From the IMG/VR virus record IMGVR_UViG_3300046819_000361: DNA of 64,000 nucleotides. The stretch is one strand, 5' to 3'. Under the pieces are notes generated by a model that saw only the letters and a program-made list of their open reading frames with translations, ran no database searches and was not told the origin of the DNA. Shown in pieces: positions 1 through 64,000 of the stretch. Each line of letters starts with the position of its first letter. Within the stretch, counting starts at the first letter, position 1. Both the position numbers and the translations under genes were made by a program. Source of the DNA: a virus (lineage: Duplodnaviria > Caudoviricetes).

Positions 1-146
1 ACGATACATGGGAAGCTGATTATGATTTACAATTTGTTGACATAGTGAAAGCGGCTGTGTTATTATACAATCATGAGCTAATTGATTGGCTTCAATTACG
101 CGATATGTTACAGCAATTTGAAACTGATATTTAATGGAGTAGAAAG

Positions 147-569
147 ATGAGTATAGATTATAAAATAACCGTAATGATTCCATCTGATGTTGATCGTGTT
201 TTCAGTAGTGATGATGAGTTTAGAGAGGCGATTGCTCGAAGACTAACACACAGTACCGTTAGTGATATTTCATGTGGTAATATCATTGCTGAGTTTGATG
301 TACTTGCTTATGCTGAAACGGCAGAATTGGAATTAAACGAGTTAATGGAAGCATATCAAAGCAGTTATGACTTGCTGGTAGCGGATATTAAAAAGGTGTT
401 TTATGACATAGAAGAATTAGCGGCTTGTCATAATGTCAGTCGGATAAAACGAGTTTTATCAGGTATTGAAACAAGTCAAGCGTTTGTTACTTTCCTGATT
501 GACCAAACCGTAGCCTATGCTAATGAGCAAGCAAAAGCCAAAGGTGAATTTGATTACAATAACGATTGA
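147..569 (+). CDS. hypothetical early protein
   Basis: 140-aa ORF with GGAGTA RBS; TTGACA at 37-42 upstream; its TGA stop lies inside the next TTGACA. Confidence 0.75.
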   Translation: MSIDYKITVMIPSDVDRVFSSDDEFREAIARRLTHSTVSDISCGNIIAEFDVLAYAETAELELNELMEAYQSSYDLLVADIKKVFYDIEELAACHNVSRIKRVLSGIETSQAFVTFLIDQTVAYANEQAKAKGEFDYNND

Positions 570-623
570 CAGTGATTTGGGGTTATGTAATAATAACCCC
601 ATCTTAACGTGATGGAGCAGAAA

Positions 624-830
624 ATGAGTGAATTAAAAGAATATCAAGTAGTATGGCAAAATCAACCGCATTGCAATTATCCACGCAGAGTTGATTTTGT
701 AATGGCTGATAGTGAAGCCAATGCACGTAACGTGGTTACCGATCATATTAGACGAACTACTGGTCTGGTGATGACAACCATTCATAGTGTAGCATTATAT
801 GAAAAACCTACTGTTGGGTATGTAAAGTAG
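624..830 (+). CDS. hypothetical early protein
   Basis: ORF 609..830; start moved to ATG 624 after the GGAGCAG RBS. Confidence 0.7.
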   Translation: MSELKEYQVVWQNQPHCNYPRRVDFVMADSEANARNVVTDHIRRTTGLVMTTIHSVALYEKPTVGYVK

Positions 831-890
831 TTGACACTAGTTTGGGGTTATGTAATAATAGCCCCATCTTAACGTGATGGAGCAATCATA

Positions 891-1277
891 ATGATTATTA
901 AAACCACCGAATTGAGTGGGCTGGCGCTGGACTATGCTGTTGCCATGTGTGAATATCCACATCTGGTATACGGAGACACTATTGGATTGCACCATGCCTC
1001 GCACCAGCTTACTATCCCTGAATTTAAAGTGCCAGATTGTTTTTACAATCCATCAGTTAATTGGTCAGTGGGTGGTGTTATCGTTGAACGGGAACGTATC
1101 ACATTAGATGCACGGGAATCAGATTGGCAAGCTAGAATCTGGGATGATAGTATTGTTGATTTTATCGAAGTTGGCAAACGTGGTCCATACTGTAATACTG
1201 CATTAATAGCGGCTATGCGCTGTTATGTTACAAGTAAATTGGGTAATGAAGTTGAAATTCCTGATGAATTAGTTTGA
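891..1277 (+). CDS. phage NinX/DUF2591-like protein
   Basis: Motifs ELSGLALDYAVA, YNPSVNWSVGGVIVERERI, ALIAAMRCYVTSKLG..VEIPDEL. Confidence 0.7.
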   Translation: MIIKTTELSGLALDYAVAMCEYPHLVYGDTIGLHHASHQLTIPEFKVPDCFYNPSVNWSVGGVIVERERITLDARESDWQARIWDDSIVDFIEVGKRGPYCNTALIAAMRCYVTSKLGNEVEIPDELV

Positions 1278-1333
1278 CACCAGTTTGGGGTTATGTAATA
1301 ATAGTCCCATCTTAACACAGCGGAGCAAATGAA

Positions 1334-1561
1334 ATGACTGTAAGATTAGTAATTAGTATAGAATGCGGATCGGTTCAAGCGGTATATACCAACAACAAAG
1401 CTATCAAGGTTGATGTTGCAATCGTTGATTATGATTTTGAAGATGGTGATCTGGATGAAATTAAAACTGATGATTGTGGCAATGAGTACATTGGTAGACT
1501 TGAAACTACCTGCGAAGCGCAACCCTATGTAAATGAAGTATTTGAAAAACTATTAGCATAG
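1334..1561 (+). CDS. hypothetical early protein
   Basis: ORF preceded by module with GGAGCAAAT RBS. Confidence 0.7.
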   Translation: MTVRLVISIECGSVQAVYTNNKAIKVDVAIVDYDFEDGDLDEIKTDDCGNEYIGRLETTCEAQPYVNEVFEKLLA

Positions 1562-1619
1562 TTGACATTTAGTAAGAACCTAGTATAATAACCCAATATT
1601 AACACAGCGGAGCAAGGCG

Positions 1620-1880
1620 ATGATTGAAAGACAAATTGAGTTTAAAGAGTTATTGGAAATTTTAAATCAAGCTGAGGCTATTCAGTTCGATGGTTCATTG
1701 GTTTACCCAGCGGTATATGAAGATAAGTTTGAGGTCAGCCCATTAGATGATGATGAATCATTAATGATAGAAGCGGATGACATTGAAAATCTTTATATCA
1801 ATGATTACGGTAACATCGAATTTGAAATGGGTGATGATGTTTATATGATTTCAGTATTGGTTCGTAAAGAATTAGTTTGA
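1620..1880 (+). CDS. acidic hypothetical early protein
   Basis: ORF after TTGACA-16-TATAAT and GGAGCA RBS; D/E-rich. Confidence 0.7.
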   Translation: MIERQIEFKELLEILNQAEAIQFDGSLVYPAVYEDKFEVSPLDDDESLMIEADDIENLYINDYGNIEFEMGDDVYMISVLVRKELV

Positions 1881-2003
1881 CATTATTCTGGGGTTATGTA
1901 ATAATAATCCCATCTTTTAACTGGCCAACTAGGATGCGAGATGCATAAAATTAGAGATTCTACCGTAAATTAAACATAACCCCCAGTGCATAGAGGATTA
2001 AAG

Positions 2004-2033
2004 AAGATGGTAGCGATTCACTACCATCTTTTC
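2004..2033 (+). terminator. intrinsic terminator-like hairpin
   Basis: AAGATGGTAG-cgattca-CTACCATCTT followed by TT. Confidence 0.6.
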
Positions 2034-2114
2034 GAAAAAAGTAGTTGACACGATCAACCGGAGTGGTATAATGACCGCTCATTAACACACACTTAAACGG
2101 AAAAGGAAATAATT

Positions 2115-2303
2115 ATGTTAGTATTATCAAGAAAAGTTGGCGAAACTATTGTTATTGGTGATGATGTAACTGTAACGGTATTGGCGATCAATGGTGGACA
2201 AATTAAATTTGGTATTGCGGCACCGAAGGATGTATCGGTGCATAGACAGGAAATATATGAAAAGATTCAACGTGAAGGCGATTTGAGAGCAGAAAAGGTC
2301 TAG
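2115..2303 (+). CDS. csrA: carbon storage regulator CsrA/RsmA homologue
   Basis: [52 protein letters not shown] is a canonical CsrA sequence. Confidence 0.95.
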
Positions 2304-2361
2304 TTGACAAATCATTTCAGAGCCATTATTATGATGGCTCTATCAATTCATGGAGCGTATC

Positions 2362-2565
2362 ATGTCATTAACAAAAAAGCAATATCTGAGAGTTCACGGT
2401 GAAAAATGTCCACATTGTGAGAGTTTTAATTTAGAGGCTGGTCATACTGCCTTTGATGGATTTATTTTAACACAAGCGATCTATTGTAATGATTGTCATG
2501 CTGAATGGGATGATGAGTATGAAACAAAATTAAAAGGTTATGATAACCTAGAGGTTAAAGAATAA
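2362..2565 (+). CDS. small zinc-ribbon protein
   Basis: CPHC...CNDC; start moved to the ATG after GGAGCG. Confidence 0.65.
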   Translation: MSLTKKQYLRVHGEKCPHCESFNLEAGHTAFDGFILTQAIYCNDCHAEWDDEYETKLKGYDNLEVKE

Positions 2566-2729
2566 TGGCGATTTATAAGCGTGTAGCGTGGAATGTGATT
2601 GAAAATGGTATTGTTAGGGATACTGTATTCTTTCCAGCGAGTTTTGATGAGAAATCAATCAAGCGTAGTTTGATTTTGAATTATGGATACAAAGGGAATT
2701 TCACAGTAGTTAAAAAATAATAATTTGAG

Positions 2730-2966
2730 GTGTATATGGAGATACTGCAAATAGATGAAACCGAATTAGAAGATTCAGAGGTTATCATGGAAACTAAAGA
2801 TAATGATGTAATTAAGAAGGTTTTTTGGGAAGTTTATCTTGACAACAAGTTGGTTGATACTGTATTATATGACAGTCAATTAACAGATAAACAGGTAAGA
2901 TGTCGATTGATTACGATTGATGGTTATCCATCAGATATTACAGTTTCGTTATTGGAGGTTGCATGA
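2730..2966 (+). CDS. hypothetical protein
   Basis: 78-aa ORF, co-oriented with the early array. Confidence 0.55.
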   Translation: MYMEILQIDETELEDSEVIMETKDNDVIKKVFWEVYLDNKLVDTVLYDSQLTDKQVRCRLITIDGYPSDITVSLLEVA

Positions 2967-3195
2967 TTGTGTATTCCATGATAGTATTATTCGTTATTGG
3001 TTTTTTGATTGGTCAATATTTCAGGGGGTAATATGTTTCAAGTCTATATTAATGGCACTACCAGTTTATTTCCATTTTTAAAGATGGCGAAAGCATTTGC
3101 AAAAGCATCAGGTGTTTGGTATTATATAGCTGATGGGTTTGAAATCATTTGGACCCAAGATGATGACATTATGGAAGTATTGAAGGCTGACAACT

Positions 3196-3936
3196 TCAAA
3201 TAAGTTTATTGCTCTTTTTAAGATTGTCTATAGCCCACAGTGGTTGGAAATTTGTATAATGATTGAGTCGGATAAGGTCAGCTTCGTCAATTGCTGATGA
3301 CACTGGAATGATATGGTCTAAATGCCATTCAGCCCGATTTTCCCAAGACATACCCGATGCAAATTGTGCCTCAATATGAAGTTTGAAATCTTCATATGAA
3401 CATCCTAATATCTCGTGGGTTTTAGATTTTTTTGAATACCCGTTATTACGGAATGAACTACCAATTCGTGATCTTAAAGTTTTTCGTAGTTTAAATAATG
3501 GATCGGTTGAACAACGTACGGATTCTTTTTCAGATATGGTTTTACGATTTAGTTTAACACGTTGTCTTACTTTTTCTTTATTATTAGCATACCATACATT
3601 TGATTTATTACGGTAATGTTCTGAATTTAATTGACGATATTCTTTATCTCGAATAGATGTACACGATTTGCAGATTGATTTGAATCCATCTTTAGAATAG
3701 CTAGATTTATGAAAAGTATCGGTGGGCAGTACGTTATCACATTTTACACAATGCTTATATCCTACTTGTATTATAGATTCGCTTCTGTTATACTTTACAT
3801 CGTTATAGCGTCTATCACAGTTTTTACACATTGATCTAACACCATGTTTACCATATTTGTTTTTACTAAATTGGTCAATTGCTAAACTCTGATTACATTT
3901 TTTACAATGCTTGTGAATTGGTTGATAAATATCCAT
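3196..3936 (-). CDS. HNH homing endonuclease with N-terminal CxxC zinc-finger repeats
   Basis: WHLDHIIPV...NHYTNFQPLWAIDNLKKSN HNH core; two CxxC...CxxC units. Confidence 0.9.
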   Translation of the reverse strand: MDIYQPIHKHCKKCNQSLAIDQFSKNKYGKHGVRSMCKNCDRRYNDVKYNRSESIIQVGYKHCVKCDNVLPTDTFHKSSYSKDGFKSICKSCTSIRDKEYRQLNSEHYRNKSNVWYANNKEKVRQRVKLNRKTISEKESVRCSTDPLFKLRKTLRSRIGSSFRNNGYSKKSKTHEILGCSYEDFKLHIEAQFASGMSWENRAEWHLDHIIPVSSAIDEADLIRLNHYTNFQPLWAIDNLKKSNKLI

Positions 3937-4009
3937 GCTGATAGTTCCTTATAAACTGTTAGAGTAGTTGGGACTGTCAATCCGCGAACTACTTTTTATT
4001 TAGCTTTTT

Positions 4010-4231
4010 ATGAATGACAAACAAAAAACATTTCAATCTGATGCTGAGTTAATGCAGGCATTACTAGATGGTCAAGAATTACAATCAGTATATAACAACG
4101 GGTTTATTAAGTTGGATACTAATGGTAATTTGATATTTATTAAAAAACATTGGCAATATATAAATCGTCGAGATTGGCTAATAAATAAGCCGGAGGATGA
4201 TGAAGGTGGAGCGACCGAGAATAAAGATTGA
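4010..4231 (+). CDS. hypothetical protein
   Basis: 73-aa ORF whose TGA stop overlaps TTGACA. Confidence 0.55.
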   Translation: MNDKQKTFQSDAELMQALLDGQELQSVYNNGFIKLDTNGNLIFIKKHWQYINRRDWLINKPEDDEGGATENKD

Positions 4232-4535
4232 CAAAGGTATCTGGATCTGCGAAGATATTGAAGGTAATACAGGAAAAGGCAGAACACCACGAGAAGCGTG
4301 GTATGAATATAAAATAAAAATTGTTGACAAGATAATGGAGCTGGTGTATAATAATGAAACATTTAGTTGAAGGCATGGCGGTAGTATTGTTATTGGGCAT
4401 ATGTGTAGTATTATATGCAGAGCGCCAGCGAAGACTACCAATGCCAGATAAGCATACGGTGGAAGTTGAGCAGGTTGAAGATAAGCAACCGCCTATGTAC
4501 ATAATGCAACCAGTAAGATCAAAATAGGAATAACC

Positions 4536-4745
4536 ATGACCAACGTACCAGAAGATTCAATGTTAAGACGACATTATTTAACCGAGTTAAGAAACAAACA
4601 AACTGCCAATTTCGATGCCTTTATTAGTGCGACTAAAACGGTATTAGAGCCGGAGAGTGAAGTACATTATTATCCATTTTGGAGTAATGCAGTATTATTA
4701 CCTTTGATTGGTTTTGTATTCATGATGTGTGTAGTATTCCTATGA
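4536..4745 (+). CDS. small membrane protein
   Basis: AGGA RBS; hydrophobic C-terminus. Confidence 0.6.
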   Translation: MTNVPEDSMLRRHYLTELRNKQTANFDAFISATKTVLEPESEVHYYPFWSNAVLLPLIGFVFMMCVVFL

Positions 4746-4958
4746 AACAATGGCATAATGGATTATTAGAAGATATATTAATGGTTATTTCAGCATTGAT
4801 GCCATTAGTAATGACTACAGGATTAGTTTGGTTGCTTTATCTTGTATTACAATGAAAGAGTTCTTTAACAATTTGGGAATATCGATCATACTTACATTAG
4901 TAACGGTATTAGTAGTATCATTGCTTTATGCTCTTATATTTAAGACTTGAGGATTCTA

Positions 4959-5312
4959 ATGGATGATCAATTAGAAAAAAGAAAACAAGAAATCATGCAA
5001 GCGTATGAAGCAAGTAATGATAAAGCGGCATTTGAAGCGGCAATCCATGAAATTGGTGATTTGTCAAGGAAAATGACTGAAATAGTCAAAACTGCTCGAA
5101 AAAGAATGATTGACAAAGGATTATTGGAAGCCACTGATGAAGATGCAGGAATTAACATGGAAACACAACTTAAAGAAAAAATCGGTGATACTGTCAATGG
5201 TGAATCTATAACAAGCATTCAGCAAGATGAATATAACAACTGGGTTGACATCCATAATTCAGCTATAAGATTGAATGAATTACTAGACAAATTGAAAGTA
5301 ACACCAAAATGA
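4959..5312 (+). CDS. hypothetical protein
   Basis: GAGGA RBS before ATG 4959; helical composition. Confidence 0.65.
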   Translation: MDDQLEKRKQEIMQAYEASNDKAAFEAAIHEIGDLSRKMTEIVKTARKRMIDKGLLEATDEDAGINMETQLKEKIGDTVNGESITSIQQDEYNNWVDIHNSAIRLNELLDKLKVTPK

Positions 5313-5587
5313 AAATTTCTGAAATATTAGACGCTGAAAATAGCATCGATGATATGCTTGATTCGATAAAGTTTTCCTCATTGCCGACTATCGATAAATT
5401 TATCGATAATATATTAGGATTTACTAATAATTTTAATGTACCAGTCGATGTATTTAATGATGAATTAATTCAAGAAATGTTAGATGAGGCAACTCATCTA
5501 AAATCGGTATTAGAAAAAGAATTTGATGATGGTTCTAGGTGGATTGTAAAGATAAATGCTGTAATTGCATATCTATCTGGTAATTAA
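5309..5587 (+). CDS. hypothetical protein with MKIxEI N-terminus
   Basis: ATGA overlap with upstream gene; starts MKISEILD. Confidence 0.6.
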   Translation: MKISEILDAENSIDDMLDSIKFSSLPTIDKFIDNILGFTNNFNVPVDVFNDELIQEMLDEATHLKSVLEKEFDDGSRWIVKINAVIAYLSGN

Positions 5588-5624
5588 ACTTGATAAGTAA
5601 GAAAATTGTAGTATAATGTAATTC

Positions 5625-5712
5625 ATCATGATAAGCCTCTTAACAATGCTCAAACCGATCATGATTAAAAAACCCTATCATGCCTCTTGACAATGCACAA
5701 ACTGATAGGGTT
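5625..5712 (+). ncRNA. candidate two-hairpin small RNA with near-identical 21-nt loop sequences
   Basis: Downstream of TTGATA-16-TATAAT (5590-5617); loop sequences GCCTCTTAACAATGCTCAAAC and GCCTCTTGACAATGCACAAAC are closed by different stems. Confidence 0.45.
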
Positions 5713-5778
5713 AAAATAAAGATTGACAATGTAGTAAAATGTAGTATAATAAATAACATATAAATTAGAGTGTTTTGT

Positions 5779-5852
5779 GGATCTATAATTTAAACGGAAA
5801 AAATACTCGACTCATAATCGATGAGATTTCGGATCATACCCGAATGGATCCA
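5779..5852 (+). tRNA. tRNA(CAU)-like element, Ile2/Met type, atypical
   Basis: Acceptor GGATCTA/TGGATCC, D-arm ATTT/AAAT with GG, anticodon arm TCGA-CTCATAA-TCGA, T-arm TTCGG-ATCATAC-CCGAA; no CCA; promoter TTGACA-16-TATAAT at 5723-5750. Confidence 0.65.
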
Positions 5853-5865
5853 CAAAACACTTTAA

Positions 5866-6023
5866 AATCAACAACTTACGAAAAATTGCCCTTCCTACGT
5901 GAATAGAATGGGCAATGATACTGCAAAAACAATTTCATGCAACACTTTTTTAGTTAAGTTATTGATTTATAAGGAAAAAGTGATTTAAGTGAATTCATTT
6001 TCCTTACATGTAAGTCATTGATT
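5866..6023. promoter_or_regulatory. three IHF-consensus sites (WATCAANNNNTTR)
   Basis: AATCAACAACTTA 5866-5878 (+); AATCAATAACTTA 5955-5967 (-); AATCAATGACTTA 6011-6023 (-). Confidence 0.5.
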
Positions 6024-6036
6024 TTTATAGAGTTTT

Positions 6037-6801
6037 TTATCTAGTAATTCTTGATTGAATGAGTTTATCATACAATGGATGATTTAACGAATCTTCTGTT
6101 ATTGTATCACTTTTGATGATATTATCAATAGCCCATAATGGTCTTAAATTAGTATAATGATTTAACATTATTATTTCATGTTCCGATTGAGCAAACGCAA
6201 TTGGTATAATGTGGTCAATATGCCATTCACCATTAGTAGACCATGTCATGCCTTCTAAAAACTGCTTTTCAATATGTGTTTTAAACTCATCATAACTACA
6301 ACCTAATATCTCATAAGTTATAGATGTCTTTTTATATCCATTTCTAGTTATTGAACTCTTAATAAGAACTCTTATTCTTTTTCTTATTTGATATAACGTA
6401 TCAGTCAACATTCTTTCTTTATGACGAAGTGAGCGCTGTTTATTATACATATCTGTATTAGCTAATCTATATTGTTTTATCTTGTCTTTATTGGCAATAT
6501 AGTGTTCTTTTTTGTATTCTGCAATTTTGTCTTTATTGGCAATATAGTGTTCTTTTTTGTATTCTGCAATTTTGTTTTTATTAGATTGGTAATAAAGTTT
6601 ACTGTTGTCTTTATTAGTTTTATAATACAATTTACATGTTTCTTTTCTTTTTGAATGATTGGCTAAAACGTATTCTTTTGAACATGATTTGCATTGGTAT
6701 TTGTAACCATCTTTAGTATTTTTATCTTTATAAAAATTTTCTATTGACTTTGTAGTGTTGCATTTGTTACAATGCTTCTGATGTATTGGATAAATACCCA
6801 T
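6037..6801 (-). CDS. HNH homing endonuclease
   Basis: WHIDHIIPI...NHYTNLRPLWAIDNIIKSD; N-terminal CxxC; internal KIAEYKKEHYIAN duplication; paralog of 3196..3936. Confidence 0.9.
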   Translation of the reverse strand: MGIYPIHQKHCNKCNTTKSIENFYKDKNTKDGYKYQCKSCSKEYVLANHSKRKETCKLYYKTNKDNSKLYYQSNKNKIAEYKKEHYIANKDKIAEYKKEHYIANKDKIKQYRLANTDMYNKQRSLRHKERMLTDTLYQIRKRIRVLIKSSITRNGYKKTSITYEILGCSYDEFKTHIEKQFLEGMTWSTNGEWHIDHIIPIAFAQSEHEIIMLNHYTNLRPLWAIDNIIKSDTITEDSLNHPLYDKLIQSRITR

Positions 6802-6964
6802 GTGATGACCTCCTAGTCGTTACTGCCAATGGGTATTCCACTACCGCGATTGGCTTTTTTTGTGCTTTGTATTTATCTTTATGCTTGACAATAGTATGAA
6901 TTATTGATACTATACAACTCTTAAAAAATATTATTTTAATAGGCAACTGTAAAGGGAACTTTGA

Positions 6965-7756
6965 ATGAAAGATATAGAAACTGATGATCAAATAATTGAA
7001 CGACTACGAGTGAGATTTGAATGTCTCGAAGATATGACACGAGCAGTAAAAGGTGGTAAGGTCAGATCAATGATAGTATCTGGTAGTCCAGGTGTTGGCA
7101 AATCATTTGGTATTGAAAAAGTATTAGGGTATCATGATTTATTTGCAACTATTGCGAACGATCAATCATTGAAAAAATATGAAATCGTAAAAGGTGCAAT
7201 GTCACCATTAGGATTATATGTTAAATTACATCAATTCAAAAATGACAAAAATGTTCTAGTAATTGATGATTGTGATAATATCTATAGCGATGAACAATCA
7301 TTAAATTTATTAAAAACGTGTTTGGATACTGGAAAGAAACGAGTAGTAAGCTGGAATTATGATAGCTATAAATTGAAAGACGAAGGTGTACCAAATTCGT
7401 TTGAATTTAATGGCGGTATCATATTCATTACTAATGTTGATTTTGATCACGTTAAAAGTAGAAAGATAAAAAGCCATTTAAAAGCATTGGAAAGCAGATG
7501 TCATTTTATCAACTTAACTTGTCATTCCAATAGAGAAAAGTTATTGAGAATTAGACAAATTGTTAATGATGGGATGTTAGATGGTCATGGCATAGATAAT
7601 GAAAAAAAGCTTGACGTAGTTGATTTTATATGCGATAATCATACTGCATTACGAGAATTATCATTAAGAACTGTTATTAAAGCTGCTGATTTGGCTAGTT
7701 CTTTTCCAGATCGATGGAAGGACGTAGCTAAAATAACATTAATGAAAAGTCGTTAA
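6965..7756 (+). CDS. P-loop (AAA+-like) ATPase
   Basis: Walker A GSPGVGKS, Walker B VLVIDDCD, ALESR arginine-finger-like motif; own promoter TTGACA-17-TACTAT at 6885-6913. Confidence 0.8.
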   Translation: MKDIETDDQIIERLRVRFECLEDMTRAVKGGKVRSMIVSGSPGVGKSFGIEKVLGYHDLFATIANDQSLKKYEIVKGAMSPLGLYVKLHQFKNDKNVLVIDDCDNIYSDEQSLNLLKTCLDTGKKRVVSWNYDSYKLKDEGVPNSFEFNGGIIFITNVDFDHVKSRKIKSHLKALESRCHFINLTCHSNREKLLRIRQIVNDGMLDGHGIDNEKKLDVVDFICDNHTALRELSLRTVIKAADLASSFPDRWKDVAKITLMKSR

Positions 7757-7762
7757 AGATTC

Positions 7763-7955
7763 GCCAAATATTACCCATGCTCCGGTAATATTTGGCAATA
7801 CCCCTGCTCCTGACGCAACTGCTCCTGCGATCAGTTGAGCAACCCTAGGCATTCAATATTATATATCATTTGCTCCGGTAATTAATATTGAATCGCTACT
7901 ACCCCTCAACCCCTATTAGTATATCATTTGCTCCGGTATGCTAATAGGGGTTTTT
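7763..7955 (+). ncRNA. candidate four-hairpin RNA displaying UGCUCC (anti-GGAGCA) loops; last hairpin doubles as terminator
   Basis: Stems 7763-7796, 7805-7841, 7851-7893, 7908-7952 with loops CATGCTCC, ACTGCTCC, ATTTGCTCC, ATTTGCTCC; G-U pairs and terminal U-tract indicate + strand. Confidence 0.75.
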
Positions 7956-8016
7956 CTACTTGACAACCCAGATTGCTAGCTGTATCATGTACACATCATA
8001 ACGCGGAGTATTAAGT

Positions 8017-8247
8017 ATGTTAACATTTAATCTAAATGGCAATATCTTGGAAGTCATCGAAACTACTATGACATTCCATCAAGACTTGAAATCATATTGG
8101 TATTATGATCTAGTGAGCTGGCGCAAATCAAGCACTGGTAGACAAGGTGCGATGATCGACCGCGATATTGAGCCTTGGCAGATTGAATGGATTAAAAAAC
8201 ATTATTATTCAAAAGTCGGGTTGACATCAGATTTGGGTGCTGTATAA
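8017..8247 (+). CDS. hypothetical early protein
   Basis: Module promoter at 7960, GGAGTA RBS. Confidence 0.65.
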   Translation: MLTFNLNGNILEVIETTMTFHQDLKSYWYYDLVSWRKSSTGRQGAMIDRDIEPWQIEWIKKHYYSKVGLTSDLGAV

Positions 8248-8274
8248 TACAACCATCTTAAGAAGGAGCGAAGT

Positions 8275-8451
8275 ATGAACACTTACACAGTTATCTTATC
8301 TTATCACAATGGCAAACGTTCGTTTGTTGATAAGATTTTTAAAAACATCACGGCTGATAACCTTATTCAAGCTGGTGAATTGGCATTAGCCAATTGGAAT
8401 AAACCGGATGCAGTTATCAATATGTGCTGGCTCAACTGGAGTAAAGCATGA
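8275..8451 (+). CDS. small early protein (not in ORF track)
   Basis: 58 aa MNTYTVILSYHNGKRSF...; promoter at 8221, AGGAGCG RBS. Confidence 0.6.
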   Translation: MNTYTVILSYHNGKRSFVDKIFKNITADNLIQAGELALANWNKPDAVINMCWLNWSKA

Positions 8452-8651
8452 CATACCAACAACCAGCATTAGGTACATTAAATGCACGGTTAACCCCAGC
8501 AGATAAACCTACTGTTATCGTTAAAATGTTTAAGTTCGATAGCATTAGACAGGAAGCCTACTGGGTTACACAATACGTTAAACAGTTCAAGACCATTGAA
8601 CAAGCCAATAATTATATAAATCGAGTGATGGAGCAAAAAAATGATTTATAA
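8448..8651 (+). CDS. hypothetical early protein
   Basis: ATGA overlap with upstream ORF; GGAG RBS. Confidence 0.6.
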   Translation: MTYQQPALGTLNARLTPADKPTVIVKMFKFDSIRQEAYWVTQYVKQFKTIEQANNYINRVMEQKNDL

Positions 8652-8817
8652 AGACTTATTAAACCAACTTAACCAAATGTCGCAAGAAGACTTAAATAAA
8701 CCTGTGACTGTTCTTTTAGTTGAGGCTGGAGAGTTTTTGGGTGCATGGGGTGATCTTGTATATTCAGATGAATCTGACACATTAGAAGTCGGCACACCCT
8801 ATTTAATGATTGATTAA
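8641..8817 (+). CDS. small early protein (not in ORF track)
   Basis: 58 aa MIYKDLLNQLNQMSQEDLNKPVTV...; GGAGCAAA RBS. Confidence 0.6.
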   Translation: MIYKDLLNQLNQMSQEDLNKPVTVLLVEAGEFLGAWGDLVYSDESDTLEVGTPYLMID

Positions 8818-8828
8818 AGGAATAAAAC

Positions 8829-9074
8829 ATGAAACAGGAATATAGAGATTTATTAGCAAGAATTCAACGTCCAGCAATCAAAGCTGAATTAATCGCATAT
8901 GCTAGACAAGTAATCGAGAATGATGGTAACCTAACAGACGATTGGTTTTCATTCAATGATTGGATTGACATTAACGTATTTGATAACATCAATGCTACTG
9001 CTTACCCAGTAATATTAGGTGAACCATCAACAGAAAAAGGTATAAAGTTAATTGTTGACAATATAGACCAATAA
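8829..9074 (+). CDS. hypothetical early protein
   Basis: AAGGA RBS, 81 aa. Confidence 0.65.
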   Translation: MKQEYRDLLARIQRPAIKAELIAYARQVIENDGNLTDDWFSFNDWIDINVFDNINATAYPVILGEPSTEKGIKLIVDNIDQ

Positions 9075-9108
9075 CAGTATTATACAGTTTTTATCTGGAG
9101 CATAACCT

Positions 9109-9417
9109 ATGAAATACGAAACAATTAAAACCAAAATGAAAATTCATATTGATAATCAATTTGAACAACACGGCTTTGATCTTTCAACCCATGCTATTAG
9201 ATTATTTCTTGATAGAAAACCATTAGATTACTACAAAAAGAAAAAATACGCTAAAGAAGCGTGTTTTGAAATCATTGACAATTGGGATGTTCGCGCGGTA
9301 CCATCACTGTTCACAATGTTTCCAACCGTTTACCCATCAATGGTAGGAAAACCATTAGTCATCACCTATGATGAAAATGGTGAATGGGTAGTAGAAAAAG
9401 CAAAACAAACAGCTTGA
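9109..9417 (+). CDS. hypothetical early protein
   Basis: Promoter at 9055, GGAGCAT RBS. Confidence 0.7.
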   Translation: MKYETIKTKMKIHIDNQFEQHGFDLSTHAIRLFLDRKPLDYYKKKKYAKEACFEIIDNWDVRAVPSLFTMFPTVYPSMVGKPLVITYDENGEWVVEKAKQTA

Positions 9418-9473
9418 CATTGATTTGGGGTTATGTAATAATAGCCCCATCTTAACTCGATGGAGCAAAAATC

Positions 9474-9833
9474 ATGAAAGTATTCGTATATTTCAACCTA
9501 CACAAAAAATTGTTTAGTATCAAAGCAATGGAAGGTGAAAACAAAGGTAAGGTGATCGGTCACTCACCAGTGGTATTATTGGATGATGTAACCTTTAAAG
9601 TATCCGAAGCAGGTAGACAGCGTGTTATCAGAGAACGCAAAAAGAATGTTCATGCAGGTGTAATGGGACACCTTAACGCACAAGGCATAAGATTAGTAAT
9701 TGCGACCCGTGATCTAACAACCAAAGTAACTTATAACCCATACAAATATCAATCATTCGTTGAGGTTGAAACATCTGAGCCGGTATTGACTGCTAACAAT
9801 GCATTGTTAGTGAACAAACGAATTTATATTTGA
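9474..9833 (+). CDS. conserved phage hypothetical protein
   Basis: VYFNLHKKLFS...VSEAGRQRV..ERKKNVHAGV.G...VTYNPYK pattern resembles a widespread phage family. Confidence 0.75.
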   Translation: MKVFVYFNLHKKLFSIKAMEGENKGKVIGHSPVVLLDDVTFKVSEAGRQRVIRERKKNVHAGVMGHLNAQGIRLVIATRDLTTKVTYNPYKYQSFVEVETSEPVLTANNALLVNKRIYI

Positions 9834-9893
9834 TTGACATCATGCTGGGGTTATGTAATAATAACCCCATCTTAACACAGCGGAGCAAACGCA

Positions 9894-10103
9894 ATGACAC
9901 CAGAACAAACAAAACGTTTATTACAAGGGGCATCATTCCTATCGATTGAAGGTGAATTTTATCGAATAGACCTTTGTGATGAAACCGAATTTTATTACAC
10001 TGATGAAGACAGTGGTGAACAATATTGTGATACCTATGATAAGATTGATTTGTATAACCCAGAAGTTGAGATATACAAACTTGAAAAAATAAACATTAAG
10101 TAA
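9894..10103 (+). CDS. acidic hypothetical early protein
   Basis: Module promoter plus GGAGCAAA RBS. Confidence 0.7.
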   Translation: MTPEQTKRLLQGASFLSIEGEFYRIDLCDETEFYYTDEDSGEQYCDTYDKIDLYNPEVEIYKLEKINIK

Positions 10104-10162
10104 TTGACACCAGTTTGGGGTTATGTAATAATAACCCCATCTTAACATGATGGAGCAAAGCA

Positions 10163-10711
10163 ATGAACAAATACCATGTCAACCTGCAAGAAAAATTAGA
10201 TGATGAGTTTTTAGATAAAATGTGGTTTGAATGTGATGCTGATAATGCAGAACACGCCAAAGAACAAGCCACCAATGCTTATCCTGATTGCAAAATCAAT
10301 GCAGTTCAAACCAGTATCACATGGACAGAATTCGAGGAAAGATTCAAACCAATCAAGAACCATTTAGATGATAATGCCTCATTCGATGGTTATATGTTTG
10401 AAACATTTGATTCTGAGCTTGATGCAGTCAAACAGGCATATAGTGTCAATCGTGATACTGTTTGGACGGTTATGTGTGATTCAGGTAATGTCGATGTTTC
10501 TAGTGGGTTTTACTTTTGTAATCGTCTAGGTTACATTATCACAGAGATACCAGCAGATTGCACCATTGATGTTATCAATGACGATTATAACGAAATTACA
10601 GAGTTCTACGATTACGAATGTCCATCATGTAATAGTTACATCAATGGTGACCCAAAAGTTGGTGATTCATGCTCGTGTGGCTTTGTATTCACAATGGAAG
10701 ATTACGATTAG
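10163..10711 (+). CDS. hypothetical early protein with C-terminal Zn ribbon
   Basis: Module promoter plus RBS; CPSC...CSCG. Confidence 0.75.
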   Translation: MNKYHVNLQEKLDDEFLDKMWFECDADNAEHAKEQATNAYPDCKINAVQTSITWTEFEERFKPIKNHLDDNASFDGYMFETFDSELDAVKQAYSVNRDTVWTVMCDSGNVDVSSGFYFCNRLGYIITEIPADCTIDVINDDYNEITEFYDYECPSCNSYINGDPKVGDSCSCGFVFTMEDYD

Positions 10712-10774
10712 TAGTTGACAGCATTTTGGGGTTATGTAATAATAACCCCATCTTAACACAGCGGAGAAAATACA

Positions 10775-10912
10775 ATGTCAGAAAAAATGATTGAATATCT
10801 AATTGAATTAGCTAAAAACAACGATGATTCAGAAACACTTGATGACTATGCACAAGGTCAAGTTGATTTAGCTAAACATATCTTGTATGATATGGATATT
10901 GAAGTCGAATAA
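10775..10912 (+). CDS. small early protein (not in ORF track)
   Basis: 45 aa between modules 10715 and 10917; GGAGAA RBS. Confidence 0.55.
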   Translation: MSEKMIEYLIELAKNNDDSETLDDYAQGQVDLAKHILYDMDIEVE

Positions 10913-10976
10913 GCACTTGACAGCATTCTGGGGTTATGTAATAATAGCCCCATCTTAACACACCGGAGCGAACACC

Positions 10977-11141
10977 ATGACACCTATTACAATTGAACAA
11001 AAACGTGATGCAGTTATCAACGACACATTCGATACTTGTTTAAATGATAGTGGTTATTTATTATCAGTTATTCAGGATTTGTACCGTGATAAATCCGATG
11101 AAGAAATCGAACGAGCTTATAACGATGCTTTCGATTTTTAA
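10977..11141 (+). CDS. small early protein (not in ORF track)
   Basis: 54 aa between modules 10917 and 11142. Confidence 0.6.
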   Translation: MTPITIEQKRDAVINDTFDTCLNDSGYLLSVIQDLYRDKSDEEIERAYNDAFDF

Positions 11142-11199
11142 TTGACATAAACAATGGGCTATGAAATAATAACCCCATCTTAACACAACGGAGCAAACC

Positions 11200-11364
11200 A
11201 TGACATCTTACAAAGTAACTTATACCATTGACGTTGATGCTGAAAGTGCATTAGATGCAGCATTGGAAGTTGAAGAATACTTAAAAAACCCATCCAGCAG
11301 ACCTTACTTAACAGTATCATCATCAACTGAAACTGTTGATATTGATTTAGAAGATCTAGTCTAG
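11200..11364 (+). CDS. small early protein (not in ORF track)
   Basis: 54 aa MTSYKVTYTIDVDAESALDAA... between modules 11142 and 11365. Confidence 0.6.
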   Translation: MTSYKVTYTIDVDAESALDAALEVEEYLKNPSSRPYLTVSSSTETVDIDLEDLV

Positions 11365-11426
11365 TTGACAAATCATTAATGAGCCATTATAATGATGGCT
11401 CTTTTCAAACATTCGGAGCAAACGAT

Positions 11427-11972
11427 ATGCCAAATTGGTGTCAAAACACAGTAACATTCACCCACAACGATGCTACACAATTAAACAGATTGGTGGAAGC
11501 TGGTAATTCAGGAAAGCTATTTAATGAGTTCGTACCAGTGCCTAAAGCATTGTTCAAGATCATCAATACCAGACTTGGCGATAAACGCAGATTTAGACGG
11601 TCATTACGCATTACAACCCGTAATGAAAAGAAGTATAGCTATGCTAGTGCTTATTACTTTTGCAAAGCAAATTGGGGTACAAAGTGGGATGCTGATTGCT
11701 TCACGTTATATGATAGCGGTGTAGGTCATGTCAGAGTCGGATTTAATACCGCTAATACACCACCAATTGAATTCTATAATCAAATGGTTGAGCTTGGCTT
11801 TGGTGTCGATGCCTTTTATTATGAAGGTGGCAATTGCTATTGTGGTGAGTATTGTGATGGCTCATACACTGATTACGAATGGGATGACCTAGAATCAGCT
11901 AAAGCTAACATTCCCGACTATATCGATGAAGAATTCGCCATTACCGAGAACATGGAAGAATACGAAGAATAG
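11427..11972 (+). CDS. DUF1281/YubB-like ferredoxin-fold phage protein
   Basis: MPNWCQN start after GGAGCAAA; NWGTKWD, F.TANTPP, YYEGG..YCG motifs. Confidence 0.7.
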   Translation: MPNWCQNTVTFTHNDATQLNRLVEAGNSGKLFNEFVPVPKALFKIINTRLGDKRRFRRSLRITTRNEKKYSYASAYYFCKANWGTKWDADCFTLYDSGVGHVRVGFNTANTPPIEFYNQMVELGFGVDAFYYEGGNCYCGEYCDGSYTDYEWDDLESAKANIPDYIDEEFAITENMEEYEE

Positions 11973-12034
11973 TTGACAATTACATCAAGAGCCATTATAA
12001 TGATGGCTCTTTTAACGCATCTGGAGCAAATCAA

Positions 12035-12235
12035 ATGGCTAGAATTGAAATCGAATACCAGTATAACGAATCAGCACCTAATGAGCAAGTCGCGGAAGAA
12101 CGCAATGACCATGCGATTGAACGTATTGCAAACGCTTTAGAAATGGGGCTTGTTCAAGGCGAATTGAATTATTATGATTCTGATTCTGACATTGATTATC
12201 ATGGTTGGTATTCAATAGTTCACTTCGTCGATTAG
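12035..12235 (+). CDS. hypothetical early protein
   Basis: Module plus GGAGCAAAT RBS. Confidence 0.7.
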   Translation: MARIEIEYQYNESAPNEQVAEERNDHAIERIANALEMGLVQGELNYYDSDSDIDYHGWYSIVHFVD

Positions 12236-12293
12236 ACTTGATAGGCACATAATGCTAGCTGTATTGTGTGCCATTACTCATGCAGGTAAACAC

Positions 12294-12476
12294 ATGGCAA
12301 CTATACTAGCAGTTATTCTAATTTTAGCAATCCTTTGGCTAGTGCTGGAAATATCAATCATTCTAATGATTGGCTTATTCATTGTGGCAGCGTTTGGTAG
12401 TCATACCGAAGCTGGCAATCTAATTGGTTTTATTGGCTTGATAATCGCTGGTTATGCAATGGTAGGCGAAGCATGA
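12294..12476 (+). CDS. small membrane protein
   Basis: Two hydrophobic segments; AGGT RBS before ATG 12294. Confidence 0.55.
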   Translation: MATILAVILILAILWLVLEISIILMIGLFIVAAFGSHTEAGNLIGFIGLIIAGYAMVGEA

Positions 12477-12715
12477 AATATGATGATTTATACACCAACG
12501 CAAAGAATACCAAACCAGTTTATAACATCAAAAAACATATTGTAGTTGATTCTAAAGTGGTTTATAATACAGGCAAACCACCATACGAAACCACGGTTAT
12601 ATTTTATGTAATGGCGGCTTTTATTTTACTATGTGCATTGCATAACGCAATATCAATAGTATTAACAATTTACAATGGTATTTTAGATTTATTTGGAGCA
12701 GATGATGACTATTGA
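12473..12715 (+). CDS. hypothetical membrane protein
   Basis: ATGA overlap; one hydrophobic segment. Confidence 0.55.
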   Translation: MKYDDLYTNAKNTKPVYNIKKHIVVDSKVVYNTGKPPYETTVIFYVMAAFILLCALHNAISIVLTIYNGILDLFGADDDY

Positions 12716-12893
12716 TGATGTAATACAAGCAAAAACAAATCTAGGTAAGGTTATCAATTCCTTGGAAAACTTCAACCATATAGCCGAGATTGATGTACAA
12801 TTAGGAATCCCGACCAAAGTTAAACTGTTTGAGTTATATCGCCTATGTCAAGAATTCAGTGTTGAATTCGAGCGAATCGTACCAGATGAATAA
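12702..12893 (+). CDS. hypothetical early protein
   Basis: GGAGCAG RBS before ATG 12702. Confidence 0.6.
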   Translation: MMTIDDVIQAKTNLGKVINSLENFNHIAEIDVQLGIPTKVKLFELYRLCQEFSVEFERIVPDE

Positions 12894-12953
12894 AAGTTGA
12901 CAAGCAGTAATGCTAGCTGTATCATAGGCACAAATCAACATTGGAGCATATCA

Positions 12954-13103
12954 ATGCCAAATGGAAAAACAGCACGATATATTGTAAAAGTATGGGATGG
13001 TTATACTAATAGTTCCTTTGAAAGAATCGCTACTTATGATTATTTGGCTAATGTGTGCCGTGCTTATCCACCAAGTTATATTTGGAGCATAGAACCAGCT
13101 TGA
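12954..13103 (+). CDS. small early protein
   Basis: Start moved to the ATG after GGAGCAT; TGA stop inside the next TTGACA. Confidence 0.6.
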   Translation: MPNGKTARYIVKVWDGYTNSSFERIATYDYLANVCRAYPPSYIWSIEPA

Positions 13104-13155
13104 CAAGCAATAATGCTAGCTGTATCATAGGCACACATCAACACCGGAGCATCAC

Positions 13156-13392
13156 ATGTCAATAACAGAATTAAGAAAAGAGTTGAAAGCCATTGGTTTT
13201 AAAGTTAAACTGACCAGCATGAGTTGGGGCAGAGCCGCAACCTATACTGATATGGACGGCAACCAACGACCAATGATATTTTTTTGTGATGAAAAGATAA
13301 AAGCATGGCGGCCATTAACTCATTACATAAACGACAACCATGAAAGATTACGATCATTGGCTAATAGTGAAAAAATCACTGGCTTAATTTAG
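13156..13392 (+). CDS. hypothetical early protein
   Basis: Module plus ACCGGAGCAT RBS. Confidence 0.7.
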   Translation: MSITELRKELKAIGFKVKLTSMSWGRAATYTDMDGNQRPMIFFCDEKIKAWRPLTHYINDNHERLRSLANSEKITGLI

Positions 13393-13401
13393 GAGCGAAT
13401 T

Positions 13402-13725
13402 ATGTTATATGCATTTAGAATAGTTCAAGAAGACAACACCATTTCACATCATGGCATGGTTACAGCGAATTCCAATTATGATTTGTTTTGGATGATTGAT
13501 CAGTTTGTTGATCCTTATGCAGTAGAAGTTAAGAAGATCACCGGATTAACTGGTTTTTGTTCTCGCACACAGGAATTGATTGACGATGATGGTGATATGA
13601 CAACCCCTATCCCACACGAAGAAGGCGCAGATCTTGAATTCGCGGAGGAATTCACTAACACAATTAGTGAGTCAGATGGATGGTACAGACCAAAATGGAC
13701 TAAAAAACAAATAATTGGTTATTGA
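13402..13725 (+). CDS. hypothetical early protein
   Basis: AGGAGCG RBS. Confidence 0.7.
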   Translation: MLYAFRIVQEDNTISHHGMVTANSNYDLFWMIDQFVDPYAVEVKKITGLTGFCSRTQELIDDDGDMTTPIPHEEGADLEFAEEFTNTISESDGWYRPKWTKKQIIGY

Positions 13726-14136
13726 CACTGCCCTGCCCTACTGCGATAATAAACCACCTTAACAAACCGGAGCAAAAACAATGTATGACCGTTATTTGAT
13801 TTATGTGGCACAAGCCGAGGCATTAGGATGGTATGTTTTACCTTTCGATGAGTGGCTAAACAGTTAAAAAAGATTTGACAGGTTTAACATGAGTCGCTAT
13901 TATAGTGGCTCATTCAAACAACACCGGAGCAAATCAAATGAAAAAATTTAAACTGGATGGTTTAACAGGATACATTGACCAAAACAATTTTATTCGCTGG
14001 TCTACTATCAGTTGCCATTTTGACTCATTAGCTGATTGTCCGCTAAAAAAAGCAGCAGCTAAAGCAAAATAAAGTTTGACAATAGTTTAGGATGGTGCGA
14101 GAATAGCACCATCTTAACAAATTGATGGAGCAAATC

Positions 14137-14397
14137 ATGGGAATGTATAAAGATAAAACTGGTGTTGTTGGCGAGTTTCAAGAGAAAGAATTCAAACAGC
14201 ATTTTGAATTCAAACAGACTGAGCCGGATTCTTGGGGGGATTTATTTGGTTTCCCATACCGTGTAGCAGTCGGCCCACTAGGGGAAACCAGATATGCAAA
14301 AATTTCAAAAACTGTTGCTTATGTGGTTGTCGATCAAGATGATAATGGTGATCCAGTTTTAGAAAAATGGCAAATCAAACTACTTTGGAAAAAATAG
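14137..14397 (+). CDS. hypothetical early protein
   Basis: Start moved to the ATG after GGAGCAAAT. Confidence 0.7.
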   Translation: MGMYKDKTGVVGEFQEKEFKQHFEFKQTEPDSWGDLFGFPYRVAVGPLGETRYAKISKTVAYVVVDQDDNGDPVLEKWQIKLLWKK

Positions 14398-14459
14398 TTT
14401 GACAATCGCTTAAAGAGCCGTTAATATAGCGGCTCATTCAAACATTACCGGAGCAAGTC

Positions 14460-14885
14460 ATGGATAGAATAATCAACCACTTTCAAGCTGATTTCAAACA
14501 AGTTTTCCCTAATAGTCCAACTGGTGTGACTAATTCAGTTTTTGGACTATCAACCAGATTTATTAGCTTTACACTAGCACAAAAAAAGGATTATCCAAAC
14601 GGCATTATTAACAATGATCCGTTGCATACATCATTTAGTTTAACAGTAAATGCTGATGGTTCATATACTGTTGAACATACACAAGGTGCTTTATATGTCA
14701 ACCCACGAGAACGATTCATTGCCATGAGTTCTATCAAGACCAGATTAACTAAAAAAACTGGCAATGAAGATCAGGTAATAAAGCACTTGACAAAATGGAT
14801 TAACAAAGTAAAATCTATCGTCGTAGAAAATAAGAATGACATTTACGGTGGTTTGGAAAAATACCAAAAATACATCGTCGAATAA
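14460..14885 (+). CDS. hypothetical early protein
   Basis: Module plus ACCGGAGCAA RBS. Confidence 0.75.
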   Translation: MDRIINHFQADFKQVFPNSPTGVTNSVFGLSTRFISFTLAQKKDYPNGIINNDPLHTSFSLTVNADGSYTVEHTQGALYVNPRERFIAMSSIKTRLTKKTGNEDQVIKHLTKWINKVKSIVVENKNDIYGGLEKYQKYIVE

Positions 14886-14951
14886 AACTTGACAATAGTT
14901 TAAAGAGCCGTTAATATAGCGGCTCAATCAAACAATAATGGAGCAATAAAA

Positions 14952-15263
14952 ATGAACACAGTTTATACCAATGGTTATTATGGTCATAAAATGGAAACAA
15001 AAATTGACCTAGATAATAGCAGATTAGTTACCATTTCAACTATGAAAAGAAGTAGCGGGTTATTAGTAACCTTTGCCAGTGTCGGTACTAGAAACGGTGA
15101 TTTTATTAGTAGCATCATGTTTCAAGATTTTACTAAAAATCTTGCGTCACAAAAAATTCGTGTAACTGAAAAAGCAGTTAGACTACAACACCAACAAGCC
15201 TTGGACGGTATCGAATCGCTATTGGCTGAGATTGAAGACTTTTACAGTAAAGAAACAGCATAA
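14952..15263 (+). CDS. hypothetical early protein
   Basis: Module plus GGAGCAA RBS. Confidence 0.75.
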   Translation: MNTVYTNGYYGHKMETKIDLDNSRLVTISTMKRSSGLLVTFASVGTRNGDFISSIMFQDFTKNLASQKIRVTEKAVRLQHQQALDGIESLLAEIEDFYSKETA

Positions 15264-15330
15264 AAAGCTTGACAGGTGCAATTATAGTGAATTATAATTG
15301 CACCATCTTAACAACACCGGAGCAAAAACC

Positions 15331-15651
15331 ATGTCGGTATCAGAGCAAAACATTCAAGATTATTTAACCCATATCGGCAACAAATACGCTGAGTTCCATG
15401 ATCGCATGGGCTTCACTTCCGAAGCAAACCGAGTTCAAAAATTCCGTGATTATTTGCGTACCACCGATGGCAAATCATACATCAAAGTAATTAAGGAAGG
15501 ATCGGTTCACAGTTTCATCGTAAAAGCCGATAATGGCAAATTCAAAGCCGGTGACGTGCTAAAAGCCGCCAGCTTTAACGCACCAGCTAAAAACTTCAAG
15601 CGTGGTAATGTGGTCACCGGTGATCTGGATAACATCGATTGGTCAATGTAA
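15331..15651 (+). CDS. conserved phage hypothetical protein
   Basis: SVHSFI...GDVLKAASFNAPAKN..RGNV motif; start after ACCGGAGCAAA. Confidence 0.75.
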   Translation: MSVSEQNIQDYLTHIGNKYAEFHDRMGFTSEANRVQKFRDYLRTTDGKSYIKVIKEGSVHSFIVKADNGKFKAGDVLKAASFNAPAKNFKRGNVVTGDLDNIDWSM

Positions 15652-15719
15652 AAAAAGACTTGACAGGTGCATGATGCTAGCTGTATCATGCACCTTTCTT
15701 ACATGACGGAGCAAATAAT

Positions 15720-15992
15720 ATGTGGTGGTGTACTTCATCAGGTGGCATTGAGTTAAACATTACTTTAAACAATGCAAAAAAATGCTTTCACTCAGGTGAT
15801 TGTGAATTGGATGTAATCGAGTTATCCAAAAAAGCATCAATCAAAAAACAAACCAAATTGATTGATAAAGAGCTATTAATTAAAGAGTTATCCGAGTATG
15901 GTGCATGGAATAACGAAGAGTTACAAGACCACGAACAAAATATAATTAGATTGTTATGGCTTGCCACTGCTGATATAGCAGAAAATAATTAA
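15720..15992 (+). CDS. hypothetical early protein
   Basis: Module plus GGAGCAAAT RBS. Confidence 0.7.
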   Translation: MWWCTSSGGIELNITLNNAKKCFHSGDCELDVIELSKKASIKKQTKLIDKELLIKELSEYGAWNNEELQDHEQNIIRLLWLATADIAENN

Positions 15993-16056
15993 TCACTTGA
16001 CAGGTGCATGATGCTAGCTGTATCATGTGCCTTTCTTAACATGATGGAGCAAAACA

Positions 16057-16371
16057 ATGGTTGATTTAATCGCAAAAACCGGACACGTTTGGGTAAAATG
16101 CAAAAAATGCGATTGCGATTTTCAAGCTAGAATAGCTGATCGCAATCGTGGCTGGGGGAAGTTTTGTTCAAAATCATGTAAAGCTAAAGAGCAGGAAAAC
16201 CGCACTGGCCAATATCGTGCATACGCATCAAGACAGGTTCAAAAAATCAACGGCAGTACAATCAGCCGTGAATTAGCTAAAAAATCTAAAGACCTAGTTG
16301 AAGTTTATGATGATGGCAGTTTTACTTATATCAATCATTTTGGTGGCTGGGATGACCATAAATTTGATTGA
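16057..16371 (+). CDS. zinc-finger early protein
   Basis: CKKC...RGWGKFCSKSCKA. Confidence 0.7.
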   Translation: MVDLIAKTGHVWVKCKKCDCDFQARIADRNRGWGKFCSKSCKAKEQENRTGQYRAYASRQVQKINGSTISRELAKKSKDLVEVYDDGSFTYINHFGGWDDHKFD

Positions 16372-16428
16372 CAGATTAAATAATAGCCGCTAATATAGCC
16401 GCTCTTTTAACAACACCGGAGTAAAAAA

Positions 16429-16734
16429 ATGGCATTAACACCATTAACCGAACGCCAAAAAACCTTGATCGTGAACAACGTGGTGAAGGCTGTTAAGGAT
16501 ATTACAAAGCTTAACAAAACAGGATATAACTTCCTATATCTTGCCAGTGGTTTTATCGCCTATCATAACCTGTATGGATTTATCGAGCATTTTAAAGATT
16601 ATGACTTAAAGCGCGATATTTTGGCCAACCATCGCCAAAACCAATGGCTTAATTTTCGCCTAGGCGATAATGATTATGACTATTACAAGTCAAAAGCCGA
16701 TGTTTATAATCGTATTGTGGAAGCGATAAAATAA
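16429..16734 (+). CDS. hypothetical early protein
   Basis: Module plus ACCGGAGTA RBS. Confidence 0.7.
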   Translation: MALTPLTERQKTLIVNNVVKAVKDITKLNKTGYNFLYLASGFIAYHNLYGFIEHFKDYDLKRDILANHRQNQWLNFRLGDNDYDYYKSKADVYNRIVEAIK

Positions 16735-17243
16735 TTTGACACGAGCGGCTAATTTGGATTATATTAGCCGCTCTTTTAACAACACCGGAGCAAAAAAATG
16801 GATGCCCACGTTAAAGCCTTTTATGATGATATAGAGGCAAATTATGACGAGATTCAAGCAAAAGCTATGCGGGAAGCCGAAGACCGCTGGCTTGATGCTG
16901 GATGCCCTAGTAACGGGTTCGATGAGTTTGGCGATTAAATAATTTGACACGAGCGGCTAATTTGGATTATATTAGCCGCTCATTCATTCACACATTACCA
17001 TAAAGAGGTTTTATGTCTATAACACGGGGCGACTTGTTAGATAAAGGCGGGATTGAAGTTTCTAACTCATGGGATATTATCCTAGACGGTGTACGATGGA
17101 TTGAAAAACCATCCGATAATGGCAATGGTTGGTATGCAGGTTCGTCGGATAATACCGACAACCTAATTTACATCAAGGCTTGATTTTAAAATAAGAGCGG
17201 TTTATAATAGCCGCTCTTTTAACAACAACACCGGAGCAAAATC

Positions 17244-17432
17244 ATGATTGAAATAAAAAAAGGCGTTTCAAAAACGACCTTCCCTATCGATAAAATCGCG
17301 GCGGTAGCGCTACAATTAGCTGGTGGCGGCTATACAGTCGCACAAACAGCTAAAGCTATGGAAATCCAAGCTGATTTGAAAGCTGGAAAAACTGTAAAAG
17401 CCAAAGGCTTTACAGTTAAAATTATCGATTGA
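17244..17432 (+). CDS. small early protein
   Basis: Module plus ACCGGAGCAAA RBS. Confidence 0.65.
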   Translation: MIEIKKGVSKTTFPIDKIAAVALQLAGGGYTVAQTAKAMEIQADLKAGKTVKAKGFTVKIID

Positions 17433-17488
17433 TTTTAAAATAAGAGCGGTTTATAATAGCCGCTCTTTTAATAAAACCGGAGCAAACC

Positions 17489-17653
17489 ATGTTTGATTAC
17501 GACGTTACTGACGACCCTTATTATGACCCAGCACCAGATGAGCCAGAGGGCGATTTTGATGACGATGGTACTTGCAATGCCTGTGATGGTACAGGCGAAG
17601 GCCATAATGATTATACATCATGCGGCTCATGCGGTGGCTCAGGCCACCGCTAA
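17489..17653 (+). CDS. small acidic protein with DnaJ-type CxxCxGxG zinc finger (not in ORF track)
   Basis: CNACDGTG...CGSCGGSG; ACCGGAGCAAA RBS. Confidence 0.6.
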   Translation: MFDYDVTDDPYYDPAPDEPEGDFDDDGTCNACDGTGEGHNDYTSCGSCGGSGHR

Positions 17654-17677
17654 TTATTGCTAGCTGTATTAGCGCCA

Positions 17678-17817
17678 CTATATCCGGTGGCGTTAATACA
17701 TCAGGTGCATATTATGCTAGCTGTGATTATCATCCAGCGCTTGATTATGCGATATTATACGCTATATCCGGTGGCGTTAATACATCAGGTGCATATTATG
17801 CTAGCTGTGATAATCAT
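17678..17817 (+). repeat. 56-bp direct repeat x2 (period 84) with TGCTAGCTGT motifs
   Basis: CTATATCCGGTGGCGTTAATACATCAGGTGCATATTATGCTAGCTGTGATWATCAT at 17678 and 17762. Confidence 0.9.
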
Positions 17818-17858
17818 ATAGTGCTATTATAAGCGCTCACATAACAAAGGATTACATT

Positions 17859-18026
17859 ATGACCACGTTACAATTATTGCAAAAAGCTAACGAGTTAAAC
17901 ATCATGATTAACGAGTTATTATCATTACCAGATGATACACTACTGGGATTATTAGATAATCCTAATGCGGCTATTTCAAGCGATTTGCGGCTCTTGATTG
18001 AAAACCGTTTAGGCTGGATAAAATAA
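17859..18026 (+). CDS. small early protein (not in ORF track)
   Basis: 55 aa, AAGGA RBS. Confidence 0.55.
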   Translation: MTTLQLLQKANELNIMINELLSLPDDTLLGLLDNPNAAISSDLRLLIENRLGWIK

Positions 18027-18094
18027 TTTGACACGAGCGGCTAAAGCTGTGATAAACTAGCCGCTCTTTCAACCACTTTACAAAGGATTTTATT

Positions 18095-18271
18095 ATGAGC
18101 GTTTACACAGATAACGGCTACAAAAACCGCAAGGATTATCTTAAAAACCTTGCAGACGAGATGGGTATCGATACCGATACCGTTTTTATGATGGCCTCTG
18201 TACTGGGTGCAAGTGAAGACTTTGATGGCCTTGTTACTAGCCTTGAAGACATGGCCGATGGGTATTTTTGA
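18095..18271 (+). CDS. small phage protein (not in ORF track)
   Basis: 58 aa MSVYTDNGYKNRKDYLKNLADEMG...EDFDGLVTSLED; promoter at 18028, AAGGA RBS. Confidence 0.7.
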   Translation: MSVYTDNGYKNRKDYLKNLADEMGIDTDTVFMMASVLGASEDFDGLVTSLEDMADGYF

Positions 18272-18279
18272 TTGATAAC

Positions 18280-18306
18280 AGCGCCGCCGTAACAGGTGGC
18301 GCTTTT
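18280..18306 (+). terminator. intrinsic terminator ending the early array
   Basis: AGCGCCGCC-gtaaca-GGTGGCGCT then TTT. Confidence 0.6.
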
Positions 18307-18309
18307 GTC

Positions 18310-18419
18310 GCTGGTGCTGGTGCTGGTGCTGGTGCTGGTGCTGGTGCTGGTGCTGGTGCTGGTGCTGGTGCTGGTGCTGGTGCTGGTGCTGGTGCTGGTG
18401 CTGGTGCTGGTGCTGGTGC
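18310..18419. repeat. (GCTGGT)18 microsatellite
   Basis: 18 perfect hexamer copies. Confidence 0.97.
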
Positions 18420-18567
18420 GTACTATACGCACCAGAACAAGGATATAAACCACGCTGATTCGATTTGAGCGGTTTTTTGTCCCTTCCCTTCCCTTCCCTA
18501 TTGCCTCGATTTTTTCGCGGTTTGTAGGCGATTGTTTATAAGCAATTGCTTATTTTTGTCGTGCGTG

Positions 18568-18644
18568 AAAAAAAATCTTGACAGGTTTAAAAAAATCGCT
18601 AGAATGCCTAACCAAGCCAACCGGCTGACGCTCTTTAACAATTT
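18568..18644 (+). promoter_or_regulatory. rrn-like sigma70 promoter with boxB-like hairpin and boxA
   Basis: A-tract, TTGACA (18578)-16-TAGAAT (18600), AGCC-aacc-GGCT, GCTCTTTAACAATTT (18630-18644). Confidence 0.7.
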
Positions 18645-18728
18645 GGGATATTAACCACGGGGTTATTCATTACCTTTAGTGGAACGTATCAAAACTAAAA
18701 TTATTTTTCAATTTGTTAGGGGATTATC

Positions 18729-19190
18729 ATGGAAGTCAATAGTTTTTTCGTGGCCATTATTGATGGCTACAATAAAGGGGTTTTTTCCATTGTCGAAATG
18801 GAAAAACAATTGAAAGTCAAAAAAGGCTTTCAACCGATTACCAAAAAATCATCGTTCCAAGTGCAACTTGGCGTTGAATACGACAATAAAAAGTCGGTTC
18901 AAGAGAAAAGGGCAGACGGTAGTTTACCGTCTGAAAATCAGGGCTTGCCGTGGGGCGAGTGGTTGCAATATCCTTATGTGATAACTCATAAGGGCGAGCA
19001 GTATTTGAGAGTTTCGCTTTTTAACGGCTCTTATAAGCCTACGGCAATTTATTTGCAGAATGGGGTTGAAATAAGCCGCGAGCAGGCGCAGGCGCAGGCC
19101 TACGCAAGCGAATTTCAAGACCATTCAGGGGCTGATTGTTTCAGTCTGAAAGCTTCAAACATTGTTCGAGTCGGTAAATTCGAACAATAA
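18729..19190 (+). CDS. hypothetical protein
   Basis: 153 aa, AGGGGA RBS; GLPWGEW..YPYVITHKG..YLR motif. Confidence 0.75.
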   Translation: MEVNSFFVAIIDGYNKGVFSIVEMEKQLKVKKGFQPITKKSSFQVQLGVEYDNKKSVQEKRADGSLPSENQGLPWGEWLQYPYVITHKGEQYLRVSLFNGSYKPTAIYLQNGVEISREQAQAQAYASEFQDHSGADCFSLKASNIVRVGKFEQ

Positions 19191-19247
19191 ATTTCAATAG
19201 GGCAGGGGATAGCGTTTAGTTATCCCCTCTTAATGGGGGCTATCAAC

Positions 19248-19388
19248 ATGATTTTTTTATTATTGTTTTTCGCGGTGCTGATTACTTCAGTTTCCGCGTT
19301 ATTATCTGAGAGCGGCAAGCAATTTGCCGCTCTTTTAGTCACATTAGCTTTTCTGGTGGGATTCACTAGCGGCTTAATCACGGCTTAA
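19248..19388 (+). CDS. small membrane protein (not in ORF track)
   Basis: 46 aa, two hydrophobic helices, GGGGG RBS. Confidence 0.5.
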   Translation: MIFLLLFFAVLITSVSALLSESGKQFAALLVTLAFLVGFTSGLITA

Positions 19389-19459
19389 ATTTCAATAGGG
19401 CAGGGGATAGCGTTTAGTTATCCCCGCGCCTTCAATAAACTATTTAAAAAGGATTAAAA

Positions 19460-19651
19460 ATGAAAACCTTTAAAACGCAACAAAACGCGGTAGACCGCGC
19501 GAAGCGGTTATTGACTGCCGTTTTTAACGGCAAGCCTTTATTCCAAGAGTCTTGGAATAAAGACTGTACAGTCTTTATTTTCATTCCTAACGTGGGCGGC
19601 TATCACGTTAGGAATGTGAACAATATGTTCACGTTAATTTTTGATAGATAG
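19460..19651 (+). CDS. hypothetical protein
   Basis: AAGGA RBS. Confidence 0.6.
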   Translation: MKTFKTQQNAVDRAKRLLTAVFNGKPLFQESWNKDCTVFIFIPNVGGYHVRNVNNMFTLIFDR

Positions 19652-19667
19652 CGGGTAAGAGGGTATT

Positions 19668-19922
19668 ATGAAAAAAGCAACAGTACACGCCACAGACTTT
19701 TTTTCGGTGGCATTTAAACCGTTTAATACATTAAACGGATTTTTACGGTGGTACACTACCGCAACTTATGCGGGGGCATTTATTAACCCGCAAATCATAC
19801 GGGTAGTGTTACCCGTGTTCAATCGAAAAGACGATATTTTGCCGCGCTCAGTATTACGGCAAGCTCAATCAGAGCTGATTGAGCTGGGGATTTTAACCCC
19901 AGATAGTACGCTGGGCGTTTAG
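19668..19922 (+). CDS. hypothetical protein
   Basis: GAGGG RBS. Confidence 0.6.
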   Translation: MKKATVHATDFFSVAFKPFNTLNGFLRWYTTATYAGAFINPQIIRVVLPVFNRKDDILPRSVLRQAQSELIELGILTPDSTLGV

Positions 19923-20021
19923 TAGGGCAGGGGATAACATAATGTTATCCCCACTAATTCAATTCAAGAGCAAAGTCGAGTAGGGCAGGGGGGTCGGGGG
20001 TGTAAATGAGAATGATTCGCG

Positions 20022-20097
20022 TTTGCGCGAGCTGCGCGTAAATTTTTTATTTTCTTTTTATTTTCTTTTTATTTTCTTTTTATTTTCTTTTTATTTT
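20022..20097 (+). terminator. hairpin terminator followed by (TTTTTATTTTC)~5 repeat
   Basis: TTTGCGCG-agctg-CGCGTAAA then an 11-bp T-rich tandem repeat at 20043-20097. Confidence 0.65.
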
Positions 20098-20164
20098 AGA
20101 CCCCTATATGTTGAAAAACAAGTCCCTTCGCCGGGAAGTACCTCTCCCCAATTTTTTGCGCGGG

Positions 20165-20346
20165 TTATTTTTTCGAAAAAAATCCGAAAATTTTGATTGA
20201 CCGTTGATTGAGTATATATTTATATATAGGATGTTGTATTACATCTTCTGTCAACGTGTCGCCTTTAACGATATTATCTTTTGCCCACAATGGTCGAATA
20301 TTAGTATAATGATACAATGCTTATAAGTTGGTTGATAAATATTCAT
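20165..20346 (-). pseudogene. internally deleted HNH endonuclease remnant
   Basis: Starts MNIYQPTYKHC (compare MDIYQPIHKHC), fused out of frame to HYTNIRPLWAKDNIVKGDTLTEDVIQHPIY (compare C-terminus of 6037..6801); same upstream leader motif. Confidence 0.8.
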
Positions 20347-20584
20347 GTTGATACTCCGTTAAAGTATTAAAGTAGTTGGGAATTGCCGTTCCGCGAGCTA
20401 CATCATTATTTATCCTTCCTAAAAAGTAAGTCGTCTAAATCGTTAAGTACCTTATAAAATTTTTGCGCCGAAAAATTTTTTTCTATGGAAATAGAAAATT
20501 GTGGTATATATTATTCTACCCTGCTAGCTCTATCTAATATTTTTATTGAATATGGATGATGGCATTTAGGGTATAAATAATATT

Positions 20585-20932
20585 ATGAACAATATAAGTC
20601 TAATAAATGAAATGGTTATTGATGGTGAATTAATCATAATGAGAATCATAGAAGAAGAGTTGATCTCTATTAAATTTGATAATCCAATGAAGGTTAATTT
20701 TGAATTAAGTCATATGACCTTATTATCATTAGGTGTTTATCGTGAATTAAAGCAGATAATTAATAGCTATCCTAACAAGCAGTTTTTATTATGTTCTGAA
20801 TCGGATAACGAAACAGTTAAGGCATTATATCAAGATACTGCCTATTATTTATCAAAACGATTGGGCATGAGTAAACGATGTATTGATAATGGGTATGTAT
20901 TAACATCTAGGAAGAATAAAATTGAAAATTAG
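20585..20932 (+). CDS. hypothetical late protein
   Basis: ORF immediately after TATAAATA. Confidence 0.6.
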   Translation: MNNISLINEMVIDGELIIMRIIEEELISIKFDNPMKVNFELSHMTLLSLGVYRELKQIINSYPNKQFLLCSESDNETVKALYQDTAYYLSKRLGMSKRCIDNGYVLTSRKNKIEN

Positions 20933-21455
20933 GGAAATCATAAATCAGTTCACGGAAACATTAGATACGAAAGCTGACGTCAATTGGTCAACAAACGGCC
21001 AATATTTACAAGGCACGTTTATCCGCGATAACCATGAGTACTTGATTACTGCCAAATCGATAAACTTGTCAAAATTAATTGATAGTCGATTTATAAATTG
21101 TATTGAAATATCATTTCAAATATTGGATAAGTATGGTGAATATTCGTATGATGCAGGGAGATCTTCAAAAAATATGTTTTCAATTTTGGCTATAGTGTAT
21201 AACGCAATTATACAAAAAATCACCAATTTATCAACATATGATGCTATTATTTTCACAGCAACTGCATATGATGGGGCATTTCTTCAAAGATCATCCTTAT
21301 ATAACCGGTTATCAAGTACTTTAGCGAAAAAGCATAATTTAAATTCGTATAGTATTCGTTCAACACAAGAGTTATTGCAATTCTATATTATTACTAAACA
21401 TTATATTTCCGATATCTTGATTGGTAAACTACAGAACATCATTCATGACTATTAA
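20922..21455 (+). CDS. hypothetical protein with MKIREI N-terminus
   Basis: TTG start with AGGAAG RBS; resembles the preceding ORF near the C-terminus (LY..L...L.K). Confidence 0.6.
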   Translation: MKIREIINQFTETLDTKADVNWSTNGQYLQGTFIRDNHEYLITAKSINLSKLIDSRFINCIEISFQILDKYGEYSYDAGRSSKNMFSILAIVYNAIIQKITNLSTYDAIIFTATAYDGAFLQRSSLYNRLSSTLAKKHNLNSYSIRSTQELLQFYIITKHYISDILIGKLQNIIHDY

Positions 21456-21537
21456 AGATGATATTATTCTACCCTGCTAGCTCTATCTAATATTTTTATT
21501 GAATATGGATGATGGCATTTAGGGTATAAATAGACGT

Positions 21538-22188
21538 ATGAAAATAAAAGAATTATTTGAAAATGGGATGATCATATCTCCACAGTTTAAGTCTTGGTTT
21601 GGTAATAGTATTGTTATAGATAGTGTTGGCAATCCGATACCGATGTATCATGGTACAGCGGGTGATATTGGTCAATTTACTGGTTTTGTAAATTGGTTTG
21701 CTAGTAGTCCTAAATTTGCGAGTGACTATGCTGATATGCGAGATTTTAATAAAGGTGGTGGAGGCAATGTTGTAAAGGCGTATATCAAAGCTGAGCGACC
21801 ATTTAATGCTGATAGATTGAGTAAAGGTTCGAACACCATTCCGATGTTTGTAATGGAATTAGTTAAGCAAGCAGATGAGAATGGGGTTAATTTTGATGAG
21901 CGGGTTGCTAGACATTTATTAGATGTTATAAAGGCTAGTGCTAGGGAAGAGGAATCTGGTCCGCATTATTCTGCTCATGATTTTTGGTTTAATACTGGTT
22001 CATCCTTTGGTGAGCGTGGTAGTAATGCGATTAGAGAATTATTTAAGATTTTGGGATTTGATAGTATCAAGTATACTGAAGATGGTGAGTTCACTATTGG
22101 TGTGTTTCGGGGTAATCAAATCAAATCTGCAGTGGGTAATAGTGGGATCTATGATCCCACTAGTGATGATATTGTGAAAGAGTGGTGA
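21538..22188 (+). CDS. ADP-ribosyltransferase-like (ART-PolyVal type) protein
   Basis: FKSWFGNS.V.D..GNP..MYHGT, FASSPKFASDYA, GNV..AYI....PF, GFDSI, VF..NQIKSA.GN.G.YD. Confidence 0.65.
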   Translation: MKIKELFENGMIISPQFKSWFGNSIVIDSVGNPIPMYHGTAGDIGQFTGFVNWFASSPKFASDYADMRDFNKGGGGNVVKAYIKAERPFNADRLSKGSNTIPMFVMELVKQADENGVNFDERVARHLLDVIKASAREEESGPHYSAHDFWFNTGSSFGERGSNAIRELFKILGFDSIKYTEDGEFTIGVFRGNQIKSAVGNSGIYDPTSDDIVKEW

Positions 22189-22254
22189 TTAGTTAAATAG
22201 GAATCGGTAATGATTTTTATTGCATTATTACCTATAGTTTATAATATTTTCATC

Positions 22255-22626
22255 TTATGTCCTATTAATTGGTTTAGCGCCAATAATTTGTTGTGGTACT
22301 TGAGCCTGTTGTCTTAATTTCAAGTCATCTTCACGAGCGTTTGGATTTTTTGAAATAGTTGGTGCAATAGCTTGCCAACCTTTTTGTGTCATTAGTTGTG
22401 CTTGTAATCTGCCATTTCTAAAAGAAGGTCGTGTTAAATCTTCATCGGCTGACACTGGATCATGTGGGTTTGCAAGTTGATAATTTAGACCGGCTTTATG
22501 TCCTGGGCAATTTGGGTCATTCTGGTCAACACAGGGGTGCATATCGTTTGGTCCTTTAGGAGGTTTAGGACCGTAACGAAAGAATGAGCCGTTGCCGATT
22601 GATTCTGTAATTTCTTTAATTTTCAT
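22255..22626 (-). CDS. hypothetical protein with MKIKEITE N-terminus
   Basis: 123-aa ORF coupled to the kinase gene. Confidence 0.65.
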   Translation of the reverse strand: MKIKEITESIGNGSFFRYGPKPPKGPNDMHPCVDQNDPNCPGHKAGLNYQLANPHDPVSADEDLTRPSFRNGRLQAQLMTQKGWQAIAPTISKNPNAREDDLKLRQQAQVPQQIIGAKPINRT

Positions 22627-23212
22627 AAGTAGCTCCGACGATTGGATCTAGGATAACTGGGGTATTGTTACGTAATAGGACGTTACCTTTATGTAGGTCC
22701 AACACGGGTTGAGATGGTAATTTATCCATATCGTCAATAATTTCAAAAATACCTGGATAGTGTTGCAGTAGGAATTCTTTTTGGTCAGTTGTTAATTCAC
22801 GTGCGTAGAATAGTGGTTTAATAACTGCCATTAGATCTGAAAGATTCTTACCGACAATTGGTTCTAATTTTTCCAATCTAATCACGAATGTATTTTTATT
22901 GATTCTAATGATAGGCCCGGTAGTTTTTGGTACATTTGGATTAGACTGATGCAATCTAATATATTTAATATACTGTAGAAATGCTGGATCGTGAGTAAAG
23001 ATTTTTAAAACCCAGGGATAAGTTGGGTGAATATAAGCTGAACCGTAGGATCCGGTACCCAGGTGTTTAAATCCGTTATCCAACATATATTTTTGAAACT
23101 GTTCCAATTTATCAATACGGGGGTTAAAAGCGCTCAAATCACCTTGAAATGTTTGAGATGCTTGTTGGAAATGTGGATGGCTTTTATATCCGGTTAATTC
23201 TTTAATTTTCAT
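22616..23212 (-). CDS. Ser/Thr protein kinase, T7 gp0.7-like
   Basis: LGTGSYGSAY glycine loop, VLKI lysine, DLHKGN catalytic loop, ILDP; GATAAATA late motif just upstream. Confidence 0.75.
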   Translation of the reverse strand: MKIKELTGYKSHPHFQQASQTFQGDLSAFNPRIDKLEQFQKYMLDNGFKHLGTGSYGSAYIHPTYPWVLKIFTHDPAFLQYIKYIRLHQSNPNVPKTTGPIIRINKNTFVIRLEKLEPIVGKNLSDLMAVIKPLFYARELTTDQKEFLLQHYPGIFEIIDDMDKLPSQPVLDLHKGNVLLRNNTPVILDPIVGATYEN

Positions 23213-23216
23213 ATTC

Positions 23217-23459
23217 TTATTTATCGTAAGCTAAAATGAAATATGTTTTATGTTCTGGTTTTTTGAAAGCGATTTGTAGGTTATGGTTAGAAGAGAATGC
23301 CCAGAGTTCCATATGGTCACCTATATGTTGGTTTAGCCAAGTTTCCAGGTGGTTTATATTATCCATCCAATCGGTGATTGAGGTATATTTTTGTTGAGGT
23401 AATGTGAATATATATTTGAACTCTTCCATATTGTTATTTACATTGATAGAAGAGTTCAT
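23217..23459 (-). CDS. hypothetical protein
   Basis: 80-aa ORF downstream of the helicase. Confidence 0.6.
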   Translation of the reverse strand: MNSSINVNNNMEEFKYIFTLPQQKYTSITDWMDNINHLETWLNQHIGDHMELWAFSSNHNLQIAFKKPEHKTYFILAYDK

Positions 23460-23462
23460 AAT

Positions 23463-24860
23463 TTATTCTGGTAGATTATTAAGTAATGAGCGAAGTTTAG
23501 AGCTTTGTACTTCTGCTTTAATTTTTGGAGCGTTCATACCTGTGGTTGGGTCATCTACGATTGATCGTTGTTTAATTGAATTTAGAATTGCTGAACCTGC
23601 TGATTGGGATGGTGAGTCTAATTCATAATCTTCGCAATCACTAATTCTTAAAGAATCGATATTAAATTCCAGATCTATTTTTTGACCTACGCCGGAAGAG
23701 CTTCTAGTTTTCATTAATTGTATTTGGTATCTACCGCGTTCTCGCATAGCACGTGAGGTAAAGATACCGAATACGTTATCAGCGGTTTGTATTTTAGATA
23801 GGCCGCCTGAGATATGAGAGTGGTCGAATTCTACTTCTTCTACTGCGCCGCGATTAAGCTGTGAAGCGGTGACGAACACGCAATTTTTTTCCACTGCCAG
23901 GTTTCTTAATTCTTCAGAGACGTATTTGTCTTTGATGAATAGATCTGCTGGTGAGATTTTTTTGCTCATTGGCATTAGTAAGTCTAGGTAGTCTACTAGT
24001 AGTACATCTAATTTTTTACCGGTTTTTATTTCATATTCTTTAAGGTAGGCACGAACATCGTTAGCGGTTTTTCCTGAAGGCATATATTTGACTTGTAGGG
24101 ACCCTGCTTTTTTGCCTATCATTTTGACTTTCATTTCTACTTCATCGAGTTGTTTGAATACATCTCGTGTAGGCACCCCTGTCATCATTGAATCGATACG
24201 CATTGATACGAGTTCTTCTGAGAGCTCTAAAGTCAGGTATAGTACGTTCATACCGGCTAGTGCCCAATTCACGCCCAGATTAGCTAGGAATAGAGATTTA
24301 CCTGCACCTGAGCCACCGGCGAAGATATTAAGTTCACCGCGATTCATTCCACCGAATAATTTTTCATCTACTGCTTTCCATCCGGTTGAGACTTGTCCAT
24401 TTTTATCTTTAATTTTAAGTAGTCTAGATCGTGGGTTATCGAAGTAATCGGTACCCATATCTTTTTGTAGGCCGACTTGAACTGCTTGTTTAATTTTATC
24501 TTCTACTGATCCGTATTCACCTTTTTCTAGCATATCGGCTGATTCTAGGATTGCTCGTTCAAGTCCTTTATGACGAGTAAAGGTTTCAAATTCGTTTAAG
24601 AGCCAATCGAAATTAGCTTCAAGAAGATTTTGTGGTTGTTTAAAATCTGACCCGGTAGCGGCATTAATTATTTCGTATGTAGGCATTACGTTATAATTTT
24701 CTGCATACTGATAGAGAAATTCAGCTGGCATTTGTAATTTTCTATCAAATAGAGATGAGTCGAAGATTGATTGGCATCTAACGAAAGTACTAGCATCTGC
24801 CAACATCATTTCTAGGTACAATTTTTGAATATCATATCCATAATCTATATTTTGTTTCAT
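23463..24860 (-). CDS. DnaB-family replicative helicase (T4 gp41-like)
   Basis: GGSGAGKS, LTLELSEE, VDYLDLL, TASQLNR, MKTR. Confidence 0.93.
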   Translation of the reverse strand: MKQNIDYGYDIQKLYLEMMLADASTFVRCQSIFDSSLFDRKLQMPAEFLYQYAENYNVMPTYEIINAATGSDFKQPQNLLEANFDWLLNEFETFTRHKGLERAILESADMLEKGEYGSVEDKIKQAVQVGLQKDMGTDYFDNPRSRLLKIKDKNGQVSTGWKAVDEKLFGGMNRGELNIFAGGSGAGKSLFLANLGVNWALAGMNVLYLTLELSEELVSMRIDSMMTGVPTRDVFKQLDEVEMKVKMIGKKAGSLQVKYMPSGKTANDVRAYLKEYEIKTGKKLDVLLVDYLDLLMPMSKKISPADLFIKDKYVSEELRNLAVEKNCVFVTASQLNRGAVEEVEFDHSHISGGLSKIQTADNVFGIFTSRAMRERGRYQIQLMKTRSSSGVGQKIDLEFNIDSLRISDCEDYELDSPSQSAGSAILNSIKQRSIVDDPTTGMNAPKIKAEVQSSKLRSLLNNLPE

Positions 24861-24898
24861 AATCCCTCATGTTTTAAATCCATATCCTTATAGATTTA

Positions 24899-25897
24899 TT
24901 AGAACCATTTTTTTGCTCGTAGTTGTATTTTGAGCGCATTTGATTGTTTATATTTCATAATTAGCCAGATAGTAGCCAATCGACCTATTTTATTTACTGC
25001 ATCATTAACATCTTTTATGGGGTGATCCCAAGATGGATCATATGGCCATTCTGGTAGTGAGACTGACCATCCGTATTCGATTGCTTGTTTAACAGTTGTT
25101 GGACCTTCATGGTCTCTATCTGGGACTAATATAATTTCTTTCCCTAGTTGTCGTAGTAGCCAATCTTGGCTATCTTTAATATGTGCTCCGAGTATAGCGC
25201 AACCTTCTATACTGATAGCATCAATTGGGCCTTCTAAAACAATAACTGAATTTCTAGTATTGTGTTGTTTATCCAAATTGAATACATAACCTGGTTGTTG
25301 ATCTGACAGGTATTTTGGTTTAGCATCATTAATTGCTCTTGCAGTATGACCTACTATTTGGTTATTGTAATAGAATGGCATAATTAATCTATTAGAATAT
25401 CCTGGTTTTGGAGTCCAATGAAAGTCATAATCTTCCAGATATAGATTTCGTTCTGTCATATATTTCAATATTGGCATTAATTTTTCTGGTGGGTTATCCA
25501 GATAATCAATGATAGGTTTAGTATCTGGTGGTAGTGCCATTATATTGAAAGTTGGTATAATAGTACTAACAGTAGTATTAGATTGTTCATTCAGTAATCT
25601 TAACGCATCAATACTTAATTTATTAATAGTATCATCACTAATGCCCAACCATCTCATTAGAGATTTCATTTTAGGACTTAATTGTCTTCCTGGTTGCCAA
25701 CTTGCTTTGAATTGGCAGTTAAAGCAATGATACGTCACTACATCACCAGAATTGATAATAAATCCGCCACGTTGTCTTGTGTCAGGTGTGTGTCCGGTAT
25801 GGGGGCAACAAACTGCGTTAAACACCCACCAACCGCTGGGTGTTTTTTTTCTTTTTAATGGTAAGAAGTTTTGTATTGTTTCTGGTATTATTGACAT
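24899..25897 (-). CDS. DNA primase (T4 gp61-like)
   Basis: Zn finger (CC..H...HCFNC), EGPIDA and PDRD TOPRIM motifs, KDVND. Confidence 0.9.
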   Translation of the reverse strand: MSIIPETIQNFLPLKRKKTPSGWWVFNAVCCPHTGHTPDTRQRGGFIINSGDVVTYHCFNCQFKASWQPGRQLSPKMKSLMRWLGISDDTINKLSIDALRLLNEQSNTTVSTIIPTFNIMALPPDTKPIIDYLDNPPEKLMPILKYMTERNLYLEDYDFHWTPKPGYSNRLIMPFYYNNQIVGHTARAINDAKPKYLSDQQPGYVFNLDKQHNTRNSVIVLEGPIDAISIEGCAILGAHIKDSQDWLLRQLGKEIILVPDRDHEGPTTVKQAIEYGWSVSLPEWPYDPSWDHPIKDVNDAVNKIGRLATIWLIMKYKQSNALKIQLRAKKWF

Positions 25898-25903
25898 TGC
25901 TAC

Positions 25904-25932
25904 ATTATAGTCTATTGTAATGTCAATGTCAA
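25904..25932 (-). promoter_or_regulatory. consensus sigma70 promoter of primase (leaderless)
   Basis: TTGACA-17-TATAAT, with the -10 box 6 nt from the ATG. Confidence 0.75.
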
Positions 25933-25933
25933 G

Positions 25934-26779
25934 TTAGTTTACAACAATTTTTGTTATTTTTCCATATGCTGCTTGAATCTGATCTGTGTATGAAATCAGG
26001 TCGTTACGCAATACTTGGAGTTTAGGATTAGTCCAATATACACGAAAATGACAGAAATCCCCAACTGGAACGTTGCTAAATGTAATAGTATTAGACGTTG
26101 CAACTGTTGTTGTCCATGTTTGAAGAGTGGTTGCCTTTTTAAATGAATCGACTGAAATAGTTGATGCGGTAGTGCCTTCTAAATATATGGTACCGATAAA
26201 GTTATCACATTTAATACTAAACGATAAGGTGGTTGTTGGGATTGCTTCATAAAATCTAGCTGGAATTGCGCTACTATGATGGGTGGGATTTCCAAGGTAA
26301 TCCAACTCAGCAGTAAATGTATTAAAGACACGAGAAGGTTTAGTTGTTGGTATAGCCGATGCCACTAATTCTAGAATTCCCACGGCAGAAAAATGACCAT
26401 CTGTATATAATGGCATGATTAATCCATCCTTTTCTGCAACTACTGTGTATTTGAAGAATTGTGGTGTGAAGTCTACCAAGTCATCTGATGGTATTATTAC
26501 TGTTGATATTCCTTTTATATCACTTATTTCTACGTCATATGGGCTATTAGGCAGAGCGTTACCTGCTGCATCCATTACATTAAGTTGGATTGAATCGAAT
26601 GTTGTTAGATCGATCCGTTTCTGATCAGCATTTTTTATATCGAATTCCAAAGTGTTATCGATACCGTTATATATTTTTACATTTCTTTGATACACGTTAG
26701 TATACTCCACGGTAAAACCTGCCAGATCAGCCAGTAATTGAATTCTATTTGGGTATGAATATGTTATTATTTTTTGCAT
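25934..26779 (-). CDS. putative virion structural protein
   Basis: Beta-rich 281 aa; GATAAATA late motif upstream (~26803-26810). Confidence 0.55.
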   Translation of the reverse strand: MQKIITYSYPNRIQLLADLAGFTVEYTNVYQRNVKIYNGIDNTLEFDIKNADQKRIDLTTFDSIQLNVMDAAGNALPNSPYDVEISDIKGISTVIIPSDDLVDFTPQFFKYTVVAEKDGLIMPLYTDGHFSAVGILELVASAIPTTKPSRVFNTFTAELDYLGNPTHHSSAIPARFYEAIPTTTLSFSIKCDNFIGTIYLEGTTASTISVDSFKKATTLQTWTTTVATSNTITFSNVPVGDFCHFRVYWTNPKLQVLRNDLISYTDQIQAAYGKITKIVVN

Positions 26780-26820
26780 CTGGCAAATCCTGTTAATTAA
26801 AGTATTTATCGAAAATCGAT

Positions 26821-27210
26821 ATGATAAATATGCACATGACTACATTAAGAAATAACATGAAAAACAATCTGCCATTCATCAGTGTATTGACCTATGGCGG
26901 GAATGAATATGTTGGTATTATCATCAACCAGGATCAGAATGTGACTAGTTTTTATGATTTGAATTCAATAAAAACGGAATCTGAGCGTGAGCAATTTTTA
27001 GAGATTGGTGAGGTTTGGTGGTGGGAATCGAATCGTCAATTCCCTATTTCAATATTTTGCAAGGATCAATTGGTTCCATTCCAATATATAATTAAAACGT
27101 TTAATAGTAAAGACACTCGCGTAATATTAGGTCCGGTAGTTAATTTAATGGACTTAACAGTTAAGCGAGTGAAACGTAAATCGATTACATTAGTTCGTAC
27201 TACTAGATAA
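26821..27210 (+). CDS. hypothetical protein
   Basis: EYVGII.N.D....SFYD, WWWESNR..PI.IF; true start may be 26836 or 26857. Confidence 0.7.
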   Translation: MINMHMTTLRNNMKNNLPFISVLTYGGNEYVGIIINQDQNVTSFYDLNSIKTESEREQFLEIGEVWWWESNRQFPISIFCKDQLVPFQYIIKTFNSKDTRVILGPVVNLMDLTVKRVKRKSITLVRTTR

Positions 27211-27765
27211 TTGTTCCACTAGTAAATTCATCTGTACTATGACAACCATGGCATAGCTAATAGCATGAGCATGTTTGAAGTAGTACCCGCCATTAGTGGG
27301 TTTTACCCAAACCTCGTTCATAATCGTCGTCCAATCTTTCCCAATCAGATAGCGTTTCGCTGGCCGTATCATAGCTAGGACGGCAGCTAATTGCTCCACT
27401 GAAGTCGGCAAGGTCTGTTTCAGAATATCGCCGTGCCCGTTCAAATGAAATAGTAGATTTACAAATTCTTCGTTTAGTAAAAGATCCCATATAGGTTCCG
27501 CCTCCATTAGTGATAATAGATGATTGTTGTCTTTGACACCATCATAAACATTGACATTAAGAAAGTCAATTTTAAAATAACCACGATCTTCTGCACTTTT
27601 ATAATCTATTGTTGATAGATTAGTTAATGGATTATACGGGATGTTTTGAACGTAAATCCCCGTATTATGTGCAACCATACCAGTATCTGTGTGTCTACCT
27701 GCCACAATATGTTTCAGGTGTTTAAGCGCATCTTGGCGATTGAGAAAATCAATATCAATATCCAT
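27190..27765 (-). CDS. truncated DNA polymerase III alpha (DnaE)-like protein
   Basis: DIDIDF, HNTGIY, GYFKIDFL, LAMIRP, YYFKHAHAISYA motifs in only 191 aa. Confidence 0.8.
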   Translation of the reverse strand: MDIDIDFLNRQDALKHLKHIVAGRHTDTGMVAHNTGIYVQNIPYNPLTNLSTIDYKSAEDRGYFKIDFLNVNVYDGVKDNNHLLSLMEAEPIWDLLLNEEFVNLLFHLNGHGDILKQTLPTSVEQLAAVLAMIRPAKRYLIGKDWTTIMNEVWVKPTNGGYYFKHAHAISYAMVVIVQMNLLVEQLSSSTN

Positions 27766-27935
27766 TAATGAATCACCGTTGATTGGAATAACATCAATGG
27801 TAGATACTCTGATAAAAATATCGCATAATTATCAGCTTGATCAAGATCGTTGAATCCAGAAAATTTAACATATACTGAATTATCTTCTTCTGATACGATA
27901 ACATCTACATCAAGCGGTGTGTCATTTTCATTCAT
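27765..27935 (-). CDS. small hypothetical protein (not in ORF track)
   Basis: 56 aa filling the gap, with overlapping start/stop codons at both ends. Confidence 0.6.
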   Translation of the reverse strand: MNENDTPLDVDVIVSEEDNSVYVKFSGFNDLDQADNYAIFLSEYLPLMLFQSTVIH

Positions 27936-28618
27936 AAATTCGACTCTTTGACTAATTGTTTAACAAGTTCGGTGTCTGATTTCAGACGATTAAATTTTGA
28001 AAACCAAAATTGAGGATCAATCATTGGGCTTATTGCGTTTAACTGATCATCTGACAATTTTTTAAGTAAATCTTTCCCTGTGGGAGAATTCAATATCAAC
28101 CATGGACTAATTTTACCATCTTTAATATCAAATGTTGCCCGTGAAAGACTAACATATAAAAAATAATGTTCCCATTTAGAATTATTATTATCAGCCCATT
28201 CTATCATATGTGCGATGCTTCTTTCAAGTGCGGTTTCCGCATGTTCTGTGCGAATAAGTTCAACTACATATTTGTCATATAGTTGGTCACTACACCAATG
28301 ATCTAGTTTTACACCACTATTTATAACATATTCAATGAAGTGGTATGGATATAATGGATTTACATTACTAACAAAACTTCCAAATTTTACGAATGCATTA
28401 TAGTATGGGCTTTTGCAAAAATCCTCATATGATTTAGGTTGCTTCACATTCTGTGACATTTGGAAGAACTTGTTATAAGCATTATATCCAATCACAACGT
28501 GTTTATCATTACGTGCAATAGCACGACGTTTTGGTTCACAAACGTGGGTGAACAACGTGCTTTCCCTAGAATACCCATGATTGCAATATTGGCAGATGTA
28601 TGGTTTTAATTCACTCAT
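27932..28618 (-). CDS. hypothetical protein with N-terminal Zn finger
   Basis: CQYC...HVC. Confidence 0.7.
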   Translation of the reverse strand: MSELKPYICQYCNHGYSRESTLFTHVCEPKRRAIARNDKHVVIGYNAYNKFFQMSQNVKQPKSYEDFCKSPYYNAFVKFGSFVSNVNPLYPYHFIEYVINSGVKLDHWCSDQLYDKYVVELIRTEHAETALERSIAHMIEWADNNNSKWEHYFLYVSLSRATFDIKDGKISPWLILNSPTGKDLLKKLSDDQLNAISPMIDPQFWFSKFNRLKSDTELVKQLVKESNL

Positions 28619-29097
28619 TTTAACAATTTTTTAATGTCGTTATCGGTATATCCATGACTGATCGCTAATTCTTTAAAGTCGTTATCAGTCATAATATCGG
28701 CTAGCATATAGACTTCATCGAGTTTCATACTAGGATATAATTCTTCTAAAAATTTCAATTTACTATTTGATGATTTTGTGTCTTTTTTCTTCAATCCAAT
28801 CCATTCATGGTACATAACTGTATTCCCATCAAGACTACACATGCATATTAGTAACCATAGCAATTTAGGATGTTTACTCAGAACATGCCAATTTTTATTG
28901 AAATATTCATTTACAGTAAGAACAAAATGTTCTTTGGTTTCTCTATTTCCACGTTGCACGTTACTAATGTATCGGTTAAGTCGAAATAAATCACCTTGAA
29001 TCACCTTTTGTTGATCTTCTCCTGCAACATCCCATAATTCACGTGTGTTAGTATCAACTGCTGCTAATATCTCTGATAGTTGTAATCTTTCGGTCAT
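28615..29097 (-). CDS. possible clamp-loader small subunit (gp62-like)
   Basis: F.LNRYIS, VNE, H.WI..KK pattern; replication cluster context. Confidence 0.4.
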   Translation of the reverse strand: MTERLQLSEILAAVDTNTRELWDVAGEDQQKVIQGDLFRLNRYISNVQRGNRETKEHFVLTVNEYFNKNWHVLSKHPKLLWLLICMCSLDGNTVMYHEWIGLKKKDTKSSNSKLKFLEELYPSMKLDEVYMLADIMTDNDFKELAISHGYTDNDIKKLLK

Positions 29098-29128
29098 CGG
29101 TTTATTGTACCATGAATGTTTGTTTTTG

Positions 29129-29656
29129 TTATAAAAGTTTATCTAAATGAATCATTTCACTTTGTCTCGATATTTCTTTGACAAAGTACGCACATTCTGG
29201 TGCATCCCCATCAGCCAATGGCATTGCCAATAATTGGCCGTTTTTCATTTTTGGAAAATACCATTTAATATCATTGTAAAAATTAACTATTTCAATTGGC
29301 TTGAATTCCAATCGATGTGAACTCAGTGGATTGAATACTAATGCTTCAAATCCCCTATCATTTAAACTAGTTAACGGTATTATTTCAATATTAGTTGCAC
29401 TAGTACTGTCACCCACTGCAATGTGCCAATCAAGTGGCATGGTGATTTCTTGATCCCCAATTCTTAACACCATTGCTGGCGCATTGAATGATTCCAAAAA
29501 AATTAATGGCACGAAAAAGAAATCTGGATTCAATGGTGCACTGTTATCTAAAACAGCAAATCTGGTATCATCATCAACTGTGTCAGGTAAATTATTCAAT
29601 GAGACCGCTTTATTATCTAATGTTAATATATTCATTATTATCCTTATTTCTGCCAA
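29129..29656 (-). CDS. hypothetical protein
   Basis: ORF coupled to the helicase gene. Confidence 0.7.
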   Translation of the reverse strand: MAEIRIIMNILTLDNKAVSLNNLPDTVDDDTRFAVLDNSAPLNPDFFFVPLIFLESFNAPAMVLRIGDQEITMPLDWHIAVGDSTSATNIEIIPLTSLNDRGFEALVFNPLSSHRLEFKPIEIVNFYNDIKWYFPKMKNGQLLAMPLADGDAPECAYFVKEISRQSEMIHLDKLL

Positions 29657-32229
29657 TCAACTTTTTCTATCGTAAATGGATATTGAGCTTCTCGGTAAAA
29701 TTTCTTTCTCTCCGTAAGGTGACGCTTCGCAAACTTACAGGTGGAGGTAATATCCCAGATTTGGACGAAGTCTTTGTCTTTGGCTTTTCTAACTCCACGC
29801 CCAATCGATTGTATAACTCTTGTAAAGCTTTTACCGGGCTCAAGAAGAACCAAATTAAATACACGGGGAATATTAAGACCAACAGCAGCAACACCATAAG
29901 TGGCGACAATAATCTTGTTATCACTTGTTCTAATTTCATCATATTCATCTTTTCTGTCTTTTGATTTTACCTTACCTGATATGAATACCGAATCAGGTAT
30001 TTTATTTACAATGAAATTGCCAGTATCGATTCGATTAACTAATACCAACGTATTACCCGTTTCAGCTATTGAACTTATCATATTACTAATAAAAGTCATT
30101 CTTTTTGAATCAGTTACCAAATAGGTTAATTCTTCTGAATACGATTGGAAAGCTGCTAGATCATACAGTTGTGTTATATTAACATGACACCCAGATAATA
30201 CACCCATTTCTTGTAATTCATGCGCCTTAATACCACCGACCACTGGTCCAATACTAGCAAAAATACTTTCAAACTCATGTGATTCTTTTGGCACTGTACC
30301 AGTAAGTCCCCATCTAATTGGTGCATTACAAAGATTTTGAGTAAGTAGATTTTTCAAAACTTCTGCTTTTGCCATATGTACTTCATCAACAATTACGGCT
30401 TTTACATCGTCTAAAAATTCTGCTAATGTAATAATATCATGCTGATTGTTTTTACTTTTCTTATCAAGAATATTAAGACTTTGCCATGTACATATAGTGT
30501 GAGTTTTGTACAAATCTTTTCTGTCACCATAATATACACCGACATCTAGTCCACAATTGATGAAATCTTCTTCGGTTTGTTCTACCAGTGATTTATTTGG
30601 GACAATAATAATAGTTCTACCATATTGCTCACATAACTGTGATAATGTTGCAGTAGTAATAGTGTTGTGTGTTACAATATAATCATCTGTAATATATAAA
30701 TGATCTGGACTATCGATTAAAATACATTTAACACATTCAGTAGATACCTGTTTGATATCAGTTACATTAAGCTTCAATGTATTGCCATATTGATATTTAA
30801 AATTAGTAGCATTAACTTTCCGAGTCAATGAAGCAAGAATCCAAGGTTTCGGAAATTTAGTCGTAACAAGATAGGCATCTTTACATGATTTACGAGTTCC
30901 ATTATACATATATGTTCTATTAGTTTTATGTTTTATTTTAGCAATACCACCAACACTACGAATAAGTTGTTGAAATCCTTTAGCTAATTCTAAACTAGTA
31001 CTAGTGAAAGTAACACTAGATTTATCAATGGTTCCGTCACTATCAACCAATCCTCTTATTAATTCAAATCTCTGTTCTAAACTTGCAGTGAAATAAATTT
31101 CAGGTATAAATTTAGAATGACTATATGTTTCCATCAAATTTAGTTCTTTTAAAATGTGTACATATTTGTGAAATGAACTGTTAACATCAGTAATATTGTC
31201 ATTCGAATTTCTATCTTTGTTTTTCAGGTAGTTGGATTTACTATCTTGCAAAATTTCATTGGTTGCAAATGTGATATTATAATCATACCTGGATATATGG
31301 TTAACCTTGTAATTAACATCCAATTTCGATGAAACCTTATCAATTAACTCTTGATCTGCAGAAGTAAATGAAACTTTGTTATTTCTAAAACTACCATCAC
31401 CCAATAAAAACCCAAGCAACCACGGATCCATTGGTAACACAATATCAACATTATCATCTTCCATTGTAACTAATGGAACACCGATGTTACGTTTAGTAGA
31501 TGATTTTAATTTGATTAATTCATTAGTTGAAATATTTCGATATGGACCCGTACTTGATCTTTTCCAATCAATATTATATATTCTCCAAATATGATCACCA
31601 CATGATCTAGTAGATCTTCCATCACTAAATGTTAATTCATATACATCCTTAATGCCAGGTTCATATGTATCTAGTATCTTTGCTGGTTTACCGGTCGGTG
31701 TTATGACATAGTCACCAACTTGTAACTCCCCCATAGTTTTCCAACCGAAATTTGTCAATACCTTACTAGAATAGGGCTGACATTTACCAGCACCTGTTGC
31801 GATTTCTTGCAAACTCTGTGGATTTTCCAAAAATCGATTAATTGCATCGACTTGGTAGTCTCGTAACATGATCGGTGTACCTTCAGCTGGGTGTCCAGGT
31901 GGCCATACTTTACCTTGATCTGCCCAATATGTTTCCGTAACCTTATTAAAATGCAAGTTAATCGAGTTGCGTCGATCATCGACTTCTTCAATGTCAATTC
32001 CCATCCCTTCGAGAATTGTTAATATTTTTTCTAATTGGCTTAAATAGCCATTCCCACCAATTCCGAATAGACTTACCATCCCATCCCATCTACCCAACTT
32101 GAATGATGGGTGATATTTAGCATATGGTATTTCATATTTGAAAGTAGCTGCGAGTTTTTTCCTTGCATCAAGCGGAAGGTTTTCTAGTTTTATATTAACC
32201 TCATCCTTAATGACTAATCGTACTGCCAT
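29644..32229 (-). CDS. uvsW: SF2 DNA helicase (UvsW-like) with intein
   Basis: LRDYQ Q-motif, ATGAGK|T, VDEVH, GLTGT, QSIGRGVR. Confidence 0.88.
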   Translation of the reverse strand: MAVRLVIKDEVNIKLENLPLDARKKLAATFKYEIPYAKYHPSFKLGRWDGMVSLFGIGGNGYLSQLEKILTILEGMGIDIEEVDDRRNSINLHFNKVTETYWADQGKVWPPGHPAEGTPIMLRDYQVDAINRFLENPQSLQEIATGAGKCQPYSSKVLTNFGWKTMGELQVGDYVITPTGKPAKILDTYEPGIKDVYELTFSDGRSTRSCGDHIWRIYNIDWKRSSTGPYRNISTNELIKLKSSTKRNIGVPLVTMEDDNVDIVLPMDPWLLGFLLGDGSFRNNKVSFTSADQELIDKVSSKLDVNYKVNHISRYDYNITFATNEILQDSKSNYLKNKDRNSNDNITDVNSSFHKYVHILKELNLMETYSHSKFIPEIYFTASLEQRFELIRGLVDSDGTIDKSSVTFTSTSLELAKGFQQLIRSVGGIAKIKHKTNRTYMYNGTRKSCKDAYLVTTKFPKPWILASLTRKVNATNFKYQYGNTLKLNVTDIKQVSTECVKCILIDSPDHLYITDDYIVTHNTITTATLSQLCEQYGRTIIIVPNKSLVEQTEEDFINCGLDVGVYYGDRKDLYKTHTICTWQSLNILDKKSKNNQHDIITLAEFLDDVKAVIVDEVHMAKAEVLKNLLTQNLCNAPIRWGLTGTVPKESHEFESIFASIGPVVGGIKAHELQEMGVLSGCHVNITQLYDLAAFQSYSEELTYLVTDSKRMTFISNMISSIAETGNTLVLVNRIDTGNFIVNKIPDSVFISGKVKSKDRKDEYDEIRTSDNKIIVATYGVAAVGLNIPRVFNLVLLEPGKSFTRVIQSIGRGVRKAKDKDFVQIWDITSTCKFAKRHLTERKKFYREAQYPFTIEKVDWQK
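30664..31782 (-). mobile_element. intein (373 aa) with LAGLIDADG endonuclease in helicase Walker A
   Basis: GAGK|CQPYSSKV...LGFLLGDG...RGLVDSDG...VTHN|T. Confidence 0.92.
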
Positions 32230-32274
32230 ACACGTTCCTTGTGTTTTATTGTTTTCATCCGTGAAAACAAATGT

Positions 32275-33438
32275 TTAAATAAATCGTTGTCTAATGATTG
32301 GTTCATCATTAGTATAAATTATTGATAAATCACACCTGGATGAATACACCGCTGTTTTCCCACTAATAACATTAGTGTTTAACGCAATAATCGCATCAGG
32401 CTTCCATTCACTCGTTAATAAGAATTTTGGTGGTTTATTGTAATCAATCCCCGCTATTACTGAATCGATGGTTAATTTAGCATTGTATTTCTTTTCTGCA
32501 ATCATCGTATTAAAGTTTTTCGATGCATTATTACTCAATCTAAAATATATTCCAATATTATCAGTTATACCACTATTATCCAATGCATTAGCGACTGTAA
32601 GTAGGTCTTTTTCTACCAAAGATGTATTCCGGCTGTCAAAAGTGAACAATATTTTAGTTCGTTTCAATTTGTGAAGTGCAATAATCAAATCATCGATTGA
32701 ATATTTGGTATTATCAATCCACTTGCGATGCGTTTCTCTTGAAGCAATAATAGAGGCTAAATCAGTCCCATGATGATTATTCGGCATGGTATATTGATAC
32801 TTAATACGCCTATCATAAATTATCAGATCTCTATTTGGGTCATCACCAATTTCTTCCAACATTTCAATAATATATGGTTTATCTTTTACATTTTCAAATG
32901 TAAATGTATTAGCATATCTATCTTTATTCCATGATTTAATTATTGACAAGTATTTTAAGAATTCATCACAAAATGAAAAATGTTTGGTTGTAAATGTATC
33001 ATGCAATAATTTAATGTTATATTCAGTCAATTCCAACTCATACAGATTACCAATTCTAATATGTGCAAGATCAGTCAATGACATTAATGTCATAATTACA
33101 GATTTGTAATCGTATAAGTATGTAAACTCAATTCTAATAACTTTTTTAGTGGTTTCTGGTTTTTGGAAAATGTAGATTCTTTTCAGATTTTCAACTGCCC
33201 TAAATTCCTGTGACCATCTTGGATTTTTCATTGCCGATTCAAACGCATATTCATAATTTATAAGTATATCATAATGCTCTTGAAACAATCGCATAATAAC
33301 TTTTGATTGCCCTTCAGTAACAAATCCACTATGTATTATTTCTGCCATGTTTTGGATAAATTTGCGATCTTTATATGGAATTGCATCATCTGGCAATGAT
33401 TGATGGAGACGAGTTAATAGGTTATCTATTGAAATCAT
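32275..33438 (-). CDS. hypothetical protein
   Basis: 387-aa ORF. Confidence 0.75.
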   Translation of the reverse strand: MISIDNLLTRLHQSLPDDAIPYKDRKFIQNMAEIIHSGFVTEGQSKVIMRLFQEHYDILINYEYAFESAMKNPRWSQEFRAVENLKRIYIFQKPETTKKVIRIEFTYLYDYKSVIMTLMSLTDLAHIRIGNLYELELTEYNIKLLHDTFTTKHFSFCDEFLKYLSIIKSWNKDRYANTFTFENVKDKPYIIEMLEEIGDDPNRDLIIYDRRIKYQYTMPNNHHGTDLASIIASRETHRKWIDNTKYSIDDLIIALHKLKRTKILFTFDSRNTSLVEKDLLTVANALDNSGITDNIGIYFRLSNNASKNFNTMIAEKKYNAKLTIDSVIAGIDYNKPPKFLLTSEWKPDAIIALNTNVISGKTAVYSSRCDLSIIYTNDEPIIRQRFI

Positions 33439-33456
33439 AATATATACTAAAATTAT

Positions 33457-33482
33457 AAAAACAACGGGCTTTCACCCGTTGT
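33457..33482 (-). terminator. intrinsic terminator after uvsY
   Basis: ACAACGGG-tgaaag-CCCGTTGT then TTTT on - strand. Confidence 0.75.
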
Positions 33483-33485
33483 GTG

Positions 33486-33941
33486 TTAAATGGTGGCGTC
33501 TTCCATACCGGCTATTCGTAATTTTACGATATTAGTAAGTTGCCATTGTTTTTGTTCTAATGATTTGGTTATCCCTAACCATTTGTTTCTCAACAACGCA
33601 AATTCATTTATTATCTTTTCAAAGTCTACCACATCTGGTTGACCATCAACAAATTTTTCACATTCCCGAGTAGTCAATGCTCGATTGTAATGCTCTAGAA
33701 ATTTCCGAAAAGTTGAGCTCCGCAATTGTCGGAGCTCAATGTTAAGATATTCCAAAATAGCTTCAATTTCTTGAAGCTGTGTGTAGCGTTGTTCAACTAT
33801 CCCTGGCATACTTGCCGCTGCTTTTTCAATATTACCAGAAATTTTGCATTCTTGTCTAGCAGTTATTAATTCATTTTCAAAAAATGCAATACAACTGTGA
33901 AGTTTTGTAATATCTTTTGTTACAGTAGAATACCAGCTCAT
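33486..33941 (-). CDS. uvsY: recombination mediator UvsY-like
   Basis: Helical 151 aa downstream of uvsX; Y.RALT.RE.EKFVDG, K.LEQKQWQL.NIVKLR.AG. Confidence 0.75.
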   Translation of the reverse strand: MSWYSTVTKDITKLHSCIAFFENELITARQECKISGNIEKAAASMPGIVEQRYTQLQEIEAILEYLNIELRQLRSSTFRKFLEHYNRALTTRECEKFVDGQPDVVDFEKIINEFALLRNKWLGITKSLEQKQWQLTNIVKLRIAGMEDATI

Positions 33942-34183
33942 TAAAAATCGAGCTCTTTGTAATCATCGTCATCATCTTCTTCATCATTATCTTCATCAAG
34001 ATAATAGGTGATTGCATGATCCAATACGCCATCCACTCCGATCACATTTTGAAGAACTCTATCACGAACTCCATAATCGGCTAATAATTCAATATATCGT
34101 TCTGCCACAATATCGATTTGTTTTTTATCTAGGTAGTCAGCAAACAACATCCATACTTCACCAATTTGTGCTTCATTCAACAT
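33941..34183 (-). CDS. hypothetical acidic protein
   Basis: GGAGA RBS, 80 aa. Confidence 0.7.
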   Translation of the reverse strand: MLNEAQIGEVWMLFADYLDKKQIDIVAERYIELLADYGVRDRVLQNVIGVDGVLDHAITYYLDEDNDEEDDDDDYKELDF

Positions 34184-34188
34184 TTATT

Positions 34189-35319
34189 TTATTCTCCATC
34201 TGTTACATTGGTATTGATTATAATTTCACCAGTGTCATAATCAATGATTTCATTTTCGTTAATATTGTCTAGTTCTGAATCTGCTTCAAATTTGACAGTT
34301 GGTCTTGTGGAAAAATCAAGCATCAACATATCTAAACAGCCATTTGTATTTTTTTCCCATTCTTTACGGAATTGTTTAATAGAGGTACCATCCAGAAAAT
34401 CGTATCTCAAACTATTACCATCTTTAACTAATAATTTTTTGTTATCAAACATACTAACTAATCCACTATATGGGCTCATACCAGTAGTATAAGGTATCCT
34501 AACTTCTAATGTTTCAAATGGTTTAGCATATCTAGTCTTCATGATTTTACATGCTGCTCTAATACCATTTACTGTAGAGGTTTTGACACCATCTTCATCT
34601 TCTTTTAATTTCAATTTACGCATCGCTACTACAATTGAACTAGCATAAATGAAACCTTGTCCACCAGAAATTTTATCGTCCGGGTCAAACATATCTTGAC
34701 TAGCATAGCTATGATTAGTAGCGACTAATCCAACATTTTGTGCACCAAACATATTCACACAGTTTCTAACCAATGCAGTTAATGCTTTTGGTTTTCTACC
34801 CATATCACCTTTTAAATTACCTGCTTCAAATTGATCTACATCAGTCGGTGTAAGTAACATACCCAATGAGTCGATCACAAATAATACCTTTGGTTTATCG
34901 TCAGTAGATAATTCCTTGTAGCCTTTCATGAATTCACTAATAGTTTTAGCTACATCATCGATCATGGCCATATTTAATTTCAGTAATTTATCTTCCGATG
35001 TATCAACACCCAAGGCTTTTAACCAATTTTCATCTAGTGCATTTTCACTATCGATTAATACAACAAAGATATTTTGGTCCTGTGCATTTTTGACAATATT
35101 ACCGGAACAAATATAAGATTTACCCGCACCTGATTCACCAGCAAATACTGTCACTTTTCCAAGTGGAATACCTCGGTTGAAATCTGAACTAATAAGATAA
35201 TTAAGTGCATAATTTCCGGTTGAAACCCAATCTGTCGGATCATTAAATCCGATTCCTAACCCATCAATGCTTTTGGTTAGGGTTTTTCTAAATTTTGTTA
35301 AGTCGAACGCTTTGTTCAT
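34189..35319 (-). CDS. uvsX: RecA/UvsX recombinase
   Basis: GESGAGKS, IDSENA, VIDSLG, SGG.GF.YASS; start at MNKAFD after GGGAGA. Confidence 0.92.
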   Translation of the reverse strand: MNKAFDLTKFRKTLTKSIDGLGIGFNDPTDWVSTGNYALNYLISSDFNRGIPLGKVTVFAGESGAGKSYICSGNIVKNAQDQNIFVVLIDSENALDENWLKALGVDTSEDKLLKLNMAMIDDVAKTISEFMKGYKELSTDDKPKVLFVIDSLGMLLTPTDVDQFEAGNLKGDMGRKPKALTALVRNCVNMFGAQNVGLVATNHSYASQDMFDPDDKISGGQGFIYASSIVVAMRKLKLKEDEDGVKTSTVNGIRAACKIMKTRYAKPFETLEVRIPYTTGMSPYSGLVSMFDNKKLLVKDGNSLRYDFLDGTSIKQFRKEWEKNTNGCLDMLMLDFSTRPTVKFEADSELDNINENEIIDYDTGEIIINTNVTDGE

Positions 35320-35378
35320 AGAATCTCCCTTGAAAAGAAGTGAGGGGATCCATCCCCTCACTTGATACAACCTACGTG

Positions 35379-36368
35379 CTAAACGTTTCTACTACGAATT
35401 TTAGCCAAGATTTCAGCAGCACGGCTATCACTTGATTCAGTATTTTCTACTGGCTGTGAAACCGGTACTGATTCTTGCTCTGGTGCTGAATAAGCAACAG
35501 GCGCTGGTTCTACTGGAGTAGAATAGCTTTGCACAGGTGTAGGGATTGCACTAACTGGATCACCCGTAGCTTGACTCATACCGGCTGGTTTAAAGTATTG
35601 ACCCCAACGTTCCATATCATATGCTTCACCATCTACCGAAGCTTCGAACATTTCTTTGATTACACGTAATTCAACTTCAGTTGGTTTCTTTGGTAAGAAA
35701 TCTGTTAAATTGTATAACCCAAATGTTTCGATAGCTGATTGCTCACTTGCATTTAATGGACGAGTACGGCGGCTCCAGTTGGAGGTTGAGTAATCCGCAT
35801 AACCACCTTTACTGCCTTTTTTCAAACGGAAGTCCAAACCATTAATGTAATCGGTTGGTAAGTCTTCTAATTCTGGGTCAACTAACGCTGAACGAATTAG
35901 TGTAAAGATTTGTGGGCCAATAATGAATCTACGGACAGGATTTTCTGGTTTTTCTTTTTCACCAAGACCGTCTTCTGGGACGAAGCCTTGGAAAATATAA
36001 GAGCGTTTTTTCCAGTATTTACGACCTTGTTCTTCAAGAGAAGGATCTTTGAACCATGCACGTACTTCTGATAAGATCGGACAAACTGATCCATCATTAT
36101 ACATTTCTACACAAGGAACTTGTACTGTTACTTCTTTTGATTCCGATTCACCTTTGATTCCAGCGAAAGGCAATTTAATCATTGCACGTTCAACCCAGAA
36201 AAAGGTATTGTTTGAGTCACCATCCGGTAAGAATCGAAATACAGACTCGCTGCCTTCTTTCATATTCCAGAATGGATAAATTGAGTTGTCCCCGAAAGAA
36301 CGGTTGTTGTCAGATCCACGTTGATCTGCTTGTTTTAATTTTGCTCTGATTTCAGCAAGTGTTGCCAT
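35379..36368 (-). CDS. single-stranded DNA-binding protein (T4 gp32-like)
   Basis: FRFLPD, CPI, YWKKRSY, G.DF.LKK..KGGYADYSTS; directly upstream of uvsX. Confidence 0.88.
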   Translation of the reverse strand: MATLAEIRAKLKQADQRGSDNNRSFGDNSIYPFWNMKEGSESVFRFLPDGDSNNTFFWVERAMIKLPFAGIKGESESKEVTVQVPCVEMYNDGSVCPILSEVRAWFKDPSLEEQGRKYWKKRSYIFQGFVPEDGLGEKEKPENPVRRFIIGPQIFTLIRSALVDPELEDLPTDYINGLDFRLKKGSKGGYADYSTSNWSRRTRPLNASEQSAIETFGLYNLTDFLPKKPTEVELRVIKEMFEASVDGEAYDMERWGQYFKPAGMSQATGDPVSAIPTPVQSYSTPVEPAPVAYSAPEQESVPVSQPVENTESSDSRAAEILAKIRSRNV

Positions 36369-36454
36369 GTTAATTCCCTTTAATTTGCCTATATTTGGAC
36401 TTTTGTTTTTGCCTATAGGTTAGACTTCCTGCCTAACCAACTTTGCATATGCGT

Positions 36455-36566
36455 ATTATATGCTATTTTATTTATCTTGTCAAGAAAAATTTTTTTCTTT
36501 TCAAAATTTGTTTCCTAACCAACAACGCATAAGAAGTATTATAGACGATGTTGGTTAGGATGTCAA
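36455..36566 (-). promoter_or_regulatory. tandem consensus sigma70 promoters plus late motif for the SSB/uvsX operon
   Basis: TTGACA-17-TATAAT at 36566-36538 and 36483-36455; GATAAATA inside the second spacer. Confidence 0.8.
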
Positions 36567-36572
36567 GCTTTT

Positions 36573-38078
36573 TTAGTGTCTTGCTAAACTAATGATTCTA
36601 GCTAATGAATCTAGCTCACCAAATTGTACATGTTCTTTCACTGGTTGTTGTGATTGAAAATTTGGAGTTATCGATTGACCAACTGTATTCAATGCTGCTG
36701 ATGGAATACCTTGTTGAGGAGCGGCTGCTGCAGCCGCTGCTTGGTCTCGTGGTGCTCTTATAGCAGCTAATTTAGCGTTATATTCAGCATCATGTGCTGC
36801 GTTGTTTTTTTGAAACTCTGCTTCAGCCGCATCATAATCAGCTTGTGATGCACTCATTTGATTTTGCACTGGTTTTGCAACTGGTTTTGCAACTGATTTG
36901 GCAGCTGGTTGTTTAGCAGTTGCCGGTTTAAACCCAGCTGGTGGTTGAACACCTTGTTTAACTAATGCCTGTAATGTATTAGGACCGATCAATCCATCAA
37001 CTTTTAATCCATTAGCTTGTTGAAATGCTTTAATTGCTGTTGGATTGGTATAGATATCAGCTGGGACTGCAGAGCTTGGTTTTGCATTTTGTACTGGTGT
37101 TGTTGGTTTAGCAGTTGATTGAGCATTCGGGTTCATGATGTTAGCATAACCGCTCTGTGGCTTCATTGCAAATTGTTGAGAAGTTGGTTTAACCGGTGCA
37201 GTAGTCGCTGGTTGTACCGTAGTAGCTTGGTCTAATACACCACCTACACCTGGTGGTAGAGGAGCGGTTGCAGCTGGGTTTACGTGCGGTTGTGGCGTCA
37301 TAAATCCTGGTTTTGTTGCTTCTTCTATGTTATCAATGAAATCACGGAATGCTGCGGTTGTTTCAGCAATTGCTCTGTTCTGTACTTTATCGCTAAATGA
37401 ATGAGTAGTCAATTCCATTATTCGATCCAATGATTCATTAGCTTGTGAAATTTGTTTGTTAGCTTTTTCAGCATAATCTGCACCAAATTCTTGATCATAT
37501 GCCAATGCTTGTTTTGTTGCTGGTCCCATTATACCATCCACTTTAATCTCATAACCTTTTGCACGTAGCTCTTTTTGAAGTTTCTCTACTGCTGGGTCAC
37601 GACGAGAAGCAGATGGTTTTGCACTTTGTTTAGGAGTGGTTGATGCTGGATTTTGTATAGGACTTGATGGTTGAGAAGCGGCAGTTTCTTTATCAGGTAA
37701 TGCATGAGTTGGTAGCGGTAACCATGCAGGATAATCTTGCATAGTTCCATCTCTATCTTTAATTTGGACAGGTGGTTGACCTAATTTGCTTAACTCAAAA
37801 CCCCCGTCAAATGCTGCAGCCACTGCATCTTTCCATGAAGGACCATTGTCACTGGTATTTCTAGTAGGATATGGACCATAAATTCGTTCTTGTTCAGCAC
37901 TTGTCATAGGAGTTAGTCGTTTGGCAAAATCACTTGCACCTTGCTTTTCTAAATCAGCGATTTTATTCATGTATCCAGAATGTCCCGCTATATCTGGGTT
38001 AATTTCTGATAATGTTGCATTATATTCTTGAAGCAATCTTGCTGATTCAATTAATTGTTGTTCTGTAATTTTTTTCAT
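36573..38078 (-). CDS. protein with two peptidoglycan-binding (PG_binding_1-like) domains and low-complexity linkers
   Basis: VEKLQKEL..KGY.IKVDGIMGPATKQAL and IKAFQQANGLKVDGLIGPNTLQAL. Confidence 0.75.
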   Translation of the reverse strand: MKKITEQQLIESARLLQEYNATLSEINPDIAGHSGYMNKIADLEKQGASDFAKRLTPMTSAEQERIYGPYPTRNTSDNGPSWKDAVAAAFDGGFELSKLGQPPVQIKDRDGTMQDYPAWLPLPTHALPDKETAASQPSSPIQNPASTTPKQSAKPSASRRDPAVEKLQKELRAKGYEIKVDGIMGPATKQALAYDQEFGADYAEKANKQISQANESLDRIMELTTHSFSDKVQNRAIAETTAAFRDFIDNIEEATKPGFMTPQPHVNPAATAPLPPGVGGVLDQATTVQPATTAPVKPTSQQFAMKPQSGYANIMNPNAQSTAKPTTPVQNAKPSSAVPADIYTNPTAIKAFQQANGLKVDGLIGPNTLQALVKQGVQPPAGFKPATAKQPAAKSVAKPVAKPVQNQMSASQADYDAAEAEFQKNNAAHDAEYNAKLAAIRAPRDQAAAAAAAPQQGIPSAALNTVGQSITPNFQSQQPVKEHVQFGELDSLARIISLARH

Positions 38079-40111
38079 TATAATAATCCTGCATTTCTTT
38101 TAATAATAGCGAGTTCGCCTTCAGCCAATGGATGCTCTTGCATAACTTTAACATTGTTTAGTAAATCATTTTCACGATCATCAGATTGTTTAACACCAGC
38201 CAATTTTAAGACATTATCCTGCTCTGATGAACTCGGATCTTTCATATCAATCAGTTTCATAACTCGCTTGACATCAGAATCATCCGCATTTGGACAATCA
38301 CCATCATCATATGCTTTTTTAACTTTAATCTTGCAACGAGTTCCACCAATAGTGAAATTTTTCTTTTCTCTGTTCCAAAAGCCAGCGATAATGCTGAGTA
38401 ATTGATCTATGCCAGATTTTTTTGGATCTGTTTCTGGACCTTGATCTTCCTCTTCTGGTTCTGCATAACCACATTCAGCTGGAGATATCCCAAATTCACG
38501 TAATGCATCTGCTATCGTCATACCTTCTGCAAAGGCAGTTTCCAAAGTCGCGCCTGACTCTTTGGCCTGAATAAATTTAGCTTTTACTTTTGCTAATCGA
38601 TTAACACTTTCTGCCATTGGCATCGGTTGCTGTGGAGCACCGGCTGCTGGAGCTGGCATTGGTGCAGGGGCTGGTGCAGGAACTTCTGCAGGGGCTGGGG
38701 TAGCTTCTGGAGCAGGTAATGGTTCTTGATCAGGCACATTTTGACCTCCTACTTCACCTGGGTTTGTTATATACAAGTTTGGTAGATCTTTAATAATTTC
38801 TGGATTATTAGAGTTTAAATAATCACTAATTAAATCACGGATCGCTACATCTTCGGCATCTTTATCATCAAAGTTGATATTAGAAATTGTATCTAAAATA
38901 TGTTGATCTTTAATAATACTTGGATCAATCGCTTCTTTACCGAAATCACCACCTGCCAATTTATTACCTAATAATTCATTGAAGGCTGCTAATTTAGTAC
39001 CAGATGATTGTGAAATATCTTCAATAAATGCTTCAAATACTGATTCTGGATTTAGTGATTTACGAGTGCTTGTTTTTTGTTTATTAGTGGGTTCTGATTT
39101 ACCAAACATTTCAGATATATCGTCTGCACCCAATTCGCGAACTGGTAAGTCTGATTCATCTAACATATTGTACAAATAAGGAAATACCGATTTTAAATCT
39201 TCATTAAATGATCTAACAGTTAATCGATCAACCCAATCATTCATAATAGTTTCTGGGATTTCTTTATCCTCTCTCATTTCAAATGATTCGGCGAATTTTT
39301 CATAGAAAGGTCGTTTTTGTAAATTGATTACTTCTTTTTTAATAGATTCAATTCGTTCAATAACTTTCGAAGTAACTGCTCCCATTGATTCTGAAATTTG
39401 ATCTTGACGTTTTACATAGCCATTGAACTTGCGTAATTGCTGCAATTCTTCACTGAGTCCAGTAATATGTTTACCAATAGCATCATAAGGATTACCACCA
39501 TGATTGATATGTTCAGCTAATGCTCTAGCACCAGGTAAATGTTTAAATGGGTATTTAAACCGTTCCCCACTTGCATTTTCAATGTAAATATCGTTGATAT
39601 GCATAGAACGACCAGCAGCAACATTTTGGTTTACTGGTTGACTATGTTTTACGATTAGTCTAGATTCACCAATTTGTTGATAACTGATACGACTAGTACC
39701 AAACATTTTATTTTCCATAATTGCGGTTTCCTTTGGTTTTGCTTGAAATTGATAGTCACGTTTATCCAAATTGCTTTTACCAATATTTTGAACATCAAAA
39801 TTTAACATTCTTGATTTTGCAAATTTTCTAAATGACCGAATAAATTTATATGCACGAGAATTTGATGATTTTGCATCACTAATATCACCACTCATTTGTA
39901 CAACAATACCGTCTTCTTCATCTAATGTAATGGTTATTGTACCTAATGATTCTTCATTTTCAGTATATTCAAATTCGAAAAATCTAGCATTAGGTATGTC
40001 ACGTTTAGTCGTGATAACTTCTGCATTTTCATCACCGATTTTAATACTCGGGAATCGTGATTGAATTTTTCCATACAAATCTTTAGCAACTTTATCTAAA
40101 TTATTTTCCAT
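38078..40111 (-). CDS. putative virion/head-associated protein
   Basis: 677 aa downstream of terminase; GATAAATA upstream; Pro/Ala linker. Confidence 0.6.
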   Translation of the reverse strand: MENNLDKVAKDLYGKIQSRFPSIKIGDENAEVITTKRDIPNARFFEFEYTENEESLGTITITLDEEDGIVVQMSGDISDAKSSNSRAYKFIRSFRKFAKSRMLNFDVQNIGKSNLDKRDYQFQAKPKETAIMENKMFGTSRISYQQIGESRLIVKHSQPVNQNVAAGRSMHINDIYIENASGERFKYPFKHLPGARALAEHINHGGNPYDAIGKHITGLSEELQQLRKFNGYVKRQDQISESMGAVTSKVIERIESIKKEVINLQKRPFYEKFAESFEMREDKEIPETIMNDWVDRLTVRSFNEDLKSVFPYLYNMLDESDLPVRELGADDISEMFGKSEPTNKQKTSTRKSLNPESVFEAFIEDISQSSGTKLAAFNELLGNKLAGGDFGKEAIDPSIIKDQHILDTISNINFDDKDAEDVAIRDLISDYLNSNNPEIIKDLPNLYITNPGEVGGQNVPDQEPLPAPEATPAPAEVPAPAPAPMPAPAAGAPQQPMPMAESVNRLAKVKAKFIQAKESGATLETAFAEGMTIADALREFGISPAECGYAEPEEEDQGPETDPKKSGIDQLLSIIAGFWNREKKNFTIGGTRCKIKVKKAYDDGDCPNADDSDVKRVMKLIDMKDPSSSEQDNVLKLAGVKQSDDRENDLLNNVKVMQEHPLAEGELAIIKRNAGLL

Positions 40112-40118
40112 GTATTAT

Positions 40119-42692
40119 TTATCCAAAATAAGATGAAACGAAAACAGGTAACGGTGCTTCCCAATCATCATCCATATGTCCATCAATGCTCATCATTTCT
40201 AGAACACCTGGATCCCATTCTGCCAATACAACACTCATTCTAACGATCAATAATAATGCCGAAACTAAATCATCATGTTGTCCTTGTTTTGCTTTAAAAC
40301 TAACACCGGATGCAATAAAGGTTTTAAGTTCACTCAAAAGTGGTCGGCTATTGATTATCATCTTCCCTTCTTCAATTAAAAATTTTAATCGAGCACAAGA
40401 TGAAATTTTGTTCCCAAAGGTTGTATTGAACCCTTTCCTAAATTTTTTAACATGCCCTTTTCTAATTGGTTCGCTTAAGAATAATCCAGGGAAAGTTTCC
40501 TCGCCTAAATTTTCTATAACTACTAGAGCACTATCACCTACATTATTATTCTCAACTGACCAATAAATACTATTAGTATGCTCTATACCTATTTCATCTT
40601 GAATGTATCTGAGTATATCTCGTAATATTTTACATTGACCTTGAATGGGTGTTAAATTATGCTGCCATTCTGCAACCTGTGTTAAGCTTGGTAGTTCAAA
40701 TACTTGTATACCGCCATAATCACCACCCGTGCCTAAACTAGGATCCAAAGATATCAAGTATAAATGCCCGGCGGTTGGTTTTTTATACCAGCGTACTTGT
40801 CCCATTTTTTGGATTGGTTCTCGACCGACTAATTCAGCTAGGACTAAACTACTCACTAATGTTTCATCATAAACCAAGAATTCGCATCCGTATTCACGAC
40901 GAAATCGTTCTTCCCCTATCCTACCCAATTCTTCGACTTTCCATTCTTCATCCCGGTCTGGGTGATCCCACCAATCAGATTTATAGCCAAAAAATCCGTT
41001 TCTACCTTTACCATCGGTACGCTCATTTCCATATGCATCAAATACATCTTTACTTTCTTTCCATATGATAGCAAATTGATCTTCATCCGAATTTGGGGTA
41101 GACGTAATAATAGCACGACCACCGGTGGCTAGTGTAGGCGATATTGAAGTCCAAAATTCGTTTGCTATGTTAGGTTGCACGAATGCAAACTCGTCACAAT
41201 ATAAAAGTGAAATAGACATACCACGACCAGTTGTCCCAGTAGTTGTTTGACTTACAATTCTGGAACCATTATCAAATTCCATAGAACCTTTATTATAACT
41301 AACAACTCCAGCTCTCAGAAAATCAGGACATAATTCATAGCCGTATCGAATACGTTGCATAATCTCTTGTGCACCGGTATATTTGTGTGCTGCTACGAGT
41401 ATAGTTTGATCTGGGTGGAACATTGCATACCATAATAAGTACGCTGATGCACAGGTGGTGTTGTGAGTTGGAATCATTGTTTTACCACATAAGAACATAT
41501 GCTCATGATTATCAACTTGGATACATCTCACCGGTACTGAATTTGTTTTAGTAAGTTTGTTAATGTATAATCTAGTGTTTTTTACATGCCCTTTACATAA
41601 TAGTTGTCTTTCAGCTTTTCGTTTTAACTTAAATACTATATATTTTGTAGTAGAAAATTTCAATGTATAATAATTCACACCATTTATAATTTTACAAGAG
41701 CAGCGTGATTTAATTCCAAGTGATGACAATATTGACCTAACTTGTTCTATTAATTCAAAGTTCTTTTGATAAAATTCACAATTCCCCTTTTTTGTACAGC
41801 TTCCATCAGTATCCATCAATCCGCGAATTAATTCGAGCCGTTGATCAATTGATGAGAACATATAATCATTTGGTATATGTTTATTTTTTAATAGATTGTT
41901 TTCATTCAATAAGGTCCGTAGTCCTATAATGTTTCTACGTTCACTATTATTGCTATTTACGGATGGTTCTGATACGGTATAGCCAGATTCTAATATATAT
42001 TGAATCATTTCTATATTATCTATATTTGATTGAACGTATCTACCATCCCCAGAATACCCATCACCAAGCCACAATCCTAATATATATGGATGAATTGGTA
42101 GTGACTTATAATCGTATTGAACAGGTTCTGTAATATCTATATACAATCCTTGATCTAATGAATGTGTACCTTTATAATCTTTTATTTCCTCAGTAGTAAG
42201 AATTTTTGATTTATTACTCCAATTTGCTGTACTAACTTTCCATAAGTGCTCTGCATCAGCAATAATGGTTTCCCCATTGTCGAATTCTACCGCATAACAT
42301 GTATGGTTATACATGATTTCAGTAGCAAACGTAACAGTAGTAGGTTCTCCGATATTACTTAATATAATATCACCAACTTGAACATCCCCCATAGTTGTCC
42401 ACCCACTTGGTGTTGGGATTGGTGTATTTAAACTTAATGCTTTGCCACTCTGTCGAGGAAGCATGTTTATGTTAAAACGATTATTATGATAACTGCTTAA
42501 TAAGCCAACTTGATAGTCAAATGGCTGGAATAGCAATCGTCCTTTAACAGAATGCTGTATATAGAAAAAGTTTTTTGCAAAGTACAGGTATCCAGATTCT
42601 GGATCCATACATGCGACCATATCTTGTATTTGTTGTTCAGTCCATTGTTGTTTAACATGGGCTTTTTTAGTTAATGTGTTATCTGCTGCCAT
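40119..42692 (-). CDS. terminase large subunit (T4 gp17-like) with intein
   Basis: PRQSGK|TT, LYCDEFAF, ITSTPN, DPS.G.G.D, HDDLV. Confidence 0.93.
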   Translation of the reverse strand: MAADNTLTKKAHVKQQWTEQQIQDMVACMDPESGYLYFAKNFFYIQHSVKGRLLFQPFDYQVGLLSSYHNNRFNINMLPRQSGKALSLNTPIPTPSGWTTMGDVQVGDIILSNIGEPTTVTFATEIMYNHTCYAVEFDNGETIIADAEHLWKVSTANWSNKSKILTTEEIKDYKGTHSLDQGLYIDITEPVQYDYKSLPIHPYILGLWLGDGYSGDGRYVQSNIDNIEMIQYILESGYTVSEPSVNSNNSERRNIIGLRTLLNENNLLKNKHIPNDYMFSSIDQRLELIRGLMDTDGSCTKKGNCEFYQKNFELIEQVRSILSSLGIKSRCSCKIINGVNYYTLKFSTTKYIVFKLKRKAERQLLCKGHVKNTRLYINKLTKTNSVPVRCIQVDNHEHMFLCGKTMIPTHNTTCASAYLLWYAMFHPDQTILVAAHKYTGAQEIMQRIRYGYELCPDFLRAGVVSYNKGSMEFDNGSRIVSQTTTGTTGRGMSISLLYCDEFAFVQPNIANEFWTSISPTLATGGRAIITSTPNSDEDQFAIIWKESKDVFDAYGNERTDGKGRNGFFGYKSDWWDHPDRDEEWKVEELGRIGEERFRREYGCEFLVYDETLVSSLVLAELVGREPIQKMGQVRWYKKPTAGHLYLISLDPSLGTGGDYGGIQVFELPSLTQVAEWQHNLTPIQGQCKILRDILRYIQDEIGIEHTNSIYWSVENNNVGDSALVVIENLGEETFPGLFLSEPIRKGHVKKFRKGFNTTFGNKISSCARLKFLIEEGKMIINSRPLLSELKTFIASGVSFKAKQGQHDDLVSALLLIVRMSVVLAEWDPGVLEMMSIDGHMDDDWEAPLPVFVSSYFG
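41460..42440 (-). mobile_element. Ala1 (class 3-type) intein, 327 aa, with LAGLIDADG endonuclease
   Basis: QSGK|ALSLNTPIP...EHLW...LGLWLGDG...RGLMDTDG...VRCIQV...PTHN|T. Confidence 0.9.
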
Positions 42693-42706
42693 GTTATTAT
42701 TTACAT

Positions 42707-42733
42707 AAAAATAGCCCCAAAGGGGCTATTTTT
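42707..42733. terminator. bidirectional intrinsic terminator
   Basis: AAAAATAGCCCC-aaa-GGGGCTATTTTT. Confidence 0.8.
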
Positions 42734-42750
42734 ATGTTTTGCCAATATTT

Positions 42751-43353
42751 TTATCTTGATTTTACTTCGTTGTATAATTTATACAGATTTGACACTAAAG
42801 TTTCTGCTAATGGATTCCCACCACCATTAACTTTTGGTGCTTCTTCCCCTTTACTGAGTAAATCGTTGCCCATTGCTAACACTGCTGATACACCTAATGT
42901 TCTTTTTGCTGATCCATTTTTCATAGAATTTGCAAAATTATCATCTTCATACTCATCTTCAAGAGACTGATCATCCGATCCTAATACCATTTTATCTGGA
43001 TCGCCATATTGCGGTTCCATTTCTGATTCATCCGTATAATCATCACTACTAATAGTAATAATTTCTGGTTCATCATGACTATCCATATCATCCGAAGAAA
43101 TTCTTAACGGCTCTGGTGAACTTGTTTGAATACTAGATGCTTCTGGTTCATCTTTTTTATCAATATTTCTTAAAATATCCATCAAATCTCGGATACCATT
43201 TGCACCTTGACCGGTAATTGATACGTTCATGTTCAACGAATCTTGTTGTTTAGTTGGTACTGCATTGTCCATACAGCCACATTCAGTAATCTCTGATGAT
43301 TCTGATAATGTGTCCAAACTATAAATTTTTTTGTATAAATCTGTGAAATCCAT
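42751..43353 (-). CDS. acidic hypothetical protein (possible head/scaffold-associated)
   Basis: 200 aa, D/E-rich, in the morphogenesis cluster. Confidence 0.6.
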   Translation of the reverse strand: MDFTDLYKKIYSLDTLSESSEITECGCMDNAVPTKQQDSLNMNVSITGQGANGIRDLMDILRNIDKKDEPEASSIQTSSPEPLRISSDDMDSHDEPEIITISSDDYTDESEMEPQYGDPDKMVLGSDDQSLEDEYEDDNFANSMKNGSAKRTLGVSAVLAMGNDLLSKGEEAPKVNGGGNPLAETLVSNLYKLYNEVKSR

Positions 43354-43363
43354 GTATTTTCCT

Positions 43364-43927
43364 TTATTGTTGAACTATTCGTTCAATTACAGTTAGTCCA
43401 TTATTATTTATTTTATGTATCTTAAATTTCCATTCCGGCTTCTGTATCATGAATTCGATTAAAGCTGTTAATAATCCACCTGACCCACATTCTCCAACTA
43501 ATCCAAATGTATAAGTATCGTGAAATACGATGTATTTTTTAACTTTGTTTGCATGAATATTTAATTCAATTTTTAATTGATCATAGGTATGCATTGTATC
43601 GATGAATAATAAATCGGTTTCTTCAATTTCAAGAGTTCTGGTATCGGCTTGTGTATATTCAACATCTTTACCAAACTTTTTAGCCATATTAAACAAATCA
43701 ACAACTGATTGATTCAATTCTAAATCATATGATCTGAGTATTTTATTTGCAACTAAAAATGCACGAGTGCTAACACCGGTTCTAACACCCATTTCTGTAA
43801 TATGATTGCATTCATTTGCTAATTTAAATAAAATCCACAAATGTTCATTAATATCACTTGGTGTTGTACACGCATTCATATATTCTTTTTCGAAGAATAC
43901 AGCATCTTCTGTTACATAATTTTCCAT
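43364..43927 (-). CDS. class I SAM-dependent methyltransferase (Methyltransf_24-like)
   Basis: EMGVRTGVST, DLLFIDTMHTY, IVFHD. Confidence 0.8.
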   Translation of the reverse strand: MENYVTEDAVFFEKEYMNACTTPSDINEHLWILFKLANECNHITEMGVRTGVSTRAFLVANKILRSYDLELNQSVVDLFNMAKKFGKDVEYTQADTRTLEIEETDLLFIDTMHTYDQLKIELNIHANKVKKYIVFHDTYTFGLVGECGSGGLLTALIEFMIQKPEWKFKIHKINNNGLTVIERIVQQ

Positions 43928-43932
43928 TATTT

Positions 43933-44556
43933 TTATCCTTTTGGTGATGGTAATTTAACTTTCCGTGAACCTATAGGACTATCTGATTTACCAACAGGTT
44001 TTGGTTTATCAGAAATTGTTTTATCTACAGGAACTTTTTTAGCTAAAATTTGATCATTGACACCTTTATACTGTGTGCCTTGATGTTTTTCTTTATTTAG
44101 TTCCTTTAAAAAACGCATTACATGTTTTTCACCAACTAGATCTTGGTTGTTTTCTACTTCATAATCAGTTCCTAAATATGCTTGACCAGTTTTTTGATCA
44201 TGTTCGTGATTAATCTCTTCTTCATTAATGTCATTATCACTTCTTACTTTAATTCCATTTTGAGGAAGATTCAAAGTATCCGAAATTATTCCAGCCAGTT
44301 GTGGAGATGTAATAGGATATCCGAGTGATACTTCATAAGTAGTCACACCAACATTTTTATGCATCGGGAAATCCGGCTGTGTTTCTTGTATCGGGCAACT
44401 TTTTCCTTCAGAAAATGACACAATTTTATATTGTGATAGTGCTTCTTTAAGTTTGGTAACACTATCTGCTTGATGGTCGCCGATTAATTTTACTTTAAAA
44501 ACATAGGTGTTTTTAGATTCTGTTAAGTAGTAGTATTCTTTAAATGATTTATTCAT
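43933..44556 (-). CDS. hypothetical virion protein
   Basis: Starts MNKSFKEY...LTES; GATAAATA upstream. Confidence 0.6.
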   Translation of the reverse strand: MNKSFKEYYYLTESKNTYVFKVKLIGDHQADSVTKLKEALSQYKIVSFSEGKSCPIQETQPDFPMHKNVGVTTYEVSLGYPITSPQLAGIISDTLNLPQNGIKVRSDNDINEEEINHEHDQKTGQAYLGTDYEVENNQDLVGEKHVMRFLKELNKEKHQGTQYKGVNDQILAKKVPVDKTISDKPKPVGKSDSPIGSRKVKLPSPKG

Positions 44557-44590
44557 AATATAATTCCAATCTTGTATTTATCTAAAAATA

Positions 44591-45067
44591 TTATTTCATA
44601 TTCTTCAATTTTTCAAGAAGACTATTACGATCTGCTACAACAAATCCTTCCCCTTGAATGTTAATACCAGGATCTTCCCCTGATGTGTCATTATCCAATT
44701 TCTGTTTTTTAAGTTGAAGTTCGATCATTTTTAACTTTTTGTCTACCTTTGCTGATTTTGCATCAATAGCATTTTTTAACATCGCAGATGCCACTTCAAA
44801 TAATCTAGCAGAATATCTAGCCTCCACATTCATACCAAGATCCATTAGATCGTCGTATGCAGAAGCTGCTTTATCGGCTAATTCATCAAATTCAGAATCG
44901 CTGATATCGCCTAATCCATTTACAAAAGGAAGTGCGGCAGAAATCTTATCAATTTCAGACGGACTTCTAAATGATGTCGGTATGGGTTGTTGCTTTTTTT
45001 CTGTTTTTTCTACTTTTTCTGGCTTGCTTTCAGGCAAGTTTAAAATTTCTTCTAGTTTTCTAGTCAT
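44591..45067 (-). CDS. putative terminase small subunit (gp16-like)
   Basis: Helical ...ARLFEVASAMLKNAIDAK... pattern; size and position. Confidence 0.5.
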   Translation of the reverse strand: MTRKLEEILNLPESKPEKVEKTEKKQQPIPTSFRSPSEIDKISAALPFVNGLGDISDSEFDELADKAASAYDDLMDLGMNVEARYSARLFEVASAMLKNAIDAKSAKVDKKLKMIELQLKKQKLDNDTSGEDPGINIQGEGFVVADRNSLLEKLKNMK

Positions 45068-45078
45068 GATAATTCCTG

Positions 45079-45519
45079 TTATCGTTTTCCACCTTGGTAA
45101 AATATATCATTTTCATTCAACACTCTAAACTTTATGCCTTGTTGTTTACAATACAATTCAGCAGCCTTCCATTTAGCTTGATTTTTAAAATACAGTGCTT
45201 GATTTACTTTGTTTTTTCCAACTTTTTCCAACAATTGTTGACTAGCTGGTTTGATTTCAATTAATTCAACTTGTATTTTATTATTTTTATCTAGATATTG
45301 AATAAAAAAATCAGGAACATATACGGTTTGTTTACCATTGAGTGGATTACGATACGGGATTTTTATTGCTTCACTTGCCCATTTTTGTATACTAGGGCTA
45401 TTATCACAGAAATTCATAAACGAAAATTCCCATGAACTGCGATATGTTGGGATTGTTAACCCAATATATTTCGATGGATTTTTTGGTGTGAACTTCCCTT
45501 TAGCAAAGTTATGGCTCAT
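45079..45519 (-). CDS. head completion nuclease (T4 gp4/TnsA-like)
   Basis: P.NP.KY.G, YRSSWE, WASE, Y.PDF, IEIKP, N.AKW.AA. Confidence 0.88.
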   Translation of the reverse strand: MSHNFAKGKFTPKNPSKYIGLTIPTYRSSWEFSFMNFCDNSPSIQKWASEAIKIPYRNPLNGKQTVYVPDFFIQYLDKNNKIQVELIEIKPASQQLLEKVGKNKVNQALYFKNQAKWKAAELYCKQQGIKFRVLNENDIFYQGGKR

Positions 45520-45884
45520 ATCAATATATTCCTAGACTCAAATTTATTCACAATTGGTGCTACTCTAAATCCAAGTACGCTAGTTTTTTCTCGTGAGGCA
45601 TTTAATACCTGTGCAACAATCTGATTTAATTGAACATTTGTTAAACTCTTCATCGTATCTAGTAACTCAAATACATTAACCCCATCTAATCTAGCTTGAT
45701 TTAATAATACTATCGAAACAGTTCTAGAACTTTCTAAATCAAAATCACGTTTTAAAAAAAATCCAACGGTTGCATCTATTTGATTACTCGGAAACGTAAC
45801 TTGATGTGTAAAAAATTTATCAAAAAAATTTTTTACTGGTACTGAACTGTCTGCACTATTTGATGGTGGTAAATTACTAGCCAT
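45516..45884 (-). CDS. hypothetical protein
   Basis: 122-aa ORF in the tail cluster. Confidence 0.7.
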   Translation of the reverse strand: MASNLPPSNSADSSVPVKNFFDKFFTHQVTFPSNQIDATVGFFLKRDFDLESSRTVSIVLLNQARLDGVNVFELLDTMKSLTNVQLNQIVAQVLNASREKTSVLGFRVAPIVNKFESRNILI

Positions 45885-45885
45885 A

Positions 45886-46899
45886 TTATTTTCCTAATTT
45901 AACAGATGATGCTATTATTTGTTTGTTATTAGTAGATGGCAAGGGGAATGCTATTCCTTGCAACCCATTAACTGTATCAGGTGCATCGATCGTTAAGTTA
46001 TTTATAACTCCAACTATACCAGCACTCGGTAATTCTTTAGTATTTTGTGCAGAATTTATTTGTTCTATTATATTATTAATTACAGAAATATTATTTGTAA
46101 TATTTGATTTTGCAAAACTTGGGCTGTTTGAGCCAGTATCCGATGTACCAACCAATGGACTTGGAGTTACATCATAATGTTCATATCCGAATCCTTCAAC
46201 GTCACCGTTTTCAACAAATCCTGATCCATATGCAATAGCTTCACATCTTATTTTCATCGTAAAATCATGTGTTTTTGATTCAGAATAATCCAATTTATTA
46301 TGATCCCATGAAGTTATTATAGGGTTTATTAATTTGTAACTGACATATTCATGTCTAGCCATTTGATATATCGTAATATAATTGAAGAATGGGTTTGAAC
46401 TGCCATTATCCAAACCATATGAACTGGATATGAAATTAAAATTTTTAGTTGCATTTCTCTTATACGCACTTCCAGATTCGGCAGATGTTGGATCAGCATA
46501 ATAATAACTATAATAGTTCTGCCATAATTTATTAATTACGCCCATATTATCATCTTGGAAAGTTATCGTTATTTCTCCAGGCGTATGCTGTGTTTGAATT
46601 ACTTTTTTTCTATTATATTGATTTACAACTTCATTTGTTATTGTAAAGCTTGGTAAATCAACTGCTTTGACCAGCATATTAATTTCATTCTTATGTCTCT
46701 GTAATAAGCTCGAATCATGACATGCTGAACTACTTATATTAAAAGCAACATGAAATGAAAACTTATGCTTTGGCGCAAGGCGAAATTGATCATCAACAAA
46801 TAGTCTAGCCGCATGCTGTTGATCACGTAAATATATGTTACTATCTTCTTTTAGGAATTTATTAGGTGTAAATGACATATTAATATTTATGTGTTTCAT
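45886..46899 (-). CDS. tail-tube-like / baseplate-tube junction protein
   Basis: LVK.VDLP.F, NQYNRK, ITF.DD, LINP.ITS tube-fold pattern; probable start MSFTP at 46878. Confidence 0.6.
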   Translation of the reverse strand: MKHININMSFTPNKFLKEDSNIYLRDQQHAARLFVDDQFRLAPKHKFSFHVAFNISSSACHDSSLLQRHKNEINMLVKAVDLPSFTITNEVVNQYNRKKVIQTQHTPGEITITFQDDNMGVINKLWQNYYSYYYADPTSAESGSAYKRNATKNFNFISSSYGLDNGSSNPFFNYITIYQMARHEYVSYKLINPIITSWDHNKLDYSESKTHDFTMKIRCEAIAYGSGFVENGDVEGFGYEHYDVTPSPLVGTSDTGSNSPSFAKSNITNNISVINNIIEQINSAQNTKELPSAGIVGVINNLTIDAPDTVNGLQGIAFPLPSTNNKQIIASSVKLGK

Positions 46900-46927
46900 T
46901 AACTTCTAATATAACGAAACACACAAT

Positions 46928-46951
46928 AAAAAACCCACCGAAGTGGGTTTT
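46928..46951 (-). terminator. intrinsic terminator after tail tube gene
   Basis: AAAACCCAC-TTCG-GTGGGTTTTTT on - strand. Confidence 0.85.
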
Positions 46952-46955
46952 ATAA

Positions 46956-47588
46956 TTAAGCACCAAGTGCGTTCGTTGTATTTCTGGATTGTGAAAATCC
47001 AGGAGCACCCAAACTGGCAGATGGACCTACTTGGACACAATTATCCGGTTGAATGGTTAATGATATCATTACTGGATCGTTGGTTTTATATGATAAAGCA
47101 GTAGTATTCCAGTCTGTTTTTTGAATATAACATCCATAACATTCCCAAGTTTCTAATGCAACTGCTTCATTAGTTCCATTACCACCATCTAACATTTCGA
47201 TTCGCATGGTGAATTTATAATCACCGGCACTTGCCGCTGAACTTTGTTCAAAGAAATCGAATTGTTTCTGATTTTGTTCACCAACCAATTTACTGACAGC
47301 TCCGGTAACATCATCACGCAATTTAATAGTCATTGAATTCCATTTTGGTTTACCCGCATAATGAACTTGGCTATTATAAACATCGATCACTACATCTGTA
47401 AACTCTGTACTCGGTCTAGCTGCCTCTGCCACTTGTTTCGTTAATTCAGTTGTGCTACCAGAGACTCCGAAGTTCTCTAAAGAAATTCGGAATCTATAAG
47501 CCAATTTGGGCATTAATAAGCCCTGTGTACTAGCACTTTGGTCAGATGCTAGCGGTACTGTAAAATTTGATAATGCTGCTATTGCCAT
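46956..47588 (-). CDS. tail tube protein (gp19-like)
   Basis: Follows sheath; YAGKPKW...LRDD...WE.YGC. Confidence 0.85.
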   Translation of the reverse strand: MAIAALSNFTVPLASDQSASTQGLLMPKLAYRFRISLENFGVSGSTTELTKQVAEAARPSTEFTDVVIDVYNSQVHYAGKPKWNSMTIKLRDDVTGAVSKLVGEQNQKQFDFFEQSSAASAGDYKFTMRIEMLDGGNGTNEAVALETWECYGCYIQKTDWNTTALSYKTNDPVMISLTIQPDNCVQVGPSASLGAPGFSQSRNTTNALGA

Positions 47589-47601
47589 TTTATTCTCCTT
47601 T

Positions 47602-50600
47602 TTATGATTGACCTAATTTAGCAATAGCACCAGTGTTTTCAATTCTTAATGGAATGTAGATAAATTCCACTGCTTTAACTGGTTCGATTGCAATATCAAC
47701 ATAAAGCTCATTGGCATCGATTCTTGTTGGGGTATTATTAGATGTGTCACATACAACCAAGAAGTCATATAATGCTCTTTGTCCAACTAATTCCAATAAG
47801 AAACTTTCAATTTGTTGTTTAATTTCATTTCTAGTTTGTGTATCGTTTGGTTCAAAAATATATGGTTTAGATATTCTCGCCAATTGAACACGTAAATAGA
47901 TTACCAATCTAGCAACATTAATACGATCCATCGCACTAGCAACTAATTGTCTAGTTTTTTGACCATAATTAACCAACCCGGTTCCAACAATATATGTGAT
48001 CGGATTTACATTAACTTTTTGCAAAGTATCACGCTGTCCAGTATTCAAAGATATTGAATTAAACTCACCTTCTGCAGTAATATATCCAACAGCAGAAGCA
48101 TTAGTAATGCCACCTCTACGTACACCAGCTGGTGCAAACCAAGGGTAACTAACATTATCACTTAATGCAATAGTTCTCAACATCATATGGCTTGGAGGCA
48201 CTGCGATATTGTTACCAATATTATCTCTGGTATATCCCCATGGATAGAATACACCCAAATATGCGTCAGTTGTTACTAAACCATCATCATTGTCCTCAAG
48301 TGCATTATTTTCATTTAATCCCCAATTACTTAATGTAGTTGCATCAGAGGTCAATCTGGCTGGTGAATCACCAACTACAAATGCTGTTAAACCACGATCA
48401 TAATTTAAATTTACTAATGGTTTAATTAATTCTGGATATCCAGGAGCGGCTAGTAGATTAAATACACGTCTGTCTTCATCGCGGATTTGTTGATTACTAT
48501 TAATCAATGCTGCCATTGCTTGAAGAACAACCCCACGCTGTGATTTACGACCAAATGAACCCGATCCATCTGATTGATTGGCGGCTTCACTAATCCATCT
48601 GTGTGGGTAGTATTCAGTCATCGCTTGATTTCCATAACGATGATTAATTTCTAGTGTATTAACATAATTTTTTACGAATTTTTTAACATTAAATCCGCTT
48701 CTTCTCAAATTCCACAGTAACATCCCTTTTGGATATAATGCTGGATCAGGTGCATCAAAATCAACATAATCACTAGATAATAATTCAATAATAGTACCAG
48801 ATGGTGCCGAAATTGCAGTACCACCAGATGTTCCTGATCGTGCATCATGAAATAAAATACCGTTCTCAGTGGTTTGATCAGAATTATCAAGTAATCGCCA
48901 TTGATTATTAAAATCATAAATGTATACCAATGGATAGTTTTCTAAATCTGCTGTACTAATCCACAAGTCACCAATTACTACTGGGGTAACACCATCAGAT
49001 TGGAATTTAGGTTTAGTTACACTGATAATTGGGCCATTAACATCCGTTCCGTAAGAAAAATATGGACTTGCTTCTTTACCAGTACCAATATCACCAGGGA
49101 ATTTATATCCAACCCATTCTGTGCCATTATGTACTAGAATATCAATTTCACTAATATTACTGTCATACCATAATTGACCATCAGCGGCTAATGATGATGG
49201 TGCAGTTGGACTTGCAATTGCAATACCACCTGTTGCGCCAACCGATGTCCAGTTACTTGCATCAAATGAATTAGGAACACCATTCGGTGATGCATACAAG
49301 TTAGCTGTTCTGGTTGGATTAAATATAGTAGAGATTGGTGTATTATTACCATCCACTAAACGAATATCACCACCTTTGTTATGACTAATAACCACACGGT
49401 TTGATGAATCGAGTATTGCTGATACATTTACTAAACTAGCATTATTAATACTGGCAATTAATGCGTTACCAATTTGCACTGCAGTATCACCAGAGGTTAC
49501 ATCAAATGAAATAGTAACAGCTGCACTTAATACATCAGTATTAATTAAACTTTCAGAAATAGTGAACGAGTATGTATTGCCCGGGAATGCACTAGAAGTA
49601 ATTACATCAGATACAATTGTAGTTGCGCCAACATTTTTTCTGCGATATAATTTAAAATTAGCAGATTGTGGATACACAACACTATGCTGAGTCACAGTTG
49701 ATTCTGCATCATTGTATTTCAAATACAGTGTACCAGTAGCAATATTTAACCCACCACCAGTTGCATCAAGAACTTTTAATGCTTCTGTATTATTTTTATA
49801 AATGGAAACACTATCAGTAACCCATTGTTTTTTATTCGCTGAGTAAGTTTGAATATCCCAATTAGCGCCTAAATTAAACGGTGTTGTTTTAACCCAAACT
49901 GCACCAGTTGGAATACCATTATTTGTAGATGGTTTTTCAGTTCGTTTATAAGTTGGGATTTGGGTATGTTTACTAATACTTAAGGCTGGAGCCAAGTAAG
50001 TCGTAGAAGTTAAACCCAATTTAGCTACAGAAGTACCAGACACTGCAATATCAACGCCTGTTGAAAACAATTGTAATTGATTAGTTTCCATACCGGCAGT
50101 AATACCAGCAGCTGTCAACGTAGCATTATTATTAATCGCATTTACAACTGCTGTCAAGGTAGTAATACCAGCGCCAGTGATGTTAACAGTATTAATAGTC
50201 AATACATCAGTAGTTTGTAAAGTAATTGCTGAATTATAAGTTGTTCCTTGAGCAGTCGGCCAACTAGCCACCCATTCAGTCGAACCAACTTTTACCCATT
50301 TAACTAATGACGTAGAATTAGTTTTTGGTTTTTTAAACCAAATAGTATTTAAATTTGTCACCGAAACGATCGCATAACTGCCAATAGTACCAAGTGATGC
50401 TAATGGTGTGTAATCACCACCTTCAAAATCCACTACTTTTACAGTGTCTGTAATCACCAATGGAGTTTGTGCAGTGAATGTTTGACCACCCAATACAGAA
50501 GCAGGCGCTGAATTCCATTGAAAAATACCATAATCAGTAGCTGATGTATCAATCCAAATAGTACCATCTGCTGGTTCACCAGTAGGTGCATCAGCAGATT

Positions 50601-50964
50601 CGGCCAATTGAGCCAAATCAATGTCTGCTCTTACTACATATGCACTATTACTTACACCCAAGAAACTGTAAGCTGCTTGTAACCCATATTCATTCAATTC
50701 ACCAGCATGCACTGGATTATTATTGGCGTCTGTTTGGAATATAGGAGTTCCGAATGTGTCAGATAAATCTTTTTGACTGGTTAGTAAGTAAACTTTTCCA
50801 GCATTTGCTTTTAATGTACCAGGTGCTGTTCCTGTTCCCGCTCCATTCTGTTTGCTTTCTTCAGAAGCAACCACAATTAAAGGGACTGTCCCCGGCGCTG
50901 CAGGTGTGTAAAAACTTTCGTCAATTACCGTTACACTTACGCCAGCTGATTGAAGTTGAGCCAT
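47602..50964 (-). CDS. contractile tail sheath protein (gp18-like)
   Basis: SAGVSV..IDES, WFAPAG.RRG, DRINVARL, FEPND..TR, P.KAVEFI. Confidence 0.95.
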   Translation of the reverse strand: MAQLQSAGVSVTVIDESFYTPAAPGTVPLIVVASEESKQNGAGTGTAPGTLKANAGKVYLLTSQKDLSDTFGTPIFQTDANNNPVHAGELNEYGLQAAYSFLGVSNSAYVVRADIDLAQLAESADAPTGEPADGTIWIDTSATDYGIFQWNSAPASVLGGQTFTAQTPLVITDTVKVVDFEGGDYTPLASLGTIGSYAIVSVTNLNTIWFKKPKTNSTSLVKWVKVGSTEWVASWPTAQGTTYNSAITLQTTDVLTINTVNITGAGITTLTAVVNAINNNATLTAAGITAGMETNQLQLFSTGVDIAVSGTSVAKLGLTSTTYLAPALSISKHTQIPTYKRTEKPSTNNGIPTGAVWVKTTPFNLGANWDIQTYSANKKQWVTDSVSIYKNNTEALKVLDATGGGLNIATGTLYLKYNDAESTVTQHSVVYPQSANFKLYRRKNVGATTIVSDVITSSAFPGNTYSFTISESLINTDVLSAAVTISFDVTSGDTAVQIGNALIASINNASLVNVSAILDSSNRVVISHNKGGDIRLVDGNNTPISTIFNPTRTANLYASPNGVPNSFDASNWTSVGATGGIAIASPTAPSSLAADGQLWYDSNISEIDILVHNGTEWVGYKFPGDIGTGKEASPYFSYGTDVNGPIISVTKPKFQSDGVTPVVIGDLWISTADLENYPLVYIYDFNNQWRLLDNSDQTTENGILFHDARSGTSGGTAISAPSGTIIELLSSDYVDFDAPDPALYPKGMLLWNLRRSGFNVKKFVKNYVNTLEINHRYGNQAMTEYYPHRWISEAANQSDGSGSFGRKSQRGVVLQAMAALINSNQQIRDEDRRVFNLLAAPGYPELIKPLVNLNYDRGLTAFVVGDSPARLTSDATTLSNWGLNENNALEDNDDGLVTTDAYLGVFYPWGYTRDNIGNNIAVPPSHMMLRTIALSDNVSYPWFAPAGVRRGGITNASAVGYITAEGEFNSISLNTGQRDTLQKVNVNPITYIVGTGLVNYGQKTRQLVASAMDRINVARLVIYLRVQLARISKPYIFEPNDTQTRNEIKQQIESFLLELVGQRALYDFLVVCDTSNNTPTRIDANELYVDIAIEPVKAVEFIYIPLRIENTGAIAKLGQS

Positions 50965-51056
50965 AATATATTCTCCATGAACAATTTCTAAATAATTCTC
51001 TTGATGTATTTAGTTGTTTTGGAGATTTTATTGCTATATCATGGCTAATAATCATA

Positions 51057-51677
51057 TTATTTGGAATTTAATAATAAATAAACATTGTTGTATAACTCAT
51101 CAATAGTCCCATTATTATCTATCACTACATCAAAATCTAAACCATGCCATGCCCATTCACTTTCATGTATTCCATATGTTTGACTTAACATTAATTGGTC
51201 AGAACTATTCCCGGCTAATGCACCCGGTACATGTGAAAACCATTCAGGATCAGGCCCTCGCTTTACTCGAACCATTTTCCCACCAGATTTTTGAATAGCA
51301 TTAAATTCATTTGGAAATCTACAGTCAGTAATGATAATATTATCAGTTGATTTGCGTAATCGATTTTCCAAACTTGATAACCATATATCTTGATGAAAGT
51401 TATTTCGGCATACATCCGTTCCCCAATATTGTAAAATCCAGCGTGGGGTTATATCCATGTTCAATCGTTCTGACCACCAGTCATCACGTGTTTCACGCCA
51501 TTCCCGAGATTGTTTTGTGCGCCCTTCTAATAAAGTTCGATCCCATCCAAACACGGCTGCCACCGAATCTTTCAAGGATGATGCAAATGATTCACGACGA
51601 AATTCGTGAAAATTGACCAAGTAATCAGCAACTGTATCTTTACCACCACCAATGTTTCCTGCTACTGCTATAATCAT
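51057..51677 (-). CDS. deoxynucleoside monophosphate kinase (T4 gp1-like)
   Basis: G.IGGGKDT, SFA..LKD, LQ.WGTDV.R, D.RFPNE, H.SE; promoter TTGACA-17-TATAAT at 51728-51700. Confidence 0.9.
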   Translation of the reverse strand: MIIAVAGNIGGGKDTVADYLVNFHEFRRESFASSLKDSVAAVFGWDRTLLEGRTKQSREWRETRDDWWSERLNMDITPRWILQYWGTDVCRNNFHQDIWLSSLENRLRKSTDNIIITDCRFPNEFNAIQKSGGKMVRVKRGPDPEWFSHVPGALAGNSSDQLMLSQTYGIHESEWAWHGLDFDVVIDNNGTIDELYNNVYLLLNSK

Positions 51678-51731
51678 GTTACCTCCGTGTAAAAATTGAA
51701 TTATATCTTACTCGGAGGATGATGTCAATAG

Positions 51732-52517
51732 TTAACCTATCACCCATGTCAAAGGAGTACCACCTGGTACTAGATTTTCTAATTCTTTTTCCAATGCTAC
51801 TATTTCTTCTTTTGCACTCGCTTTCAAATCACTGCCATTTAATTGAATAGATCCAGTTGGCCCGGCAATAGAGGCAAATAAGCTTCTCGCCTCCCCTAAC
51901 ATCATTTTACAAGTAGCTAATGTGTAATCACGTAACCATTGTTTGGCATAGATATCTGTAAGTAACACGAAGTCAGGTCTATAATTATGGGTTCTTAATA
52001 AAATCTGCTCACCTTGTGCAAACGGTCTCTGTAATATAGTAAGAATATGGCTTTGTGGTTTCCATTTGAATTCTATATAACTACCAAACATTCTACCTAC
52101 CAATTTTTGATAACCGGCAAACATTTCATAGGTAGCTAATCCCCCCATCATACTACCACTTAACAGATAAGTGTTAGTATAAGCCAAATTGAACGGTTCA
52201 AATAATGTACCACCCGCACCCAATCCTGAACGCGACCCAATTGCACGACGGAATACACTTTGCACTTCAACAATTTCATCCGGTAGTCTATATTCATTTT
52301 GATCTTGTACCAATTCTAAAAAAATATAACTTTCTTCAACAGCATTTGAACTTCGTTGTCTAAATTTAATTAGTGCTTTATCTAATGCGGTTTCATAATG
52401 AATCGGATCCAAGTCAATATCGATCATACCGTCAGCGAGCATTGCTCTAACATAATCGAATACTTTATTTCTTTCAATAAGTGATGTAGAAGTAGTATCT
52501 GTTAAAATTTCAGTCAT
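51732..52517 (-). CDS. neck protein (gp13-like)
   Basis: WLRDYTLA..K..LGEARS.F..I.GP.G...LNG. Confidence 0.8.
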   Translation of the reverse strand: MTEILTDTTSTSLIERNKVFDYVRAMLADGMIDIDLDPIHYETALDKALIKFRQRSSNAVEESYIFLELVQDQNEYRLPDEIVEVQSVFRRAIGSRSGLGAGGTLFEPFNLAYTNTYLLSGSMMGGLATYEMFAGYQKLVGRMFGSYIEFKWKPQSHILTILQRPFAQGEQILLRTHNYRPDFVLLTDIYAKQWLRDYTLATCKMMLGEARSLFASIAGPTGSIQLNGSDLKASAKEEIVALEKELENLVPGGTPLTWVIG

Positions 52518-52593
52518 TTTTAATCTCCTGTTATATTTATCGAATATACCAGATGATTAGATAGATAAATATGTAATAACTAGGAGAGTTCCA

Positions 52594-53985
52594 TTGCCAA
52601 GATTAAGTATGTTTAAGCCGGAAAAGGGCAATAATTTTAAATTCATAGATCGACAAATTTCACGAATGTTCCAAGCCGGTGGAACCGATGTGTATGTTCA
52701 TAAATTTTTAGGTACATCTAATAATATCGCTGGGTCTGCTGATCAACCAGTTTACACTGAAGATTCCCCCACAAACATTCAAGATCTATTACTTCTAGAA
52801 AATAGAGATAGAAAATATGATCAAGAAATATACCGTATTAGAGGCTATTATAATGTCCAAAATATCGATTTCAATTTAAGTCAATTTGGTTTATTCATAG
52901 ATAATGATACATTATATATGACCGTTCATATTAATGATTTTATTAACTATGTAGGGAGAAAACCATTAAGTGGTGATGTAATGGAATTGCCACATTTAAA
53001 AGATGATTTTGCCCTCAATGATTTTGATGTTAGTCTACCTAGATACTATGTAATTGAAGACGTCGGTAGGGCTAGTGAAGGATTTTCAGCAACATGGTAT
53101 CCTCATTTATATAGATTAAGATTATCAAAAATAACAGATAGTCAACAATTCTCTGATATATTAGATTTACCAGCAAGTGATGGTTCTACACTAACTGTTA
53201 GAGATTTATTAAGTACCCGATCTAAAGAGTTGGAAATTAATGATGCCATATTAAATCAGGCAGAAGTAGATGCGCCATTTAGTGGGTATGAAACTCAACA
53301 ATTCTTTACGTTAGCTGTTGATAAAAATACTGGGGATACCATCATTCAAACCCCAGATAATTTACCAATAGATCCCAATACACCAGTTACTAATCATCGA
53401 CCATTACGATCTGGATATACTGGATATTTGTTAGGCGATGGCATTCCAGTAAATGGATTTGATTTTGGTACTGGAGTTCAATTTCCAGATAATCCACTAA
53501 ATGATGACTTTTTCTTACGGGTAGATTTTTTACCCAATAGATTGTTTAGATTTAATGGTAATAGTTGGTTGCGTGTCGAAGATAAAGTAAGAATGACTAT
53601 GACAAATAATGATAGCAGACAAACTTTGAAAACAAGTTTTATCAATAATCTTTCATACACTTATAATACTCCAGTTGGTACTGATATCGTAAAATTAGAA
53701 ATGGGTGATACCGAAGTTTTCACAAATATAAATTTTCAGACTGCATTATATGTTGTTATATCTTCAAATACAGTCAAATTAGAGTATGCATTTACTGATT
53801 TTCCTGATTTGTTTGATTCTTACACAGTCAATAACTCTGATAAATTAAAGATACTATTACCAATAATAGATAATACAATTCAAGAAATACCTTTTGATGG
53901 TGCTTGGAATGTTACGTTGTATAACTATAGAGAAGAACAGCGCCAAAGTTTATCAAAGGCGTTGCGTCCAGATGCCAACTTTTAA
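52594..53985 (+). CDS. neck/head-closure protein (gp14-like)
   Basis: TTG start after AGGAGA; LSQFGLF, GDV.ELP; late motif GATAAATA at 52564. Confidence 0.7.
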   Translation: MPRLSMFKPEKGNNFKFIDRQISRMFQAGGTDVYVHKFLGTSNNIAGSADQPVYTEDSPTNIQDLLLLENRDRKYDQEIYRIRGYYNVQNIDFNLSQFGLFIDNDTLYMTVHINDFINYVGRKPLSGDVMELPHLKDDFALNDFDVSLPRYYVIEDVGRASEGFSATWYPHLYRLRLSKITDSQQFSDILDLPASDGSTLTVRDLLSTRSKELEINDAILNQAEVDAPFSGYETQQFFTLAVDKNTGDTIIQTPDNLPIDPNTPVTNHRPLRSGYTGYLLGDGIPVNGFDFGTGVQFPDNPLNDDFFLRVDFLPNRLFRFNGNSWLRVEDKVRMTMTNNDSRQTLKTSFINNLSYTYNTPVGTDIVKLEMGDTEVFTNINFQTALYVVISSNTVKLEYAFTDFPDLFDSYTVNNSDKLKILLPIIDNTIQEIPFDGAWNVTLYNYREEQRQSLSKALRPDANF

Positions 53986-53996
53986 GGAGAGTAATC

Positions 53997-55481
53997 TTGC
54001 AATTTTTTTATGATTCACAAATAAGACGATATATAACGCAGACAATTCGTGTCTTTAGTAATTTCGTAGTCAAATACAGTGATGGTTCATTGCACCGCGT
54101 TCCAGTTTTATATGGTGATGCTGACCGCCAAGTCGCAAATATTATGCGTCAAAATTCTGAGAATGCAGTAAACTCAGTCCCAAGAATTAGTATATATGTC
54201 ACAGAATTAAAAATGGATCGAGATAGAATGGCAGATGCCACTTATGTTGGTAAAGTTCATATAAGAGAGCGAGATGAATTTGCTGATGCTTATCAAACTT
54301 CACAAGGTAGAACATATACGGTTGAAAGATTGATGCCAACCCCGTTCAGTTTAAAAATGAAAATAGATATATGGGCATCAAGCACTGATCAAAAATTGCA
54401 AATTTTAGAACAAATATTAGTATTTTTCAACCCTAGCATGGAATTGCAAACATCTGATAATTTTATCGATTGGACTAGTTTAACAGTATTAAATTTAGAT
54501 GATATTACATGGACTAGTAGAACGGTCCCAACCGGAACTAATTTAACTATTGATGTTGCTACAATCACTGTTGATACACCAATATGGATAAGTCCACCAG
54601 TCAAAGTAAAACAGTTAGGTGTTATCACTAATATAATTGCAAATATTCATAAATCAAGCGATGCAAGTCCATATGGATACATTGATGGGTTAGGGGTAGA
54701 CACTACTGGACCAACTATTACTATGTCAGATATTATTACTAATAAACATATCACTATTTCAGAATATAATATTGCAGTTTACGGTAATAATGTTACATTA
54801 CTCGATGAATACACTAATACTGTTCCACCAGAACCTTTTGGTTTACCAGATAATATTCCTAATCCAGTTAGTTGGGTTAAAATTTTGGATGGTTATAATG
54901 GCACTTTTACGCCAGGAGTTAGTAGAATTTATTTACGTCAACCAGATGGATCAGAAATAGTCGGGACGGTTTCAATCGATGATATTACTCCATCCATATT
55001 ATTGGTAGAATGGGACCAAGATACATTGAACACAAATACTGGGATTGATAGCCAAGGTATTTTTGATTACAATCCTGGTTATAATTCAGGCGGAAATAGA
55101 TCTGCTAGTCCGGGCACATTTGACGCAATTGTAAATCCGTTATCGTTTAATCCAAAACGACCAAACAATGAATCTGAAGATCAATTAATCGCTATAGGCA
55201 CTCGATATTTAATAATTGAAGACATTGGTAATCGAATTAATACTGATGGACCTGATGGATGGAAGTCGTCTAATAACGAAGATTTTATTGCATTAGCTAA
55301 CGATATAATAGAATGGAATGGCACAGAATGGAATATTGTTTTTAATTCAATAAAAGAATCTGAATCAATGGTGTGGCAAACAAATATATACACAGGAATA
55401 CAATATTTATGGAATGGTATTTCTTGGAGTAAAAGCTTTGACGGCACATATAGGTCAGGATCATGGAAACTAATATTATAA
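53997..55481 (+). CDS. tail sheath stabilizer/terminator (gp15-like)
   Basis: FFYD.QIRRY, VP..YG, PR.S, QILEQI..FFNP. Confidence 0.8.
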   Translation: MQFFYDSQIRRYITQTIRVFSNFVVKYSDGSLHRVPVLYGDADRQVANIMRQNSENAVNSVPRISIYVTELKMDRDRMADATYVGKVHIRERDEFADAYQTSQGRTYTVERLMPTPFSLKMKIDIWASSTDQKLQILEQILVFFNPSMELQTSDNFIDWTSLTVLNLDDITWTSRTVPTGTNLTIDVATITVDTPIWISPPVKVKQLGVITNIIANIHKSSDASPYGYIDGLGVDTTGPTITMSDIITNKHITISEYNIAVYGNNVTLLDEYTNTVPPEPFGLPDNIPNPVSWVKILDGYNGTFTPGVSRIYLRQPDGSEIVGTVSIDDITPSILLVEWDQDTLNTNTGIDSQGIFDYNPGYNSGGNRSASPGTFDAIVNPLSFNPKRPNNESEDQLIAIGTRYLIIEDIGNRINTDGPDGWKSSNNEDFIALANDIIEWNGTEWNIVFNSIKESESMVWQTNIYTGIQYLWNGISWSKSFDGTYRSGSWKLIL

Positions 55482-55912
55482 AAGACAAAATAATATGCAG
55501 TGGCGCACTGTTTTACGCAAAATCAACCCACAGATTTCTGCTAATTCAGAAAGCAACTGGTAAGCATCAAGGATCGTGGGGATTAGTTGGAGGAACTAAT
55601 TTAATCGGTGAAAATCCTTGGCAAGGATTGCAAAGAGAAGTAATAGAGGAAATTGGATGTTTTCCAGATGTATTAAAAACTATACCATTGGAGACGTTTG
55701 TTTCAAATGACAAAGTATTTAATTTTCATACTTATTTATGCGTGGTCGAGAATGAATTTATCCCACTACTCAGTTCAGAGCATATAGCATGGGCATGGTG
55801 TTCTATAGATTACGCACCAAAACCATTGCATCAAGGTTTAAAGAATAGTTTCTCTAATAAAATTATGAGAACTAAACTTCAAACCATTTTTGATATAATA
55901 GATTTAATATAA
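55463..55912 (+). CDS. NUDIX hydrolase
   Basis: GG....GE......REV.EEIG Nudix box. Confidence 0.85.
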
Positions 55913-57061
55913 TAAGTGGTTTGATGAACTAACTGGGTATTGTTTTTTCAAAAAATCTAAATTAGTTCTTGAATCGTTAGGTTCATACCACCCATTACCA
56001 GTATGAATATCAAGCACCGATTTGAAAAATTCTTCATACATAACCGCTACCCTATCGAGCGAAAAATTATTAATTGCCCATTCTCTACAATCATATGGGC
56101 TTATTTTGTCAATATTTTTCGCAGCCCATGTAAAATGTTCAAACGTTTTACATCTATATCCGGTAACACCATGAATGTTGTTCTCTGTGAATGCACCCCA
56201 ATCAGTCGTAATGGTCGGTGTACCAGATAATAAGCATTCAATTTGTACACCACCAAATGGTTCATTGTACATACTTGCAACAAATGCTCCCTTTGCTTTG
56301 GACATTAATTTTCTGCGAGTTTCAACATCAGCATATCCGATGACTTCAACATGTGGCGGAATCTCTGTATATCCACAATCTTGTAAGGAATTTTGTCCAG
56401 CTACTAATAATTTAGCACCGATTGCTTCAGTAACTTGGATGGCAACATGAATTCCTTTCCCCTCATATACTCTTCCCAAAAATAGGAAATAATCATCTTT
56501 TTCTGCAGAAAAAGTAAAATCATCTGGATCGAAATAATTAGGAATTACAGTATCATACCAGCCTTGCTTACATGTACCAACTGACTCTAATCCATAGTAT
56601 GCATGGTAAATTGCATATGATTCAAATATTTTGTATCTTGCCCAATGTCCACCTGCATATCCAATACCAGGTTCAACACAAATTAAATCTTGGTGTGCAT
56701 CACAAATTGGTCTGGTGCCTGATCCCCAGAAAGGTAGAATAATATCTAATGGTTGTTTTCTGATTGCAATTTCACGAATTGCATTTTTATAGAATGTTTG
56801 ATATGCATGATCACCAGTATCAAACTTAAAAAAATGTTTACGCCAATCATGATCACCATACGAAATTTTCCAATCTTCGGTCGAGAGTACATTAACATGT
56901 TCTGTACACTCTAAATCAGATTCTTCATGCCCATAATGAATAACAGTATGTCCTCTTTCTATCATCATTTTACTAAATTTTACTACTTTTTGGGTGTACG
57001 CACATGCGACGTACTCTTTACTTGACACTGTATGTGGCAAGCCTAATATATGAAATCTCAT
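55904..57061 (-). CDS. GT-B glycosyltransferase (GT4-like)
   Basis: FLGR...[11 protein letters not shown] (EX7E); start at MRFH after GGAGA. Confidence 0.88.
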
Positions 57062-57062
57062 T

Positions 57063-57638
57063 TTATCTCCATTTTGGACCGTCAAACCAACAGGCTAAAC
57101 TATACCGGATGCCTCTGGTTACTTGAGTTGCTTGATGTAATATAAAGGAAGGAAAAAATACGACAGAACCTTGATTTCTAATATCATCTGGACTGGGATG
57201 GGCACCAACGTCAATGAATTCTAGATTACCCCCATCATACTCTCCCGGGTCAGAAAGTTGCACAACTGCTGTTATTTTTCTATGATATTCTGGATCATTA
57301 TTTAACCAAAAAACATCATGATGTTTTTTATATTCACCCAAATATGAAGAGTCATATTCAGCTAATTGAATATAATCCATTTTTGATATGTGTACTTTAA
57401 ACCATTGATCATTTGCTTCAACGGCCATTTTCCACATTGCATCAAAAAGAAATGCAAAATCAGGATTTGTTTTTTGTATAAAACGAACTTTAGATCTTCG
57501 CCAGTTATTATCAACATGGCCATTATTTAACCCGATTATTGCATCTTGGACAGGCAATTGCAACCCAAGTTCTAATATTTTAGCACATGTTTCTCGATCA
57601 AAATATCGATTATAATAACACCATTCACCTTTCATCAT
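57063..57638 (-). CDS. 2OG-Fe(II) oxygenase (prolyl-hydroxylase/PKHD-like)
   Basis: HHD (HxD), RKIT.VVQLSD..EY.GG, H....VTRG.RYSL..W. Confidence 0.88.
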
Positions 57639-57655
57639 TCACCCTTTATAAAATA

Positions 57656-57685
57656 CATTATACCTGATGTCAGGTATAATGTCAA
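57656..57685 (-). promoter_or_regulatory. consensus sigma70 promoter inside a perfect inverted repeat
   Basis: TTGACA-17-TATAAT; CATTATACCTGA-tg-TCAGGTATAATG. Confidence 0.75.
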
Positions 57686-57689
57686 CTAT

Positions 57690-59924
57690 TTATTTCTCAA
57701 AAAATGACTTGATAAAATTTATTTGTATCTGGCGTTCTTTAACAGCTTGTAATAACAAGGGTATTATTTTTTCGTATTGCACAGTTAGATAGTTTTCACC
57801 AGATTTGCTATTTTCATACTGATCCATATCAAAGGGGGCTATTGAAATAACTTCGGGCAATACTGATTGTACCTCTTGTGCAATAACTCCAACTTGAGAG
57901 TTGTAATCTTTATAACCGAAATTTTCCGCAAATTTATTTTGCGTGAATTTAATACCACGAATGGAATTTACCATTTCTAATGCATTTTCTATTTCAACAA
58001 TATTATCTTTCAATCGTCTATCAGAATATCCATAATAACCCGTAATATCATCAGTTGCCACTATGGTTCCTCCAGTTGCTAATGGTGCTCTACCAACTCC
58101 CAACGCAAATAATTGTGGAGTATCGGTCGTCGTCAACGGTCCAGACGCACCAGTAGATCCGGTAGATCCGGTAGATCCGGTAGGACCAGATGCCCCAGTA
58201 GAACCAGTAGAACCAGTAGATCCGGTAGGACCAGATGCCCCAGTAGAACCAGTAGATCCGGTAATTCCGGTAGGACCAATTAGACCAGATGGCCCTGCCC
58301 CAGCATATTTCATACCAGGGTCACCATCTGATCCCTGTTGTCCTTGTGATGCTATTGTAGATGATTGGACTCCTATTAATCCTATCAATCCGTAGCCACC
58401 AGTTGAGCCTTGTGTTCCTGAGTTCCCAGTAAATCCAGTAATTCCTAGTGGACCAGTTGCGCCAGTTGCGCCAGATGCTCCTTGAATTCCAACTTGAATT
58501 ACTCCTGATGCACCTTGAAGACCGGTTAATCCATCTACCCCAGCATCTCCTTGAACACCAATTGATTCCGGACCGGTTGCACCTGGTAAACCTGCAGGTG
58601 ATGATGCCCCACGAACACCAGTAGCACCAGGTGGGCCAGATAATCCATCTCCACCAGGTCCAGATAACCCGGTTATACCTTGTTCTCCGATATAACCAGA
58701 ACTCCCTGTCATTCCAATACCAGATGATCCAAATGATCCATTCGGGCCTTGCGGTCCGGTAGCACCATTAAATACTGAATTAGTTACCCCTTGTATACCT
58801 TGCGGCCCAGATGCACCAGATGCACCGGTTGATCCTCTGTATCCTAAACTACCAGCAGACAAATATGGTGAACCAGAAGCACCGTCTTGACCAATAATTC
58901 CATCTTCGCCAATGTAACCAGTAGGACCAGACGCACCTAATCCTCCAGCCCCAGATGCACCAATTCCTAAATCCCCCGGTAATCCAGTTTCACCTATTAG
59001 ACCTATAACACCAGTTGCTCCTATTCCTGGGTGACCGATTTCTCCAGGTATACCAATTACCCCATTTGCACCAGTTGCCCCATTAACTAATGGTCCTGTC
59101 CCCCCAGGTGTACCAATCACCCCAGTTGCGCCTGTTGCCCCAGCTACATTTGTTACACCAATCGCATCGCTTGCAGATCCTTTTATACCTTGCGTTCCAG
59201 AAAATCCTTGTATTCCATTTTCACCAGTTGCCCCAATATTATAACCACCAGAAGCACCCATCATGCCATGTATCCCAGTGGCGCCTGGTAACCTAGTTAC
59301 ACCAGTTGCCCCAATATGACCATCTCCAGAAATACCAGGTAATCCGGTTGCACCTTTAAATCCGGTGGATCCAAATTCACCTGTAATTTGTATTCCAGTA
59401 GCACCAAGTGCACCCTTAACACCAGTCGCGCCAGTCGCTCCTTGGACATTAATGACTCCAGCTGAACCTTTTGGACCGGTTGATCCGATTGGACCGGTTG
59501 CACCAGATGCTCCTCGCGACCCAGATGCTCCACGGGTAGGTCTACCATAAAATCCTGCTAATCCAGTTGGTCCAACTACACCGGTTATTCCATTTAAACC
59601 GGTAGTCCCAATAGCTGATTGTCCAATAATCCCAATGTATCCTGTTGAACCAGCTGTTCCTATTTTACCAAGGTAGCCAGTTGAGCCAGTTGCACCGGTT
59701 GCACCTGTTGATCCGGTGGATCCATGAGGTCCACTGGAAGATATTCCAAGTAACCCTATATAACCAGTTGATCCAGACGCTCCTTGTGGTCCAGACGATC
59801 CACGAGGCCCTGTAGATCCAATAAATGGAGAATGATTACCAACCCAATTTCCATTTTCATCAATAACCTTGGTGTTACCAACCGTTAATCCATATTCAAT
59901 ACCAAAATTTTTATTTTCTGTCAT
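57690..59924 (-). CDS. collagen-like fibre protein with C-terminal S74 intramolecular chaperone
   Basis: Interrupted Gly-X-Y repeats; [30 protein letters not shown]. Confidence 0.88.
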
Positions 59925-62184
59925 GTTTGTTCACAAAATCAAGTAGTATATTTATTTCAGTATTTTGTTCTTTAATAGCTTGAATTAGTAATGGTACTAA
60001 TTTTTCATACTGAACAGTTAAATAATTATCCCCGGTTATACTATTTCCATAATAATCCATGTCAAATGGGGCTAATGATACAGCTTCCGGTAATACTTTT
60101 TGTATTTCTTGTGCTATAACTCCTACTTGTGGTTTATAATTATTATATCCGAATCGTTCTGCATATGAATTTTGTGTAAATCTTACACCCCTGATTTCGT
60201 TTAATAATTCAGTTGCATTTTCAATTTCTTTGACATTTTCTTTTAATCGTTTGTCCGAATAGTATGCATATATGTTATTTGTTGCAACAATAGTCCCGAC
60301 CGTAGCTAATGCACCTGTCCCAACCCCTAATGAATTTACCTGAGCACTAGTCGCACCTGGAAATAACCCAGGTGCACCCGGTGATCCGCCTGCACCCGGT
60401 GATCCGCCAGGACCTAGTGGACCGGTTGCACCAGATGATCCATTTGCTCCGGGTGATCCAGGATTCCCAATACCACCAGGAGATCCGCCAGGACCTAGTG
60501 GGCCGGTTGCACCGGTTGATCCGGTTGATCCGATTGGACCTGTTGCACCTGGATTTCCTTTTGGGCCGGTTGCACCAGTAGATCCAATAGGGCCGGTTGC
60601 ACCCGGATCTCCTTTTGGGCCAGAAGCACCAGTAGAACCCTGGGGGCCGGTTGCACCACTAGCGCCAGATGATCCAGGCAGACCTTGTAGCCCTTGGCTT
60701 CCCTGTGGACCAGTAGTTCCTGGGGCACCAGTTGGACCCAATGGACCAGATGCCCCGGTTGAACCACGTGGACCGGTAGCTCCGGTAGCTCCTGTTGGAC
60801 CGACTGGTCCACGTGGGCCGGTTGCACCAATCCCGGTAGGACCTGTTGCACCAGTAGATCCTGTTGATCCAGATGATCCCAATGGCCCGGTTGCACCAGA
60901 TGCACCTGTGGAACCTCTTGGACCTGTTGCACCAGATGCCCCGGTTGATCCCAATGGCCCGGTTGCACCAGATGCACCTTGAGGCCCGGTTGCACCTGTT
61001 GAGCCAGTCGATCCGGTTGGACCTGTTGCACCAGATGCACCTGGTTGACCAGTTAACCCTTGTAATCCCTGTGGACCTGTTGCACCTGTTGCACCAGGAT
61101 CACCCAATGGTCCAGATGCACCTTGAGCACCACTGGCACCCGTTGATCCTTGTGGCCCGGTTGCACCTGTCGGTCCTTGTGGTCCAGTTGAACCAGATGC
61201 ACCTTGAGCACCACTGGCACCTTGCGGCCCGGTTGATCCAGATGCACCGGTTGATCCAATAGGACCGGTTGATCCAGATGCACCTTGAGGTCCAGTAGAC
61301 CCAGATGCTCCCGTTGATCCGGTTGGACCATTTGGTCCGGTTGATCCAATAGGACCGGTTGATCCAGATGCACCTTGTGGGCCGGTGGCTCCTGTTGCAC
61401 CAGGATCCCCAATCGGTCCGGTTGAACCAGATGCACCTTGAATACCAGAAGCACCTTGAGGTCCGGTTGATCCTAACGGGCCGGTTGATCCAGAAGCACC
61501 CTGTGGCCCGGTGGCACCGGTGGCACCCTGTGGGCCGGTGGCACCGGTTGAACCAGTATTGCCCAGTGGCCCGGTGGCACCGGAAGCACCTTGTGGGCCG
61601 GTGGCACCGGAAGCTCCAGTTGACCCTTGAGGACCAGTTGATCCAGAAGCACCTTGAGGACCAGTTGACCCAGACGCACCTTGAGGACCAGTTGAACCAG
61701 TAGCCCCAGAAGCACCTTGAGGGCCAGTTGATCCTCGCAATCCAACTATACCTTGTAATCCTTGAGCACCGGTTGCACCGGTTGCTGCATCAGCACCTCT
61801 AACACCGGTAGCACCAATAGGTCCAGTCGAACCAGATGCACCAGTTGATCCCATGGGTCCAGTCGAACCAGATGCTCCGATTGGACCCGTTGATCCAATC
61901 GGCCCAGTTGACCCAGATGCACCTTTTGTTCCCGAAGCACCGGGTTTTCCCAGGATACCTTGTGATCCGGTTGCGCCAATAGGTCCAGTAGCACCAGATG
62001 CACCAGTTGATCCTTTAACACCCGATGCACCGTTAATGCCAGTATATCCACGTGGACCAGTTGATCCAGGGGCACCAACAAGTCCTTCTGGAGGGCCTAT
62101 CCATTCACCAAGGGAATTTATTACCGATGTTTCACCAACTGTTAACCCATTTTTTATATTGAATGTTTTGTTATTTGTAGTCAA
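59911..62184 (-). CDS. collagen-like fibre protein with C-terminal S74 intramolecular chaperone
   Basis: Long, nearly uninterrupted G-A/S-T/S and GPQ repeats; [10 protein letters not shown] chaperone cleavage motif. Confidence 0.9.
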
Positions 62185-62201
62185 GGTTCATTGTCCCCTT
62201 T

Positions 62202-64000
62202 TTATACAGTTATATATTGTCGCTGTACATTTATTTGTGTCGCATCATTATCTGGTGTGAAAATTAAATTAAGTATTCCAGATACCAAACTAGAAGAAAA
62301 AATTCCTAATTTAGATATTGTAAAAATTTCACCATATTGCGAAATATTAACATTTGCTCCATCATGAATTAATATTATTTCAGTAGAATGATACTTATTA
62401 TTGCTTGTAACTTGAACAAGATATTTAGCAGTTCTATATACTGTTGTATCAAACGTGTCTATAACAGTAGGAATAGCAGTTGTTGTCGTATACGATAGAA
62501 TAGGCAACCCTGACGATGCAACAGAATCTACATATGATTTTGTTGCTAAATCATTTCCATTTATTGGTGGTAGACCATTGATTATTCTACTAGATGATAA
62601 ATCTAATTTACCAGTCCCATTTGGTGTTAATACAATATCTTGATTGGGATTGGCACTTCTAATACTATTACCTGAAAATATCAAATCATTAATAGTTAAT
62701 TCACCTACGATATTCTGTGGACTATCGCCATTCGTTGATATGTAATTGTTTTCTAAATATGTTACAATTGCTTCTTGTGTAGGTACGGTAAATTGATCTA
62801 TAAATCCATTACTTGCCTTTAATTCTGGATCATTACTAATTTCTTTTAATTGAACCCCAGAAGGTGCACCATTTCTAATTAACGGTCCTACTGCTCCTAA
62901 ATTTGTAAAGTCAATAGTTGATGCATCTAATGTTGTAGTTTTTGTTAATATATCAACTGAAAATACAGTACCAACTTTATAAATCCCTCGCTCATTTATC
63001 GAAGAACAAAATACTTTTCCATAATTAGTTTCATATATTTCACGTGTACTTCTTGGTACTCCTGAATTTGTTGGCAATGCGTTATAGGTAACACCAGACC
63101 CAACATAGCCAAAATTATGTGAATTTGATTTAATTATACTTGAATAATACATATTAACCGAATCACCAGCGAATACACTAAATTTAGTAGGTGTTACTTT
63201 AATACTAGCAGTTGTTCCTGTTAATTGCACAACTGATGAAATAAAATACTTTGGTGATGTCGATGCAAATCCGATTAATGTATTTTGTAATGGAACTTTA
63301 TTAATTCCATACACAATAAATTCTTGAATACCAGATAGAGATGCTTGTGCAATTGCTTCTGTAGTATGTGGACCAACAAAAGTGATAGAAGGTAATTCAG
63401 AATACCCATATCCACCATCTTCAACTATAATTTCTACAATTTTTCCACCTACTACGGTAGGTGTCACAATTGCGGCTAATCCAGCATACTCCAATCTAGC
63501 CGATCCATTTAACTCTGACCCAACATAATGAGTTGGGAAATTAGCTGGATCACTATCACTAGTTCCAGAAAGGATAACAACATATAAGTATGGACCATAA
63601 CATACTTGATCATACAAATTATAGTATGTTGAAGGAGTCCATTGTCTTCCAATTAAAATTTCTAAATTATCTGGATCATATCCATCACCTTGATTTGATA
63701 AGGTAATTGACAATAAATTACTGTATATAGATGCAGATACTATTCCATTTGATATATAAGCATCATAATTATAATTGTCGCTAAACAATCCATATGCCCC
63801 ATATTCAGTTGAACATGCATTGGTATTAATGGTTGCACCTGATTCAGCGTTATAACTTATTGAACAAAATTTAGTCATACATGAATCAGCATAAATGGTC
63901 GCACCATTTTCCGCCAAAATTCCAAAACCACCTTGATTTATTGCAATGAATTTATCCACGTAAGCGTGTTTTATAGTCGATGAAATAGAAAAAAGAACCC
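62202..64000 (-). CDS. large virion structural (tail/baseplate) protein, 5' end outside the window
   Basis: Frame open to the window edge; GGYGY...P.I.F repeats; DLATKSYVD; YRTAKY.VQ C-terminal domain. Confidence 0.7.
   Translation of the reverse strand, partial: VLFSISSTIKHAYVDKFIAINQGGFGILAENGATIYADSCMTKFCSISYNAESGATINTNACSTEYGAYGLFSDNYNYDAYISNGIVSASIYSNLLSITLSNQGDGYDPDNLEILIGRQWTPSTYYNLYDQVCYGPYLYVVILSGTSDSDPANFPTHYVGSELNGSARLEYAGLAAIVTPTVVGGKIVEIIVEDGGYGYSELPSITFVGPHTTEAIAQASLSGIQEFIVYGINKVPLQNTLIGFASTSPKYFISSVVQLTGTTASIKVTPTKFSVFAGDSVNMYYSSIIKSNSHNFGYVGSGVTYNALPTNSGVPRSTREIYETNYGKVFCSSINERGIYKVGTVFSVDILTKTTTLDASTIDFTNLGAVGPLIRNGAPSGVQLKEISNDPELKASNGFIDQFTVPTQEAIVTYLENNYISTNGDSPQNIVGELTINDLIFSGNSIRSANPNQDIVLTPNGTGKLDLSSSRIINGLPPINGNDLATKSYVDSVASSGLPILSYTTTTAIPTVIDTFDTTVYRTAKYLVQVTSNNKYHSTEIILIHDGANVNISQYGEIFTISKLGIFSSSLVSGILNLIFTPDNDATQINVQRQYITV

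Follow-up and report, generated by a model that had tools for sequence, protein, structure and literature searches.

A candidate anti-RBS small RNA encoded in the early region of an uncultured giant (jumbo) lake phage rather probably reads a short extension of the early ribosome sites, hereafter the tag, and so addresses the early genes as a class. The evidence comes from a window, i.e., the whole stretch of DNA that was analyzed, of 64,000 nt (IMGVR_UViG_3300046819_000361) and from its relatives. Judged by sequence, the most likely outcome is that the small RNA binds and silences the early class. In the proposed mechanism the early ribosome site has two parts. The first would be a minimal 4-nt SD core, GGAG, whose flanks would be unable to extend 16S pairing with the standard CCUCC anti-SD of the 16S rRNA tail. 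The second would be the flanks together with the core, which form an 8-13 nt complement to the RNA loops, (C)CGGAGCAAA vs UUUGCUCCG(G). The RNA, lying in the same early block and exposing the anti-tag in the loops of three to four of its hairpins, would base-pair with the leaders of tagged mRNAs, out-compete the ribosome and stop initiation, perhaps also setting off mRNA decay, and the early class would be turned down as a single unit. The RNA would not match a gene whose site is generic (GGAGA, AAGGA or none), and the spread and uniformity of the tag would be due partly to its position at the 3' end of mobile promoter cassettes resembling PeSL (promoter-early stem-loop) elements. We infer the pairing in the cell, the repressive effect and the timing.

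The base after GGAG and its promoter cassettes

Start codons placed in the + strand array (147-18095) numbered 51, and the 47 other genes formed the comparison set. Counted when 3-13 nt ahead of the start codon, GGAGC was found at 30 of the 35 GGAG ribosome sites of the array (about 600-17,700), mostly as GGAGCAAA (16 starts). The remaining early starts have GGAGT (four, with GGAG at 136, 8005, 8438, and 16418), GGAGA (one, at 10763) or no GGAG (16/51, leaving about one third of the array genes without the tag). The other 47 genes comprise eight with GGAGA, two with GGAGG (6801 and dNMP kinase, 51677), one with GGAGC and 36 without GGAG, and most have AAGGA/AGGA or no SD. At GGAG sites, C vs. 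not-C is 30/5 for early genes and 1/10 elsewhere (Fisher p=7e-6), and the early C excess over the 33% C seen after non-RBS GGAG in the window has a binomial p=1e-10, with the early counts not independent since the sites sit within repeated cassettes.

The specific sequence statements of the first-pass annotation all hold on recount, and the GGAGU exceptions that it listed are present, although it missed the GGAGT at 8438. It had described two RBS dialects, GGAGC for early genes and GGAGA for replication and late genes. The early dialect stands (30/35 vs. 1/11), however, the second does not: GGAGA occurs at 8/47 genes, and the frequency of A after GGAG in non-early genes does not differ significantly from the 44% A of their own spacers (p=0.07). 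GGAGA is a generic SD followed by an A-rich spacer and not a second tag or a class of its own. PHROGs matches bear out the gene names of the GGAGA-site genes (Table 1).

Tabulating the base after GGAG by gene class, as the same annotation had suggested, also gave C in early arrays and A around the terminase when relatives were included. Five early arrays from the window's own clade have C 139, T 24, A 15, and G 6 (p=4e-33), and ribosome sites around the terminase of 58 relatives have A 69, G 30, T 18, and C 13. In a 278-kb relative the GGAGC sites are clustered beside the small-RNA gene, and A is dominant in the rest. The non-C exceptions are themselves skewed, U vs. A+G being 24:21 in early arrays and 18:99 at late sites (p=2e-6), and U, the commonest exception, would keep loop pairing through G-U wobble.

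GGAGCAAA forms the 3' end of repeated PeSL-like cassettes (sigma70 promoter, hairpin over the -10 box, leader), therefore shared descent contributes to the uniform tag, as had been anticipated. Their order is TTGACA, 17 nt, a -10 box within a hairpin, the leader ...cttaaCAnnC GGAGCAAA, 3-8 nt, and ATG. In 23 of the 32 cassette candidates in the array, the -10 box is covered by a hairpin that scores z<-2 (median z=-4.9). The hairpins fall into six unrelated stem families, with stems that include GGGGTTAT/ATAACCCC, and the C after GGAG carries 1.5 bits in cassette leaders, making it the top leader position apart from GGAG itself. A Pfam family is missing for most of 30 scanned proteins from the array and the adjacent + strand.

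It could be argued that shared descent is all there is, with the cassettes being recent recombining copies and the complementary loops a by-product or coincidence. The tag does end the repeated cassettes, and recombination of PeSL elements in the interval from the -10 box to the SD has been described (PMC2839356). Gene order also differs among the window and its relatives G002 and G005, as cassette-mediated shuffling predicts; ~24/50 genes are in common with G002, one block having moved, and 13/50 with G005, in scrambled order. However, the same leader is kept across six stem families of unrelated sequence, the loops are invariant despite replaced stems, loops and RBS have switched jointly in separate clades, and a match of 8-11 nt is too short for leader-loop gene conversion. 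The tag is also found at some ribosome sites without a promoter cassette (8641, 12702, and 13402 in the window; 2954 and 6496 in the related locus L304), therefore it is not merely a cassette passenger. We find descent alone improbable.

The candidate small RNA and its predicted targets

The RNA begins directly after the stop codon of an ATPase-like gene, a position that it holds in every relative examined. Its fold is stable relative to shuffled sequences (MFE -74.9 kcal/mol, z=-9.9 in the window; z=-7.5 in G002), and UGCUCC is invariant between these two RNAs whereas the stems differ. Across 16 RNA homologues, 32/41 GCUCC motifs are unpaired at no fewer than 4/5 bases in predicted folds, with 79% of bases unpaired within the motif vs. 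43% overall. A terminal hairpin and T-run close every inspected homologue; the last hairpin of the RNA was not flagged in a simple terminator scan because its 9-nt loop is above the limit of that scan. No Rfam family, C4 (RF01695) included, matched the RNA, whether the gathering score was applied or E was allowed to reach 5. The linked ATPase gene is encoded by more than 528 contigs, and in PA5oct, the nearest cultured phage with this gene, there is no room for such an RNA.

Table 1. Positions of the array, the candidate RNA, and selected genes and ribosome sites in the window.
Feature	Position	Strand	Comment
Early-gene array	566..17660	+	~50 small genes, own cassette ahead of most
First GGAGCA tag	614..619	+	ahead of ATG at 624
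Phage CsrA homologue	2115..2303	+	PF02599, E=1.5e-26
AAA-ATPase-like gene	6965..7756	+	sigma70-type promoter 6885-6913
Candidate anti-RBS small RNA	7757..7958	+	four hairpins, UUUUU after last
UGCUCC copy 1	7778..7783	+	loop of hairpin 1
UGCUCC copy 2	7805..7810	+	paired inside hairpin 2 (MFE fold)
UGCUCC copy 3	7820..7825	+	loop of hairpin 2
UGCUCC copy 4	7871..7876	+	loop of hairpin 3; context CAUUUGCUCCGGUA complements UACCGGAGCAAAUG
UGCUCC copy 5	7929..7934	+	terminal hairpin loop; 14-nt context identical to copy 4
Last GGAGCA tag	17479..17484	+	ahead of ATG at 17489
Lone non-early GGAGC (GGAGCU)	22632..22636	-	gene start 22626; longest loop complement at most 6 nt
GGAGA, 80-aa gene 33941-34183	34193..34197	-	
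GGAGA, uvsX	35324..35328	-	start 35319
GGAGA, tail tube gene	47594..47598	-	start 47588
GGAGA, tail sheath gene	50972..50976	-	start 50964
GGAGA, head-tail adaptor gene	52524..52528	-	start 52517
GGAGA, virion structural gene	52583..52587	+	start 52594
GGAGA, sheath-stabiliser-like gene	53986..53990	+	start 53997
GGAGA, glycosyltransferase gene	57066..57070	-	start 57061

A perfect Watson-Crick complement of at least 7 nt to the loops is present at 27/51 early starts vs. 0/47 others. It reaches at least 9 nt at 14 early starts, with a longest of 13 nt, and no more than 6 nt among the 47 others. At the last tag of the array the full match, ACCGGAGCAAA, is perfectly complementary over 11 nt to loops 3 and 4. 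A C-rich motif in hairpin loops and beyond-chance complementarity to several ribosome sites, the features by which anti-SD small RNAs are recognized, are thus both found. When energies were calculated against the whole unfolded RNA the early and other classes were poorly separated, and in loop-only energies the advantage of the cognate RNA was only modest because of G-U pairs.

The RNA would be transcribed, probably as the 3' portion of the early ATPase mRNA. It is seemingly made from an early promoter along with its targets, no TAAATA late-type motif was found upstream of it, and the timing does not look like a simple “late shut-off.”

The ATPase gene of several relatives has the tag at its own ribosome site (GGAGCG in many), and self-control of this gene could be part of the function of the RNA. 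The icaR 3'UTR anti-SD of S. aureus is a comparable cis system, and together with the fixed position of the RNA at the ATPase stop codon this might suggest that the hairpins simply serve the ATPase mRNA as 3' UTR and terminator, acting only in cis on its own ribosome site. We regard this as quite improbable, considering that the loops do not match the ATPase site in the window, AAGGGA, and that the G002 site is GAGCAA. Action in trans is indicated by the numbers, with as many as five loops in one RNA and 20-30 leaders matching them in an array. Additionally, the array of another relative (G003) has a second hairpin pair elsewhere.

Joint change of loops and tag across relatives

The comparison covered 95 related loci having the ATPase gene, with leaders picked by promoter and not by RBS. 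Three loop/early RBS states were found: UGCUCC with GGAGCA, UUCGCUCC with GGAGCGAA, and UGCCCUC with GAGGGCA. The promoter-defined leaders follow the loops, with GGAGCA 74, GGAGCG 24, and GAGGGC 0 at UGCUCC-loop loci, GGAGCG 454, GGAGCA 106, and GAGGGC 0 at CGCUCC-loop loci, and GAGGGC 31, GGAGCA 3, and GGAGCG 1 at GCCCUC-loop loci. In the ATPase tree the UGCUCC and GCCCUC groups (99* and 100*, respectively) are separate clades, therefore at least two matched tag/loop switches have taken place. The step between CGCUCC/GGAGCG and UGCUCC/GGAGCA can pass through G-U wobble. These co-changing states, together with complements of 7 nt or more at early starts only, support at the sequence level the earlier proposal that the tag is read by the UGCUCC loops (7763-7955).

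The matched switches, two or more, are few events. Concerted evolution of cassettes is itself able to make ribosome sites uniform without selection.

If the tag tuned translation by itself, a weak SD of 4 nt within an unstructured leader rich in C and A being suited to early genes, the RNA would have some other job. The leaders are indeed rich in A and C, and with a standard 16S their flanking C residues hold SD-anti-SD pairing to 4 bp; however, the exact complementarity would be left unexplained, as would the fact that even the SD core changes along with the loops, from GGAG to GAGGG, and there seems little chance that this is the answer.

The first-pass annotation had also named CsrA as a reader, and an intact gene for a homologue is indeed located in the array. 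Here phage CsrA, and not the RNA, would read the leaders by binding GGA in ACA..GGAGC and throttle early translation. The csrA leader in the window has no GGAGC and carries two GGA, as in autoregulated csrA, and some leaders fit ANGGA, e.g., AUGGAG and ACGGAG, but most leaders in the window are CCGGA or GCGGA and do not. The homologue turned up in the window's own clade alone (window, G002, G005, and L321) and not in two 72-75% complete relatives that retain the tag and the RNA, which argues against a general reader. CsrA cannot account for loops changing in step with the RBS and is not known to read the base after GGAG. It is very improbable as the reader but may be an extra layer in the window's clade.

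To return to a reading of the tag by the RNA, a further and rather unlikely suggestion is that each tag/anti-tag pair works as a private “code” able to evolve, by which the phage would time or cap its whole early program with one RNA and which competition between related phages would diversify. The loci show at least three of them: GGAGCAA/UUGCUCC, GGAGCGAA/UUCGCUCC, and GAGGGCA/UGCCCUC. The RNA of a resident or co-infecting phage would then silence the early genes of an incoming relative with the same code, and a code change would allow escape. Were the small RNA the reader, a whole temporal class of viral genes would be addressed post-transcriptionally by a short RBS extension with one small RNA reader, and the address would be rewritten together with that reader across lineages of very abundant lake jumbo phages. 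This would be an RNA-based counterpart to the T4 protein regulators RegA and RegB and a natural collection of tag/anti-tag pairs that look orthogonal, and PeSL-like cassettes would spread a regulatory address besides a promoter.

Relation to known systems

Among phage RNAs, the c4 antisense RNA of P1/P7 (RF01695) also has loops complementary to the ribosome-site region and shares a transcription unit with its target, but it belongs to an immunity circuit and acts on one target only, icd-ant. The sponge RNAs CsrB/RsmZ resemble the candidate in being multi-hairpin RNAs with one repeated loop motif, and csrA is nearby here. However, the loops of the sponges carry GGA, whereas 7757-7958 lacks the triplet and its loops carry the complement, UCC; by its sequence the RNA is the mirror image of a CsrA sponge and not a sponge.

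S. aureus RNAIII, other UCCC-loop small RNAs and E. coli CyaR are likewise multi-hairpin RNAs with conserved unpaired C-rich loops, and these pair with the SD regions of related mRNAs so that translation is blocked (Chevalier et al., 2010, PMC2837412), a pairing that is predicted in our case. These bacterial RNAs have few targets, with specificity from further contacts, while the RNA described here is phage-encoded, has 20-30 same-tag targets per array and co-varies with the tag between lineages; there is no sequence relationship.

In T4, early mRNAs are controlled by RegB/S1 and RegA (PMC1702504; reviewed in PMC3014915), and thus are also singled out after transcription via ribosome-site sequence (GGAG and its context). 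T4 relies on protein readers, with an A-rich context for RegB, whereas here a C opens the context and an RNA is the candidate reader. T4 RegB cleaves GGAG in early SD sequences (PMC1702504), and one could envisage a RegB-like nuclease cutting early mRNAs at GGAG with the next base as its specificity. This we find scarcely credible. T4 RegB/S1 sites are A-rich on the 3' side with C almost excluded, the consensus being GGAGAAUAAAA (PMC1702504), which resembles the late sites of this phage, whereas the early leaders have C right after GGAG and lack the 7-nt A-rich, C-excluded stretch. There was no RegB among the 30 scanned window proteins, and no match to Pfam REGB_T4 (PF10715) in five related records, where the control search was likewise silent.

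The cassettes themselves recall the PeSL elements of T4-type phages (Arbiol et al., 2010, PMC2839356; Comeau et al., 2014, PMC4122927). Both have a consensus sigma70 promoter (TTGACA, ~17 nt, TATAAT-like), a stem-loop that covers the -10 box or falls between it and the -35 box, often of the form GGGG...CCCC, and, at the 3' end, the downstream gene's SD and start codon, and both lie ahead of small ORFan genes in a variable region with gene content shuffled between relatives. Terminator/attenuator activity and mini-circle formation are further traits of PeSL elements. The accessible portions of these two papers (PMC2839356, PMC4122927) describe neither a class-specific SD extension nor a complementary RNA. 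The cassettes described here belong not to Tevenvirinae but to a jumbo-phage lineage related to RaK2/PA5oct-type phages, to which the window terminase is 42-50% identical.

Ribosome sites of the window and its relatives

The source of the window is an uncultured jumbo phage. Its terminase is 50% identical to those of PA5oct-like phages and 42% identical to those of RaK2-like phages, a 60-kb contig (G001; IMG/VR 3300042317_001322; 17% complete by CheckV) carries a large terminase 100% identical to it, and a megablast search of GenBank phages with the window gave no match. Every GGAG with a start codon 3-11 nt downstream and an open frame was listed, and 98 hand-placed starts were then tabulated. 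GGAGC, the tag of the plus-strand early genes, precedes 30 of the 51 early-array starts (16 of these 30 as GGAGCAAA); GGAGT precedes four, GGAGA one, and the tag is absent from 16 starts without GGAG, the csrA-to-ATPase block among them. The 47 starts of other genes comprise eight with GGAGA, two with GGAGG, one with GGAGC (the gene at 22626) and 36 without GGAG, and the two groups differ in C vs not-C after GGAG (Fisher p=7e-6). The first-pass annotation had described two ribosome-site dialects, GGAGC in early genes and GGAGA in replication and late genes. Its coordinates and exceptions are correct, save for one overlooked GGAGT at 8438, but GGAGA does not qualify as a dialect of the non-early genes, being found in only 8/47 of them. 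A follows GGAG at 8/11 non-early sites, not significantly above the 44% A of those genes' spacers (p=0.07), and most of these genes have AAGGA/AGGA or a late motif directly adjoining the start codon.

Features of the window and their coordinates
Feature	Position	Strand	Remarks
Early region	1 to ~18,000	+	some 50 small genes
Block with almost no GGAGC leaders	2100-7760		csrA, tRNA, two minus-strand genes, ATPase gene; sigma70-type promoters present
CsrA homologue	2115-2303		PF02599, E=1.5e-26
Genes within the block	3196-3936, 6037-6801	-	
abiF RNA motif (Rfam)	5674-5710	+	43.6 bits (gathering score 37); untagged block of early array
tRNA-Met gene	5779-5853	+	abiF RNA motif ~70 nt upstream
Upstream promoter of candidate RNA	6885-6913		
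AAA-ATPase-like gene (ATPase gene)	6965-7756	+	
Candidate RNA	7757-7958	+	four hairpins and U-run; directly after ATPase stop codon
Further tagged leader	13775-13800	+	CCGGAGCAAAAACAATG; own promoter; heads very short ORF
Near-identical upstream stretches (~74 nt)	20505-20584, 21458-21537		both end in TATAAATA; head a 115-aa gene and the ADP-ribosyltransferase-like gene
ART-PolyVal ADP-ribosyltransferase-like gene	21538-22188		PF18760, E=5e-18
Replication genes	from ~22,000 onward		DnaB-like helicase, primase, helicase, UvsX, SSB
Virion genes	from ~22,000 onward		terminase, tube, sheath, adaptor
Two long collagen-like genes	57690-62184	-	GC 47-54% (window 35%); encode Gly-X-Y repeats

The bias extends beyond the window. 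In the best available proxy genome, a 278-kb related contig (G003; 75% complete), 16/31 GGAGC sites lie at 100-120 kb, adjoining the RNA gene, and A is the prevailing base in the rest of the contig, so GGAGC is not equally frequent in late genes across this genome; these counts are RBS-anchored, simple gene calling having left out many small early genes there. At ribosome sites near the terminase gene in 58 relatives, GGAG is followed by A 69 times, by G 30, by T 18 and by C 13. Within the window, many GGAGC/TGCTCC words that are not ribosome sites stem from the collagen-like genes, and the further tagged leader with its own promoter points to at least one additional micro-gene in the array.

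A candidate RNA complementary to early leaders

The candidate RNA has a predicted fold of -74.9 kcal/mol (z=-9.9 vs shuffles). It holds five copies of UGCUCC within ~190 nt, in four cases inside a loop, vs 13 copies on the rest of the plus strand. Two loops, reading CAUUUGCUCCGGUA, are complementary to UACCGGAGCAAAUG. When duplex energies were computed against the full unfolded RNA, stem sequence inflated them and the classes separated poorly, so loop-only matches were used instead. Perfect complements of at least 7 nt to a loop segment occur at 27/51 early starts and of at least 9 nt at 14 (longest 13), and none longer than 6 nt was found at the 47 other starts of the window. With no late-type promoter or late motif found upstream, the sequence context suggests an early transcript of which this RNA forms the 3' end. 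An Rfam search matched no family, and a 37-codon minus-strand ORF across the region was discounted, as G002, a related contig, shows indels there relative to the window.

Exact 14-mer scans of IMG/VR with leader and loop returned almost only chance matches and one true relative, the same G002 (L007), which has 26 cassettes carrying the window-type leader. The stems of its homologous RNA differ from the window's, and five UGCUCC motifs are retained (fold z=-7.5). As the stems cannot be aligned, a compensatory-pair count on the pairwise MAFFT alignment (35 "broken" pairs) is not meaningful and was replaced by an independent fold per homologue. An IMG/VR search that began with the ATPase protein and continued with an alignment of ATPases yielded more than 528 contigs (the best 80 of at least 528 were listed), and 95 loci were examined. 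Hairpins with a C-rich loop motif, a terminal hairpin and a T-run were present in every homologue read through downstream of the ATPase gene, and the loop motif lies directly 3' of that gene in 95/95 typed loci; in PA5oct the ATPase gene is present and such an RNA is absent. The assumption that the tag is consistently missing from the ATPase gene did not hold, many relatives having GGAGCG there.

The decisive result is the co-variation of loops and early ribosome sites, in which early leaders were selected by promoter only and sites and loops were typed afterwards.

Early leader types by loop class of the locus
Loop class	Loci	GGAGCA	GGAGCG	GAGGGC
UGCUCC	8	74	24	0
CGCUCC (as GAUUCGCUCCCGG)	82	106	454	0
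GCCCUC	5	3	1	31

A typical leader of the CGCUCC class is GGAGCGAAC/U, and in the GCCCUC class the Shine-Dalgarno core itself has shifted to GAGGGCAA, in step with the loops (UGCCCUC). In the ATPase tree, the clade with UGCUCC loops that includes the window (5 rows, support 99-100) and the one with GCCCUC loops (5 rows, support 100) are separate. Loop and ribosome site therefore switched together at least twice, the matched switches being few in number. A CG-to-UA switch can pass via a G-U intermediate. U is the commonest exception to C in early arrays and would still wobble-pair; non-C bases after GGAG there are 24 U vs 21 A+G, against 18 vs 99 at late sites (p=2e-6). Such concerted change of complementary sequences is what direct RNA-RNA pairing would predict, and is predicted neither by cassette drift nor by a protein reader. 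Together with complements of at least 7 nt at early starts only, the co-variation over 95 loci favors the earlier proposal that the UGCUCC loops may read the tag.

In locus L386 (IMG/VR 3300008107_000519), GAGGGC and GGAGC early leaders are mixed, and GCCCUC is the sole loop type in the RNA that follows the ATPase gene; this could be a transitional genome, or a second RNA may be located elsewhere. The early array of G003 contains a second hairpin pair, its loops carrying GAUUCGCUCCC (L328 ~10791-10840; contig 110,791-110,840), 5 kb upstream of the pair after the ATPase gene, so some phages may carry more than one anti-RBS RNA.

Proposed mechanism and other sources of the tag

With a standard 16S tail (CCUCC), CGGAGC would pair over only 4 bp and the RNA loops over 8-13, so the candidate RNA should have the advantage over the ribosome, but only at tagged leaders. 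A stable structured RNA would accumulate while early mRNAs turn over, so that early translation would be capped or shut off with a delay, a timing that we infer. Genes of the almost untagged block would, judging by their leaders, escape it. In its proposed action the candidate RNA resembles RNAIII (PMC2837412) and other anti-SD RNAs with several hairpins, and also phage c4 RNA, but it lies outside both families. Our literature search turned up no published phage RNA with a match to a ribosome-site tag shared by a whole gene class.

CsrA had also been proposed as reader. The window does encode a homologue; however, homologues are limited to its own clade (G002, G005/L317 and L321) and none was found in the related contigs G003 and G004, which argues against CsrA as a general reader. 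The candidate RNA is not a CsrA sponge either, since it lacks the GGA triplet. Another protein that acts on such sites is T4 RegB, which cuts GGAG in early Shine-Dalgarno sequences, its S1-dependent site being GGAGAAUAAAA with C excluded 3' (PMC1702504); a search of five related records with REGB_T4 found no match, the control search being silent too. Late GGAGA sites of the window at 34197, 47598, 50976 and 52528 (minus strand) read GGAGAAUAAA(A), almost exactly this consensus, which in T4 marks early mRNAs (PMC1702504); the pattern here is the reverse. The resemblance is probably a mere A-rich spacer.

Shared descent was the remaining suggestion, and it does contribute. Tagged genes are headed by a cassette of TTGACA, 17 nt, a -10 box in or beside a hairpin loop, and a leader (...cttaaCAnnC-GGAGCAAA-(3-8 nt)-ATG). 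A significant hairpin is present in 23/32 cassette candidates of the window (median z=-4.9), with six unrelated stem families, and outside GGAG the leader is most conserved at the following C (1.5 bits), then the preceding C (1.1) and the next A (1.0). Most arrays among the relatives examined use TTGACA cassettes. According to two published accounts, the promoter-early stem-loop (PeSL) of T4-type phages combines a sigma70 promoter with a stem-loop between -35/-10 or over the -10, often GGGG...CCCC, ends 3' in SD and ATG, is located before ORFans and mediates shuffling (PMC2839356; PMC4122927). The window cassettes share this architecture (PMC2839356; PMC4122927) and are PeSL-like, a known element in a new lineage. 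Gene content and order differ among the window, G002 and G005, as the PeSL shuffling model predicts; thus shared descent and cassette recombination contribute to tag uniformity.

T4-type late motifs (TATAAATA/TAAATA) lie upstream of several virion genes of the window. At many late genes (42692, 40111, 23212, 23459, 20585 and 21538, among others) the motif stands just 4-8 nt before ATG with no SD, a sequence arrangement suggestive of late mRNAs with very short leaders or none.

Follow-up and report, generated by a model that had tools for sequence, protein, structure and literature searches.

The window, a stretch of 64,000 nucleotides, belongs to the genome of a T4-like jumbo phage with genes for helicase, primase, UvsX, SSB, terminase and tail sheath, an uncultured giant phage from freshwater. 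Among cultured phages the closest terminases are RaK2-like (about 42%), and relatives with the same gene order reach up to 355 kb. From 147 to about 19900 the plus strand carries an array of small genes, most of which have their own TTGACA-type promoter cassette. Directly 3' of an AAA+ ATPase gene, a row of four hairpins occupies positions 7763-7955:

6885-6913, plus strand: sigma70-type promoter 5' of the ATPase gene, TTGACA-17-TACTAT, 10/12 match with TG
6965-7756, plus strand: AAA+ ATPase gene, T4 NrdC.10 family (phrog_1250), 263 amino acids
7763-7796, plus strand: hairpin 1, 13-bp stem, loop CAUGCUCC at 7776-7783
7805-7841, plus strand: hairpin 2, bulged stem, loop ACUGCUCC at 7818-7825
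7851-7893, plus strand: hairpin 3, loop AUUUGCUCC at 7868-7876, one U-G pair beside the closing pair
7908-7955, plus strand: hairpin 4, an intrinsic terminator, loop AUUUGCUCC at 7926-7934, two U-G pairs, followed by a U-tract

UGCUCC forms the end of all four loops. On the plus strand the element folds at -77.8 kcal/mol, whereas shuffled sequences average -41.2 (z -8.4), and the hexamers in the loops (7778, 7820, 7871 and 7929) have an unpaired probability of about 1.0, which bears out the four hairpins with a shared loop end that a sequence-only reading had described at these positions. A fifth TGCTCC, at 7805, is buried in stem 2; the hexamer is otherwise absent from the plus strand of 1-22200, and at least four copies within 204 nt correspond to a Poisson P of 1e-7. 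Rfam models gave no credible match for the hairpin element. C-rich single-stranded linkers (CCUCCC-like) lie between the hairpins at 7797-7804 and 7897-7907, as well as 3' of the ATPase stop at four other loci (L016, L069, L071 and L073); these linkers of the window clade could read ordinary Shine-Dalgarno sequences (SDs), host SDs included.

The ATPase has conserved Walker A/B and SRC motifs and an AAA+ fold, and fold searches return AAA+ proteins without singling out a specific family. Its best relative in GTDB bins (76%) is found in a Methylococcaceae bin, a weak hint to the host because the other GTDB-bin matches fall in unrelated bins. Long forms of the ATPase (for instance L200, 7557-7772) carry a confidently folded N-terminal beta barrel that is weakly SH3/KOW-like (best Z 5.0), and this barrel is missing from the window's ATPase and its clade. 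An intact phage csrA (2115-2303, plus strand; Pfam 92.5 bits) is found near the ATPase in the window clade only, and two HNH/endonuclease VII-like genes on the minus strand oppose the early array (3196-3936 and 6037-6801).

Further RNAs are encoded upstream of the ATPase gene. At 5627-5710 on the plus strand, two abiF RNA motifs in tandem (Rfam RF03085) score 43.6 bits (cut-off 37) and 32 bits; they have their own promoter at 5590-5617, and no adjacent abiF protein gene was recognised. This abiF-like RNA is covered by RNA-library contigs; it is conserved in L020, where it scores 47.1 bits, and to some extent in L012. RCd22, which also has two abiF motifs, neutralises the AbiF toxin in trans (PMC12373285), and by analogy the window's RNA may be a phage antitoxin mimic directed against AbiF defence. 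A tRNA with a CAU anticodon (5765-5865, plus strand; ARAGORN; Rfam 50.1 bits) has an odd T-loop and an acceptor stem prolonged by many further base pairs.

What does the loop motif face? Its complement, GGAGYR, occurs in 33 of the 54 leaders of the early region and in 0 of 44 other leaders, with a Fisher p of 5e-12 that is too small because the promoter cassettes are partly duplicates. Exact GGAGCA is present in 25 early leaders, so that the earlier count of about 30 early ribosome-binding sites (RBSs) complementary to UGCUCC was a fair one. The tagged leaders lie on both sides of the element:

136-2361, plus strand: six early leaders with the tag, upstream of the element, of the genes at 147, 624, 891, 1334, 1620 and 2362
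8005-17488, plus strand: 27 tagged early leaders beyond the terminator, most with their own sigma70-type cassette, predicted trans targets

The tag is placed 4-9 nt before the ATG, also in genes without their own promoter (7/23), and about 15-20 bp downstream of early promoters. The RBS variants listed in the sequence-only reading are present, with one position to be corrected from 12694 to 12695, and the 12 nt of perfect loop-leader complementarity that it noted at 13923 are real. It had also remarked that the ATPase and csrA RBSs are free of GGAGC, and both leaders (of the genes at 6965 and 2115) are indeed untagged. The GGAG core is used without the extension by 12 of the 44 non-early leaders, indicating that the tag is an added address and not a requirement of the host ribosome. 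We rejected the idea that a variant anti-SD in the host gave rise to the tag, as non-early genes have ordinary SDs (GGAGGT, AGGAGA).

We collected ATPase loci from viral and metagenome contigs, which gave 162 distinct 3' regions. In most of these, the stop codon is directly followed by one to five hairpins that share their loop but not their stems, which are unrelated, and three loop-leader dialects can be told apart. The window clade (dialect A) combines (U)UGCUCC loops with GGAGCA leaders and has the most loops, up to four or five; a large clade (dialect G) combines UUCGCUCC loops (AUUCGCUCC) with GGAGCGAA leaders; and a third (dialect H), which includes the complete 357-kb genome G009, combines GCCCUC loops (UGCCCU) with GAGGGC(A) leaders. 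Across the three dialects, loop and leader agree at 80 of the 82 loci where both can be classified, in line with the expectation, voiced in advance, that the loops would be conserved in relatives and change together with the leader tag. Related loci share labels, so the evidence amounts to a few independent changes and not to 80: the ATPase tree supports at least three concordant loop-tag changes, in the window clade (100/100), in the GCCCUC clade (85/43) and in L099. In dialect G the match extends to the two bases after the tag (A84 A66 in the targets, A97 A92 in the loop complement). Dialects A and G are one base apart, and U-G wobble blurs the distinction between them; a duplex-energy matrix between dialects is partly circular and serves as description only.

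One of the two exceptions is spurious, since the "H loop" of L138 falls in coding sequence; the leaders of this relative (G010) uniformly carry the tag GGAGAAAC, and a loop to match it was not found near the ATPase. Discordance is seen in L085, with a G loop and A leaders, and in L329, with GCCCUC loops and mostly GAGGAGCA leaders, and it is partial in L321, where two of three loops read CCGCUCC and the leaders GGAGCA. More distant relatives (46-48%) place CCUCUC-type motifs opposite AGAGAGG and GAGGAGAGA leaders, and L334 and L335 provide further matching loop-leader pairs.

Of the 281 motif copies behind the ATPase or a wHTH gene, 234 are located in a stem-loop, compared with 101 of 585 copies elsewhere, and many pair types are present in the stems of related elements. 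Where other genes follow the ATPase, the loop sits behind a 90-aa winged-helix (wHTH) gene that has its own promoter and an untagged leader (no tag in 12 of the 13 loci shown), and four phages have loops behind both genes. In G003, 10 of 13 GGAGCG-ATG sites fall inside one 8-kb array. Two lone minus-strand genes outside the early array, L313 1511-1954 (G002) and L314 1295-1576 (G003), have an RBS that is perfectly complementary to the G-dialect loop over 11 nt and are possible special targets. In the early array of G009 (L315, L316) and in L194, many leaders contain one copy of AGGGCA where the transcript starts and another at the RBS, and such doubling could engage two loops simultaneously. 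An exact 16-mer scan of viral contigs returned 42 matches and no hairpin clusters. Among cultured phages, RB69, phi-Grn1, S13 and PA5oct have no such loops behind their ATPase, and RDJL Phi 1 has one CCCUCC loop at this place.

On balance, the element is a plus-strand RNA ending at the terminator, a reading that rests on U-tracts, isolated G-U pairs and the missing antisense promoter. Of 95 loci, 91 have a U-tract after the last loop on the plus strand and 25 on the minus strand, and isolated stem mismatches are G-U in 65 and A-C in 37 cases (p 0.007); the count of all mismatches, which is confounded by shared internal loops, has no plus-strand bias (118 G-U, 146 A-C). An antisense sigma70 match of at least 10/12 is present in 3 of 95 loci and an antisense late-type motif in 7 of 95. 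These family-level tests uphold the strand assignment of the sequence-only reading, although the three G-U pairs in stems 3 and 4 to which it had appealed are by themselves no proof. Folding energy prefers the minus strand in dialect G and is otherwise uninformative about the strand. One metatranscriptome contig, which carries no strand, end or level information, spans 7753 to about 7880; its variant T7791C in stem 1 makes an A-C mismatch on the plus strand and a G-U pair on the minus strand.

We consider the conserved RNA element real, with comparative evidence for pairing to early-gene leaders, and we infer that its loops probably pair with these leaders in trans and repress their translation. 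The covariation of loop and tag lends support to the core of the earlier proposal, namely a plus-strand RNA whose loops pair with early-gene RBSs. The element would be the structured 3' end of an early transcript, either the ATPase mRNA itself or a stable fragment cut from it, and the promoter at 6885-6913 is its probable source. Its four single-stranded loops would face a phage-private SD extension (GGAG plus CA) on most early mRNAs and pair in trans with the short A/C-rich leaders over 6-9 bp, or up to 12-13 bp if a stem opens. A loop paired in this way would block 30S binding and perhaps promote decay. A loop pairing of 6-8 bp is short, and no helper protein was found. In the window clade, the ATPase leader itself pairs with the loops over 4.6 bp on average, versus 7.0 for other leaders; this weak pairing with the own leader, together with the location of most targets past the terminator, favours trans action there. 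A kinase resembling T7 gp0.7 (phrog_15752) is encoded at 22616-23212 on the minus strand; T7 gp0.7 modulates RNase III and RNase E, and by analogy the window's kinase could affect RNA duplex turnover.

When would such an RNA act? A sigma70 match of at least 10/12 lies within 450 nt upstream of the ATPase match in 126 of 149 related loci, whereas a conserved internal promoter and a conserved late TAAATA were not found in the 3' end of the ATPase gene (1 of 95 loci each), which points to an RNA that is co-expressed with its targets. As its promoter is of the same class as theirs and strong stems would protect it, the RNA is expected to accumulate, and its build-up would exert a delayed negative feedback on early translation. 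The early-to-late switch of the sequence-only reading is therefore disfavoured, an early-type promoter fitting a feedback timer better than a late-triggered switch. Nor is its silencing of the early genes en masse supported, with 21 of the 54 early-region genes untagged; untagged genes, among them ATPase, csrA, replication and virion genes, would escape.

Could the 3' loops instead fold onto tagged leaders of their own transcript, at the ATPase RBS or in genes read through from upstream, and limit that mRNA alone? Such pairing has a precedent in icaR (PMC3868564), and it is possible in the G and H clades, where the ATPase leader is usually tagged and pairs with its own loops over 6.5-6.6 bp, and where most tagged genes lie upstream of the element (in dialect G, 346 up and 76 down). 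In the window, however, the ATPase leader pairs over at most 4 bp and there is no stable 5'-3' fold, 27 of the 33 tagged genes lie beyond the terminator, and the loop-carrying wHTH gene of relatives is itself mostly untagged, so that action purely in cis seems quite improbable; in other clades it may supplement trans action. Covariation supports pairing and does not tell the sign of its effect, and the pairing might be real and serve nuclease protection, the guiding of a phage or host enzyme (an RNase or the ATPase), or a storage tether. The tight linkage of the element to an AAA+ ATPase, the weakly SH3/KOW-like barrel of the long forms and the second tag copy that G009 leaders often have away from the SD would suit such a role. 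Yet in most leaders the tag overlaps the SD core, so that loop binding leaves no room for the 16S tail, the barrel is missing from the window's ATPase, and loops are also present behind the wHTH gene; we think an outcome other than simple repression unlikely.

Two further explanations dispense with the plus-strand RNA. A minus-strand RNA with GGAGCA loops might be a CsrB/RsmZ-like decoy for a leader-binding protein, for example the phage CsrA, and indeed the minus strand of the element folds well too (z -4.95), CsrA is encoded near the ATPase in the window clade, minus-strand energies are lower in dialect G, and T7791C gives a G-U pair on this strand. Such a decoy is nevertheless very unlikely: ANGGA lies inside none of the four minus-strand loops, where GGAG starts each loop and ACC precedes three of four, and is found in only 13 of the 33 tagged leaders; GGA is missing from the H tag; eight element-bearing records of other dialects, one of them a complete genome, yielded no CsrA; and antisense promoters and U-tracts are scarce as given above, with the terminator facing the plus strand. 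Alternatively, the tag could be a DNA operator, for instance for the wHTH protein, and the hairpins cruciform or single-stranded DNA sites for the same protein, in keeping with the conserved wHTH gene that is often linked to the element and with the spacing of the tag from early promoters. We regard this as extremely improbable, given that the motif is always inverted relative to the leaders and lies in loops, that of the terminator included, that a G-U bias is present, that the tag keeps its fixed distance from the ATG even where a gene has no promoter of its own, and that no wHTH gene was found in the window.

Translational repression of early genes in trans by the plus-strand RNA thus remains our preferred reading, and its closest analogues appear to be the cuckoo/CcsR RNAs, the P1 C4 RNA and T4 RegB. 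As in anti-SD sRNAs that act in trans, the exposed sequence is complementary to the target RBSs, conserved and covarying. Cuckoo or CcsR sRNAs (RSs0680, alpha-r14, NfeR1) belong to Alphaproteobacteria (PMC4615179, PMC8034643) and resemble the phage element in that two to four neighbouring hairpins vary in their stems and repeat a single anti-SD motif in their loops; CcsR RNAs arise by cleavage within the 3' UTR of a protein gene (PMC8034643, PMC4615179), and the phage element also lies 3' of a protein gene. In contrast to the cuckoo loop CCUCCUCCC, the phage loops read UGCUCC, CGCUCC or GCCCUC, and the element resides in a lytic phage, where it matches and covaries with the private tag that this phage's early genes carry. 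It also has no Rfam match and no DUF1127 neighbour (CIN1 subgroup), its neighbour being an AAA+ ATPase or wHTH gene. In P1 and P7, loops of the C4 antisense RNA pair near the RBS of a phage mRNA and block translation, with a specificity that varies between phages (PMC12197685). C4, however, controls one antirepressor operon in a temperate phage (PMC12197685), whereas the element described here matches about 30 leaders and is a simple hairpin row with its own terminator; the element has no Rfam match to the C4 models, and its complementary sites are early-gene RBSs, not a linked icd/ant target.

The T4 endoribonuclease RegB and repressor RegA apparently do the same job as the proposed system, inactivating early mRNAs as a class by way of a GGAG-type SD signal while late mRNAs escape (PMC3014915, PMC1702504), but the reader is a protein in T4 and would be an RNA here. 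RegB and RegA profiles had no match in five records each, in searches run without a positive control. In S. aureus, the icaR 3' UTR (PMC3868564) and the UCCC loops of RNAIII (cited in PMC4615179) likewise pair with an SD and block initiation; icaR acts on its own mRNA, whereas the carrier leader here pairs poorly and the matches are other genes. The targets themselves, lying in repeated promoter-stem-loop-SD cassettes, recall the PeSL early cassettes of T4-type phages, in a paper that describes no antisense RNA (PMC2839356). A description of the hairpin element was not found in the literature searched, which left subscription journals outside.

In conclusion, we see roughly even chances that many uncultured T4-like jumbo phages time early expression by a programmable RNA code: a multivalent RNA carried by a terminator would read, in trans, a private RBS tag of a temporal class. 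Such a code would be the RNA-only counterpart of T4 RegB/RegA and would have been re-coded several times in evolution. What is known of early shut-off in lytic phages dependent on the host's RNA polymerase comes mainly from T4, in which proteins carry it out. If the proposed reading is true, an RNA would take on this task for an entire gene class in an aquatic phage group that is very common. The loop-tag dialects are ready-made compensatory pairs, the tag makes the early regulon recognisable in uncultured genomes, and loop-tag pairs could become orthogonal parts for translation control.
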